From Trichlorobacter lovleyi SZ (GTDB taxonomy: Bacteria > Desulfobacterota > Desulfuromonadia > Geobacterales > Pseudopelobacteraceae): 32,000 bases of DNA. This document shows, in pieces, positions 1-32,000 of the stretch. Numbering within the stretch: position 1 is the first letter of the stretch; each line of letters begins with the position of its first letter. The stretch lies in contig NC_010814.1 of NCBI RefSeq assembly GCF_000020385.1, forward strand, positions 1,590,001 through 1,622,000. Reading direction: 5' to 3'. A program made the position numbers and the translations under genes. The notes under the pieces were generated by a model. The model worked only from the letters and a program-made list of their open reading frames with translations, had not been told where the DNA came from and did not search any database.

Positions 1-786
1 GCTGAAGAAACAGAGCGCTATATTACCCTAAAGGGGGAGTTTGTCTTTCCGGGGGTATACCCCGTGTACCGTGGTGAACGTTTGAGTTCAGTTATCAGGC
101 GGGCAGGCGGATATACGGAGAGGGCCTACTTGCGCGCCGCAAAGTTGACTCGGCGTTCTGTGCAGGAACAGCAACAGAAACGGATGGATGAGGCGTTGCA
201 ACGCGCGGAGAAAGATCTGATGCAAAAACAGGCAACCTTGGCCAGCGTGGCTGCAAGTAAAGAGGAGTTGGAAAGTACCAAGGCTACTCTTGAGGCGTTG
301 ACAAAAACTATTGAGCAAATGCGTAAACTGAAAGCTGAAGGGCGGATCGTACTCAACCTTTCAGCATTGCAACAGTTTGAAGATAGCACCTATAACCTGG
401 TTCTTGAAGGTGGTGAAACGCTTGAGGTCCCGCCCCAACCGGGTGTGGTACATGTACTGGGTAATGTCTATAACCAGACCTCCTTTGTCTATGAACCGGA
501 GATGGACGACGTTGGCAGTTATCTTGAAAAAGCCGGCGGCCCGACATCAGACGCAGATGCATCTGAAATATATGTAGTTCGTGCTGATGGCTCTGTTGTT
601 AGCAAAAAACAGAGTTCAATTTGGCGGTTTGGTGGTTTTGACACTACCGCCATGTTGCCTGGTGACACCTTGGTCGTACCACAAAAGATCGAACGAACCG
701 CCTGGTTGCGTGATATTAAAGATATTACCCAGATTCTTTCAAACGTGGCTTTGGCTGCCGGCAGTGTTTACCTCTGGTTTAAGTAG
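1..786 (+). CDS. Polysaccharide export protein (OPX / Wza-family, SLBB domains), 3' part; the gene starts upstream of the window
   Basis: Frame 1 is open from base 1 (AEETERYITLKGEFVFPGVYPV...), so the GTG at 64 in the ORF track is not the true start. There are two SLBB-like units (LKGEFVFPGVY..G.RLSSVIRRAGGYT and VHVLGNVYNQTSF..VGSYLEKAGGPT..ADASEIYVVRADGS) separated by a charged coiled-coil-like stretch. The C-terminus has a hydrophobic helix (ILSNVALAAGSVYLWF). Confidence 0.65.
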   Translation, partial: AEETERYITLKGEFVFPGVYPVYRGERLSSVIRRAGGYTERAYLRAAKLTRRSVQEQQQKRMDEALQRAEKDLMQKQATLASVAASKEELESTKATLEALTKTIEQMRKLKAEGRIVLNLSALQQFEDSTYNLVLEGGETLEVPPQPGVVHVLGNVYNQTSFVYEPEMDDVGSYLEKAGGPTSDADASEIYVVRADGSVVSKKQSSIWRFGGFDTTAMLPGDTLVVPQKIERTAWLRDIKDITQILSNVALAAGSVYLWFK

Positions 787-814
787 TGTTGTGATATTGA
801 CATCCCCATCTGTA

Positions 815-1171
815 ATGCGCCTTTTGCTAGCAGGTGTTACAATTGCCGTGCTGTATCTCTCCCTGACCCCTGCTCCGCCAAGCGACGGGCTTGGGTGGGA
901 TAAGCTGAATCATGCCATAGCTATGGCTGTTGTCACCGTTATTGCTTTTCGTACGCTCCGGCCCGTTTCACCGCGGGCCATTTTATTAGGAGGGCTGTAT
1001 GCCCTGCTGCTGGGAGCGCTGATCGAGCTGTTGCAAGGTACGCTGACCACAACCCGTTCGGCTGAATGGGGTGACCTGCTGGCTGATGCTGTTGGTGTGG
1101 CGCTTGCCATGCCGGGTCTGTACCTGTGGAAGCGAAAGACAATTTTGAATGCTGAATTTGAGAGGCAATGA
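815..1171 (+). CDS. VanZ-like family membrane protein
   Basis: VanZ-type pattern WDKLNHAIAM ... LIELLQGTLTTTRSAEWGDLLADAVGVA with about 4 hydrophobic helices. The ORF-track start at 581 overlaps the upstream gene by 200 nt, so I moved the start to the first ATG after that gene's stop (GTG at 791 is an alternative). The stop overlaps the next start (ATGATG). Confidence 0.55.
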   Translation: MRLLLAGVTIAVLYLSLTPAPPSDGLGWDKLNHAIAMAVVTVIAFRTLRPVSPRAILLGGLYALLLGALIELLQGTLTTTRSAEWGDLLADAVGVALAMPGLYLWKRKTILNAEFERQ

Positions 1172-2016
1172 TGAATTTTAAATGGTGGGTTCCGCATTCA
1201 AAATTAAAAATTCAACAAATAACATTTTTTTTGCTCCTGTTTTTAACTCTTTTTTGCCAGCCTGTCCTGGCAGAGGACCCGACTGTGCGTGGCGAGTTGA
1301 AAGGTTTCAGCACCCGGCTGTGGGATGAGTCTGTTGATCTTGCCCGTACCCCCTTTACGCTGCAGGATGGCAATCTGTTCTGGACACTGGGGGTTGTCGG
1401 TGTGATCGGTCTGACCTATGCCTACGATGGGGATATCCGTGACAAACTTGCCGAAACCCACAGCAGGTCATTGGGGAAGCTGACCGACGCAGGAGAGCTG
1501 ATCGGTAATCCGTACCTGCATCTGGGGGTGGCTGCGCTGGTGTACGGTGGTGGCCTTGCAGCAGGTTCTCCAAAGTGGAAGGAGACCGGTGAGATGCTGG
1601 GCGAGGCGTTGATTCTTGCTGATGCCGTCACCCTGCTGGTCAAAGAGGGGACCGGTCGTGGACGTCCGGTGGCAACGGCACATAAGGATGACTTCAGACC
1701 GTTCCAGTTCAGGAATGATTACGATTCCTTTCCTTCCATGCATACAGCCAGTTCATTCGCCCTGGCTTCGGTGCTGGCCCACAGCTCGGAGAGTGTCCCG
1801 GTTGCGCTTGTATCCTACTCAGCTGCTGCATTTGTGGGATTTTCTCGTCTGTATCAGAATAAACACTGGGCCAGTGATGTCTTGCTCGGGGCGGCGATTG
1901 GTGAACTGGCCGGCCGCGTGGTAACCTCCTTCCACGCGGACAGGGGGAACAGGCTTGTACTGCTGCCGGCAGTCAGCGGAGACGCAGTGAGTATGAACCT
2001 GCTGTACCGTTTTTGA
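1168..2016 (+). CDS. PAP2-superfamily (acid / lipid phosphate) phosphatase with N-terminal signal peptide
   Basis: The three PAP2 motifs are present: K.......GRGRP (LVKEGTGRGRP), SFPSMHT, and SRLYQNKHWASDVLLG. The N-terminus FFLLLFLTLFCQPVLA-EDP looks like a cleavable signal. Confidence 0.8.
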   Translation: MMNFKWWVPHSKLKIQQITFFLLLFLTLFCQPVLAEDPTVRGELKGFSTRLWDESVDLARTPFTLQDGNLFWTLGVVGVIGLTYAYDGDIRDKLAETHSRSLGKLTDAGELIGNPYLHLGVAALVYGGGLAAGSPKWKETGEMLGEALILADAVTLLVKEGTGRGRPVATAHKDDFRPFQFRNDYDSFPSMHTASSFALASVLAHSSESVPVALVSYSAAAFVGFSRLYQNKHWASDVLLGAAIGELAGRVVTSFHADRGNRLVLLPAVSGDAVSMNLLYRF

Positions 2017-2116
2017 CGGTTGCTGTGTCGAGTGCCTGTCTGTACAAAATGAGGTGTACGCTTATCAGACAGACCACAGCCTGCTCGCCATGATCCTAAA
2101 TTTAGTTTATAATGAC

Positions 2117-2144
2117 TTGACAAGGATGGATTTTGCGGTATACG
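2117..2144 (+). promoter_or_regulatory. Candidate sigma70-type promoter for the 2216 gene
   Basis: TTGACA at 2117-2122, a 16-nt spacer, then TATACG at 2139-2144, about 70 nt upstream of the ATG. Found by sequence pattern only. Confidence 0.25.
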
Positions 2145-2215
2145 TTACTTTAAAGCTGTTTCTAATTGATTTAAGTGGTTGAAACGACAGTTAATACTTA
2201 GACAGGAGGAATAAA

Positions 2216-2938
2216 ATGAGAAAACCAAAAACAATCATGACAGGCGTAGCAGTTTTAGCAACATTAACGTTGCCATTGGTAGCTGGTGCCGCAAATAAGT
2301 TGGTGGTAAATGGAACGGACGGCGTTACACCAGTGATGACGGTGACGGATACGGGATGGGTTGGATCTGGTACCAGCGCTCCTGTTAGTCCATTCCATGC
2401 TGTTTCTAGTGGTAGTGTTTATCAAGCTGCTGGTCTTTTGTTTCAATTTCAGAATACTGAGGTTGCGCCACGCTCATTTGTAGCCCCCAACTTTTCTTTG
2501 TATCGTAATAACTCTGGTGGGGCCCTGCCTAATGCCAATGATGCGTTAGGTTATTTTAATTTCGGTTCAATAATATCTGGCGCTTATGCTAATCGAGCAT
2601 TAATTTATGGTAAAGCAGAAAAATTATGGACTAGTGCTACTGATAGTCCTTCATTCTTGCAGTTTATGACAAACCCCGGTGGAATAGCTGCAAACAGAGA
2701 AGTTATGCGTCTTGATAGCAAAGGTACAGCAACTGTAAATGGTGGGCTCCGTTTGTATCCTTATACTGGTACTGGTGGTGGTGATGTTGGTACCGGTACA
2801 ACTTTGCCTTCAAAGCCAGCATGCAGTGCTTCAACTCAGGGAACGCTCTGGTTCACAAAGTCTGCTGGCGCTGATACTCTGCAAATTTGTGCAGATGGCT
2901 CAACAGGCTTGGCTTGGAGAAATATTACAATTCCCTAA
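2216..2938 (+). CDS. Secreted protein of unknown function (signal peptide, Gly/Thr-rich linker, C-terminal Cys pair)
   Basis: Strong RBS (GACAGGAGGAATAAAATG). Signal peptide MRKPKTIMTGVAVLATLTLPLVAGA-ANK. The gene has its own intrinsic terminator and is visibly more AT-rich than the preceding genes. It weakly resembles tail-fibre / adhesin-like proteins with VG.GT... and L.F.T......E.MRL motifs, but I recognise no domain with confidence. Confidence 0.6.
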   Translation: MRKPKTIMTGVAVLATLTLPLVAGAANKLVVNGTDGVTPVMTVTDTGWVGSGTSAPVSPFHAVSSGSVYQAAGLLFQFQNTEVAPRSFVAPNFSLYRNNSGGALPNANDALGYFNFGSIISGAYANRALIYGKAEKLWTSATDSPSFLQFMTNPGGIAANREVMRLDSKGTATVNGGLRLYPYTGTGGGDVGTGTTLPSKPACSASTQGTLWFTKSAGADTLQICADGSTGLAWRNITIP

Positions 2939-2976
2939 TAATAAGATCTAGATGTACTCTTGCTGTGTTTCAGAGT

Positions 2977-3012
2977 GACGACCCTCTAGCTGTTTCAGAG
3001 GGTCGTTTTTTT
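2977..3012 (+). terminator. Rho-independent terminator of the 2216 gene
   Basis: ACGACCCTCT (2978-2987) pairs perfectly with AGAGGGTCGT (2997-3006) across a 9-nt loop. The stem is followed directly by a T-run to 3012. Confidence 0.8.
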
Positions 3013-3065
3013 ACAGTTTCAAGAAAATAGACGCTTGTCTCAACCTCGTTGAGTGTGAGGAAAAT

Positions 3066-3839
3066 ATGAATATTAAAGATTACGCGCCTGTTTTTATCGG
3101 GGGTGTTGGAGGAAGTGGAACAAGAGTGGTTACAGAAATCTTGAAAAAATCTGGCTTCTTTATGGGAAATAATCTGAATACTTCTAATGATTACCTTGAA
3201 TTTTCAAGACTTGGGGCTGGTTTGCGTCAACTCATGCAACTATATGGGAGTAAGACAAATACTGAAATATACAGCTATATTTTTGAAAAACTTGATGAAA
3301 TTACTGCATTAATGCAAACTGAGTTGTTAATGTCAGGTTGTAAATATAAAGGTTGGGGGTGGAAAACACCGCCTAATTTTATGATATTGGAAGAACTTGA
3401 AAAATACTATGGTAATATTAAATATATACATATTATCCGTGATGGACTTGATATGGCCTATAGTAGTAATTTAAACCAGATGAAGCTATGGGGATTCTAC
3501 TTTGGCATTAATTTAGAGAGCGGATTAACACCGCAGACTGCCTTAAAATATTGGTTGGCTGCGAATAAGTATGCCATAGAACTAGGTCATAACCTTTTGA
3601 GAGACAGGTTTTACTTGATTTCTTTTGAACAACTCTGCTGTGAAAAAGAAAAGGTTATTCGCGATTTGTTGAAATTTATTGAGGTGGAGCCGCTAGATAT
3701 TTCAGATTTGAGTGGATTGATAACACCGCCTGAAACAATAGGTAGATGCCAACAATACAGTTCTGATGTTTTTGATAATAATGATTTGGAAGAACTACAA
3801 AAAATCAGGCACTTGCTGCTTGAAAGTCCAATAAAGTGA
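3066..3839 (+). CDS. Sulfotransferase family protein (PAPS-dependent)
   Basis: N-terminal 5'-PSB-like P-loop PVFIGGVGGSGTRVV and a 3'-PB-like motif YIHIIRDGLDMAYS. RBS is GAGGAAAATATG. The region is low in GC. Confidence 0.75.
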   Translation: MNIKDYAPVFIGGVGGSGTRVVTEILKKSGFFMGNNLNTSNDYLEFSRLGAGLRQLMQLYGSKTNTEIYSYIFEKLDEITALMQTELLMSGCKYKGWGWKTPPNFMILEELEKYYGNIKYIHIIRDGLDMAYSSNLNQMKLWGFYFGINLESGLTPQTALKYWLAANKYAIELGHNLLRDRFYLISFEQLCCEKEKVIRDLLKFIEVEPLDISDLSGLITPPETIGRCQQYSSDVFDNNDLEELQKIRHLLLESPIK

Positions 3840-4063
3840 TAGATTCGCTAATTGCTTTCTTAGTTAGTATGCACTGCTGTCCCATAAATTGATTGAATAA
3901 AATCGGCCTTTGGGCGCATTAAAAACAGGCAAACAAAGTTAAAAAAGAGCTAAAAAACCAGAAACAGCTGAACTGAAAGCAACAAAGCAAACTCATAAAA
4001 CGACCGGTTGGTTGAAATGGACTCAAATCGAGTCGATTTTCAACGGCCTGTTAGAGAGTCTCT

Positions 4064-5542
4064 ATGCCAAAGTTAGATACTAAATTGCATCTTGATATGC
4101 TTCAAAATTCAAAAAAAGAAAATAAATTTGATGTTAATAGTGAAGTTTACGGTTTGCATTGGGGCGATCCTGAGACAGTGCCTCCGCTGAAGTATGTGCG
4201 TGATAGTTTCCTTTTGCCCTATATCACAACTTCAAGTACGGTTTTGGAGATTGGTGTTGGTGGCGGAAGATGGACGAGATATATGCTGAAAGCTAAGCAT
4301 CTATATGCAGTTGATTACCATGTTGAGCTGTTAGAAGAGCTTAAGCTGAATTATAATTATGATAATATGTCTTTTGTTTTAAATAATGGATATGACTTCC
4401 CAGGTGTCTTGAACCAAAGTGTTGATTTTATTTTTTCATTCGGGACATTCGTTCATTTGGATGTAGATATAATTAAAAAATATCTTATTAATATTAAATC
4501 AATACTAAAAGAAACTTCAAATGTTGTTATCCAGTATTCGGATATGAGGAAGCCGATGGCTCGGGCTTTAAAAGGATCTTTTTCTGAAAATGATCCTGAT
4601 ATTATGAAAAAACTCGTTAAGTCATGTGGATTTGAAATATATGAAGATGATGATCAAACATTATGGCATAGTGCAATAATTAGGTTTGGGCTTGTCAGCA
4701 AATCTATGATTTATGTTAATAATTTGTTTTATAAAGAGCAGCCAAACATTTTATTGCTGACATATGATAGTTGTCGGTATGATACACTTAAAGTAGCCAA
4801 CACACCGGTTCTTGATTCTTTTGTAGATATTGTTTCAGCTCAGGCTCCTGCAAACTTTACCTATCCATCACATTGTGCATTCTTCTGTGGTATTTTGCCA
4901 AATTCAAGCCTAAACCAACCGTATATTAACCGTTTTAACCGGCAGCTTTTTGGAATCTCTGATGTTGGGGAGACCAACGTTGTTAAAAAATCGTACTTGA
5001 AGATTCAAAGTAACTCAAATTTTGTTGATGGGCTAAGAGGTGCTGGATATCAGACGATTGGCTGTGGCGCAATGAATTGGTTTCGACAAGAAACGCTAAC
5101 CTCTTGTTTTGAAGACTATTTGTATACTGGTACAGATGCTGACAGCCAGATTGACTTTCTTCTTGCAAATCTCGACCCTTCAAGAAAGTTCTTCGGTTTT
5201 ATCAATTTTGGCGAAACGCATGCGCCTTTCTTTTATAAAGGTAAGAAAGATACATGCCCCGTAGATGTTCGTGCACGTATAATCAAATGGCCACCATGTG
5301 AAAGTCCTGGACCTGTCGGGCAAGCCAACGAGGCGTTTAGACACCAGGTGGAGGCCGCAGAGTTTTTAGATAGTAGATTAGCACGGCTTTTCTCTTCTGT
5401 TCCCTCTAACACCATTGTGGTTTTATGCGCAGATCATGGAGAGTGCTTTGGAGAGGATGGGTACTGGGGGCATGGTTTTAATCATCCAAAGGTGCTTGAA
5501 GTGCCCCTAGCTATTTTTAGACTAGACGGCAAGTTAATTTAA
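4064..5542 (+). CDS. Fusion protein: class I SAM-dependent methyltransferase (aa ~1-210) plus alkaline-phosphatase-superfamily (sulfatase-like) domain (aa ~225-492)
   Basis: Methyltransferase motif I VLEIGVGGGRWTRY and post-I/II motifs LYAVDY and VDFIFSFGTFVHL. The C-terminal half has NILLLTYDSCRYDT (metal-ligand Asp next to Ser/Cys) and CADHGECFGEDGYWGHG (the DHG...H metal site typical of sulfatase/AlkP-like enzymes). It is a single uninterrupted frame. Confidence 0.7.
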   Translation: MPKLDTKLHLDMLQNSKKENKFDVNSEVYGLHWGDPETVPPLKYVRDSFLLPYITTSSTVLEIGVGGGRWTRYMLKAKHLYAVDYHVELLEELKLNYNYDNMSFVLNNGYDFPGVLNQSVDFIFSFGTFVHLDVDIIKKYLINIKSILKETSNVVIQYSDMRKPMARALKGSFSENDPDIMKKLVKSCGFEIYEDDDQTLWHSAIIRFGLVSKSMIYVNNLFYKEQPNILLLTYDSCRYDTLKVANTPVLDSFVDIVSAQAPANFTYPSHCAFFCGILPNSSLNQPYINRFNRQLFGISDVGETNVVKKSYLKIQSNSNFVDGLRGAGYQTIGCGAMNWFRQETLTSCFEDYLYTGTDADSQIDFLLANLDPSRKFFGFINFGETHAPFFYKGKKDTCPVDVRARIIKWPPCESPGPVGQANEAFRHQVEAAEFLDSRLARLFSSVPSNTIVVLCADHGECFGEDGYWGHGFNHPKVLEVPLAIFRLDGKLI

Positions 5543-5558
5543 CGGTTTGGAGTGCTTG

Positions 5559-6395
5559 ATGAAGTTGGTAATGACCCTTTTGGTTCGTAATGAAGAAGAT
5601 ATTATTGAAGCTAATCTTGATTTCCATCTGAGTCAGGGCGTGGACTTTTTTGTTATAACGGATAATGCTTCTGGCGATAAAACACCTGATATTTTGCGAA
5701 AGTATGTTCTGGCAGGCAAAGCGCATGTCATTAACGAACCGCAGGATGACTATTCTCAGGATCTTTGGGTTACCCGTATGGCTAGAATGGCAGCGGTGGA
5801 GTATGGTGCCGACTGGGTAATTAACAACGATGCAGACGAATTTTGGTGGCCAAAGGCTGGTTCATTGCGTGATGTTTTCAGCTCTATAGGAGATGAATTT
5901 AATGTGGTTGAAGCTCATCGTTACAACTTTCCTCCCCTTAAAGGCTCTAACAATAACACACCTTTCTGGCAAAGATCATGTATTCGAGAAGTTGTGTCAA
6001 AGAATGCAGTTGGAAATATCTTACCGCCAAAGACAGCACACAGGGCGTTCTCAGATGCGTCTGTCGCTCAAGGAAATCATTCGGTTTCATTTGCCCAAAC
6101 ATCTGTAAAAATACTGAACTCGAATCCAATTGTTATATTTCATTACCCAATGAGGTCATACGAACAGTTCGAGTCTAAAATTAAATTGGGCGGGGCAGCG
6201 TATGAACGCAATACCAGACTCTCACCCCAAGTGGGTATCACATGGCGCAGCTTATATGAAGACTATAAGCAGAATAGATTAGTAGGGTATTATTCTAAAG
6301 AAGAGCTCACAGATGACCAGATTATCTCAGGTATCGATAACGGTATTTATGTACGTGATATTCGTTTGTGTGAATATTTCACTACCCAAATTTGA
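5559..6395 (+). CDS. Glycosyltransferase family 2-like protein (Glyco_tranf_2_4-type)
   Basis: N-terminus KLVMTLLVRNEEDIIEANLDFHLSQGVDFFVITDNASGDKTPDIL and a DxD-like NNDADEF. I prefer the ATG at 5559 (GGAG 5 nt upstream) over the TTG at 5547 in the ORF track. Confidence 0.55.
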   Translation: MKLVMTLLVRNEEDIIEANLDFHLSQGVDFFVITDNASGDKTPDILRKYVLAGKAHVINEPQDDYSQDLWVTRMARMAAVEYGADWVINNDADEFWWPKAGSLRDVFSSIGDEFNVVEAHRYNFPPLKGSNNNTPFWQRSCIREVVSKNAVGNILPPKTAHRAFSDASVAQGNHSVSFAQTSVKILNSNPIVIFHYPMRSYEQFESKIKLGGAAYERNTRLSPQVGITWRSLYEDYKQNRLVGYYSKEELTDDQIISGIDNGIYVRDIRLCEYFTTQI

Positions 6396-6446
6396 CTGCG
6401 TTTGCAATCTAATGTATACCGAGATATTGTTGAATCCCCATTTTGA

Positions 6447-7622
6447 ATGCCAAGGATGTCTCCAGTGCTATCAACCGAGCCAACCGACTCACAACCGTCG
6501 AACCCTTCATTGCTTTTTCGCATTATTAATCGTCTGCGTGGCATAAATCGGCTTTTTTTGCTGGCGGTGTTTCTGCCCACGACAGTCGCTATCATCTACT
6601 TTGGATTTTTTGCCTCGGATATCTATATTTCAGAATCCCGCTTTGTTATTCGCAGTCCCCAAAAACAGACCCCCACCGGATTGGGAGCCTTTCTGCAAGG
6701 TGCAGGTTTCTCAAAGTCTCAAGATGATACTTACACGGTGCATGATTTTATTAACTCGCGTGATGCCCTGCAACAGTTGAATCAAAAATATGGCTTGTCA
6801 AGTCTCTACGCCAGTAGGGGAATTGACCGTCTCAGCCGGTTTGGCGGGTTGGACTCTGATACCAGTAACGAGGCGTTGCATCGATATTATCAAAAGAAAA
6901 TAGTCGAGGTCAGCAATGATAGTGCTTCATCGATTACGACCCTGCGGGTAAAGTCTTTTACTGCAGCTGACGCCCGCAGTCTGAATGCCAGTTTGCTGGA
7001 AATGAGTGAAAAACTGGTGAATCAGCTGAATGAACGTGGACGTCAGGACCTGATCATGTTTGCCCAATCAGAGGTGGCTACTGCTGAGGCAAAGGCCAGG
7101 GCAGCTGCCTTGGCGTTATCGAGCTATCGCAATAAAAAAGGGGTGTTTGATCCGGAGAAGCAATCGGCTCTGCAACTGCAACAGATTTCTAAATTGCAGG
7201 ATGAGCTGATTGCAGCCAAAACGCAGTTGGCCCAGGTTCGCTCGGTTACCCACAACAATCCCCAGCTACCCGTCCTGCAAAAACGTATAGATGTACTACA
7301 GGCAGAAATTTCTGTTGAAACAGCAAAAGTGGCAGGGGGGGATCGTTCGTTAAGTGGTCAGGCCGCAGAGTATGAGCGTCTGGCGCTTGAGCGTAGCTTT
7401 GCGGATAAACAGCTTGCAGCAGCGTTGGCGTCACTTGAGCAGGCACGCAATGAGGCCCAGCGCAAGCAGTTGTATCTTGAACGGATAGTGCAACCCAGCC
7501 TGCCGGATTACCCGGTGGAGCCGAAGCGGTTACGGTCCATCGTTTCGACCTTTGCGGTGGGGATGATCTGTTGGGGAATTTTGACCATGCTGATTGCCGG
7601 TGTGCGGGAACATCATAATTAA
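6447..7622 (+). CDS. kpsE: Capsule polysaccharide export inner-membrane protein (PCP-3 family, KpsE/CtrB/BexC-like)
   Basis: N-terminal TM helix followed by IYFGFFASDIYISESRFVIRSP and DTYTVHDFINSRDAL. There is a long coiled-coil periplasmic region and a C-terminal TM helix (IVSTFAVGMICWGILTMLIAG). It lies immediately upstream of kpsM and kpsT. Confidence 0.85.
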   Translation: MPRMSPVLSTEPTDSQPSNPSLLFRIINRLRGINRLFLLAVFLPTTVAIIYFGFFASDIYISESRFVIRSPQKQTPTGLGAFLQGAGFSKSQDDTYTVHDFINSRDALQQLNQKYGLSSLYASRGIDRLSRFGGLDSDTSNEALHRYYQKKIVEVSNDSASSITTLRVKSFTAADARSLNASLLEMSEKLVNQLNERGRQDLIMFAQSEVATAEAKARAAALALSSYRNKKGVFDPEKQSALQLQQISKLQDELIAAKTQLAQVRSVTHNNPQLPVLQKRIDVLQAEISVETAKVAGGDRSLSGQAAEYERLALERSFADKQLAAALASLEQARNEAQRKQLYLERIVQPSLPDYPVEPKRLRSIVSTFAVGMICWGILTMLIAGVREHHN

Positions 7623-7641
7623 GCAAGGATGAACAAGACTG

Positions 7642-7693
7642 GAGGCAAAGATTGCCTCTGTGTATCTCCGTGCCTCAGTGCGAGGCAGTTTTT
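7642..7693 (+). promoter_or_regulatory. Two hairpins built from the same hexamer; the second resembles a weak intrinsic terminator or attenuator between kpsE and kpsM
   Basis: GAGGCAA (7642-7648) pairs with TTGCCTC (7652-7658) across a 3-nt loop. TGCCTC (7671-7676) pairs with GAGGCA (7682-7687) across a 5-nt loop, followed by G + TTTTT (7689-7693). AGGAG at 7696-7700 is the RBS for the ATG at 7711. Confidence 0.35.
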
Positions 7694-7710
7694 GTAGGAG
7701 TTTTGTATAT

Positions 7711-8526
7711 ATGACCTTTTCCGAAGGTAAAGCACCCCAATATTCCTCCACGTTGCTACGCTCATTCCAGATCCAGCTGCGGGTGATCGGCGCCCTGCTG
7801 ATGCGTGAGGTGCTTACCCGCTATGGCCGCCACAATATCGGTTTTTTGTGGGTATTTGTTGAGCCGATGATTTTTACGTTGGGTGTAACTGCGCTTTGGA
7901 CTTTTGCTAAAATGCATCACAACTCCAGTATTCCGATTGTTGCCTTTGCCGTTACGGGTTATTCTTCAGTGCTGCTGTGGCGTAATATGCCTAACCGTTG
8001 TGTTGGTTCTATAGAGCCTAATCTTGCACTTATGTATCATCGAAACGTAAAGGTTATTGATGTTTTTGCTGCTCGAGTGTTGCTTGAAGCAGTTGGGGCT
8101 TCAACTTCTTTTATTATCTTGTCAGTTGTTTTTATTTCAATTGGCTGGATGCAGTATCCTCAGGATATTTTTAAGGTTCTGACTGGATGGTGCATGTTAG
8201 CATGGTTCGGTGCTTCAATTGCGGTTTTGATGGGAAGTCTCAATGAACGGACAGAAGTTGTTGAAAAACTCTGGCATCCTGCTACTTATCTGCTATTTCC
8301 GTTGTCAGGTGCCGCTTTTATGGTTGATTGGCTGCCTCCCACGGCACAAAAAATTATCCTGTTTTTACCAATGGTGCATGGTGTAGAAATTCTGCGTGAA
8401 GGTTATTTTGGTTCTCTTGTCCGGTCCCACTACAGTATTTCTTATATGGCTTCCGTTTGCTTGATCCTAAATGCACTTGCGCTTGCCCAGGAAAGGTATG
8501 TGAGTAAGAGGATAATCCCAGAATGA
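7711..8526 (+). CDS. kpsM: Capsule polysaccharide ABC transporter permease (ABC-2 type)
   Basis: Multi-TM ABC-2 permease with [24 protein letters not shown] near the N-terminus. The start is set at the ATG at 7711 (AGGAG 10 nt upstream) rather than the GTG at 7660. It overlaps kpsT by ATGA. Confidence 0.85.
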
Positions 8527-9173
8527 TTTGGATTAGAGATGTGGTAAAAAAATATTCTACCCGTCACGGCGTTGTAACTGTGCTTGATAATGTCAATTTG
8601 GACATCAATAAAGGAGAAAAAATTGGGATTTTAGGCAGAAATGGTGCTGGCAAGTCAACTCTTATCAGGCTTATCAGTGGTGCAGAGAAACCCACATCCG
8701 GGACAGTTCATTGGGGCATGAGTATTTCCTGGCCATTAGCTTTTACTGGAGGATTTCAGGGAAGTCTAACCGGATTAGATAATTTGAAGTTTATTTGTCG
8801 CATATATGGCATAGATGCAAGTAGTAAAATAGACTATATACAAGAGTTTTCTGAATTGGGTAGGTATTTGTACGAACCTCTTAAGACTTATTCTTCAGGG
8901 ATGCGTGCACGTTTAGCCTTTGCTCTTTCTATGGCAATTGATTTTGATTGTTTCTTGATTGATGAAGTGGTCGCCGTGGGAGATAGCCGATTTCATGAAA
9001 GGTGTAAACATGAGTTGTTTGAAAAGCGCAAGGAGAAAACCATGATTATTGTGTCACATCAATCCGATTTTATTAAGGCTCATTGTACTCGTGCTGCCGT
9101 GTTAGTAGCTGGTCGGATTCACCAGTTTGAGCAGGTAGATGAGGCTATGTCATTTTATCATGAGCATCTTTAA
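8523..9173 (+). CDS. kpsT: Capsule polysaccharide ABC transporter ATP-binding protein
   Basis: Walker [13 protein letters not shown] signature YSSGMRARL, Walker B CFLIDE and H-loop VSHQ. At 216 aa it has no C-terminal carbohydrate-binding extension. Confidence 0.9.
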
Positions 9174-9203
9174 AACAACTTTTAATGTTGCAAGGATACT
9201 TTG

Positions 9204-11777
9204 ATGGGTACGCGTGACACTGAATCTTCTACAACGTCAATTGCGATGCTACAGCGACAGGTAGCATCGCTGATACAATTGTCCGACCTCCTGGAGAAGC
9301 AGCAACAGTTGTCAATACACGAACGTTTTCAATCTGATCTTGCCCAGCGAGCTGTACTGCGCCAGACCTACAAGTCAAAAAAGAACTGGCGGATAATGCT
9401 GGATTTCAGACTTTTGAAAATGCGCAAACTACTCGAAGGATCTGTACTTTTTGATAGTGCGTTTTATCTGCACAACTACCCTGAGATCGCTTTGGCTGGC
9501 ATGGATCCCGTGATCCACTATCTGGAACATGGTGTATCCGGCTATTACGATCCACATCCGCTGTTCTCAACACGCTGGTATCTTAAGCTCTATCCCGATG
9601 TCGCTGCAAGCGGTATAAACCCTCTGCTTCATTTCATCGAATTTGGTGCTAGGGAATTCCGCGTACCTCATCCTCTTTTTGATCCGTGTTTGTATGTCAG
9701 TCAGTATCCGGACGTCTTTAACTCTGGGATGAATTTATTAGAGCATTACGTCCGTTTTGGGGGGGACGAAGGTCGTCGTCCGCATTGGCTTTTTCACGCC
9801 CAAGCCTATCTGGAACATTATCCGGAAATCAGGGGGTCGGGCATGACGCCACTTGAACACTACTGCAGGTACGGCAGAGGCTCTGTTTATCAAGTGCACC
9901 AGCTGTTCAATCCCGTTTTTTATCTGTCACGTTATGTAGATGTGCTTGAACAGTCGGATAATCCTTTGATCCACTATCTTGTAACAGGTGCCGATGAAGG
10001 CCGTGATCCCAGTTCTACTTTTTCCACTGAATCATATCGTAAGCAGTTTCCTGACCTGAAACGTGCCGGTATCAATCCGCTGGTTCACTTTGCAAGTAGA
10101 ATTGACTACCGGTGGTTTATGGCAGGCACCAATGAGACCGGTGAGTCACTGGAAAGAGTGAATTGCGAGTCTGTTGTATCTCAACTTGCTGATTTATCGA
10201 CACAGCCACTTATCAGTGTTGTCATGCCGGTTTACAATACACCACTCAGGTATTTGAAAGAGGCCATCGACAGTGTTATTGCTCAGGTTTATAAAACGTG
10301 GGAACTCTGCATTGTAGATGATGCTTCAACAGATTCAGAGATCAAGGGGCTGCTTCAGGAATACGAACGGTCTGACTTGCGTATTAAGGTAGTATTTCGA
10401 GAGAACAATGGCAACATATCAACCGCAACCAACTCAGGGTTTGAACTGGCAGCAGGTGAATACATCGCTTTGCTTGATCATGATGATCTTCTTACCTGGG
10501 ATGCGCTTGCTGAGGTTGTTCTGGCCATCAACGCGGATCCTGATAGTGATATTTTATATTCGGATCAGGACAAGATTGATGAATTCGGAGCACTGTCCGA
10601 GCCTTTTTTTAAGCCTGACTGGTCGCCGGATTATTTCTGTAGGGTAATGTATGTCGGGCATCTGCTGGTTTTTCGTCGCAACCTTCTGGATAAGGTGGGG
10701 GGGTGTGATCCCCGCTTCGATAAGGTGCAGGATTATGAGCTGATGCTTCGCCTGTCTGAAGTCGCTCGAAAGATCCACCATATCCCTAGAATCCTTTATC
10801 ATTGGCGAACACTTGAGGGAAGTGTAGCGCGAGACCCACACGGGAAAAGTGATATTGATCAACTGCAGGTCGAAGCAGTGTCTGCTGCATTTGAGAGGCG
10901 AGATATTGCTGCAAAAATTCAGCCCCATTCGGTTTTCAGCCATCGGGCAGTTATTGTACCTGCTGACCGTGTTGACTGGCCGCTCGTTTCAATAATTATC
11001 CCCACTAAGGATGCTCCGCAGCATATAGGAAGGTGTCTTGAATCCATCTACACCCGATCAACCTATCCAAATTATGAGGTCATTGTGATTGATAATAATA
11101 CCACTGACCCGGTAGCACGGCATATACTTGATAATACTCCGGCTAAACTAGTCAAATTTATTGATAAGTTTAACTATTCAAGAGCAAATAACATCGGTGT
11201 GCAGGAAGCAGCTGGCGAGTATGTCATTCTGCTGAATAATGATACGGAGGTTATCACTCCCCGGTGGATTGAATTTCTGTTGTTCGGCCTTGAACAGAAG
11301 GATGTGGCTGCAGTCGGCTCACTATTACTATATCCCGATAACACTGTGCAACACGCCGGTGTGGTACTCGGCTGCAGGGGGACGGCAGACCATGTCATGC
11401 GCTACTTCCCGGCCGATAGTGACGGATATGCGGGATCACTTTCATGTACACGGGAAGTTTCAGCTGTTACGGCGGCCTGCATGATGTGTCGTCGAGCCGA
11501 TTATCTCAGCTCAGGCAGCATGATTGAGTTTTTTGGGACACACTATCAGGATGTGGATTTTTGTCTTCGGCTGGCAGTAGGGGGGAAACGGATCTTGTTT
11601 GTTCCACAAGCAGTGCTGTACCACTACGAGAGTACAACCAGAGGAGCTGAGTATGACTATTTGGATCGCTTGCTGCTGCTAGATCTGTGGCAGGATCGAA
11701 TAACACAGGGAGATCCGTACTATAATCGAAACTTGTCTCTTGAATCTTTGGATTATCGTATCAAGGGGGCAGGGTAA
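9204..11777 (+). CDS. Large glycosyltransferase: N-terminal coiled segment, six ~38-aa repeats, then two tandem GT2 (GT-A) domains
   Basis: First GT2 domain: PLISVVMPVYNTPLRYLKEAIDSV...ELCIVDDASTD...LDHDDLL. Second GT2 domain: PLVSIIIPTKDAPQHIGRCLESI...VIVIDNNTTD...LLNNDTEV...VSAVTAACMM. The ATG at 9204 follows the TTG used by the ORF track. Confidence 0.8.
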   Translation: MGTRDTESSTTSIAMLQRQVASLIQLSDLLEKQQQLSIHERFQSDLAQRAVLRQTYKSKKNWRIMLDFRLLKMRKLLEGSVLFDSAFYLHNYPEIALAGMDPVIHYLEHGVSGYYDPHPLFSTRWYLKLYPDVAASGINPLLHFIEFGAREFRVPHPLFDPCLYVSQYPDVFNSGMNLLEHYVRFGGDEGRRPHWLFHAQAYLEHYPEIRGSGMTPLEHYCRYGRGSVYQVHQLFNPVFYLSRYVDVLEQSDNPLIHYLVTGADEGRDPSSTFSTESYRKQFPDLKRAGINPLVHFASRIDYRWFMAGTNETGESLERVNCESVVSQLADLSTQPLISVVMPVYNTPLRYLKEAIDSVIAQVYKTWELCIVDDASTDSEIKGLLQEYERSDLRIKVVFRENNGNISTATNSGFELAAGEYIALLDHDDLLTWDALAEVVLAINADPDSDILYSDQDKIDEFGALSEPFFKPDWSPDYFCRVMYVGHLLVFRRNLLDKVGGCDPRFDKVQDYELMLRLSEVARKIHHIPRILYHWRTLEGSVARDPHGKSDIDQLQVEAVSAAFERRDIAAKIQPHSVFSHRAVIVPADRVDWPLVSIIIPTKDAPQHIGRCLESIYTRSTYPNYEVIVIDNNTTDPVARHILDNTPAKLVKFIDKFNYSRANNIGVQEAAGEYVILLNNDTEVITPRWIEFLLFGLEQKDVAAVGSLLLYPDNTVQHAGVVLGCRGTADHVMRYFPADSDGYAGSLSCTREVSAVTAACMMCRRADYLSSGSMIEFFGTHYQDVDFCLRLAVGGKRILFVPQAVLYHYESTTRGAEYDYLDRLLLLDLWQDRITQGDPYYNRNLSLESLDYRIKGAG
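9450..10123 (+). repeat. Six tandem protein-level repeats (~38 aa each) inside the 9204 glycosyltransferase
   Basis: Consensus F....YL..YPD[VI]...G.NPL.H[YF]...G..EGR.PH.L is seen six times (FDSAFYLHNYPEIALAGMDPVIHYLEHG; FSTRWYLKLYPDVAASGINPLLHFIEFG; FDPCLYVSQYPDVFNSGMNLLEHYVRFG; FHAQAYLEHYPEIRGSGMTPLEHYCRYG; FNPVFYLSRYVDVLEQSDNPLIHYLVTG; FSTESYRKQFPDLKRAGINPLVHFASR). The repeats are diverged at the DNA level. Confidence 0.7.
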
Positions 11778-11781
11778 GATC

Positions 11782-12948
11782 ATGAATATTCTTTTTGTGG
11801 CATATTCCCAACTTAACTGCAACAGTGGTATTCATATCTTCAGTCTTGCAAATAACCTGGTGGAACTGGGGCATACGTGTGCTGTATGTGTGCCCGATCA
11901 ACCAGAGGCAACCGGCGACATCGGGACACCACGGTTTGCCACACTGTTGCTGGATCAGATCAAAGACAGACCGCTCATGTTCCCTGATGGCAGAGGTGCT
12001 GATGTAATCCACGCTTGGACACCTCGAGAGCTGGTGCGCCGTACTACTGAAAACCTGCTAAAACTTTACTCCTGTCCCTATTTTGTCCATCTTGAAGACA
12101 ATGAACAACACCTCACAGAACTCCATACTCGTATTTCAATCGCTCAGATGGCTAGATTGTCGTATGAAGAGCTTGATGCGCGTATCCCTTTGCACCTGAG
12201 TCACCCCCTTCGATCCCAGGATTTTCTGGCGGGTGCTGCCGGTGTAACCGTGCTTATTGATAAACTTCTTACGAATGTACCGCAAGAAGTTCCGGGATGC
12301 GTTATCTGGCCTTCATTTGATGAATCTCTTAACTGGGCGATACCCTGCGATAATAAGTTAAGGAGAGAGATCGGCATTGCTTCGACCGATTATGTGATTA
12401 CCTATACCGGCAATGTCCATTCAGCGAATCGCAGCGAGGTTCTTAGTCTGTATATAGCAGTTGCTCTACTGAACAGGAGTGGTGTAACCACTAAACTGGT
12501 CCGCACTGGCAGTGATTATATACCCTTATGCGATGCCGTTGGAATGGCAGAGTTCGAAACGTTTCTTATCGAACTTGGTTTTATTCCGAGAAAGGATATG
12601 CCAAAGGTGCTCTCTATTGCAGATGTTTTAGTTCAACCTGGTCGATCTGACAATTTTAACGATTACAGGTTCCCGTCAAAACTGCCGGAATATTTTGCAA
12701 GTGGAAAACCTGTTCTCATTCCGGCAACAAATATAGGACGATATGTAAAGGATTCAGTGGATTGCATTCTGCTTAAGCGCGGTGATGCGTGTGAGATCGC
12801 CACTCAACTGATGTCACTATTACCGGATGTGGAACGCCGCCGACAGCTCGGCACGAATGCGCTTGAGTTTGCCAGGCTATATTTTAGCTGGCAGAAGAGT
12901 TCCAAAATCCTAGCCGACTTCTACACCACTAAGAGGAATGATACATGA
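11782..12948 (+). CDS. Glycosyltransferase family 4 (GT-B, 'group 1')
   Basis: N-terminus MNILFVAYSQLNCNSGIHIFSLANNLVELGH and a C-terminal nucleotide-sugar-binding region FPSKLPEYFASGKPVLIPATNIG. The ATG at 11782 lies 5 nt after the upstream stop. The stop overlaps the next gene's start (ATGA). Confidence 0.75.
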   Translation: MNILFVAYSQLNCNSGIHIFSLANNLVELGHTCAVCVPDQPEATGDIGTPRFATLLLDQIKDRPLMFPDGRGADVIHAWTPRELVRRTTENLLKLYSCPYFVHLEDNEQHLTELHTRISIAQMARLSYEELDARIPLHLSHPLRSQDFLAGAAGVTVLIDKLLTNVPQEVPGCVIWPSFDESLNWAIPCDNKLRREIGIASTDYVITYTGNVHSANRSEVLSLYIAVALLNRSGVTTKLVRTGSDYIPLCDAVGMAEFETFLIELGFIPRKDMPKVLSIADVLVQPGRSDNFNDYRFPSKLPEYFASGKPVLIPATNIGRYVKDSVDCILLKRGDACEIATQLMSLLPDVERRRQLGTNALEFARLYFSWQKSSKILADFYTTKRNDT

Positions 12949-13679
12949 AACTCATGGAAATATATGCACAGTATGCGACACCAACGTTGAGTTATGCCAC
13001 GGTCCGTGATTATTGCGACAGCTTTGATAATCTGAACTATCTGGCGACCACAAACTGTGATTTGAAAGACGTCCAGCGGCCCTGGGTTGTGAAGAGCATT
13101 ATTAGTAAAATGCCGCCAGGCTCACGCCTGTTGGAAGTAGGTGCTGGCCAGCCGCTTGTGGCTGATGTGCTGGTTAAACTTGGCTATCAGGTTACTGTTG
13201 TTGACCCGTATGATGGTTCCGGGAATGGCCCCAGTGAATATGAGGATTTTAAATCGAGATATCCAGATATAACAATCATACGCAAACGGTTTTCAGATGA
13301 TTTGCAGGAGCTGGAGACGGAATCATTCGACTGCATCTACTCAATATCGGTCATCGAACATGTTCCCATTTCTGCAATCCCGAATATTTGTAATGGTATC
13401 AGGAAGTTTTTGAAGCGAGGCACAGGAAGGCATATCCATGCAATTGATTATGTCTTGAAAGGCGTTGGCGATGTCTATGCTCTTCAGCTTTTGCATCATT
13501 TTACAGATGCGTTTGGCGTACAACAGCAGGTAGTTGACGATCTGATAAGAAGTGCAGCAGATGACTGTGAAACCTATTTCCTTTCCGCCGAAGCGCATAA
13601 CCGTTGGAAAGGCGCAGTAAAATACGATGATTTTCCTATGCGGCGTGTTATATCTTTACAGCTGTCCTTGCCTTTGTGA
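12945..13679 (+). CDS. Class I SAM-dependent methyltransferase
   Basis: Motif I SRLLEVGAGQPLVADVL, acidic post-I YQVTVVDP, and motif II/III FDCIYSISVIEHV. Confidence 0.75.
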   Translation: MKLMEIYAQYATPTLSYATVRDYCDSFDNLNYLATTNCDLKDVQRPWVVKSIISKMPPGSRLLEVGAGQPLVADVLVKLGYQVTVVDPYDGSGNGPSEYEDFKSRYPDITIIRKRFSDDLQELETESFDCIYSISVIEHVPISAIPNICNGIRKFLKRGTGRHIHAIDYVLKGVGDVYALQLLHHFTDAFGVQQQVVDDLIRSAADDCETYFLSAEAHNRWKGAVKYDDFPMRRVISLQLSLPL

Positions 13680-13841
13680 ACTTCAAGATTTCTATTTTTG
13701 TTTCTATTTTGGTTGTTCGGTTTGCTAAATGTCAGTGCTATTTGGATTAGTAGCTGATTGATTCTTTTCAAGTCTTCTTGTTTTGAATTAGATGAATCGA
13801 CTGTGAGATGTTTTGGAGCTAGTTTAGGGTGATTAGGGTAC

Positions 13842-15617
13842 ATGAAAAATAACAAGACAGATAGAGGTTTTCAATCTCCTCACCGAGTAGCACTGCTTGT
13901 AGCTGGTATGCATAGGAGCGGTACATCCGCTCTTACAAGGATACTCAATCTGCTGGGGGCACAGCTACCCAGTAATCTGTGGCAGCCTCAGGAGGATAAT
14001 GTTACTGGTTTTTGGGAGTCTCAGAATGTTACACGCCTCAATGATGAACTGCTGGCTGAGGCTCATTCCTGTTGGGACAGCATTCTTCCCATTGACTTTA
14101 GTCAGGTGAATCCCGAACAGTTTGAGCTTCTCAGAAGGCGCGCGCAAGATCTTCTCGAGCGGGACTTTGCTGGTTCCTCCTGCTTTGTTATCAAAGACCC
14201 TCGTATGTGTCGACTGCTACCATTTTGGGTTTCTATCTTGAAGGAATGGGAAGTGCAACCCTATGTAATTGTGCCATACCGCCATCCCCTTGAGGTTGCA
14301 GCATCTTTGGCTCAGCGCAATGGCTTTTCACGTGAGAAAAGTATCTATATGTGGCTGCGCTATACGTCAGACATTATAAGACATTCTGCAAACATCCCGC
14401 GAGCAGTAGTCTCCTACAATGATCTTCTGCGTGATTGGCAAAGCACTGTTCAAAATCTTGCCAAAGATCTAGATATCTGCTGGCCTGTGAATATTGAGTC
14501 AATTACTGGAATGGTTGGAGATTTTCTTGATATCCGGATTCGTCATCACAATTTAGACGGTTCTACAGTGGGTAGCGGACGTTTCATCGATCGTCTCGCA
14601 GATCAACTTTATACAGCGTTAAATTCAAAGAGTAAAAAGCTAGCATCTCTTGCTGAGTCAATCAATCAGACACTTACTCCGATGGAACAGGTGCTGGCAC
14701 CCTTTATAGTCAATGAGCCTTCGCAGAAAAAAATGTGGATGCAGCTTTATTTTGATGTGGGTGACGGTTTCGTTGTGAAAGACTCAATCGTGAATATGAT
14801 CAAACCAGAAGAGGTTTCGCAAGAAATCGTTTTTGATCTCGCGGGAAAGGGGCGTCTTAGAGCACTTCGTCTTGACCCGCTCAACGACAGTGTGAGGCTT
14901 GAAATTGAAAGTATCTGTCTCTTTACTGCAGAAGGTGAAATCGATTTGCTTGGTCGAATTAAGTCGAATGCCCGCCTCGTGCTCGGAAACGAGTATTTTT
15001 TTGAGACGTCTGACCCGCAGATCACTTTTGATTGCCTCGGAGAGGTGGAGCTGGCCAATGCAAGACAACTATTTGTTAAGATTCACTTCATTGCTTCCGG
15101 GACCGATGCTGTTTTCCACTCGCTGAGGCAACTTAACATTGAGAAGGATTTACATATCGACCAGCTCTTATCAGAGTTGGGTGATGTGCAACATTTCCTG
15201 ATTCAGGCAAAAGAGAATCGATTGAACGATCCGTCTATTACCAAGGTGGATGCGACTCTCTCGTCAGTAGCCGAAGGTTTAGCAGAACATGCGAAATATC
15301 ATAGTTATCTTCTTGAGCAGACCAGAGTTTTGGATGCGGCATACAAGAAAGAATTTAGTTCAGCAAATAAGTGTCGAGAAGAACTTGCAAATCTTCTTGA
15401 GCAGACCAGAGTTTTGGATGCGGCATACAAGAAAGAATTGAGTTCAGCAAATCAGTACCGAGAAGAAGTTACACTATTACGTAAAAAAATAGATGAACAG
15501 CGAACAGAATTTCAAACGCAGTCATCTGCTCTTTTGCTATTAACTAACCAGGTTGACTACACACATGAAATTATTAAAAACTGGCGAAAATACCATTTGC
15601 TAAAAGATCTTTTGTAA
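13842..15617 (+). CDS. Sulfotransferase (aa ~15-290) plus a beta-rich middle module (aa ~298-420) plus a C-terminal coiled coil (aa ~430-591)
   Basis: 5'-PSB loop VALLVAGMHRSGTSALTRIL and 3'-PB-like VIVPYRHPLEVAASL. The C-terminal third is heptad-like, charged and Leu-rich, and contains a 28-aa tandem duplication. Confidence 0.8.
   Translation: MKNNKTDRGFQSPHRVALLVAGMHRSGTSALTRILNLLGAQLPSNLWQPQEDNVTGFWESQNVTRLNDELLAEAHSCWDSILPIDFSQVNPEQFELLRRRAQDLLERDFAGSSCFVIKDPRMCRLLPFWVSILKEWEVQPYVIVPYRHPLEVAASLAQRNGFSREKSIYMWLRYTSDIIRHSANIPRAVVSYNDLLRDWQSTVQNLAKDLDICWPVNIESITGMVGDFLDIRIRHHNLDGSTVGSGRFIDRLADQLYTALNSKSKKLASLAESINQTLTPMEQVLAPFIVNEPSQKKMWMQLYFDVGDGFVVKDSIVNMIKPEEVSQEIVFDLAGKGRLRALRLDPLNDSVRLEIESICLFTAEGEIDLLGRIKSNARLVLGNEYFFETSDPQITFDCLGEVELANARQLFVKIHFIASGTDAVFHSLRQLNIEKDLHIDQLLSELGDVQHFLIQAKENRLNDPSITKVDATLSSVAEGLAEHAKYHSYLLEQTRVLDAAYKKEFSSANKCREELANLLEQTRVLDAAYKKELSSANQYREEVTLLRKKIDEQRTEFQTQSSALLLLTNQVDYTHEIIKNWRKYHLLKDLL
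15307..15474 (+). repeat. 84-bp in-frame tandem duplication (2 copies) within the coiled-coil tail of the sulfotransferase
   Basis: ATCTTCTTGAGCAGACCAGAGTTTTGGATGCGGCATACAAGAAAGAATT.AGTTCAGCAAAT occurs at 15307 and again at 15391 (offset 84 nt), with about 3 mismatches over the first ~66 nt. The encoded peptides are LLEQTRVLDAAYKKEFSSAN and LLEQTRVLDAAYKKELSSAN. Confidence 0.9.
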
Positions 15618-15707
15618 TAATAGTTTTAGATCAGTCGGACGATATTTAGTGCTTTTTAATATCCTTAAAATGAGGACAATATACAACATGGAATTAGTAG
15701 TCTCACC

Positions 15708-17954
15708 ATGAGCAGCGTGTCCGCTATTGTCAGAAAATTCCAATTTATTTTCATAGCTATATTGGATAATCTCCTTAAACTGGTGCTGTCACGCAAGAAC
15801 CTTTCTGTAAAACTTCTCCCTGAACAAAATATTGTGTCTGACAACGAAAATGGCTGGTGGATTACAAATACTCCTGCGTATTTTGCACTTCAAATTGAGA
15901 ACGGACTCTATCCCCATGGCTGGTTCTATATTGAAGGCGTTCTGCACCGCTACAGCTTGACTAGGGCTAAGCTGTACTACAATGACGGCACCGGGTTCTC
16001 TACAGATAATTATTTTTTCATTCCTGTTACGCGTCGTGGATATATACGTGAAGTGATTTTTCTTCCTTTGGGTGTCATCGGATTGCGTTGGGCGCCGGTA
16101 GATTCATCCGGATTCTTTATCCAACAGAGCTTCTCTATTGCGCGCATTACTTACTTAGAGGCCTTACTGAGGGCTTTATATCGTGTTTTATACGACTTTA
16201 AACGTTTTTTCCGAGTCGCAGAACGTCGAGTAGAGGCTGTTAAAAAGTTGCTACGACCATTATTGCATTTTAAGTTGTGGCAGGCATATCGCAATACCAT
16301 TGATTTTAGAGTTTTTGACACTACGTCTCGCACATGTGATGAATTGTGGCATGCATACCAAGCCTCATTACAACAGCTACTCCCTCAACTGACTACTCAT
16401 GCTCTGTCTTTGAAAGATCATCCTTTGATTTCTGTTGTGGTCTCACTGCCGGAGTTATCCGAAGAAAAGCTTGGTAGTTTGATTTGTTCACTTCAACAGC
16501 AGATTTATCCGCATTGGGAGTTGATTGTCTACAATGATGGTAATGAATTTTGTGACCAGTGTCTTGATATGGGTGTGGATTGCTCTGATACACGTCTGAT
16601 TATTATAAATAGTGAATCAGGTGAAGCATGGAAGAGAGCACAAGGACGTTATATTGTTGTTCTCGGTTCAGATGTTCTCCTTGAACCGCAGGCGCTTTTC
16701 AGAGTAGCCCAGACTTTTACAACAACCAATGCAGGGGTGTTGTATGGCGATGTCGCCCAGGTTGATCCTGAAGGTGAGACGGTGGTTGGGTTTAACTGTC
16801 GTCCTGCCTTTTCACCTGAACTGCTACGCTGCTATCCGTATGTGGATGATCTGTTGGCGTTTGATTGTAGTTTTCCGGAAGGATATAAGCCCCCTGCAGA
16901 TAGTTCTGGACGCTTGATAATTCATGATATGTTGCTGCAGGCATATATAACAGGTGCAGAAGTTGCTCATGTTGCTGAGTTTCTTTGCAAAAAAAAGTAT
17001 CACTCTGAACCTGCTGAGCAGGTCTGTACAACGTATAATCTTAAATCTGATTTACGGGTTGCCATCATCATACCAACAAAAAATGCCGCTGAGTTGGTTA
17101 AGCAGTGCATTGAAAGTCTGGAGCGCACGATTTCGGCAGGTGCTATTCCTTATACGATCATTGTCGTGGATCATGCCTCAGATGACCCTGCTGCGTTGCA
17201 GTATTTCAATGAACTCTCTGAGTTGCATTGTGTATTGCGGTATGAAGGCGATTTTAACTTCTCAACTATCAATAACTGGGCCGTAGGTCAACTAACAGAA
17301 AATTACACCCATTACCTGTTTTGTAATAATGATATCGAAGCGTTTCACAACGGCTGGCTTGAAACTATGCTTGGATTTGGCCAGCAGGATGATGTGGGGG
17401 TTGTTGGTGCACAGCTACTTTATCCAGATAAATTGCATATTCAACATGCTGGTGTTTGTGTTGGTCTGCATGGCCTCGCGGAACATTACGGTAAATTTTT
17501 ATCTACTGATGAGAAATACCGTGAATTGTTACACGCTGATGCACAGATAGCTTTAACGAGCCCCCATGAGGTGTCTGCCGTCACCGCTGCTTGCATGCTT
17601 GTGCGTAGGGATGCATTTGAAAAAGTTGGTGGGTTTGACGAGCAAATGGCTGTTGGTTTTGGTGATGTAGATCTCTGTCTACGGATAGGCGAGGCAGGCT
17701 ACCGGATTATCTATTCGCCAGATAGTTCGTTTGTGCACCATGAATCGCTTACAAGGGGCAAGGATATGGGAGATCCGCATCCTGAAGATACTATTGTTTT
17801 TAAAAAACGCTGGAAATCCTTACTGGAAAATGGCGATCCGTTTTACCATCCCGCTTATTCGTGTTATTCATTTAATTGGCAGTACGTTGATCCGCTGCCA
17901 TGTCGTTTTAGCCCTTCAATTCGGATGGTCTGTAGTATGCGAGGTGTGAGTTGA
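15708..17954 (+). CDS. Large glycosyltransferase: N-terminal beta-rich module plus two GT2-like domains (the first with degenerate motifs); paralog of the 9204 gene
   Basis: The second domain is canonical (LRVAIIIPTKNAAELVKQCIESL...IIVVDHASDD...FCNNDIEA...VSAVTAACML). The first domain is divergent (PLISVVVSLPELSEEKL...ELIVYNDGNE...VLGSDVLL). The C-terminal halves align with the 9204 protein (HAGVCVGLHG / HAGVVLGCRG; DPFYHPAYS / DPYYNRNLS). Confidence 0.8.
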   Translation: MSSVSAIVRKFQFIFIAILDNLLKLVLSRKNLSVKLLPEQNIVSDNENGWWITNTPAYFALQIENGLYPHGWFYIEGVLHRYSLTRAKLYYNDGTGFSTDNYFFIPVTRRGYIREVIFLPLGVIGLRWAPVDSSGFFIQQSFSIARITYLEALLRALYRVLYDFKRFFRVAERRVEAVKKLLRPLLHFKLWQAYRNTIDFRVFDTTSRTCDELWHAYQASLQQLLPQLTTHALSLKDHPLISVVVSLPELSEEKLGSLICSLQQQIYPHWELIVYNDGNEFCDQCLDMGVDCSDTRLIIINSESGEAWKRAQGRYIVVLGSDVLLEPQALFRVAQTFTTTNAGVLYGDVAQVDPEGETVVGFNCRPAFSPELLRCYPYVDDLLAFDCSFPEGYKPPADSSGRLIIHDMLLQAYITGAEVAHVAEFLCKKKYHSEPAEQVCTTYNLKSDLRVAIIIPTKNAAELVKQCIESLERTISAGAIPYTIIVVDHASDDPAALQYFNELSELHCVLRYEGDFNFSTINNWAVGQLTENYTHYLFCNNDIEAFHNGWLETMLGFGQQDDVGVVGAQLLYPDKLHIQHAGVCVGLHGLAEHYGKFLSTDEKYRELLHADAQIALTSPHEVSAVTAACMLVRRDAFEKVGGFDEQMAVGFGDVDLCLRIGEAGYRIIYSPDSSFVHHESLTRGKDMGDPHPEDTIVFKKRWKSLLENGDPFYHPAYSCYSFNWQYVDPLPCRFSPSIRMVCSMRGVS

Positions 17955-19729
17955 TGAGTATCTCCGCACTGTTTACCATAGCCGTTGTTCTGCTCATGTT
18001 GATTGCCCTGGTGCTGGAACTGATTGAAGCGGATGTGATTGTATTTGGTGCCCTTGCAGTTTTATTTATCAGCGGCATCATTACCCCCAAGGAGGCCTTG
18101 GCCGGTTTTTCCAATCAGGGAATGTTGACTGTTGCCATCTTGTTTATTGTCGCATACGCTGCTCAATCAGCCGGATTTATGCAGTTTTTTGCAGATCGTG
18201 TGATGGGCAACGGCAAAGGTGGTGAGGCCCGCTCTTTGTTGAGGATGATGGTTCCTGTTGCCGGTCTTTCGGCTTTTTTGAATAATACCCCCATCGTGGC
18301 CATGTTTACCCCCTACCTGCGGGACTGGTGTCGTCGCAACTACTTTGCTCCTTCAAAGTTTTTAATTCCCTTGTCGTACGCCACTATTTTTGGTGGCGTC
18401 TTTACTTTGATCGGTACCTCGACGAACCTGGTTGTGAGCGGTCTTTACAGCCAGAAGTACGGGGGGCATCTGGGGATGTTTGAGCTTGGTCTGGTTGGTA
18501 TTCCCTGTGGAATTGCAGGAATGTTGTATCTGTACTTTGCCGGGCGGCATCTCTTGCCTGATAATCGTGTTGAAGGCGTTAGCGCGGATGAAGGACGTGA
18601 ATATCTACTTGAAGTCGAGATCGCGGATGCTGCCAGCTTGATTGGCAAGACCGTTGAAGCCGCCGGATTGCGCAATCTTGAACAGTTGTATATGGTTGAG
18701 ATCGTTCGCAATAACAAACGGATTGCGCCGGTTAAGCCACAGGAATATCTGCAAACGGGTGATCGCCTTATTTTTACCGGTAAGGTGGAAGGGGTAGCTC
18801 AATTGCAGAAAATTGGTGGGTTGCGGCCAGTACATGGACATAACCTGCATCAGGAGCTGTTACAGAATGGTGAGGCCAGACTGGTTGAGGTGGTTGTGTC
18901 TCCTTCTTGTCCCATGCTGGGCAAAACTATCAAAGAAGGGAACTTTCGGGCACGCTACGATGCTGCAGTGCTGGCGGTACATCGACATGGTGAGCGTTTA
19001 AGGGGCAAGTTGGGAGAACTGGTGCTGAGGCCGGGTGATACTCTGCTGCTACTTACTGGCGATGACTTTATCAAACGTTGGAATTTCTCCCGAGAATTCT
19101 ACTTGGTATCCAAAATTAGCAACCTCCCTCGGGTTAACCGTAAAAAATCAATCATTACTTTTTGTGCCTTAGTTGCAATGGTAGCACTTTCCGCAGCGGG
19201 TTTGATGGATATCTTAGAGGCTGCCGTACTTGCAACACTTGTATTGTTGTTTACACGGTGCATTACAACAGTTGAGGCTCGGCGATCAATTGAACTGAAC
19301 GTGTTGATTGTGATTGCTTCTTCCTTTGGTATCAGTAAAGCACTGGAGAAAACCGGGGCTGCTGCCTGGCTGGCGGATCAAATTATTGGCTCTGTGGAAC
19401 AATGGGGAGCGGTCGGGGTTTTAGCTGCCATTTGCCTGATAACAACCATATTAACAGAGGTGATTACCAATAATGCTGCTGCTGCGGTTATCTTCCCGAT
19501 TGCCATGGCATCGGCTCATCAGTTACAGGTTGATCCAAAACCGTTTGTGATCGCTATTGCCATTTCGGCTTCGGCCAGTTTTGCCACCCCAATCGGTTAC
19601 CAGACCAATATGATGGTATATGGTCCTGGTGGCTATCGTGCAAAAGATTTTTTAAAGGTCGGCGTTCCACTTAATATTATATATATGGTTGTGTCGATTC
19701 TTGTTATCCCGCTTTTCTGGAAGTTTTAG
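17954..19729 (+). CDS. SLC13/DASS-family anion permease with two central TrkA-C domains (putative sulfate importer)
   Basis: About 10-12 hydrophobic helices flank two TrkA-C-like units ([22 protein letters not shown]...GDRLIFTG and [22 protein letters not shown]...GDTLLLLTG). Its ATG overlaps the upstream TGA (TGATG). It sits directly upstream of cysD. Confidence 0.8.
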
Positions 19730-19757
19730 TTGCTGTTATTTCGGAGCCATAACTGAC

Positions 19758-20663
19758 ATGTACCTTAATATGACCCATCTGCGCCAGCTTGAGTCCGAAA
19801 GCATTCATATTATTCGCGAAGTTGTCTCAGAATGTGAAAATCCGGTCATGCTCTATTCGATTGGCAAAGATTCTTCGGTTATGTTGCATCTGGCGTTGAA
19901 GGCCTTTTACCCTGCAAAACCATCATTTCCTTTAATGCATATTGATACCACCTGGAAGTTTCGAGAGATGATTAGCTTCAGGGACCAAATGGCGTCAGAG
20001 TATGGCTTTGATCTGCTGGTACATATCAATCAGGATGGCGTTGATCAAGGGATCAGTCCGTTTAAGCATGGTTCAGCGCTCTATACGGATATTATGAAAA
20101 CGGAGGGACTCAAGCAGGCGTTGAGCAAATACAAGTTTGATGCAGCCTTTGGTGGAGCACGCAGGGATGAAGAAAAATCAAGGGCTAAAGAACGGATTTT
20201 TTCTTTTCGTAGCGCGAACCATGGTTGGGACCCCAAGAACCAGCGTCCAGAATTATGGAACCTATACAACACCCGCGTCAATCCAGGAGAGAATATTCGA
20301 GTTTTTCCACTCTCAAATTGGACTGAACTTGATGTCTGGCAGTACATCTATCTTGAGCAGATCCCAATTGTACCGCTTTATTTTGCCAAACAGCGTCCGG
20401 TAGTGAAGCGAAATGGCATGCTAATACTGCTTGATGATGAGCGACTGAAGCTGCAGCCTGGTGAACAGGTGCAGATGAAGCCGGTTCGGTTCCGTACGCT
20501 AGGCTGTTATCCTTTGACGGGAGCAATAGAGTCTACTGCAGCGACTTTGCCTGAGATCATTCAGGAAATGCTGCTGACCAGAACTTCTGAGAGACAAGGG
20601 CGTCTGATTGACCACGATCAGGCCGGATCTATGGAAAAGAAAAAGCAAGAGGGCTATTTCTGA
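19758..20663 (+). CDS. cysD: Sulfate adenylyltransferase subunit 2
   Basis: [18 protein letters not shown], the PP-loop-like [14 protein letters not shown], and a C-terminal [12 protein letters not shown] all closely match CysD as I remember it. The start is set at the ATG at 19758 (19770 is also possible) instead of 19689, which overlaps the permease. Confidence 0.9.
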
Positions 20664-22606
20664 TGTCCCATCGACCCAATCCCATAGCCTCTGATATCAA
20701 TGCTCACCTGAAAAGCCAGGAAGAGAAGGGAATGCTGCGCTTTGTCACTTGTGGCAGTGTTGACGATGGGAAAAGTACCTTGATAGGGCGCTTGCTATGG
20801 GACTCTAAGCTGATCTTTGAAGATCAGCTTACTGCCTTGGAAGCAGATAGTAAACGGGTCGGGACGCAAGGGGGAGAGATTGATTATGCCCTTCTGCTGG
20901 ATGGTCTGCAGGCAGAGCGTGAGCAGGGTATCACTATCGATGTTGCTTATCGCTTTTTCTCAACGGACAAGCGCAAGTTTATAGTTGCGGATACGCCGGG
21001 TCATGAACAGTACACTCGTAACATGGTTACTGGTGCTTCTACTGCGGATGTTGCCGTGATTCTGGTTGATGCCCGGAAGGGGGTGTTGACACAAACCAGG
21101 CGGCACAGCTATCTGGTCTCTTTAATGGGAATCCGTCAGGTGGTTCTGGCTGTTAACAAGATGGATCTGGTGAATTTTTCTGAATCCTGTTTTCAGGCTA
21201 TTCGTGAGGAATACGAGTCTTTTGCTGCCGGTTTGGGGTTTACCTATATCACGTCTATCCCAATTTCAGCTCTTCAGGGCGATAATGTCATCGGTGCAGC
21301 GACTCCGTCTAAAACCCTTCCAGCCTCCAGTTTGCATCCTTCATCCTCCGGCTCAAACATGCCGTGGTATGATGGTCCAACTTTAATGGAGTATCTGGAA
21401 ACTGTTGATGCTGTGCATGACACTTTGAACCAGCCGTTCAGGATGCCGGTGCAGTGGGTTAATCGCCCAAATCTTGATTTCCGCGGGTTCTGCGGGACGC
21501 TCGCCTCAGGTCGGGTGCGGCTTGGTGATGAGATTGTCGTGGCTGCTTCAGGTAAGACCAGCCGGGTGGCACGGATTGTAACCATGGACGGCAACCTTGA
21601 TCAGGCAGATGCTGGACAGGCGGTTACACTTATGCTTGAAGACGAAATTGATATCAGCCGTGGTGATCTTTTGGCAGATCCATCGGCTCGTCCTGCATTT
21701 GCTGATCAATTAGAGGCTTGTATTGTCTGGATGTGTGAAAACGCATTGATGGCTGGTCGCAAATATCTTCTGAAAAGTGGCTGCAGTACTGTTCCTGCAG
21801 CAGTAAGTGCTCTTAAATACAAGATTAATGTTAATTCATTGCAGCATGAACCGGCAAAAAGACTGGAGTTGAATGAAATAGGGGTCTGTAATCTGGTGCT
21901 GGACAGACCGATCACCTTTGATCCCTATTGTGAGAATCACACTACCGGTAGTTTTATCCTGATCGACCGTATCAGTAATGCAACCGTTGGTGCCGGTATG
22001 ATTAATTTTGCCTTGCGTCGGGCAACAAACGTACATTGGCATACAGAACAGGTTACACGCGATATCCGGGCCGGTTTGATGGGGCAGTCTCCCCGTGTTA
22101 TCTGGCTGACCGGGCTTTCCGGTTCCGGTAAGTCTACCATTGCCAATGCTCTTGAACAGAGGCTTGTACAGCTTGGAAGGCATACCATGCTGTTGGATGG
22201 AGATAATATCCGCCACGGTTTAAATAAGGATCTTGGTTTTACCGAGGCGGACAGGATTGAGAACATCAGGCGTATCGGTGAGGTGGCCAAGTTAATGACC
22301 GAGGCTGGTCTTGTTGTTATTACCGCCTTTATTTCGCCGTACCGTGCCGAGCGTGAGATGGTGCGTAATCTGCTTCCAGAAGATGAGTTTATCGAGGTGC
22401 ATGTCAGCACTTCTCTGGAAGAGTGTGAGCGGCGTGATGTCAAGGGGCTGTATAAGAAAGCACGTATGGGGAGTATTCCTAACTTTACCGGAATCAGTGC
22501 TCCCTATGAGGAGCCGGTGTCGCCAAGTCTTGTGATTGATACTGAGCTGGTTGCTGTTGAAGAGGCTGTGGACAGGATTCTTGAATCCATTGGTTTCAAC
22601 CGCTAA
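20663..22606 (+). CDS. cysNC: Bifunctional sulfate adenylyltransferase subunit 1 (GTPase) / adenylylsulfate (APS) kinase
   Basis: GTPase motifs [17 protein letters not shown] and NKMD. The C-terminal APS kinase has P-loop GLSGSGKST and [16 protein letters not shown]. The start overlaps the cysD stop (TGATG). Confidence 0.9.
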
Positions 22607-22669
22607 ATGTGGTAGACAGGGACGAAGGCTGAAGGAATTATGATTGAGATTGGGAGAGTTAAACGCACT

Positions 22670-23833
22670 ATGAACCTGATACCCGCAAGATTACTCGCTA
22701 TATTTACGTTAAGCCTGTTGCTTTCCGGCTGTGTAGGCTGGCTGCCATCGTCCGGTCCAAGTGTCAGTGAGGTAAAGGATGCTGCAGGAAGTCAGCGATT
22801 GTCCGGTATTCAGCTGGTTGACCTGAATGATTCGGTGGCGCGCCGTTTGTTGGCACAACGTAAACAGGAACTGTTTTCCGAAAAAATCGGCGTTGGCAAA
22901 CCGGTAAATTGGCTGATTGGTGTCGGTGATGTGGTTGAGGTCTCGGTTTGGGAGGCCCCCCCCGGAACTCTTTTTTCTCCTTCAATGAGTGATTTAAAGT
23001 CAGCCCCGGCTTCTTCACGGGTGACTCCGTTTCCGGAGCAGATGGTTGATAGTGACGGGCTGATAACCATACCGTTTGCCGGCAAGATCATGGTTGCTGG
23101 GCGCTCGCCCCAGCAGGTTGAAGCCGATATTGTCGAGCGCCTGAAGGGGCTGGCAAACCAGCCGCAGGTACTGGTGCGTGTGCTGCGAAACAACTACGCA
23201 ACGGTGACGGTAGTAGGAGAGGTGGCAAACAGTTCTAGAATCCCGCTGACTCCAAGGGGAGAACGGCTGCTGGATGCCCTTGCTTCCGCAGGTGGCGTAC
23301 GACAGCCGGTAAACAAGATGACGGTACAGGTGACCCGTGGTGATCTGGTGCAGTCCATGCCCCTTGAAACGGTAATCAGGGATCCCCGCCAGAACATTAC
23401 ACTGCAGCCCGGAGATGTCCTGACGGCTTTGTATCAGCCCTCCAGCTTTACCATTCTTGGGGCTACCGGAAAAAACGAAGAGGTTAATTTTGAGGCGCAG
23501 GGTATATCACTTGCCCAGGCTCTGGCCCGTGGGGGCGGGCTGCAGGACTCCCGTGCCAACGCGCAGGGGGTGTTTGTCTTCCGGCTTGAGTCTGCAGATG
23601 CGCTGGATTGGCCCGCTAAACCAGTTCGCACTACGCCGGATGGTAAGGTGCCGGTCATTTACCGGGCTGATCTGAATGATCCGGCCAGCTTTTTCATAGC
23701 ACAGTCATTTCCGGTGCATAACAAGGATGTACTGTATGTGGCCAATGCTCCATCGGTGGAGCTGCAAAAATTTCTTAATATCATCATGACGTTGGCCTAT
23801 CCGGTAATTAATGTGATTCCGCTGACTCGCTAG
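22670..23833 (+). CDS. Outer-membrane polysaccharide export (OPX) lipoprotein, Wza/CtrA/KpsD family
   Basis: Lipobox LLLSGC. Poly_export-like GVGDVVEVSVWEAP. SLBB-like TVTVVGEVANSSRIPLTPRGERLLDALASAGG and ITLQPGDVL. There is a C-terminal amphipathic/hydrophobic helix. The start is set at the ATG at 22670 (MNLIPARLL), just ahead of the signal sequence. Confidence 0.8.
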   Translation: MNLIPARLLAIFTLSLLLSGCVGWLPSSGPSVSEVKDAAGSQRLSGIQLVDLNDSVARRLLAQRKQELFSEKIGVGKPVNWLIGVGDVVEVSVWEAPPGTLFSPSMSDLKSAPASSRVTPFPEQMVDSDGLITIPFAGKIMVAGRSPQQVEADIVERLKGLANQPQVLVRVLRNNYATVTVVGEVANSSRIPLTPRGERLLDALASAGGVRQPVNKMTVQVTRGDLVQSMPLETVIRDPRQNITLQPGDVLTALYQPSSFTILGATGKNEEVNFEAQGISLAQALARGGGLQDSRANAQGVFVFRLESADALDWPAKPVRTTPDGKVPVIYRADLNDPASFFIAQSFPVHNKDVLYVANAPSVELQKFLNIIMTLAYPVINVIPLTR

Positions 23834-23834
23834 C

Positions 23835-25001
23835 ATGAAGAATGCTCTCCCCTTTCTGATCGATGTATCCCGCCTGGTAGGCAGGCTGATGAAAGGGCGG
23901 CTACCCACTGGAGTTGACCGGGTGGCTCTTGCATATGTCAGGCAGTATGGTGATCGGTCACGGGCCTTTGTTCGTGAGGGACGTTTTCATATTGTTTTAA
24001 ACGAAAAACTTTCGTATTCCCTGTTTCATTTGCTGCTTGCTCCGCCGGATGATTTCAAGGCTCAGGCCTGGCGGCTGATTGCCCAGGGGGCTGCCGCCGG
24101 TATCCGCCAACGTGATCTGAGCGGTTCTGTTTTTCTGAACATCGGGCACAGTGGTCTTGAATATCACCGCTATCCAGACCTGCTGAAAAAAATGAAGGTT
24201 AAGCCTGTTTTCCTGGTGCATGACCTGATTCCGATCACCCATCCTGAATACTGCCGTACCGGTGAAGGGGAACGCCATCGGGTCAGGATGAAGACCGTGC
24301 TGGAACTGGCTCAAGGGGTGATAACCAACTCTCGGGCCACCCTGGATGAACTGGCCCGTTTTGCCGATGTTCTGGGAATGCAACTGCCACCTGCACAGCC
24401 AGCCTTTCTGGCGCCTCCTGCCTTTACCAACTTTGGTTTGCCACGTCCGGTTGCACGTCCGTACTTTGTTGTGCTTGGTACCATTGAGCCACGTAAAAAT
24501 CATCTACTGGTGCTGCAGGTTTGGAAACGTCTGGTAGAGCAGTGGGGAGATCAAGCACCGCTGTTGGTGCTGATTGGCCAACGGGGCTGGGAGTGCGAGA
24601 ATGTAGTTGATCTGCTTGAACGTTGCGAGGCACTTAAAAGCCATATTATTGAACGTGCCTCCTGTTCGGACGCTGAGCTTGTCACCTGGCTCCAGCATGC
24701 CCAGGCTCTGCTGTTTCCCTCCTTTACAGAGGGGTTTGGCCTGCCGCTGGTAGAGGCCTTGGCATGCGGTACACCAGTTATAGCCAGTAACCTGCAGGTT
24801 TTTGCCGAGATTGCCGGTGATCTGCCGGACTACTGTGATCCGCTGGACGCCCTGGGCTGGCTGGAGTTGGTTGCTGACTACAGCAGCCCAGGCAGTCAGA
24901 AACGGACGGCGCAACTACAACGAATCACTAACTACAAACCTCCCACCTGGCAGGAGCATTTCAATAAAGTGGAACTACTATTAAGACAGATTGTGAGCTG
25001 A
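23835..25001 (+). CDS. Glycosyltransferase family 4 (GT-B)
   Basis: N-terminus IDVSRLVGRLMKGRLPTGVDRVALAY and the EX7E region FPSFTEGFGLPLVEALACGTPVIASN. Confidence 0.8.
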   Translation: MKNALPFLIDVSRLVGRLMKGRLPTGVDRVALAYVRQYGDRSRAFVREGRFHIVLNEKLSYSLFHLLLAPPDDFKAQAWRLIAQGAAAGIRQRDLSGSVFLNIGHSGLEYHRYPDLLKKMKVKPVFLVHDLIPITHPEYCRTGEGERHRVRMKTVLELAQGVITNSRATLDELARFADVLGMQLPPAQPAFLAPPAFTNFGLPRPVARPYFVVLGTIEPRKNHLLVLQVWKRLVEQWGDQAPLLVLIGQRGWECENVVDLLERCEALKSHIIERASCSDAELVTWLQHAQALLFPSFTEGFGLPLVEALACGTPVIASNLQVFAEIAGDLPDYCDPLDALGWLELVADYSSPGSQKRTAQLQRITNYKPPTWQEHFNKVELLLRQIVS

Positions 25002-25085
25002 GACGGCAGAAACTATCTGAAGGTGTTTGCGGTGTGCCCGGTTGCGTATTGGGGAAAGCTGTGTATAAAGCTAACAGGATCGTTC

Positions 25086-26126
25086 ATGTCTCTTGATACC
25101 CCGCTCATACCTCCGATGGTGTATGCGCTTGATTTTTCCCATTGGAAGAAGGCAAGTCTGCGTTCTTTCTTTGCCGGCAGTCAGGTACGGTTTGTTACAC
25201 AGATCACGCAGGTTCCTGCAGGTTCAACCCTGGCGGTATGGGGATGCAGAGAGCTGCCCGGCTTGGCTGATAATATAACTGTTATTCGGCTGGAAGATGG
25301 CTTTATCCGCTCTGTTGGTCTTGGGGCTGATCTGACCCGTCCGGTGTCGTGGGTGGTTGATCGGCAGGGGATCTACTTTGATGCCACCCGCCCCTCAGAC
25401 CTTGAAGAACTGTTGCTGACCACAGCTTTTTCCGATGACTTGTGCAGGCGGGCAGCGCAGTTGCGTGAACGTCTGGTGGCAGTTGGCCTTACCAAGTACA
25501 ACCTATCCGGTCGCAGATGGCAGCGGCCTGACACTGATAGGCCGGTCATTCTGGTGCCGGGTCAGGTGGAATCAGATGCCTCGCTGGCCTATGGGGCACC
25601 CGGTATTAAAACTAATATGGGGCTGCTGCAGGCGGTGCGGGCAGCCTATTTAGATGCCTACCTGATTTACAAACCCCATCCAGATGTACTGGCAGGCCTG
25701 CGGGCCAAAGGGCGGGCTGAGGATCAGGCCCTGACCTGGTGCGATGAACAGATAACAGATGTTGCCATGGGGGAGTTGTTGCCTCTGATTGATGAACTGC
25801 ACACCATGACATCGTTAACCGGCTTTGAGGCGTTACTGCGGGGGAAAAAAGTGACCTGTTACGGTCAGCCTTTTTACTGCAGCTGGGGATTGACAACAGA
25901 CTTGCTGCCGGTTGCTCGTCGGTCCCGCAGATTGACATTGGATGAACTGGTCGCCGGCAGCCTGCTGCTGTATCCTCGTTATATGAGCAGAACCAGTGGT
26001 CAGTTGATCACTGCAGAGCAGGCCCTTGAAGAACTTTTAACCTGGCGTGAGCAGATGCCTGAAACCGCGACGCTCTGGACCAGGCTTAAAAGAACTGTGC
26101 TTCGTCTTGTTGTGGGAGTCAGATAA
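25086..26126 (+). CDS. kpsC: KpsC/LipA-like capsule beta-Kdo transferase, single catalytic domain (~346 aa)
   Basis: VIRLEDGFIRSVGLG, GIYFDATRPSDLE, a QxxxD motif (PGQVESDASL), an HP motif (IYKPHPDVLAG) and TSLTGFEALLRGKKVTCYGQPFYCSWGLT all align with my memory of the N-terminal half of E. coli KpsC. I prefer the ATG at 25086 (AGGA 7 nt upstream) to the GTG at 25023. It abuts kpsS (TAA then ATG). Confidence 0.8.
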   Translation: MSLDTPLIPPMVYALDFSHWKKASLRSFFAGSQVRFVTQITQVPAGSTLAVWGCRELPGLADNITVIRLEDGFIRSVGLGADLTRPVSWVVDRQGIYFDATRPSDLEELLLTTAFSDDLCRRAAQLRERLVAVGLTKYNLSGRRWQRPDTDRPVILVPGQVESDASLAYGAPGIKTNMGLLQAVRAAYLDAYLIYKPHPDVLAGLRAKGRAEDQALTWCDEQITDVAMGELLPLIDELHTMTSLTGFEALLRGKKVTCYGQPFYCSWGLTTDLLPVARRSRRLTLDELVAGSLLLYPRYMSRTSGQLITAEQALEELLTWREQMPETATLWTRLKRTVLRLVVGVR

Positions 26127-27353
26127 ATGGAGCTGCGTCGTTTTCTGTTGTTACAGGGGGTTTGCTCCCCTTTTTTTGCCTGTCTGGCAGAGCGGTTGAT
26201 CCGAGAAGGACACCGCGTTCATAAAATCAACTTTAATGGTGGTGATGCTGCCTATTGGCGGGGGATGCCTGCCCGGTCATTTCGTGGACCGGTTACTGAC
26301 TTGCCTGTTTTTCTTAAAAGTACGTTTCAGGAACATCAGATCAGCGATATTGTCCTGTTTGGTGATCGGCGCCCTGTCCATACATCCGCTGTACAACTGG
26401 CACAATCAAGCAGCATTCGTGTCCATGTCTTTGAGGAAGGGTATTTCCGTCCCCATTGGGTGACCCTTGAGCGGGACGGGGTGAATGCCCATTCCCTGCT
26501 GCCCCGTGATCCTGTCTGGTATCGCGAAATTGGTAAACAGCTTGGTGATAGTCTTGTCACAGAGCCATTTCAGACAACCCTCCGAATCAGGGCCACCCAT
26601 GATGTCCTCTATCACCTCGCAAGTGCTGTCAATCCGCTGCTGTATCCAGGGTATCGCACCCATGCGCCTTGCATTGCACCGCTCATGTATGCCGGCTATG
26701 TCCGGCGTTTTGCCCTGAAGCCGCTGCATGAACGACGAGATACTGTGCTTGTCAATCAGTTGATCAGTTCACAAACTCCCTATTATCTCCTGCCGTTACA
26801 GCTGAACAGTGATGCCCAGATTCGTGATCACTCAAACTTCAAAGATATGGCTGATGTGATGGCCTTTGTGATGGCTTCGTTTGCCCTGCATGCGCCTGCA
26901 GGCAGCCGCTTGGTGATCAAGAATCATCCGCTTGATATGGGTCTGGTCAACTATCCACGCATCATTGCAGAACTTGAGGCACATTACGGTGTTACCGGCA
27001 GGGTAGACTACCTGGAAACCGGTAACCTTGAGGCTCTGGTGCAGCATGCCCGGGGAACAGTTACGGTTAACAGCACGGTGGGTGGGGTTGCATTACAGTA
27101 CAGCTGCCCCACCATAACGCTCAGTGATCCGATCTATAATCTGGCTGGCCTGACCTTTCAGGGAGAGCTGGATAGCTTCTGGCAGCATGCAGAACCGCCT
27201 GATCAGGAGCTGTTCCGCTGTTTTAAGGCAACAGTAATTCAGTCCACCCAGATTAACGGAGGTTTTTACTGCGTCCGTGGAATTGATCTGGCAGTGAAAA
27301 ATTCCATTAACCGTTTAACTGCTGATTGCTCTCCACTTGAGGAGTTGTTGTGA
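26127..27353 (+). CDS. kpsS: KpsS/LipB-like capsule beta-Kdo transferase (initiates the lipid-linked Kdo linker)
   Basis: FLLLQGVCSPFF...INFNGGDAAYW, VLFGDRRPVH, VFEEGYFRPHWVTLERDGVNAHSLLPRDP, QxxxD (LQLNSDAQI) and HP (IKNHPLD) motifs. Confidence 0.85.
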   Translation: MELRRFLLLQGVCSPFFACLAERLIREGHRVHKINFNGGDAAYWRGMPARSFRGPVTDLPVFLKSTFQEHQISDIVLFGDRRPVHTSAVQLAQSSSIRVHVFEEGYFRPHWVTLERDGVNAHSLLPRDPVWYREIGKQLGDSLVTEPFQTTLRIRATHDVLYHLASAVNPLLYPGYRTHAPCIAPLMYAGYVRRFALKPLHERRDTVLVNQLISSQTPYYLLPLQLNSDAQIRDHSNFKDMADVMAFVMASFALHAPAGSRLVIKNHPLDMGLVNYPRIIAELEAHYGVTGRVDYLETGNLEALVQHARGTVTVNSTVGGVALQYSCPTITLSDPIYNLAGLTFQGELDSFWQHAEPPDQELFRCFKATVIQSTQINGGFYCVRGIDLAVKNSINRLTADCSPLEELL

Positions 27354-28117
27354 GCTGGGCCCAGCCAAAAACGATTCTGATTACCGGTGCAACCGGTGCC
27401 ATTGGCAGCGCATTAGCTGAACAGTATGCTACTTCTGGCGTGACACTGCTTCTGTTTGGGCGTGACGAGTTGAAGCTTGGACAGTTGGCAGGTCGTTGCC
27501 GGAGCCTGGGCGCACAGGTTGTGACACTCGTCTGTGATCTGGCCGATCATCGTTGTTTTATGGAGCAATTACAGCAGATCTGTGAACAAAACTGCCCGGA
27601 TCTGGTGATTGCCAATGCCGGTGTCAGTAGCACCGCTGATAAGGATGGTGAGTCCTGGCAGGCGATTGAAGAGGTGGTGGCGGTAAATATGTTGGCTGCC
27701 ATGGCTACGGTGCAGATGGTTGTTCCGTTCATGCGGCAGCAGGGCAGGGGACAGATCGCCCTGATCAGCTCGCTGGCTGCCTGGTACGGCCTGCCGGTTA
27801 CCCCGGCATACTCTGCCAGTAAGGCAGCCATCAAGAACTATGGCGAAGCGTTGCGTGCCGGCCTTGCCCCTGAGGGAATCAGCGTGTCGGTTGTCATGCC
27901 CGGCTTTGTCAGTTCTGCCATGTCCCGCACCGTGCCAGGCCCAAAACCGTTTCAGATGAGTGCAGAACAGGCTGCACAAGCCATTAGCAAGGGCCTGGTA
28001 AAAGGCTGTTCCCGGATCAGCTTCCCGTTTCCGCTTAATCTGGGCTGCTGGGTGCTGGCTGTGCTGCCTTCAGCACTGTCCGGTTGGTTGGTCAAGAGGC
28101 TGGGCTACCGTGCATAA
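27350..28117 (+). CDS. Short-chain dehydrogenase/reductase (classical SDR) with hydrophobic C-terminal tail
   Basis: TGATGAIGSALA (TGxxxGxG), NAGV, the catalytic YSASK, and PGFVSS. The GTG start overlaps the kpsS stop (GTGA). Confidence 0.85.
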   Translation: MSWAQPKTILITGATGAIGSALAEQYATSGVTLLLFGRDELKLGQLAGRCRSLGAQVVTLVCDLADHRCFMEQLQQICEQNCPDLVIANAGVSSTADKDGESWQAIEEVVAVNMLAAMATVQMVVPFMRQQGRGQIALISSLAAWYGLPVTPAYSASKAAIKNYGEALRAGLAPEGISVSVVMPGFVSSAMSRTVPGPKPFQMSAEQAAQAISKGLVKGCSRISFPFPLNLGCWVLAVLPSALSGWLVKRLGYRA

Positions 28118-29657
28118 AGCGTTGTTAATCAGTATCGGCCTGCCGCTTGCCTGTTGCCTTACCTTCTCGTTTGCGCTGGAACTGCTGTTGGTCCCTCGCC
28201 CTGTCTGGCCGTGGCAACGTCCGGTGGTCGCCGTAATGTTGCACAAGGGTCTCTGTCTGCTTTTGTTTGCCCCGCTGCTTCTGTTGCTTCAACGCCCATG
28301 GTTCTGCTGTATCAGCATCCTGGCCCTGCAGGTTCTGGTGATAATGATCAGTAACGCCAAATATCACTCTCTGCAGGAACCGTTCATTTATCAGGATTTC
28401 AGCTATTTTGTCGATGCCCTGCGCTTTCCCCGGCTCTATCTGCCGTTTCTCGGGGCAGGACGGGCTGTGGTAGCCGCTGTTGCCTTTTGCGCTGCCATCT
28501 ATGGCGGTCTGGTGGTGGAGCAACCGCTTCATGCGGTGTACTCTTTTCGACAGATCAGTGGCGTGGCAGCGGTTTTAATCGGCGCCGGTTTGCTGTTGGT
28601 GTTACTTGGGGCCTCTGTCTGGTCAAGATTGAGCCTTGATCCGGTTATAGATCTGCAACAGCTGGGGCTGTTTGCCAGCCTTTGGGGCTATTGTCGGGCA
28701 GAGCAACAGACCTGGTCCGGTTACGCCAATCCTGTTTTCAGTCAAATCCCGGGCCAGCAGATAACCTCAACGCTGCCCAATCTGGTGGTAATCCAGAGTG
28801 AATCCTTTTTTGATCCCCGGCGCTGGTATGATGGAATAACGCCTGATCTGTTGCGCCATTTTGATGCTCTGAAGCAATCCTCGGTCAGTTTTGGCCTGCT
28901 GGAGGTACCGGCCTGGGGGGCCAACACCGTACGCACGGAATTTGCCTTCCTCTCCGGCATTGCCAATCATCTGCTCGGTATCCACCGTTTCAAGCCGTAT
29001 CGTCGGGTAGCACGCCAGGGGCTGCCAACGCTGCCGGGCTATCTCAAGAAACTTGGCTACCGTACGGTCTGTCTGCATCCGTATTCGTCCGGTTTTTATG
29101 ATCGCAAGACCGTCTTTCCACTCTTGGGGTTTGATGAATTTATTGATATCTCACGCTTTGTTGCTGCTGATTACAACGGCCAGTATGTGGGGGATGCTGC
29201 TGTCGGGCGGGTGCTTTGCGCAGAGCTGGCAAAACATGATGGTCCGGGTACTCAACCGCTTTTTATCTTCGTGATTACCATGGAGAATCATGGTCCTTTG
29301 CATCTTGAACAGCTCAGGCCGGAAGAACAGGAACCACTGCTGACCACTCCGTTGCCTGAGGGAGCTGATGATCTGCCAGTCTACCTGCGTCATCTTGCAC
29401 AGGCAGATCAGATGCTGGGTGTGGTGAAAGAGCAACTGACAGCCATGCGGCACGATGCTTGGCTCTGTCTCTACGGGGATCATCTGCCGATCATGCCGCA
29501 GGTTTACCGGCAACTGGGCGAACCGGATGGCACGGTGGATTATCTGGTCTGGGGAAACCGGCATCAGCAGGCGGGTACTCATGAGGTGCGTTTAGAGGTG
29601 GAACAGCTGGCACAGGAACTGTTGAAAAAATCCGGTCTGATGAAGGGGCTTGCATGA
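28110..29657 (+). CDS. LtaS/MdoB-like membrane protein: N-terminal polytopic domain plus sulfatase-fold (AlkP superfamily) transferase domain
   Basis: About 5 N-terminal TM helices, then LPNLVVIQSESFFDPR, WGANTVRTEFAFLSG (candidate nucleophile Thr), FVITMENHGP and LYGDHLP. The GTG start overlaps the SDR gene by 8 nt. Confidence 0.7.
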   Translation: MHKALLISIGLPLACCLTFSFALELLLVPRPVWPWQRPVVAVMLHKGLCLLLFAPLLLLLQRPWFCCISILALQVLVIMISNAKYHSLQEPFIYQDFSYFVDALRFPRLYLPFLGAGRAVVAAVAFCAAIYGGLVVEQPLHAVYSFRQISGVAAVLIGAGLLLVLLGASVWSRLSLDPVIDLQQLGLFASLWGYCRAEQQTWSGYANPVFSQIPGQQITSTLPNLVVIQSESFFDPRRWYDGITPDLLRHFDALKQSSVSFGLLEVPAWGANTVRTEFAFLSGIANHLLGIHRFKPYRRVARQGLPTLPGYLKKLGYRTVCLHPYSSGFYDRKTVFPLLGFDEFIDISRFVAADYNGQYVGDAAVGRVLCAELAKHDGPGTQPLFIFVITMENHGPLHLEQLRPEEQEPLLTTPLPEGADDLPVYLRHLAQADQMLGVVKEQLTAMRHDAWLCLYGDHLPIMPQVYRQLGEPDGTVDYLVWGNRHQQAGTHEVRLEVEQLAQELLKKSGLMKGLA

Positions 29658-30478
29658 GCCCCTCAGCCAAGCTGCGGATCATTTTCTGCACTACCCCCAG
29701 CATTTATTCAGATGTTGTTTTGCAGGAGCTTGTCAAATCTCCCCACGTGCAACTGGTGGGAGTGGTCGCCTCAACCCGGATTTTACGTAAAAACGGCTGG
29801 GGCTGGTGGGATGCTGTACGACTGGTGCGCAAGACCGGACTGCGTTACGCAACCTATCTCTGGACGGTAACAACGCTGTATAGTCTGTTGCGCCGTCTGT
29901 TGGTACCTGATGATCCGGTCAGGCAACATCTGCGAGAGCACCGGGTGCCGGTGCATGCCACCCGGGACATTAACAGCAGCGAGGGAGTTACTTTTGTTCA
30001 AAACCTGCAACCGGATCTGTTGCTGTCCGCCCACTTTAATCAGCTGATCGGATCTGTGTTGCTTGATCTGCCATCAGTTGGTTGTCTGAATATTCACCCC
30101 GGAGCGTTGCCGCAGTACAAGGGGGTTGATCCGGTGATTCATGCTCTGGACAGAGATGAACAGCGGGTGGGAGTGACACTGCATGTCCAGGATACCGGTT
30201 TTGATACCGGTGCAGTTCTTGCCTCGGCTGAAGCTGCAGTAGCTGCGGAAGATACGTTGTTTTCTGTAACTATGCGGCTTTTCAGGCGGGGGACAGGCCT
30301 GCTGCTTGATTGTCTGGCAGCGCATGGAGCTGTCTTGGAAGGGACTCCACAAGAAGCTGACGCTGCCTATGATTCATGGCCGGATAGCGGTTTGGTGGGG
30401 CGGCTGAGGAGCTCTGGCAGGAGGTTAATAGGTGTAAGGTTGTTTTGGGTTTGTCTACGGGGCAACAGCCTGGAATAA
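29654..30478 (+). CDS. Formyltransferase-family protein (Fmt/ArnA N-terminal-domain-like)
   Basis: The Formyl_trans_N catalytic triad context is present: LLLSAHFNQLIG (Asn) and CLNIHPGALPQYKGVDPVIHAL (His, Asp). The canonical Fmt C-terminal domain is not evident. It overlaps the upstream gene by ATGA. Confidence 0.65.
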   Translation: MSPSAKLRIIFCTTPSIYSDVVLQELVKSPHVQLVGVVASTRILRKNGWGWWDAVRLVRKTGLRYATYLWTVTTLYSLLRRLLVPDDPVRQHLREHRVPVHATRDINSSEGVTFVQNLQPDLLLSAHFNQLIGSVLLDLPSVGCLNIHPGALPQYKGVDPVIHALDRDEQRVGVTLHVQDTGFDTGAVLASAEAAVAAEDTLFSVTMRLFRRGTGLLLDCLAAHGAVLEGTPQEADAAYDSWPDSGLVGRLRSSGRRLIGVRLFWVCLRGNSLE

Positions 30479-30488
30479 CGTCACCTGT

Positions 30489-31826
30489 TCAGATCTCTTC
30501 CGCAAGGATGGCAACGGTTTTCCTGATCTGCTCTTCCGTATGCAGGCATGAGATGAAAAAACGCAGCCGTGCAGATTTCTCCGGCACTGCTGGATAGATG
30601 ATCGGCTGAACATTAATGCCACGCTCAAAGAGCGCCTCAGCAAGCCGGGCAGCCTTCAGAGAACTGCCGGTAATTGCCGGTATGATGGCAAGTCCGGCGC
30701 TGCTGCCGGTATTGATCCCTGCCTCCTGTGCCAGTTTTAAAAAAAGTTGGCCCCGCGCTTTCAAGGTTGCTGTAAGTTCAGGTGTTTGACGTATAAGCTC
30801 AAGGGCTGCCAGTGACGAGGCAGCAACTGAAGGCGGCATGCCGACACTGTAGAGAAAGCCGGGAGCAAGGAACTTGAGATGTTCGATCAGTGCGGTTTCC
30901 CCTGCGATATAGCCACCACACCCTGCCAGTGCCTTGCTTAACGTCCCCATCCAGATATCAACGTCGCTCCCCTGCAAAGCAAAATGTTCCCGAATGCCAA
31001 GTCCTTTTTCTCCCATAATGCCGAACGAATGGGCTTCATCCACCATCAAAAAGGCGCAATAGCGTTTTTTTATCTCAACAAAAGCAGGCAGATCGGGATA
31101 ATCGCCATCCATGCTGTAGATTCCTTCAAGTACGATCAATACCCGTTCAAACTGGTGTCGTTGATTTTTCAGGATCTGATCCAGAGCGGTATAATCATTG
31201 TGGGGAAATGACAGCCGTTTGGCGCCTGAAAGCTGTATACCCTGCAGGATACTGTTGTGAATCAGTTCATCGTGGAGTACGAGATCTTTGGGGCCGAACA
31301 GGTAACCGATGGTGGATACGTTGGTGGCGTGACCACTGACAAATGCAATGGCATCATCAACCTGATAGGTCTCTGCAAGGGCTTTTTCAAGTTGCCGGTG
31401 GACAGGACGTTCCCCTGATACGGGGCGGCTGGCAGAAACAGAGGTGCCGTACTGGTCAATCGCCTGTTTGGATGCTTCGGCCACTGCGGGGTGGCCCACA
31501 AGCCCAAGATAGTTGTAGCTGGAATAGTTGATGTATTCTTTGCCGTTAATAACCGTGGTGGCGCCTGCAATACCTTCATGCAGTTTAAAAAAAGGATTGC
31601 TGATGCCAAGACGGACACCGCCATCATTTATTATGCGGAGTTGCTGATAACCGGGATGCAGATGAAAACGATAGAATTTTTCAGGAATTGTTGCTGACTC
31701 TGGTCGTGTGCTGCCGCTTGTAGCGGTTTCCTGGCGTTCTGCAGTTTGTAACCGCCGCTCAAGAGCCTGCAAAATCAGTGCATCTTTAAGTTGGGCGGTA
31801 AGTCCGTGCAATCCTTTACGAGGCAT
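30489..31826 (-). CDS. PLP-dependent alpha-oxoamine synthase family acyltransferase (AONS / serine palmitoyltransferase / RkpG-like) with a ~50-aa N-terminal extension
   Basis: INYSSYNYLGL, SGHATN, DEAHSFG and the PLP-lysine motif GTLSKALAGCGGY. It converges on the formyltransferase-like gene with 10 nt between the stop codons. Confidence 0.85.
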   Translation of the reverse strand: MPRKGLHGLTAQLKDALILQALERRLQTAERQETATSGSTRPESATIPEKFYRFHLHPGYQQLRIINDGGVRLGISNPFFKLHEGIAGATTVINGKEYINYSSYNYLGLVGHPAVAEASKQAIDQYGTSVSASRPVSGERPVHRQLEKALAETYQVDDAIAFVSGHATNVSTIGYLFGPKDLVLHDELIHNSILQGIQLSGAKRLSFPHNDYTALDQILKNQRHQFERVLIVLEGIYSMDGDYPDLPAFVEIKKRYCAFLMVDEAHSFGIMGEKGLGIREHFALQGSDVDIWMGTLSKALAGCGGYIAGETALIEHLKFLAPGFLYSVGMPPSVAASSLAALELIRQTPELTATLKARGQLFLKLAQEAGINTGSSAGLAIIPAITGSSLKAARLAEALFERGINVQPIIYPAVPEKSARLRFFISCLHTEEQIRKTVAILAEEI

Positions 31827-31827
31827 A

Positions 31828-32000
31828 TTACTGGATCATCCTTTTTTCGTCCGTTGCTGGAGTAGCATACACATCATGTACAATCTGCTCAATAATCTCC
31901 TCCGTGACCTCTGCGCCATGCTGAGAAACCGCCTGCTGAACCGATGCAACAGTTTCCTGGTGCGTACTGTTTTCAGCAATATCCCGGGATGAGGAAAGCT
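31828..32000 (-). CDS. 3' end of an unidentified gene that continues beyond the window
   Basis: The reverse-strand frame is open from the window edge (...LSSSRDIAENSTHQETVASVQQAVSQHGAEVTEEIIEQIVHDVYATPATDEKRMIQ*). Its TAA (31828-31830) lies 1 nt upstream of the alpha-oxoamine synthase ATG, which suggests co-transcription. It is missing from the ORF track because it has no start within the window. I recognise no motif. Confidence 0.45.
   Translation of the reverse strand, partial: LSSSRDIAENSTHQETVASVQQAVSQHGAEVTEEIIEQIVHDVYATPATDEKRMIQ

Follow-up and report, generated by a model that had tools for sequence, protein, structure and literature searches.

A kps-type capsule locus in Trichlorobacter lovleyi SZ with PAPS synthesis genes and two sulfotransferases is predicted to direct synthesis of a sulfated polysaccharide

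Introduction

The combination of kps export genes, PAPS synthesis genes and sulfotransferases in a capsule cluster has been published together with chemically proven sulfate for two marine bacteria, Cobetia marina KMM 1449 and the Vibrio strain KMM 8419. The Cobetia cluster consists of kpsETMD, cysN/C, cysD, cysQ, a sulfate permease, kpsSC, wcbPQRT and a sulfotransferase, and the capsule was chemically shown to contain Rha2S (PMC11766843). The cluster of Vibrio sp. KMM 8419, a strain whose capsule is chemically proven to be sulfated, includes kpsD and three sulfotransferases, and its authors regard the joint occurrence of PAPS and sulfotransferase genes in such clusters as a hallmark of sulfated polysaccharide synthesis (PMC11641403). 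A sulfated capsule is also reported for Mesorhizobium loti (Townsend et al., 2006, PMC1698228, as cited in PMC6113621). In T. lovleyi SZ, capsule genes have already been flagged as part of a 'genomic island M' (PMC3403914).

We analyzed a window of 32,000 nucleotides of the Trichlorobacter (Geobacter) lovleyi SZ chromosome, whose proteins match ACD95235-ACD95253 exactly. HMM searches support the region 3066-30478 as an ABC-transporter-dependent, KpsS/KpsC-primed kps-type capsule locus (Table 1). Taken as a whole, we consider it probable that this is a PAPS-supplied capsule island whose polymer is sulfated by two sulfotransferases, ST1 and ST2, along a pathway that we infer below.

Results and Discussion

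Comparison With Described Capsule and Sulfation Loci

An earlier sequence-only reading of this DNA knew of no precedent for a kps locus with transporter, PAPS genes and sulfotransferases in one operon, a claim of novelty that the Cobetia and Vibrio clusters (PMC11766843; PMC11641403) contradict. Compared by gene content, T. lovleyi and Cobetia have in common kpsE/T/M/D-type export genes, kpsS, kpsC, glycosyltransferases and a wcbPQRT-type lipid module, and both hold a fused cysN/cysC, cysD, a sulfate permease (a candidate in T. lovleyi) and a sulfotransferase in a single region. Cobetia has in addition cysQ and genes for dTDP-Rha and GDP-Man synthesis, none of which is present in the T. lovleyi window, and its kpsSC genes are divergent from kpsDMTE, whereas all T. 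lovleyi genes from ST1 to the formyltransferase-like gene lie on the plus strand. T. lovleyi is further set apart by its one-module KpsC, its pair of methyltransferases and a sulfotransferase with a coiled coil, and also by the host, an anaerobic freshwater member of the Desulfuromonadia rather than a marine gammaproteobacterium. Vibrio sp. KMM 8419 and T. lovleyi share kpsT, kpsM, kpsE, kpsS, cysC/cysN/cysD and sulfotransferases (PMC11641403). The Vibrio cluster, however, is made up of five regions with a total of 80 genes, interspersed with O-antigen genes, and its cysCND genes are explicitly second copies; the T. lovleyi block is vertically inherited and may be the only copy.

The KpsM/KpsT exporter, a KpsE-family adaptor, an OPX protein, the KpsS/KpsC beta-Kdo transferases and a serotype-specific central region between conserved parts are also common to the kps loci of E. 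coli (groups 2/3), Neisseria and Haemophilus. The T. lovleyi locus differs from the E. coli type in that KpsC consists of one GT107 module (346-367 aa) instead of two, OPX is a 397-aa Wza/CtrA-like lipoprotein, kpsF and kpsU are missing from the window, and the exporter genes are located in an exchangeable cassette and the PAPS genes in the conserved part. Rhizobial NodPQ and the M. loti capsule likewise involve CysD-/CysNC-type enzymes, which provide the PAPS with which secreted or surface glycans are sulfated. The nodPQ genes are additional copies, frequently located on plasmids and apart from kps, whereas the T. lovleyi block lies on the chromosome inside the capsule locus and is ancient in the order.

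TABLE 1. Features of the capsule locus, with positions in the 32,000-nt window.
Position	Strand	Feature	Evidence (E value)
3066..3839	+	ST1, stand-alone PAPS-type sulfotransferase, 257 aa, 35% GC	Sulfotransfer_3 6.8e-16
4064..5542	+	SAM methyltransferase/alkaline-phosphatase-superfamily fusion (STM4013 family)	Methyltransf_25 4e-11, Sulfatase 9.6e-8
5547..6395	+	GT2/GT92-like glycosyltransferase	Glyco_tranf_2_4 8.2e-13, Glyco_transf_92 3.8e-6
6447..7622	+	KpsE, PCP-3 inner-membrane export adaptor	TIGR01010 BexC/CtrB/KpsE 3.9e-115
7660..8526	+	KpsM, ABC-2 permease	ABC2_membrane 3.3e-10; KpsM model NF050053 1.9e-30
8523..9173	+	KpsT, 216-aa ABC ATPase	ABC_tran 1.6e-19; TagH/Wzt-type models 1e-44 to 2e-39
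9201..11777	+	Dual-module GT2 protein, candidate polymerase	Glycos_transf_2, two stretches, 3.5e-46
11740..12948	+	GT4 glycosyltransferase	Glyco_trans_1_4 1.3e-9
12945..13679	+	SAM methyltransferase	Methyltransf_23 3.3e-8
13842..15617	+	ST2, sulfotransferase + beta-sandwich + long helix/coiled coil	Sulfotransfer_3 2.4e-6
15307..15467	+	84-bp tandem repeat, 1.9 copies, 28-aa units in ST2 coiled coil	Tandem Repeats Finder
15708..17954	+	Second dual-module GT2 protein	Glycos_transf_2, two stretches, 2e-17
17951..19729	+	DASS/SLC13-type (CitMHS) permease, two TrkA_C domains	CitMHS 2.4e-73, TrkA_C 2.5e-24, Na_sulph_symp 5.5e-18
19689..20663	+	CysD, ATP sulfurylase small subunit	NF009214 2.4e-164, 546 bits, above curated cutoff
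20663..22606	+	CysN-CysC fusion, ATP sulfurylase GTPase subunit + APS kinase	NF004035; APS_kinase 4.7e-68
22640..23833	+	OPX outer-membrane export lipoprotein, Wza/CtrA-like	Poly_export 1.8e-19, SLBB_2 1.1e-17
23835..25001	+	Backbone GT4 glycosyltransferase, conserved in relatives	Glycos_transf_1 1.9e-20
25023..26126	+	Single-module KpsC-like beta-Kdo transferase	Capsule_synth 2.7e-32
26127..27353	+	KpsS, beta-Kdo transferase starting lipid-linked primer	Capsule_synth 1.6e-78; NF050054 1.4e-86
27350..28117	+	SDR oxidoreductase, WcbP-like position	adh_short 4.7e-40
28110..29657	+	Membrane protein, LtaS/phosphotransferase-type 'Sulfatase' domain	Sulfatase 2.6e-37, LtaS model 9.4e-6
29654..30478	+	Formyltransferase-like protein	Formyl_trans_N 1.4e-21; Fmt 4e-24, ArnA-N 5e-21
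30489..31826	-	Alpha-oxoamine synthase, BioF/Kbl/serine palmitoyltransferase family	TIGR00858 5.5e-104, SPT models 3e-87

Gene Content and Mosaic Organization of the Locus

The sequence-only reading had listed the export set KpsE, KpsM, KpsT, OPX, KpsC and KpsS, an SLC13 permease, cysD, a fused cysN-cysC, two sulfotransferases and two methyltransferase domains, and all of these were recovered in the HMM searches at the positions given and on the plus strand, with CysD and CysN-CysC above their model cutoffs. KpsE (385 bits, TIGR01010 cutoff 437), KpsM and KpsS scored under the NCBIfam equivalog cutoffs, which indicates homology without curated equivalence. KpsT gave no Wzt_C match and is without a C-terminal carbohydrate-binding module, OPX carries an LLSGC lipobox, and the KpsC-like protein (likely start of the gene at 25086) matched the KpsC structure 6mgd in PDB with an E value of 2e-84. 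Six glycosyltransferase genes had been claimed; we counted five (5547, 9201, 11740, 15708, and 23835), which together encode about seven GT modules. The N-terminal ~330 aa of the 9201 protein are not GT-like, and the 15708 protein has an additional GT2-like region (residues 229-345). In the 4064 fusion (NF038075, STM4013 family, 1.8e-35) the methyltransferase domain spans residues ~50-175 and the alkaline-phosphatase-superfamily domain residues ~225-485; its sequence has no CxPxR sulfatase motif.

Overlapping junctions (ATGA, TGATG, GTGA) were indeed seen at seven sites (8523, 12945, 17951, 20663, 27350, 28110, and 29654). The claim of one operon is not supported: intergenic gaps of 224, 162, and 90 bp interrupt the cluster, and in a second strain an IS110 element is inserted between ST1 and the 4064 gene. 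Promoter and terminator scans of the locus performed no better than chance. Nucleotide-sugar genes are absent from the window, as had been noted for these genes and for kpsF and kpsU; cysQ is missing as well, and the locus is therefore not fully self-contained, contrary to what had been supposed.

The capsule island is a mosaic of a lineage-conserved backbone, which includes the PAPS block, and a lower-GC exchangeable cassette. The cassette (3066-17950) holds the exporter genes, the polymerase candidates and both sulfotransferases, and has a GC content of 43.5%, compared to 48.2% for the PAPS block, 54.0% for the backbone and a genome mean of 54.8% (PMC3403914). The backbone, SLC13-cysD-cysNC-OPX-GT4-kpsC-kpsS, shows 79-91% protein identity to T. 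thiogenes. In the relative loci L093 and L096 the identities are ~90% (SLC13), 89-91% (CysD), 81% (CysNC), 86% (OPX), 85% (GT4), 79-83% (KpsC) and 79-85% (KpsS).

Sulfate Activation Genes Belong to the Conserved Part

The permease at 17951 is a candidate sulfate importer, its substrate being deduced from the gene neighbourhood only; the gene adjoins cysD in all four Desulfuromonadales contexts that reach upstream of cysD (L013, L093, L095, and L096). CysD likely starts at 19758, and CysN-CysC scored 1018 bits with NF004035 (cutoff 715). CysD is 90% identical to that of T. thiogenes and 84-86% to those of other Desulfuromonadales and Syntrophotalea, and synteny of the SLC13-cysD-cysNC block extends to T. 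thiogenes, Syntrophotalea, a Desulfuromonas MAG and a relative from ENA. Because of these identities and this synteny, the block is, judged by sequence comparison, old and vertically inherited. The proposal of a dedicated extra copy as in nodPQ is not supported: CysD tracks the species tree and so does not look like an imported copy. The block may be the sole sulfate-activation system of the lineage.

The vertical signal in CysD, and the presence of the block in differing polysaccharide loci across the order, also fit an ordinary, possibly the only, sulfate-activation operon that serves cysteine synthesis too and whose position in a capsule locus is ancestral. We judge the chances of this alternative to be even; if it is true, capsule sulfation is still possible, but the locus is not independent of assimilation. 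Most bacteria have a single cysDN, and where the surroundings of related cysNC genes were sampled, they nearly always showed a simple cysD-cysNC pair, with capsule genes nearby only in L030. By contrast, surface-glycan genes surround cysD-cysNC in each of the five Desulfuromonadales contexts outside T. lovleyi (L013, L014, L093, L095, and L096), none of which has cysH or sulfite reductase beside the pair, and L013 and L095 additionally contain cysQ. L093 and L096 keep the block together with kpsC/kpsS, but no sulfotransferase was visible in their cassettes (7-9 kb seen upstream); therefore, the block is not tied specifically to the SZ cassette. PAPS, the product of the fused APS kinase, is nevertheless the donor that sulfotransferases use.

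Predicted Pathway

Since PAPS synthesis, a candidate permease and two sulfotransferases are interleaved with the kps genes, the glycan is best predicted to be sulfated and, probably, methylated. The product is predicted to be a lipid-anchored acidic polysaccharide. KpsS and the single-module KpsC-like enzyme would build a beta-Kdo primer on lipid, and chain extension in the cytoplasm would fall to the GT4 of the backbone together with the cassette's multi-module GT2/GT4 enzymes. Decoration would be carried out by the two SAM methyltransferases and the two PAPS-dependent sulfotransferases, with PAPS provided by the adjoining DASS permease, CysD and CysN-CysC and the by-product PAP cleared by a CysQ encoded elsewhere. 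KpsM, KpsT, KpsE and the OPX lipoprotein would then export the polymer.

A Putative Lipid Module at the Right End

The locus runs on past 30478 into a convergent, putative lipid module that the sequence-only reading did not include. The alpha-oxoamine synthase gene is the last of a convergent operon, and the gene upstream of it, beyond the window, encodes a PKS of 2547 aa (KS-AT-DH-ER-KR-ACP). The 28110 membrane protein has a hydrophobic N-terminal part of 200 aa. By description, the wcbP/Q/R/T genes of Burkholderia pseudomallei, as cited in PMC11766843, likewise place an SDR, a sulfatase-family protein, a type I PKS and a PLP-dependent acyltransferase beside kpsS/kpsC; compared to these cited genes, the formyltransferase-like gene is extra in T. 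lovleyi.

Two Sulfotransferases, One Resembling a Chain Terminator

ST1 bears the motifs GGSGTR and IIRDGLDMAYSS, and its weak PDB matches are TPST1 and the OLS and CurM sulfotransferases. We found 495 homologues, the named ones mostly from Bacillales with 36-40% identity. The relative locus L177, in which the left arm is conserved and extra sulfotransferases are present, keeps ST1 together with hyp-2216, MT-AP, GT2 and KpsE. In ST2, the Pfam match is confined to the N-terminal third, and the protein is laid out as a sulfotransferase domain (residues 12-290), a beta-sandwich (300-420) and a helix or coiled coil of ~170 residues (421-590). The HRSGTS motif and R147/P149/S155 are invariant in an alignment of 42 sequences, and the best Foldseek matches of the AlphaFold model (mean pLDDT 82) in PDB are all PAPS sulfotransferases (TPST, CurM-ST, HS 3-OST). 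On account of these motifs, the model and its matches, ST2 is supported as a bona fide PAPS-type sulfotransferase, as is ST1 from its own sequence.

That PAPS acts mainly as a signal controlling polysaccharide expression, as for brp in Vibrio vulnificus, and not as sulfuryl donor is very unlikely, given that the locus itself contains two intact sulfotransferases whose PAPS-binding motifs are conserved, and no regulator gene. The closest solved structures to ST1 and ST2, the PKS-associated OLS and CurM sulfotransferases and tyrosylprotein sulfotransferases, could also point to a protein acceptor or, with the fully reducing PKS, alpha-oxoamine synthase, SDR and phosphotransferase-like protein of the locus, to a PKS-derived amino-lipid, which would make the product a sulfolipid instead of a glycan. 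These matches are weak (11-16% identity, at the level of the fold), and both genes lie inside the exchangeable glycan cassette at a distance from the lipid genes (30489 onwards) of ~27 kb for ST1 and ~15 kb for ST2. GT2 and KpsE travel with ST1. ST2-family domains adjoin wzt genes and occur in fusion with modules of the GT2, GT4, RgpF and WsaF types. We consider a lipid or protein acceptor unlikely, and retain the sulfated glycan as the predicted product.

The ST2 family contains 4,936 cluster representatives (E<=1e-30). In the fusions the GT modules are C-terminal, and ST2 homologue genes directly follow wzt genes whose products have a carbohydrate-binding module of the Wzt_C type. In these two respects, and in the order of N-terminal catalytic domain, beta-sandwich and long C-terminal helix, ST2 resembles the coiled-coil terminators WbdD, WbbB and the K. 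pneumoniae O4/O7 enzymes, a group known to cap chains with methyl, methyl-phosphate or Kdo (PMC11231755); unlike in those systems, KpsT here has no carbohydrate-binding module. The model architecture and the fusions and gene neighbours of homologues suggest that ST2 is a chain terminator adding a sulfate cap, and ST1 is the likelier of the two to modify the polymer within the chain. A literature search pairing WbdD with sulfotransferase gave no description of a sulfate cap; the new point is a sulfotransferase built like a terminator enzyme that sets chain length. In another strain, the ST2 protein (P0008) lacks exactly one 28-aa unit of the tandem repeat and is otherwise identical.

Gene Content of the Capsule Locus

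ORF listing combined with Pfam and NCBIfam scans recovered every gene class that the sequence-only reading had named, at the same coordinates and all on the plus strand (see the table below), and inspection of the sequence confirmed that the overlapping gene junctions are real. Of eight window proteins searched for as exact sequences, six were found, all of T. lovleyi SZ; they carry accessions ACD95235 (ORF 3066) to ACD95253 (ORF 27350) and are encoded on a 3,917,761-bp replicon. Glycosyltransferase (GT) genes are present as proposed, but their number had to be corrected from six to five, with about seven modules. KpsM and KpsT, KpsE, an OPX protein, and KpsS with KpsC together define a kps-type (group 2/3-like) system by sequence, the scores of KpsE, KpsM and KpsS lying below the NCBIfam equivalog cutoffs. 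The KpsC-like protein has a single GT107 module; KpsC of E. coli consists of two. No Wzt_C domain was detected in the window KpsT in Pfam and NCBIfam scans. As noticed before, the Pfam and NCBIfam scans of the window ORFs revealed no kpsF, kpsU or nucleotide-sugar genes, and for CMP-Kdo supply neither a SIS nor a cytidylyltransferase match was found among these ORFs. The presence of kpsF and kpsU in the locus is a group 2 trait and is not defining for group 3 or for many systems outside E. coli. PDB searches returned no solved relatives detectable by sequence for KpsS or for the fusion protein encoded at 4064. Scans for promoter and terminator consensus sequences gave the same counts as in shuffled sequence.

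Predicted genes of the T. lovleyi SZ capsule locus and its right end
Gene or product	Position	Strand	Assignment and evidence
ST1, stand-alone sulfotransferase	3066	+	Sulfotransfer_3 6.8e-16; motifs GGSGTR and RDG...S
MT-AP fusion	4064	+	Methyltransferase + alkaline-phosphatase-superfamily domain; STM4013 hydrolase family match
GT2	5547	+	Polymer synthesis
KpsE	6447	+	PCP-3 adaptor; TIGR01010 3.9e-115, full length; 385 bits vs cutoff 437
KpsM	7660	+	ABC-2 permease; ABC2_membrane 3.3e-10, KpsM model 1.9e-30
KpsT	8523	+	ABC_tran 1.6e-19; 216 aa
Dual GT2	9201	+	Polymer synthesis
GT4	11740	+	Polymer synthesis
Methyltransferase	12945	+	Pfam/NCBIfam scans
ST2, sulfotransferase/beta-sandwich/long helix	13842	+	Sulfotransfer_3 marginal, 2.4e-6
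Second dual GT2	15708	+	Polymer synthesis
DASS/CitMHS permease (SLC13)	17951	+	Two TrkA_C domains; candidate sulfate importer
CysD	19689	+	NCBIfam score above curated cutoff
CysN-CysC fusion	20663	+	NCBIfam score above curated cutoff
OPX	22640	+	KpsD/CtrA/Wza class; Poly_export + SLBB domains; lipobox LLSGC
GT4 (backbone)	23835	+	Polymer synthesis
KpsC-like	25023	+	Beta-Kdo transferase family; PDB KpsC 6mgd at 2e-84
KpsS	26127	+	Beta-Kdo transferase family; KpsS model 1.4e-86
SDR	27350	+	After kpsS
Membrane protein	28110	+	LtaS-type 'Sulfatase' domain; after kpsS
Formyltransferase-like protein	29654	+	After kpsS
Alpha-oxoamine synthase (AOS)	30489-31826	-	BioF/serine-palmitoyltransferase family

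Both putative sulfotransferases match a sulfotransferase HMM, ST2 marginally. The Pfam 'Sulfatase' matches in the C-terminus of the 4064 protein and in the 28110 protein were considered as signs of desulfation and rejected. The 4064 protein lacks the CxPxR motif and matches the STM4013 family, and the 28110 product, a membrane protein, matches LtaS weakly, so that both are better read as phosphotransferase/hydrolase members of the alkaline-phosphatase superfamily.

The SDR, 28110, formyltransferase-like and AOS/PKS genes at the right end had been missed in the sequence-only reading. The AOS gene is part of a convergent operon, and upstream of it, just past the window edge (L007 2356-9999), a 2547-aa fully reducing type I PKS (KS-AT-DH-ER-KR-ACP) is encoded. 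Judged by their predicted families, the PKS, AOS, SDR, LtaS-like and formyltransferase-like proteins look like a wcbPQRT-like pathway for a sphingoid-like amino-lipid. A module of this kind beside kpsSC is the wcbPQRT-type 'capsule lipid' module of the Cobetia paper (PMC11766843).

The left flank (64-2016) encodes a PAP2 phosphatase and an SLBB-domain protein that looks like the C-terminal portion of a polysaccharide export protein; a VanZ-like ORF overlaps the SLBB gene in a different frame. These genes may be left over from, or belong to, a separate envelope-glycan system.

The Locus Is a Known Sulfated-Capsule Design in a New Lineage

The combination of kps genes, PAPS synthesis and sulfotransferases had been put forward as a new design, but it has already been published for Cobetia and Vibrio. 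Cobetia marina KMM 1449 has kpsETMD, cysN/C, cysD, cysQ, a sulfate permease, kpsSC, wcbPQRT and a sulfotransferase, and its capsule contains Rha2S (PMC11766843). Vibrio sp. KMM 8419, for which a sulfated capsule has been proven, carries kps genes, second copies of cysCND and three sulfotransferases, and its authors consider PAPS genes plus sulfotransferases in a polysaccharide cluster a hallmark of sulfated polysaccharide synthesis (PMC11641403). Like these clusters, the T. lovleyi window contains PAPS synthesis genes inside the cluster and, where the known kind has at least one PAPS-dependent sulfotransferase, the predicted enzymes ST1 and ST2. It differs from them in its single-module KpsC, its mosaic layout and the lack of cysQ and sugar-nucleotide genes; whereas cysQ is part of the Cobetia cluster, no Inositol_P match for this PAP phosphatase was found in the window.

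The T. lovleyi locus is a known sulfated-capsule design in a new lineage and habitat, and on balance we expect its product to be a sulfated, Kdo-lipid-anchored capsule that is probably also methylated. T. lovleyi is employed and tracked in the bioremediation of chlorinated solvents and uranium. A strongly anionic sulfated capsule would affect the binding of metals and radionuclides, attachment to minerals and electrodes, and resistance to phages and predators. The words 'sulfate' and 'sulfotransferase' are absent from both the 2012 genome paper and the 2026 review on T. lovleyi.

The PAPS Block Is Conserved Across Desulfuromonadales

The cysD gene and the fused cysNC gene are placed between the GT2 gene at 15708 and the OPX gene, and with the SLC13 permease gene they constitute the PAPS block. 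The earlier suggestion likened the block to the dedicated extra nodPQ copies; a horizontally acquired copy distinct from the lineage's own cysDN was not borne out. CysD is 90% identical to that of T. thiogenes and 84-86% identical to those of Desulfuromonadales and Syntrophotalea (among the matches listed, all at least 84%), and the block is syntenic. SLC13-cysD-cysNC lies beside Wzc, CpsB and Ugd in Syntrophotalea acetylenica and with an epimerase and Wzx in a Desulfuromonas MAG, in both cases adjoined by cysQ. In a Thermodesulfobacteriota MAG, cysD-cysNC is found beside hldE, a HAD phosphatase gene and ugd. The CysD identities and the synteny across Desulfuromonadales indicate that the PAPS block is old and vertically inherited, unlike nodPQ, and this conservation argues against an imported PAPS cassette. 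In all five Desulfuromonadales contexts sampled, from at least four lineages, the block is located in surface-glycan loci (in the Thermodesulfobacteriota MAG without an SLC13 match), suggesting that sulfation of envelope glycans may be widespread among these anaerobes. The genes kpsC and kpsS were near cysNC in one (Ideonella) of 80 loci around related cysNC genes, which are a sample among the matches listed and not the true nearest CysNC relatives.

The PAPS block may just as well be the sole means of sulfate activation in these bacteria. It is also kept in T. thiogenes (locus L093) and in a relative represented by an ENA contig (L096), neither of which shows a sulfotransferase in the 7-9 kb covered upstream. 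A role of the block in sulfation is favoured by its fused APS kinase and by the glycan genes that constantly accompany it. That the locus is independent of sulfate assimilation we consider about evenly balanced. A literature search on sulfur assimilation in Geobacter or Trichlorobacter found nothing.

A small gene of the 23S_rRNA_IVP family is present between cysD and cysNC, or after cysNC, in relatives (L093, 10194-10544; L096, 11144-11533; S. acetylenica locus L095, 13236-13613). T. lovleyi SZ has no such gene, and its cysD and cysNC overlap by one base.

The Locus Is a Mosaic of a Conserved Backbone and a Variable Cassette

The locus is a mosaic. GC content is 43.5% in the cassette (3066-17950; ST1 35%), 48.2% in the PAPS block and 54.0% in the genes from OPX to the formyltransferase-like protein; the T. 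lovleyi genome mean is 54.8%, and capsule genes were already listed in its 'genomic island M' in 2012 (PMC3403914). The gene-neighbourhood comparison called for earlier showed that SLC13-cysD-cysNC-OPX-GT4-kpsC-kpsS is kept in L093 and L096 with 79-91% protein identity. Upstream of SLC13, these two loci are entirely different and contain methyltransferases, epimerases and other GTs. In the L096 cassette (1283-3963), the gene of a Wzt_C-type ATPase is immediately followed by that of a 410-aa methyltransferase, as in a WbdD-like arrangement, indicating that the same backbone hosts cassettes with differing exporters and putative terminators. Between the backbone GT4 gene and kpsC, L093 (15109-18218) and L096 (16249-19357) carry three Collar (phage-tail-collar) genes plus one Big_3_5 gene, all of them absent from the window.

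At the left end of the cassette, the ST1 and MT-AP genes (3066-5542) have a GC content of 35-38% and a GC3 of about 31%, against 54.8% for the genome, and among named ST1 homologues the closest come from Bacillales (36-40% identity), which together suggests a distant donor. This left arm is also present in a further relative (L177), which has a homologue of the gene at 2216-2938, ST1 (81%), an extra sulfotransferase, MT-AP (74%) and GT2 (81%), then a third gene with a sulfotransferase domain and, after some inserted genes, KpsE (85%). The interval between ST1 and MT-AP holds a 213-aa extra sulfotransferase and a 73-aa ORF in L177. A second T. lovleyi strain (GCA_050171295.1), matching the window at 99.6% identity from position 4052 on, has an IS110-family transposase gene in this interval (window gap 3840-4063; L001 1-210).

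The gene at 2216-2938 encodes a 240-aa secreted protein and accompanies ST1 in all relatives seen (L002, L177-L179). Downstream of it, at 2975-3010, a GC-rich hairpin with a T7 run was spotted by eye, the sole such hairpin seen; the terminator scan probably missed it because of its 9-nt loop. Because of this terminator and the lack of a family match, the gene was left out of the locus.

ST2 Represents a Large Family of Possible Chain-Terminating Sulfotransferases

Evidence from structure prediction and sequence conservation that ST2 is a sulfotransferase is strong and goes beyond the marginal Pfam match. The AlphaFold model (mean pLDDT 82) predicts a sulfotransferase domain (12-290), a beta-sandwich (300-420) and a helix of about 170 residues (421-590), and PAPS sulfotransferases (TPST, CurM, OLS and heparan sulfate 3-OST) account for every significant match of the model in the PDB. 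Residues H24, R25, S26, G27, T28, S29, R147, P149 and S155 are invariant in an alignment of 42 sequences. Searched against PDB sequences, the ST2 family profile matched exclusively coiled-coil proteins and is informative for the coiled coil alone.

The sulfotransferase-domain family of ST2 comprises 19,040 cluster representatives at E<=0.001 and 4,936 at E<=1e-30. Among the 150 best cluster representatives, the domain is N-terminal in 142, and 55 are at least 1000 aa long. In all ten long members scanned, the sulfotransferase domain is followed by one to three GT modules (GT2, GT4, RgpF, WsaF); ST2 of the window stands alone as a protein, with GT genes on both sides. A KpsT- or Wzt-like ATPase was found in 13 of 28 metagenome loci (at least 10 kb) with an ST2-family gene. 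In eight metagenome loci, a 440-483-aa Wzt_C ATPase (E 1e-22 to 1e-30) is encoded directly upstream of the ST2-family gene on the same strand, the same order as in wzm-wzt-wbdD, the gene order of E. coli O9a.

The model, the GT fusions and the Wzt_C neighbourhoods led us to propose sulfate capping of chains by ST2-type enzymes. Known coiled-coil terminators have a capping domain at the end of a helix, as in the ST2 model with its predicted coiled coil, and are coupled to polymerase GT modules, as in the ST2 family. They also rely on a cap-recognising carbohydrate-binding module on the ATPase, which the window KpsT lacks; this argues against the capping proposal, and the helix could be a docking element only. 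That ST2 and its large family are chain-terminating sulfotransferases is, from the predicted structures and gene contexts, a tentative and rather unlikely reading. If it holds, glycans made by ABC-transporter-dependent routes would be capped by a sulfate ester at the non-reducing end, the coiled coil would serve as a molecular ruler, and in members linked to a Wzt carbohydrate-binding module the sulfate cap would be an export signal read by the transporter. Sulfate would then be a fourth kind of terminator beside methyl, methyl-phosphate and Kdo, and confirmation would provide both a new capping chemistry for a well-studied assembly pathway and a marker by which bacteria that produce sulfated polysaccharides could be recognised from their genomes. 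No paper mentioning both WbdD and sulfotransferases was found in the literature searched. We regard the locus itself as of moderate interest and the possible sulfate-terminator family as of higher interest; this very large, unannotated family, built and placed like glycan chain terminators, could outweigh the locus in importance.

The ST2 helix contains an 84-bp tandem repeat (window 15307-15467) that encodes two 28-aa units of four heptads each. The corresponding protein of another T. lovleyi strain (P0008, 563 aa) is ST2 minus exactly one 28-aa unit and otherwise identical. With the coiled coil as a ruler, this 28-residue repeat polymorphism would tune capsule chain length between T. lovleyi strains.

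Follow-up and report, generated by a model that had tools for sequence, protein, structure and literature searches.

For Kps-type (group 2/3) capsules, no agreed mechanism of chain-length control is known. The window analyzed here, a stretch of 32,000 nucleotides from the genome of Trichlorobacter lovleyi SZ, raises this question through a single gene, whose product the original prediction described as a sulfotransferase on a coiled-coil stalk and as a possible WbdD-like ruler that caps chains with sulfate. Does this protein terminate the chains of a capsule polymer, or is its sulfate placed elsewhere? The gene and its neighbors in the window are as follows.

3066 to 3839, plus strand: second sulfotransferase, without a stalk, 257 aa, 18% identity to the head of the stalked protein
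6447 to 7622, plus strand: kpsE
7660 to 8526, plus strand: kpsM
8523 to 9173, plus strand: kpsT
9201 to 11777, plus strand: dual-GT2 protein
11740 to 12948, plus strand: GT4
12945 to 13679, plus strand: stand-alone SAM methyltransferase
13842 to 15617, plus strand: sulfotransferase, beta-sandwich and helical-stalk gene (ATG start, 591 aa, WP_012469586.1)
15708 to 17954, plus strand: dual-GT2 polymerase-like protein, directly downstream of the stalked sulfotransferase
17951 to 19729, plus strand: CitMHS/SLC13-type anion permease
19689 to 20663, plus strand: cysD (PAPS supply)
20663 to 22606, plus strand: cysN-cysC fusion (PAPS supply)
22640 to 23833, plus strand: kpsD
23835 to 25001, plus strand: GT4
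25023 to 26126, plus strand: kpsS
26127 to 27353, plus strand: kpsC

The Kps set is complete, with KpsM, KpsT, KpsE, KpsD, KpsS and KpsC all found by Pfam and NCBIfam profiles (BexC/CtrB/KpsE at 3.9e-115, ABC2_membrane, ABC_tran, Poly_export with SLBB, and Capsule_synth twice). The kpsEMT, kpsD and kpsSC genes, five GT genes, cysD/cysNC and the anion permease are all co-directional. Judged by its gene content, this is a Kps-type (group 2/3-like) capsule locus with its own PAPS genes, and we regard that context as established. Lipid genes resembling wcb were also observed, at 27350-31826. The stalked sulfotransferase gene lies between GT genes, where the locus is serotype-specific and low in GC, 4.7 kb downstream of kpsM and kpsT and with multi-domain GTs on either side; a scan for promoters and terminators around it found such sites no more frequent than chance. 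Pfam confirmed the methyltransferase and the dual-GT2 protein that had been named as its immediate neighbors. It likewise bore out the caveat that KpsT has no carbohydrate-binding extension: the 216-aa protein is an ABC domain alone, without a carbohydrate-binding module (CBM), so cap-gated export is not expected in this locus. Because the locus holds a second sulfotransferase and two methyltransferases, roles are not uniquely assignable among them, and literature searches found nothing on T. lovleyi, a structure of its polymer included.

The 591-aa product is identical to NCBI WP_012469586.1/ACD95244.1, named 'sulfotransferase family protein'; its head has hundreds of homologs at 37-48% identity. 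Searched whole against the sequences of the PDB, the protein gave no match. A recheck upheld the open reading frame and every descriptive element that had been given for it. The order of its parts is established as a PAPS-sulfotransferase head, a beta-sandwich, a long helical stalk and a short conserved tail, placed as follows.

13884 to 14627, plus strand: PAPS-dependent sulfotransferase head, predicted (aa ~15-262; Pfam Sulfotransfer_3 at aa 19-214, model and Foldseek)
13905 to 13928, plus strand: 5'-phosphosulfate-binding loop GMHRSGTS (aa 22-29), unchanged throughout alignments of 33 and of 54 sequences
14280 to 14306, plus strand: 3'-phosphate-binding motif RHPLEVAAS (aa 147-155), with R147, P149 and S155 invariant
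14640 to 14729, plus strand: linker helix and low-confidence connector (aa ~267-296; helix 267-304 in AlphaFold)
14730 to 15101, plus strand: beta-sandwich module (aa ~297-420; domain model pLDDT 93.9)
15102 to 15215, plus strand: first stalk helix (aa 421-458), ended by an NDPS break in the AlphaFold models
15234 to 15611, plus strand: main stalk helix (aa 465-590), a probable coiled coil by AlphaFold and hydrophobic periodicity
15307 to 15467, plus strand: 84-bp tandem duplication in the stalk, 1.9 copies, 94% matches
15570 to 15614, plus strand: conserved C-terminal tail IIKNWRKYHLLKDLL (NWR.Y.LL type), common to the homologs P0002, P0004, P0129 and P0149

The sulfotransferase fold and motifs of the head are established. 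Both motifs that had been picked out are present, and an alignment of 33 homologs leaves G22, H24-A30, R147, P149 and S155 invariant. The Pfam Sulfotransfer_3 (PF13469) score is marginal, at 28.4 bits for a cutoff of 27, and an NCBIfam search of the 591-aa protein returned no match. AlphaFold models the head with pLDDT above 90, and all 19 of its significant PDB neighbors in Foldseek (E 2e-6 to 1e-3) are PAPS sulfotransferases, including TPST, the CurM/OLS ST domains, Stf9 and 3-OST. The best of these share just 11-16% sequence identity with it, a resemblance at the level of the fold. Motifs and modelled fold together confirm the prediction of a sulfotransferase domain at the N terminus.

The beta-rich module of about 120 aa reported behind the head is real, and is modelled on its own as a well-defined beta-sandwich; in the full-length model pLDDT falls below 50 over aa 293-315. 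Its conserved positions read QLY/F.D.G.GF, LR.DPLND, SNA and YFF.T.DPQ. Neither Pfam nor a profile search of PDB sequences matched the module, Foldseek found no significant neighbor in the PDB (best E 0.05) and a BFVD search gave nothing interpretable, so that naming it a CBM or a lectin would be unjustified. It occurs in 305 representative proteins from a library of 1.8 billion, where it is joined also to methyltransferases, GT99 and a pyruvyltransferase, and in 53 of 150 carriers a helix-rich stretch directly follows it. Because these partners represent known terminator chemistries, we counted them in favor of a capping ruler. From sequence comparisons, the beta-sandwich is an undescribed domain common to many glycan-modifying enzymes, and it merits a family entry of its own.

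The Leu-rich, heptad-like segment described for the C terminus takes the form of two helices (aa 420-458 and 465-590) in the models. The main one runs for 126 residues without interruption at pLDDT 70-88, would measure about 19 nm if straight, and contains no Pro and a single Gly. The strongest period in its hydrophobicity spectrum is exactly 3.50 (z = 2.8-3.4), a strength reached by 10-13 of 1000 shuffles, and we take this periodicity as established. The 3.50 period and the Pro-free helix moderately support a coiled coil, which we infer to be oligomeric. The same periodicity is weak (z = 1.65) in P0002 and missing from P0004, the two closest beta-module homologs. A crude heptad score based on a/d occupancy did not separate the stalk from globular domains, and spectral analysis was used instead. 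At the protein level the 84-bp duplication gives a repeat unit of 28 aa, or four heptads, LLEQTRVLDAAYKKE.SSAN..REE. Four metagenome contigs carry one copy of this unit and are otherwise identical to the T. lovleyi sequence. They depart from it only by an indel of exactly four heptads in the stalk, which we counted in favor of a ruler.

Two of the proteins that share the C-terminal tail differ from the T. lovleyi protein in their heads: P0129 is a methyltransferase-beta-coil protein, and P0149 has the beta module without any Pfam head. In WbdD of E. coli IAI1 (O8) the coil is followed by SRSWRITQPLR and then by a basic/hydrophobic tail, and the SWRxTxPLR motif of that protein ends 37 of 143 stand-alone homologs of the sulfotransferase-coil (ST-coil) family. 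The T. lovleyi tail, NWRKYHLLKDLL, belongs to the small NWR.Y.LL group; it resembles the WbdD motif only loosely and aligns with it out of register. The protein ends 8 residues past the WR of this tail, and scans detected in it neither a transmembrane segment nor a helix of strong amphipathicity at the C terminus (muH at most 0.49). Three homologs have a C-terminal transmembrane helix.

The loci of the homologs establish a context and architecture like those of WbdD and WbbB. In 8 of 80 of them, the ST-coil gene is preceded, at a distance of 0-1.8 kb, by a gene for a Wzt with a Pfam Wzt_C CBM (E 1e-22 to 1e-29); this reproduces the order wzm-wzt-wbdD and suggests WbdD-like behavior of the family. 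The locus of Rhodanobacter geophilus (L041) reads rml...wzm-wzt(CBM)-ST-coil-dual GT2-WsaF, matching the wzm-wzt-wbdD-wbdA order of E. coli O8. A scan of ten neighboring ORFs there revealed neither a methyltransferase nor a kinase, and the R. geophilus ST-coil protein terminates in a transmembrane helix. Fusion to glycosyltransferase domains is common among 54 homologs (GT2 in at least 17, GT4 in 10, RgpF in 4). A sulfotransferase, a helix-rich stretch and GT domains lie within single polypeptides in L016, L021, L036 and L046; the layout is ST, coil, GT2, GT2 in L016 and L021, and ST, a Glyco_trans_1_2 domain and GT25 in L036. By analogy, this large and uncharacterized family looks like a sulfate-adding counterpart of the WbdD and WbbB terminators of ABC-transporter-dependent glycans. 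By a crude measure, stalks had medians of 218 helix-like residues in Kps-type loci and 121 in Wzt_C-type loci, a trend only (Mann-Whitney p = 0.065) that was set aside. A tblastn search of plasmids matched head domains only. With the methyltransferase-beta-coil protein P0123 as query, E. coli plasmid genes aligned to the methyltransferase head and left the beta module uncovered.

WbdD of E. coli O9a and O8 and of Klebsiella O3 and O5 carries a kinase-methyltransferase or a methyltransferase on a coiled-coil molecular ruler. The T. lovleyi protein resembles it in having a small-group transferase head at the N terminus, a long helical stalk and a C-terminal tail, and in being encoded as a separate protein in the company of an ABC transporter and multi-domain GT polymerases. 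Members of its family also occupy the position of X in the order wzm-wzt-X-polymerase and carry the post-coil SWRxTxPLR motif. In contrast to WbdD, its head is a predicted PAPS sulfotransferase rather than a SAM methyltransferase or kinase, a beta-sandwich is inserted between head and stalk, the tail holds only the loose motif variant, and the protein is known here from sequence and models. The locus pairs it with KpsMT, an exporter lacking a CBM, and its acceptor is presumably linked to a Kdo-lipid made by KpsS/KpsC, not to undecaprenyl-PP. In Klebsiella pneumoniae O12 WbbB, a GT99 beta-Kdo terminator, a coiled coil and two polymerase GTs are combined. Many ST-coil homologs share that layout with a sulfotransferase in place of GT99, and the beta module of the T. 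lovleyi protein also occurs in proteins containing GT99. Unlike in WbbB, the polymerase-like GTs of T. lovleyi are encoded by separate flanking genes (9201-11777 and 15708-17954), and sulfate would take the place of Kdo as the cap.

Systems with Kps transporters offer two further comparisons. Group 3 kps clusters of E. coli reportedly carry putative methyltransferases with coiled coils of variable length (PMC13171606). Like the T. lovleyi protein, these would be small-group transferases on length-variable coils in Kps loci without a CBM; their chemistry is methyl, not sulfate, and function is only putative in both. The Kps and PAPS loci of Cobetia marina KMM 1449 and Vibrio sp. KMM 8419 produce capsules that are sulfated on every repeat, which in Cobetia is ->4)-a-L-Rhap2S-(1->3)-b-D-Manp6PGro-(1->. 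As in these loci, kps transport, PAPS synthesis and one or more sulfotransferases are found together in T. lovleyi, and wcb-like genes are present in Cobetia as well. KpsS of Mesorhizobium loti is cited in PMC11625862 as a characterized capsule sulfotransferase with fucosyl-sulfotransferase activity. Unlike for the T. lovleyi protein, no stalk is described for the Cobetia, Vibrio or M. loti sulfotransferases in their papers.

We propose that the 13842-15617 product is a cytoplasmic, PAPS-dependent polysaccharide sulfotransferase held on a beta-sandwich and a probably coiled-coil stalk of about 19-25 nm, and that it is a candidate chain terminator and ruler, a reading to which we give nearly an even chance. 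The tail would dock the stalk at a membrane-bound polymerase complex formed by the flanking dual-GT2 and GT4 enzymes, which would work on a Kdo-lipid primer made by KpsS/KpsC. Only when a growing chain is long enough would its non-reducing end reach the distal head. The head would then sulfate a position required for the next glycosyl transfer and elongation would stop, after which the chain would leave through KpsMT, KpsE and KpsD, its cap unread. At the level of the family, the idea of a sulfate-capping, WbdD-like ruler is favored by the Wzt_C loci, the GT fusions and the SWRxTxPLR endings. For the T. lovleyi gene itself it is favored by the layout of head, spacer, stalk and tail, and the CBM-less KpsT, the loose tail and the second sulfotransferase speak against it. 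Literature searches gave no instance of a bacterial glycan capped by a terminal sulfate. Nor did they find relevant work joining a sulfotransferase to WbdD, Wzt, a coiled coil or chain termination, the terminator census in Glycobiology 2019 (Mann, Kimber, Whitfield) being outside their coverage.

A terminal acceptor is the point on which this reading parts from an in-chain one, which we consider quite possible though less than probable, and in which one sugar of every repeat, or of many, receives sulfate during synthesis while the stalk and beta-sandwich only oligomerize or tether the enzyme and length is set elsewhere. The Cobetia and Vibrio loci combine Kps, PAPS and wcb genes with per-repeat sulfate and have sulfotransferases among their GT genes, and because such comparable loci have solved capsules sulfated on every repeat we counted them against capping. 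The characterized M. loti enzyme and the CBM-less KpsT also agree with in-chain sulfation, and the GT-fused family members could equally be polymerase-coupled modifying modules. Yet a head some 20 nm from the anchoring end would be badly placed to modify each added repeat, and the compact, stalk-less sulfotransferase at 3066-3839 could already do that job. Homologs at the wbdD position beside a CBM-bearing Wzt, with the post-coil motif of WbdD, also argue against it. The T. lovleyi locus has its own sulfate permease and cysD/cysNC, which might be read as a sign of sulfation on every repeat. We dropped this argument, since in several homolog loci cysDN/C lies beside an ST-coil protein that is the sole sulfotransferase detected, so that dedicated PAPS genes do not discriminate. 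Where sulfate is assimilated via APS, a bacterium with any sulfotransferase must also have an APS kinase.

Sulfate might also be added to the non-reducing end or the membrane-distal part of the chain merely to diversify the antigen, with polymerization and export unaffected. The modelled stalk geometry favors distal acceptors, KpsT has no CBM to read a cap, and the terminal pyruvate of Klebsiella O1 provides a precedent, but the passage on that precedent mentions no coiled coil for the pyruvyltransferase. The T. lovleyi stalk is long, conserved and variable by whole heptads, and homologs fused to polymerases or adjoining a CBM-bearing Wzt point to a function linked with termination; we find decoration of this kind improbable. 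An acceptor other than the capsule polymer, such as the Kdo-lipid primer, a wcb-derived lipid or a protein, would reduce the clustering with kps to a shared supply of PAPS. Protein-tyrosine and polyketide sulfotransferases are among the best structural neighbors of the head and the wcb-like genes are close by, but those structural matches are at the level of the fold. The gene lies between GT genes in the serotype-specific region, its homologs include fusions with GT2, GT4 and RgpF domains, and its beta module travels with glycan enzymes, all of which makes such an acceptor very unlikely indeed.

Should the sulfate-capping ruler prove correct, it would extend the known cap chemistries. For ABC-transporter-dependent glycans, the caps established by experiment comprise methyl, phosphomethyl, beta-Kdo and pyruvate. 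Sulfate would be a new addition and would explain a large, unannotated sulfotransferase-coil family. A stalked terminator in a Kps locus without a CBM would make capsule length control directly testable. A wider reading, which we think rather unlikely in its entirety, is that sulfate is a so far unproven chain-terminating cap, that a family of sulfotransferase rulers extends across Proteobacteria, Cyanobacteria, Actinobacteria and other phyla, that the T. lovleyi member sets capsule length without a CBM checkpoint, that whole-heptad stalk indels tune length between strains, and that the beta-sandwich reads or holds the chain end. The Wzt_C-bearing loci of homologs, as in Rhodanobacter and Dyella, would be more tractable for studying sulfate capping and sulfate-specific CBMs. 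The stalk alleles with one and two repeats represent a natural test of the ruler.

The target gene's open reading frame was confirmed as real, and an exact-sequence look-up matched its product to WP_012469586.1/ACD95244.1 of Trichlorobacter lovleyi SZ (formerly Geobacter lovleyi), annotated 'sulfotransferase family protein'; three further proteins of the window map to that genome. This annotation is generic and covers neither the stalk nor the beta module, nor a link at family level with systems that have a carbohydrate-binding module (CBM) on Wzt. A literature search for T. lovleyi and sulfotransferase together found no paper, and scans of the gene's surroundings for promoters and terminators gave nothing above chance. 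The protein is composed of the following parts.

13842-15617, plus strand: target gene, 591 aa
aa ~15-262: sulfotransferase head
aa ~297-420 (window 14730-15101): beta-sandwich, after a linker helix
aa 420-458 and 465-590: stalk helices of the AlphaFold model, with an NDPS break between them
last 15 residues, IIKNWRKYHLLKDLL: tail, a small conserved motif

The N-terminal sulfotransferase domain of the original prediction was borne out with both of its named motifs, GMHRSGTS at aa 22-29 and RHPLEVAAS at aa 147-155. In homolog alignments the key residues of both are invariant, and so are E59, R124 and the KDPR block at 118-121. Pfam Sulfotransfer_3 matches the head barely above threshold (28.4 bits against 27), while the fold is supported by an AlphaFold model with pLDDT >90, whose significant PDB neighbours are all PAPS sulfotransferases. 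The predicted beta-rich module of ~120 aa is likewise present; modelled on its own from an alignment of related sequences, it reached a pLDDT of 93.9, and it matched nothing in Pfam or, by sequence and by fold, in the PDB. Searching a library of 1.8 billion proteins placed the module in 305 representative proteins, some with 2-5 tandem copies, and a helix-rich stretch follows it directly in 53 of 150 carriers. Its partner domains are methyltransferases (~9 of 74), GT99 (4), a pyruvyltransferase, sulfotransferases (5) and polymerase-type glycosyltransferases (GTs), and tandem modules are often C-terminal in GT2, GT4, methyltransferase, GT99, sulfotransferase and pyruvyltransferase proteins. The module resembles an accessory domain, so far undescribed, of enzymes that assemble glycans.

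The heptad-like C-terminal segment was recovered as a helix at 465-590 with no proline and one glycine, in which hydrophobic periodicity, scanned over periods 2-8, is strongest at exactly 3.50 (z = 2.8-3.4, a value that 10-13 of 1000 shuffles attained). Such a period is that of coiled-coil heptads and is moderate evidence for a coiled coil; it is weak or absent in the two closest homologs sharing the beta module. If straight, the 126-residue helix would span ~19 nm. The tail motif is common to the two closest full-length homologs, to P0129, which joins a methyltransferase head to the same beta-plus-coil cassette, and to P0149, which carries the beta module and no Pfam head. Against the post-coil motif of WbdD the tail aligns out of register and is at best a loose variant of it; the C-terminus of the target has no transmembrane segment and is not strongly amphipathic.

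Within the stalk lies an 84-bp tandem duplication (15307-15467; 1.9 copies, 94% matches) that encodes two 28-residue copies, each exactly four heptads long. The same locus is found on four contigs (L001-L004) from two independent sequencing projects, and their proteins differ from the target only by the absence of one 28-aa copy. L001, the sole contig compared base by base, is 99.95-100% identical to the window over 10 kb, with no mismatches within the target gene and the precise deletion of one repeat copy as the sole difference. Five positions distinguish the two repeat copies, and the four one-copy assemblies agree with each other; the shorter stalk may reflect true polymorphism between strains or collapse of the repeat in short-read assembly. 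These stalk alleles make the putative ruler role of the target testable. Coiled coils of varying length have been described in putative methyltransferases of E. coli group 3 kps clusters, in a paper on E. coli capsule typing (PMC13171606), and this similar variation suggests that small-group transferases on stalks occur more widely in Kps systems.

Searching 5.8 billion proteins returned 915 hits, conserved in the head (37-48% identity over aa ~15-260) and variable in the remainder. Of the proteins at 80 loci taken from representative genomes, nearly all have the head at the N-terminus and, behind it, a long extension containing helix-rich stretches. Pfam detected fused GT domains among 54 homologs (GT2 in 17, GT4 in 10, RgpF in 4) along with scattered coiled-coil families, so that by sequence the family has two layouts, a stand-alone head and stalk resembling WbdD, and a fusion of head, stalk and polymerase GTs resembling WbbB. 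About seven other homolog loci are also Kps-type; proteins with a sulfotransferase head and coil (ST-coil) in Kps-type loci (L029, L034, L071, L078) often end in a motif different from that of WbdD, LFDA..Y....PDVA..G.DP..HY..HG..EGR, which also occurs as repeats in other homologs. Cereibacter sphaeroides 2.4.1 and relatives carry head homologs (~41% identity), annotated 'sulfotransferase' only, on ~124-kb plasmids (e.g. NZ_CP030273.1 76368-77042).

In eight of the 80 loci (L016, L021, L027, L036, L041, L046, L073, L077) the sulfotransferase gene is preceded, at a distance of 0-1.8 kb, by one for a Wzt ATPase that carries a genuine carbohydrate-binding Wzt_C domain (E 1e-22 to 1e-29). According to the Whitfield-lab literature, the Wzt CBM binds the terminal cap, so that only terminated chains are exported. 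The Rhodanobacter geophilus S2-g locus (L041) runs rml, wzm, wzt(CBM), a 430-aa ST-coil protein, a dual GT2 and a WsaF-like rhamnosyltransferase, the same order as wzm-wzt-wbdD-wbdA in the O8 cluster of E. coli IAI1, and the ten neighbouring ORFs scanned include no methyltransferase or kinase. Its ST-coil protein has a transmembrane helix at the C-terminal end directly after the repeat-containing coil, which gives the head-distal, anchor-proximal geometry that a ruler needs. In O8 WbdD (L085 43456-44733) SRSWRITQPLR comes after the coil, and SWRxTxPLR ends 37 of 143 stand-alone ST-coil homologs and many beta-module carriers. L036 (sulfotransferase, Glyco_trans_1_2, GT25) and L016 and L021 (sulfotransferase, coil, GT2, GT2) mirror WbbB, and the partner chemistries of the beta module are those already known as caps. 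Together these observations make it likely that many systems of the O-polysaccharide type use sulfate as a cap that terminates the chain. Our literature search, the census of Mann, Kimber and Whitfield (2019) aside, found no report of sulfate as such a cap.

L041 7760-13189 is, from its genes, a clean candidate for a sulfate-capped rhamnan O-polysaccharide, and its coil has near-exact internal repeats (EQW...RESEA.QHHA). The SRSWRITQPLR motif of O8 WbdD also closes many sulfotransferase-, methyltransferase- and GT-headed coil proteins of unrelated bacteria, and may mark a polymerase-recruitment or membrane region generally. The wb cluster of Aeromonas salmonicida (PMC4483657) has a gene for a 216-aa sulfotransferase-domain protein, flanked by a 438-aa Wzt and a WbbB homolog; its authors report no sulfate in the O-antigen structure, and a single terminal sulfate per chain would easily be missed in such an analysis.

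The target lies among the co-directional genes of a capsule locus, with GC of ~0.53-0.55 in the flanks against 0.35-0.47 in the serotype-specific middle.

2216-2938: ORF with no family match
3066-3839: second sulfotransferase, compact, upstream of the target
4064-5542: methyltransferase fused to a sulfatase/alkaline-phosphatase-like domain
5547-6395: GT2/GT92-like gene
kpsE, kpsM, kpsT: KpsT of 216 aa, ABC domain only
between kpsT and the target: dual-GT2 protein, GT4, SAM methyltransferase
directly after the target: second dual-GT2 protein
then: anion permease, cysD, cysN-cysC fusion
downstream end: kpsD, GT4, kpsS, kpsC, then wcb-like genes

The methyltransferase before the target and the dual GT after it had been described correctly, as had the KpsT without a carbohydrate-binding extension. 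Since the locus holds two sulfotransferases (18% identity between the second and the target head) and two methyltransferase domains, one of them in the sulfatase-like fusion adjoining the second sulfotransferase, the work could be divided among them in several ways. Where APS is reduced directly, an organism requires APS kinase for any enzyme that depends on PAPS. Dedicated PAPS genes were dropped as a sign of per-repeat sulfation, several loci pairing cysDN/C with a lone detected ST-coil sulfotransferase.

Our tentative reading, which falls a little short of probable, is that the target is a capping and ruler enzyme of the capsule chain. In Kps systems chains grow at the non-reducing end on a Kdo-lipid primer made by KpsS and KpsC, and the chain would elongate in the same way here. 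We infer that the stalk would oligomerise and be docked by its tail at the membrane-associated polymerase complex, so that the chain end would reach the distal head only past a certain length; sulfation of this terminal acceptor would block the next glycosyl transfer and set chain length, and KpsMT would export the chain without reading the cap. The original prediction of a sulfate-capping analog of WbdD and WbbB is partly supported, mostly by homologs, which behave like them in their Wzt_C loci, SWRxTxPLR endings and GT fusions, and less so for the target, which is alike in architecture but has a Kps-type exporter, a KpsT without CBM and an out-of-register tail. We do not class it as a WbdD/WbbB member because its locus departs from classical CBM-gated export and its coiled coil and C-terminal recruitment region are not clear-cut; its sulfotransferase head, added undescribed beta-sandwich and Kps-type context set it apart. 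A sulfate cap and ruler in a Kps capsule system would, if true, be noteworthy to specialists.

Sulfation within the chain, with the stalk as a scaffold, is a serious if doubtful alternative to capping: the capsules are sulfated within the repeat unit in both published loci that resemble this one in make-up and have a solved capsule structure, those of Cobetia marina KMM 1449 and Vibrio sp. KMM 8419. Terminal or distal decoration without control of length, like the Klebsiella O1 pyruvate cap, is unlikely, and an acceptor other than the capsule is highly improbable.

The stretch 2216-6395, with four genes, is the lowest-GC part of the locus (0.35-0.39), and the methyltransferase and phosphotransferase-like pair at 4064-5542 is, by its domains, reminiscent of methyl-phosphate capping enzymes. 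The presumed sulfate importer at 17951-19729 is of neither the CysPUWA nor the SulP type: it is a CitMHS/SLC13-type permease carrying two TrkA_C domains, and the last ~40 bases of its gene overlap the beginning of cysD. After kpsC, 27350-31826 holds a Burkholderia/Cobetia wcb-like set (SDR, LtaS/sulfatase-like, formyltransferase-like), with a BioF/Kbl-type acyltransferase on the minus strand; the Cobetia paper assigns the wcb set to 'lipid carrier' synthesis.

Follow-up and report, generated by a model that had tools for sequence, protein, structure and literature searches.

The window analysed here, a 32,000-nt stretch of DNA from Trichlorobacter lovleyi SZ (GCF_000020385.1, NC_010814.1, 1,590,001-1,622,000), carries an ABC-transporter-dependent capsule cluster that includes sulfation genes. 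The KpsD, KpsE, KpsM and KpsT export genes adjoin the genes for KpsS and KpsC (Table 1). Judged from its sequence, the locus represents the rkp-1 / wcbOPQRT capsule "lipid module" in Geobacteraceae, with one added gene, encoding a formyltransferase-fold protein (FT). The rkp-1/wcb gene set, proposed to produce a dedicated lipid that anchors the capsule, has long been known, and only the extra formyltransferase is new here. All five reading frames of the original prediction (KpsS, SDR, LtaS-like enzyme, FT and alpha-oxoamine synthase, AONS) are present at the predicted coordinates, with strong domain matches.

Table 1. Genes of the lipid module and the adjoining kpsC, with positions in the window.
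Feature	Coordinates	Strand	Domain match
KpsC-like beta-Kdo transferase, single-module, 367 aa	25023..26126	+	PF05159, E = 2.7e-32
KpsS / RkpJ / WcbO-type beta-Kdo transferase, 408 aa	26127..27353	+	PF05159, E = 1.6e-78
Classical SDR (WcbP/RkpH counterpart), 255 aa	27350..28117	+	adh_short, E = 4.7e-40
RkpI/WcbQ-type membrane enzyme, sulfatase-fold domain, 515 aa	28110..29657	+	PF00884, E = 2.6e-37
Stand-alone formyltransferase-fold protein (FT), 274 aa	29654..30478	+	Formyl_trans_N PF00551, E = 1.4e-21
RkpG/WcbT-type alpha-oxoamine synthase (AONS), 445 aa	30489..31826	-	PF00155, E = 8e-47
Type I PKS/FAS (RkpA/WcbR-type), 3' end: last 57 codons + stop	31828..32000	-	

The kpsC and kpsS genes abut directly, TAA followed by ATG. 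The kpsS and SDR genes overlap as GTGA, the SDR and WcbQ-like genes by 8 nt, and the WcbQ-like and FT genes as ATGA; kpsS and the SDR, sulfatase-fold and FT genes are translationally coupled. As had been noted, the AONS gene converges on this set, with the stop codons of FT and AONS 10 nt apart. A gene coupled to the AONS from upstream had also been noted at the window edge, and the PKS gene found there stops 1 nt before the AONS start (TAA-T-ATG). Contig JBNLSA010000027.1 (assembly GCA_050171295.1) matches the window at 100% identity over 11,512 nt. Synteny of the module genes extends across Desulfuromonadota (Geobacteraceae), a Desulfobulbaceae MAG and the Alpha-, Beta- and Gammaproteobacteria, which rules out chance reading frames.

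Counterparts in known capsule systems

The core genes are each matched both in S. meliloti rkp-1 and in the Burkholderiaceae wcbOPQRT set, and the prediction of an rkp-1-type module was borne out by one-to-one BLASTP matches to S. meliloti RkpA, RkpG, RkpH, RkpI and RkpJ. The locus and rkp-1 share a single-module type I PKS of about 2,500 aa with the AONS directly downstream, an SDR, a polytopic sulfatase-fold protein and a KpsS-like Kdo transferase. However, identities are modest (24-49%), the rkp genes are co-directional (A-G-H-I-J) whereas the window has two convergent operons, and rkp-1 lacks a formyltransferase or other N-modifying gene. The window also differs in its Geobacteraceae host and in the sulfation genes of its capsule cluster.

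Homologous SDR/LTA-synthase/PKS/AONS loci are found in Paraburkholderia, Caballeronia and Pseudomonas, and KpsS is matched too except in Caballeronia. For the Burkholderiaceae, the comparison is with Paraburkholderia and Caballeronia plasmid loci that are homologous to wcb, not with B. pseudomallei itself. These wcb loci have the same translationally coupled run of KpsS, SDR and "LTA synthase family" genes, together with a type I PKS and an AONS, and the window proteins are 39-58% identical to those of Paraburkholderia. Unlike in the window, an LpxC-family deacetylase gene sits between PKS and AONS in both genera, a GNAT gene follows the Paraburkholderia AONS, and neither genus has a formyltransferase at these loci. 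A sulfated-capsule cluster of Cobetia marina combines kpsSC, PAPS synthesis and sulfotransferase genes with wcbPQRT in a layout like that of the window (PMC11766843).

As in the group 2 capsule systems of E. coli and Neisseria, KpsS/KpsC-family Kdo transferases are encoded beside kps export genes, presumably for the same Kdo priming. In contrast, E. coli group 2 relies on a housekeeping phospholipid and lacks PKS, AONS, SDR and LtaS-like genes. The window KpsC also has one module instead of two, its best match being the C-terminal module (residues 307-640, 48.5% identity) of a two-module KpsC from a Pseudomonas plasmid. KpsS scores far below the NCBIfam KpsS equivalog cut-off (291 vs. 600 bits) and is 39% identical to RkpJ and 45-50% identical to its Burkholderiaceae and Pseudomonas counterparts (BLASTP). 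The SDR, a putative ketoreductase, is 43-52% identical to the SDRs at the same position in the Paraburkholderia and Pseudomonas loci. Its identity to RkpH is 24% (E = 5e-16), a value that counts against an explanation of the module in terms of an amino lipid.

The PKS and the alpha-oxoamine synthase

A PKS was predicted to precede the synthase once the contig was extended, and this proved correct: contigs carrying an identical AONS have a 2,547-aa type I PKS reading frame, with the domain order KS-AT-DH-(655 aa without domain assignment)-ER-KR-ACP. No thioesterase domain was detected in a scan of the 2,547 aa. The protein is 34% identical to RkpA and 41-48% identical to the Paraburkholderia and Pseudomonas PKSs over the full length. 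In each of the 25 FT-family loci that have both genes, PKS and AONS are direct neighbours, as they also are in loci without FT (L043, L044 and L051-L053). The AONS would release the acyl chain from the PKS by condensing it with an amino acid under decarboxylation.

The AONS carries the GTLSKA motif, and its top NCBIfam match is bioF (TIGR00858), as would be expected of an ordinary BioF that serves biotin synthesis and lies beside the capsule cluster by accident. However, the score of 348 bits is below the bioF cut-off of 426, as it is for every NCBIfam model (SPT, 293 vs. 640), and in a PDB search E. coli BioF came below Kbl and SPT. The protein falls into the RkpG/WcbT clade with 48-89% identity (49% to RkpG, 55-58% to the Burkholderiaceae WcbT counterparts and 67% to that of Pseudomonas), against 33-36% to annotated Kbl, BioF and HemA. 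An N-terminal extension of about 85 aa is common to the clade and absent from Kbl, BioF and HemA. In every locus examined, the AONS is coupled to the PKS and not to bio genes, and no bio operon was found. The BioF assignment is contradicted by the cut-off, the clade placement and the PKS coupling and has a negligible probability, in agreement with the original prediction.

The membrane enzyme and the formyltransferase

The module had been described as extended with both an LtaS-like enzyme and a formyltransferase. The formyltransferase is indeed an addition, but the LtaS-like protein is RkpI/WcbQ itself: PF00884 is present in RkpI, and its alignment with the window protein spans almost the full length (475 aa, 26% identity, E ~1e-34). 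"LTA synthase family" genes of the WcbQ type occupy the same position in the Paraburkholderia, Caballeronia and Pseudomonas loci. As in LtaS, GacH and OpgB, five N-terminal hydrophobic transmembrane segments, found family-wide, precede the sulfatase-fold domain, and the metal-binding Glu, the Thr nucleophile and the Asp-His pair are conserved. Of 123 homologues, among them RkpI, 122-123 retain E231, T273, H394, D457 and H458. The best solved relative of the domain is the phosphoglycerol transferase GacH (E = 1.7e-16), followed by LtaP/LtaS, and the LtaS equivalog model, with a cut-off of 970 bits, scores the protein at only 24. At a single locus, a CDP-alcohol phosphatidyltransferase gene lies between FT and SDR, where WcbQ would be expected. 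The WcbQ-like enzyme is a putative phospho-head-group (phosphoglycerol) transferase. Its topology, predicted from the charge distribution in 123 homologues, is opposite to that of LtaS: homology to LtaS implies a periplasmic domain, whereas the charges imply a cytoplasmic one. With a periplasmic WcbQ domain, the lipid would have to flip back to reach the cytoplasmic KpsS.

The FT belongs to a family of about 270 aa (655 representative clusters at E ≤ 1e-30), and N146, H148 and D184 are invariant in 32 members. Its AlphaFold model (pLDDT 93) has Fmt, ArnA and WbkC as top fold matches. Two extra helices at 50-61 and 63-83 form a Trp/Arg-rich, amphipathic insertion, a region without equivalent in the solved formyltransferases matched by sequence. 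No FT homologue was found in the rkp-1, Paraburkholderia or Pseudomonas loci. Module genes lie within 6 kb of FT in 34 of the 40 family loci examined, in at least four gene arrangements, and through these rearrangements FT follows either PKS-AONS or WcbQ. Cocleimonas and related Thiotrichaceae MAG loci have a PKS-AONS-FT unit, downstream of which no SDR, WcbQ or KpsS was detected in flanks of up to 10 kb. The conserved linkage of FT to the module suggests that the module lipid carries an amine, on which FT would act as an N-formyltransferase.

In other lineages, the FT slot holds a GNAT (Pseudomonas, Paraburkholderia), an LpxC-family deacetylase (Paraburkholderia, Caballeronia), a 2-oxoacid_dh-type acyltransferase (Comamonas) or an unknown protein, or it is empty. 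N-acylation is not obligatory, since S. meliloti rkp-1 and at least one metagenomic locus (L053) lack an N-modifying gene. The LpxC-like enzyme found in the slot takes acyl groups off and does not attach them, which counts against the amino-lipid reading.

FT and the LtaS-like enzyme might instead decorate the polysaccharide, placing an N-formyl amino sugar in the repeat and glycerol phosphate on the sugar chain. Two sugar N-formyltransferases, WbkC and ArnA, are among the solved enzymes closest to FT, GacH modifies a cell-wall polysaccharide, and the Cobetia capsule bears glycerol phosphate that its authors link to WcbQ (PMC11766843). Nevertheless, such decoration seems quite improbable: the window encodes no sugar aminotransferase, 4,6-dehydratase or amino-sugar pathway genes, the FT insertion is absent from the solved enzymes' sequence matches, and FT stays with PKS-AONS or WcbQ however the genes are rearranged. 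WcbQ/RkpI likewise accompanies the module despite quite different glycosyltransferase content between clusters, including that of B. pseudomallei, whose CPS-I is not known to contain glycerol phosphate.

A candidate amino-lipid route

The reading preferred here, with about an even chance of being right, is that the module makes a PKS-derived amino-alcohol lipid that is N-modified, phospho-head-grouped and Kdo-glycosylated and serves as the capsule acceptor. The amino-lipid anchor, N-formylation of its amine and head-group transfer by the LtaS-like enzyme, all suggested in the original prediction, fit the comparative patterns described above. The fully reducing single-module PKS/FAS would assemble a long saturated chain on the ACP that it carries, and the coupled AONS would free it in a PLP-dependent, decarboxylative Claisen condensation that brings in an amino acid, yielding a long-chain alpha-amino ketone. 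Reduction by the SDR would turn this ketone into a sphingoid-like amino alcohol. FT would formylate the amine with N10-formyl-tetrahydrofolate as donor, necessarily after the condensation because the AONS needs a free amine; elsewhere, a GNAT or other acyltransferase appears to be used, or the step omitted. RkpI/WcbQ would add a phospho-alcohol head group to one of the hydroxyls of the lipid, most likely glycerol phosphate from phosphatidylglycerol, giving a phosphatidylglycerol-like acceptor. KpsS would then add the first beta-Kdo and the single-module KpsC extend it, after which the polysaccharide would be built on the Kdo primer and exported. The scheme leaves free the order of reduction, N-formylation and head-group addition, as well as the amino acid.

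Bacterial ceramide synthesis (Spt, bCerS, CerR) employs the same three enzyme classes, a synthase, an N-acyltransferase and a reductase (PMC11087976): the first joins an acyl thioester to an amino acid in an AONS-family condensation, the second N-acylates the amine and the third reduces the ketone. The likeness is functional only, and no sphingolipid product is known for the module. The window synthase fails all three NCBIfam SPT cut-offs, its acyl donor would be a dedicated PKS, the N-modifier is a formyltransferase, and the reductase is a classical SDR, whereas CerR is described as a homologue of NDUFA9 of mitochondrial Complex I (PMC11087976). Three related plasmids of Novosphingobium, a sphingolipid-producing genus, keep KpsS, WcbQ and SDR together with a fatty-acid-hydroxylase-family gene, a pattern that was counted for the sphingoid analogy. 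No AONS lies within 14-20 kb of these three modules and no convincing PKS was found in the loci, one of which (L062) gave a weak 26% partial match.

It is also conceivable, though rather unlikely, that the module is genuine and the capsule requires it, but that its product is not an amino-lipid Kdo acceptor and KpsS still uses a phosphatidylglycerol-type lipid. The PKS might supply a special long fatty acid on a glycerophospholipid anchor, or the module might make a separate membrane lipid or carrier that aids export. We take the S. meliloti KPS anchor to be a phosphoglycerol with a hydroxy fatty acid, not an amino lipid. The characterised termini of this capsule class are (lyso)phosphatidylglycerol-Kdo, and for the KPS of S. 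meliloti 1021 a "phospholipid anchor" has been reported; both count against an amino-lipid anchor. For the rkp-1 region, synthesis of a lipid carrier with a part in secretion has been proposed, and the region itself is reportedly required for KPS/K-antigen (PMC4881576), and the Novosphingobium loci work without a nearby PKS or AONS. Knockouts of wcbR reportedly reduce CPS-I without abolishing its production (PMC3735121), and the role of the module may therefore be auxiliary to the capsule. On the other hand, an AONS so tightly joined to a thioesterase-less PKS has no obvious role but amino-acid condensation, the KpsS-SDR-WcbQ block is found together with PKS-AONS in several phyla, and the variable slot mostly holds enzymes for amine or amide nitrogen.

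From its position in the gene order, the LpxC-like gene between PKS and AONS is taken as the probable wcbS, and wcbQ, wcbS and wcbT were Tn-seq hits in a lung model (PMC4631991).

Gene content and relation to the rkp-1 and wcb loci

An important role in symbiosis and in melioidosis virulence has long been recognized for the rkpA/G/H/I/J and wcbO-T genes. All five protein types of the rkp-1/wcbOPQRT set are present at the Trichlorobacter lovleyi locus: a type I PKS/FAS, an alpha-oxoamine synthase (AONS) beside it, an SDR coupled to kpsS by a GTGA overlap, a polytopic sulfatase-fold protein and a KpsS-like protein. Judged from its sequence, the locus is a further member of this known module with a previously undescribed, conserved formyltransferase-fold component (FT).

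The ORFs between 26127 and 31826 were recovered as in the original prediction, each with a strong Pfam match. The plus-strand junctions from KpsC through KpsS, the SDR and the sulfatase-fold protein to FT all overlap or abut (TAA directly followed by ATG, GTGA, an 8-nt overlap and ATGA, in turn), and FT and AONS are convergent, with 10 nt between their stop codons. KpsS falls below the E. coli-type equivalog NF050054 (291.3 bits vs. a cut-off of 600), with a strong match at the family level. Among named sources, the loci closest to this one come from an uncultured Geobacter MAG and from Trichlorobacter thiogenes.

Positions of the features discussed, in the window and in homologous loci (L handles)
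Feature	Position	Strand	Match
VanZ-like ORF and PAP2-family phosphatase	581-2016
Low-GC stretch (GC 0.35)	3001-5000
Methyltransferase/sulfatase-fold fusion, 492 aa	4064-5542		PF00884, E ~1e-7
Sulfation genes of the capsule cluster	13842-15617, 17951-22606, 3066-3839
KpsC, single module	25023-26126	+
KpsS	26127-27353	+	PF05159, E = 1.6e-78
SDR	27350-28117	+	adh_short, E = 4.7e-40
Sulfatase-fold protein (WcbQ/RkpI type), 515 aa	28110-29657	+	PF00884, E = 2.6e-37
FT, 274 aa	29654-30478	+	PF00551, E = 1.4e-21
AONS, 445 aa	30489-31826	-	PF00155, E = 8e-47
L002: DgkA-type diacylglycerol kinase (outside the window)	1702-2040
L043 (S. meliloti Ak57): RkpI ORF	14305-15843
L044 (Pseudomonas plasmid): second KpsC-like protein and PhyH-family dioxygenase	17011-20173
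L047 (Bacillus mycoides plasmid p357): 494-aa synthase relative	11665-13149
L056 (metagenomic): FT, CDP-alcohol phosphatidyltransferase, SDR	7699-9997
L060 (Novosphingobium plasmid): module genes	11942-16507
L061 (Novosphingobium plasmid): module genes	17801-22395

Sinorhizobium meliloti rkp-1 was found on a 3.72-Mb replicon in PLSDB in the order rkpA (PKS, 2,502 aa), rkpG (PLP enzyme), rkpH (SDR), an unlisted 512-aa ORF and rkpJ (KpsS-like). The unlisted ORF is RkpI; it has PF00884 and aligns to the 515-aa protein of the window over 475 residues (26% identity, E = 1e-34). This makes the LtaS-like enzyme RkpI/WcbQ itself and places it in the core of the module; the original prediction was wrong to see in it an extension of an rkpGHIJ-like set. 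WcbT-type proteins are 55-67% identical to the AONS. No FT homologue was found in the S. meliloti, Paraburkholderia, Caballeronia or Pseudomonas loci. The S. meliloti record itself (L043, CP090106.1) is labelled 'plasmid pSymB', but with 3.72 Mb, rkp-1 and secD it looks like the chromosome, and its RkpI ORF is absent from the distributed gene table.

Identity of the T. lovleyi proteins to those of three related loci
Protein	S. meliloti	Paraburkholderia plasmid	Pseudomonas plasmid
PKS (full length)	34%	41%	48%
AONS	49%	58%	67%
SDR	24% (RkpH)	43%	52%
Sulfatase-fold protein	26% (RkpI)	39%	46%
KpsS	39% (RkpJ)	45%	50%

The module is part of an ABC-transporter-dependent capsule cluster with KpsM/T-like ABC genes, a KpsE-like gene, KpsD, several glycosyltransferases and a single-module KpsC. 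CysD, a CysN-CysC fusion (CysNC), an SLC13/CitMHS-type transporter with TrkA-C domains and two sulfotransferase-family genes lie within the cluster and together imply a sulfated polysaccharide. In the sulfated-capsule cluster of Cobetia marina, kpsSC and PAPS genes were likewise described together with a 'wcbPQRT lipid-carrier operon' (PMC11766843), a combination common to both clusters.

KpsC consists of one module of ~350 aa, whose best match in two-module KpsC is the C-terminal (beta-2,7) module; no second KpsC module was found in the window. Loci from Comamonas, Methylococcaceae and metagenomes (L051, L053, L054) show the same run of genes, KpsD-GT4-KpsC(single)-KpsS-SDR-WcbQ, with a GT4 that is 52-54% identical. 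Both this conserved GT4 and the Kdo linker may represent a departure from the E. coli model. Elsewhere in the window, a SAM methyltransferase domain is fused to a second sulfatase-fold domain, in a gene that lies inside a stretch with a GC content far below that of the rest of the window. The capsule genes are preceded by a VanZ-like ORF and a PAP2-family phosphatase, the latter of which could act on a lipid phosphate.

The synthase and its upstream PKS

An AONS-family protein might be a housekeeping BioF in a biotin operon, and the synthase does score 347.8 bits against the bioF model TIGR00858. However, this is below the cut-off of 426.45, and the protein falls short of every NCBIfam equivalog cut-off: bioF, Kbl, the three SPT models (292.7 vs. 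640, 270.3 vs. 500 and 213.4 vs. 670), ALAS and CqsA-type. Among solved structures, a broad-specificity Thermus enzyme, Kbl and bacterial SPT match about equally (207-217 bits), and E. coli BioF gives 167 bits. In the plasmid collection, RkpG/WcbT-type proteins are at least 49% identical to the synthase and annotated Kbl, BioF and HemA proteins at most 36%, leaving a clean gap.

The original prediction had called for a broader phylogeny of the 445-aa protein. In a neighbour-joining tree that covered RkpG/WcbT, Kbl, BioF and HemA, the synthase falls within the RkpG/WcbT clade, apart from the other three; for SPT, CqsA and cysteate acyltransferase, PDB and NCBIfam scores served as a proxy. Members of the RkpG/WcbT clade have in common an N-terminal extension of ~85 aa that is missing in the housekeeping enzymes. 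No bio genes were found within 10 kb of the synthase, whose neighbours are the PKS and FT. A role in biotin synthesis was therefore rejected, given the scores below cut-off, the gap in identity, the placement in the tree and the neighbouring genes. To our knowledge, there is no reliable sequence code for the choice of amino-acid substrate in the AONS family.

A Gram-positive relative of the clade is found in a different context on the Bacillus mycoides plasmid p357 (L047). This protein is 49% identical to the window synthase, has an apparent N-terminal ACP-like segment (GLDS motif) and is flanked by glycosyltransferase, methyltransferase, ABC transporter, ketosynthase and PPTase genes.

A PKS or FAS upstream of the synthase, sought by the original prediction beyond the window edge, does exist. 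Fourteen public contigs carry a synthase identical to that of the window, one of which (NCBI assembly GCA_050171295.1) shares 11.5 kb with the window at 100% identity. The upstream gene is covered in full on five of these contigs, each with a 2,547-aa ORF that meets the synthase at a TAA-T-ATG junction (1-nt gap); a sixth contig ends within the ORF. This ORF encodes a single-module type I PKS/FAS in the order KS-AT-DH-(655 aa unassigned)-ER-KR-ACP, with intact active-site motifs and no thioesterase. A Pfam search of the 655-aa DH-ER interval and the 59-aa C-terminal tail gave no significant domain, the tail having two sub-threshold matches.

Divergent from the PKS and ~300 nt beyond its start is a DgkA-type diacylglycerol kinase gene (L002), which could recycle DAG freed by a PG-using transferase. 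It was dropped as supporting evidence because this adjacency occurs only on T. lovleyi's own contigs and is absent in its closest relatives (L007, L008) and all other loci.

The formyltransferase and the variable slot

FT matches PF00551 with 77.5 bits (gathering cut-off 26.1). Its AlphaFold model (pLDDT 93.2) finds Fmt, ArnA and WbkC as top Foldseek matches, with E-values down to 4.5e-19 and TM-scores of about 0.6-0.66. N146, H148 and D184 are invariant in 32 family members and lie within the NxH...D region aligned to Fmt and WbkC; from knowledge of Fmt and PurN, we take them to be the formyltransferase catalytic triad. FT fails the equivalog cut-offs for fmt (85 vs. 201.5), ArnA (75 vs. 777) and dTDP-sugar formyltransferase (49 vs. 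238), and, unlike Fmt and ArnA, which have a C-terminal domain, it has no Formyl_trans_C match. Helices 50-61 and 63-83 form a region without counterpart in sequence matches to solved formyltransferases. The first of these is Trp/Arg-rich and strongly amphipathic, suggesting a possible membrane-surface element.

An exhaustive profile search placed 655 representative clusters in the FT family at E <= 1e-30. A reference-genome scan yielded 36 loci in Geobacteraceae, Thiotrichaceae (Thiothrix, Thiolinea, Cocleimonas), unclassified Pseudomonadota MAGs and a Stappiaceae MAG, and a divergent copy was found in the Methylobacterium bullatum module. Two carriers are in culture, Trichlorobacter thiogenes ATCC BAA-34 and Thiothrix eikelboomii ATCC 49788. 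In 34 of 40 loci, FT has one or more module genes within 6 kb (AONS in 25, PKS in 25, SDR in 21, KpsS in 20 and WcbQ in 20), and five of the remaining six are on contigs of no more than 8 kb.

The gene order around FT is malleable. The Geobacter-type order is KpsC-KpsS-SDR-WcbQ-FT convergent with AONS-PKS, and the Thiothrix-type order is KpsC-PKS-AONS-FT convergent with WcbQ-SDR-KpsS; one locus (L057) has PKS-AONS-WcbQ-FT convergent with SDR-KpsS, and in another (L011) every gene is co-directional. Cocleimonas and related Thiotrichaceae MAGs have PKS-AONS-FT, with no SDR, WcbQ or KpsS found in the downstream sequence, which extends for up to 10 kb. Formyltransferases might also serve the synthesis of repeat-unit sugars, but the linkage of FT kept through these rearrangements argues that it works with the lipid genes instead. 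No sugar aminotransferase or dehydratase was found in the window.

In lineages that lack FT, the position beside WcbQ or AONS is a variable slot. It holds a GNAT that overlaps the WcbQ stop in the Pseudomonas plasmid, an LpxC-family deacetylase between PKS and AONS plus a GNAT after AONS in Paraburkholderia, an LpxC-family deacetylase in Caballeronia, a 2-oxoacid_dh-type acyltransferase abutting AONS in Comamonas endophytica and a 308-aa protein without family assignment in a Desulfobulbaceae MAG; it is empty in S. meliloti and the metagenomic locus L053. Four of the five identifiable slot families add or remove acyl groups, and the GNAT, formyltransferase and LpxC types are enzymes that act on an amine or amide nitrogen, although an LpxC-like enzyme would run in the opposite direction to acyl addition. 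Such a pattern would be expected if the module product bears an amine that is modified differently by lineage; as a comparison of gene families, it is suggestive, but not proof.

The LtaS-like enzyme and the proposed lipid anchor

The best solved relative of the WcbQ/RkpI-type protein is the GacH phosphoglycerol transferase (E = 1.7e-16), followed by LtaP and LtaS. Among 123 homologues, RkpI included, the metal-binding E231 and the nucleophile T273 do not vary, and the Asp-His metal ligands D457 and H458 are kept in 122. Against the equivalog model of LtaS-type lipoteichoic acid synthase (NF053595), the protein scores 24.4 bits, below the cut-off of 970. A Roseomonas 'LTA synthase' plasmid match was rejected as an unrelated stand-alone paralogue.

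In the window protein and family-wide, five N-terminal hydrophobic/TM segments precede the sulfatase-fold domain. LtaS also has five, and this homology argues for a C-out domain. However, the positive-inside rule applied to 123 sequences (mean K+R 7.98 vs. 2.45) favours N-out/C-in with the catalytic domain in the cytoplasm, the reverse of the arrangement in LtaS, EptA and GacH. A sixth TM segment, which would square the charge bias with a periplasmic domain, is absent family-wide, only 2% of sequences having a hydrophobic stretch there. With a cytoplasmic domain, the whole pathway as far as KpsS would run on the cytoplasmic side of the membrane; otherwise, the lipid would have to flip twice. 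K84 and E90 in the TM3-TM4 loop are also invariant.

In the metagenomic locus L056, FT is followed by a CDP-alcohol phosphatidyltransferase (32 bits vs. a cut-off of 22) and then the SDR. No WcbQ-like gene is present there, and the phosphatidyltransferase, in this single case, occupies its would-be place. It is a second kind of enzyme that puts phospho-alcohol head groups on lipids. A 450-aa protein upstream of FT in this locus had no Pfam match.

Gene identities, couplings, synteny and conserved catalytic residues are seen directly, and from the chemistry of the enzyme families a pathway can be proposed. The PKS would make an ACP-bound saturated chain, the synthase would free it by condensation with an amino acid and the SDR would reduce the ketone. 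FT would formylate the amine after condensation, because PLP chemistry requires a free amine. More speculatively, WcbQ might put glycerol phosphate on a lipid hydroxyl, so that KpsS would be offered a PG-like acceptor. A functional parallel is bacterial ceramide synthesis, in which a synthase, an N-acyltransferase and a reductase take part (PMC11087976). The comparisons predict that the module lipid contains nitrogen, that it differs in mass by formyl vs. acetyl between FT and GNAT lineages and that it carries a phospho-alcohol head group. If confirmed, this would amount to a second kind of lipid anchor for a widespread capsule class and a new bacterial amino-lipid pathway, possibly also a new target in Burkholderia.

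Several observations count against an amino-lipid. Characterized capsule termini are (lyso)PG-Kdo, S. meliloti KPS was reported with a phospholipid anchor, and loss of wcbR is reported to lower but not abolish CPS-I (PMC3735121). Genetic support for a capsule role comes from homologues only. A literature search returned no paper establishing which lipid rkpA/G/H/I/J or wcbO-T make and no recent WcbT, WcbR or RkpG biochemistry, and a review of capsule attachment does not discuss the module (PMC12220298).

Carried to its full extent, the amino-alcohol proposal is that many environmental and host-associated Gram-negatives may anchor ABC-transporter capsules on a PKS-derived, sphingoid-like amino-alcohol phospholipid rather than phosphatidylglycerol. 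Depending on lineage, the amine would be left free or carry a formyl, acetyl or other acyl group. The head group would come from an LtaS-like enzyme with a cytoplasmic catalytic domain, unlike every characterized relative, placing the acceptor pathway entirely on the inner face, and Novosphingobium and other sphingolipid producers would supply the same KpsS/SDR/WcbQ steps with a long-chain base of their own. As one whole, this is considered rather unlikely.

Novosphingobium is a sphingolipid-making genus. Three of its plasmids (L060, L061, L062) carry KpsS, a WcbQ-like gene, an SDR and a fatty-acid-hydroxylase-family gene, together with KpsC, Kdo-synthesis genes and a PhyH-family dioxygenase; one also has a sulfotransferase. 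No AONS was found within 14-20 kb on these plasmids, and the sole PKS signal is a weak, partial match (26%) on L062. One reading of these plasmid loci, offered as a lead, is that PKS and AONS supply a sphingoid-like base where bacteria have none, and that Novosphingobium uses its own. The PhyH-family dioxygenase of L060 and L061 is 43% identical to that of the Pseudomonas plasmid locus (L044), where it lies between GNAT and AONS together with a second two-module KpsC-like protein of 709 aa.
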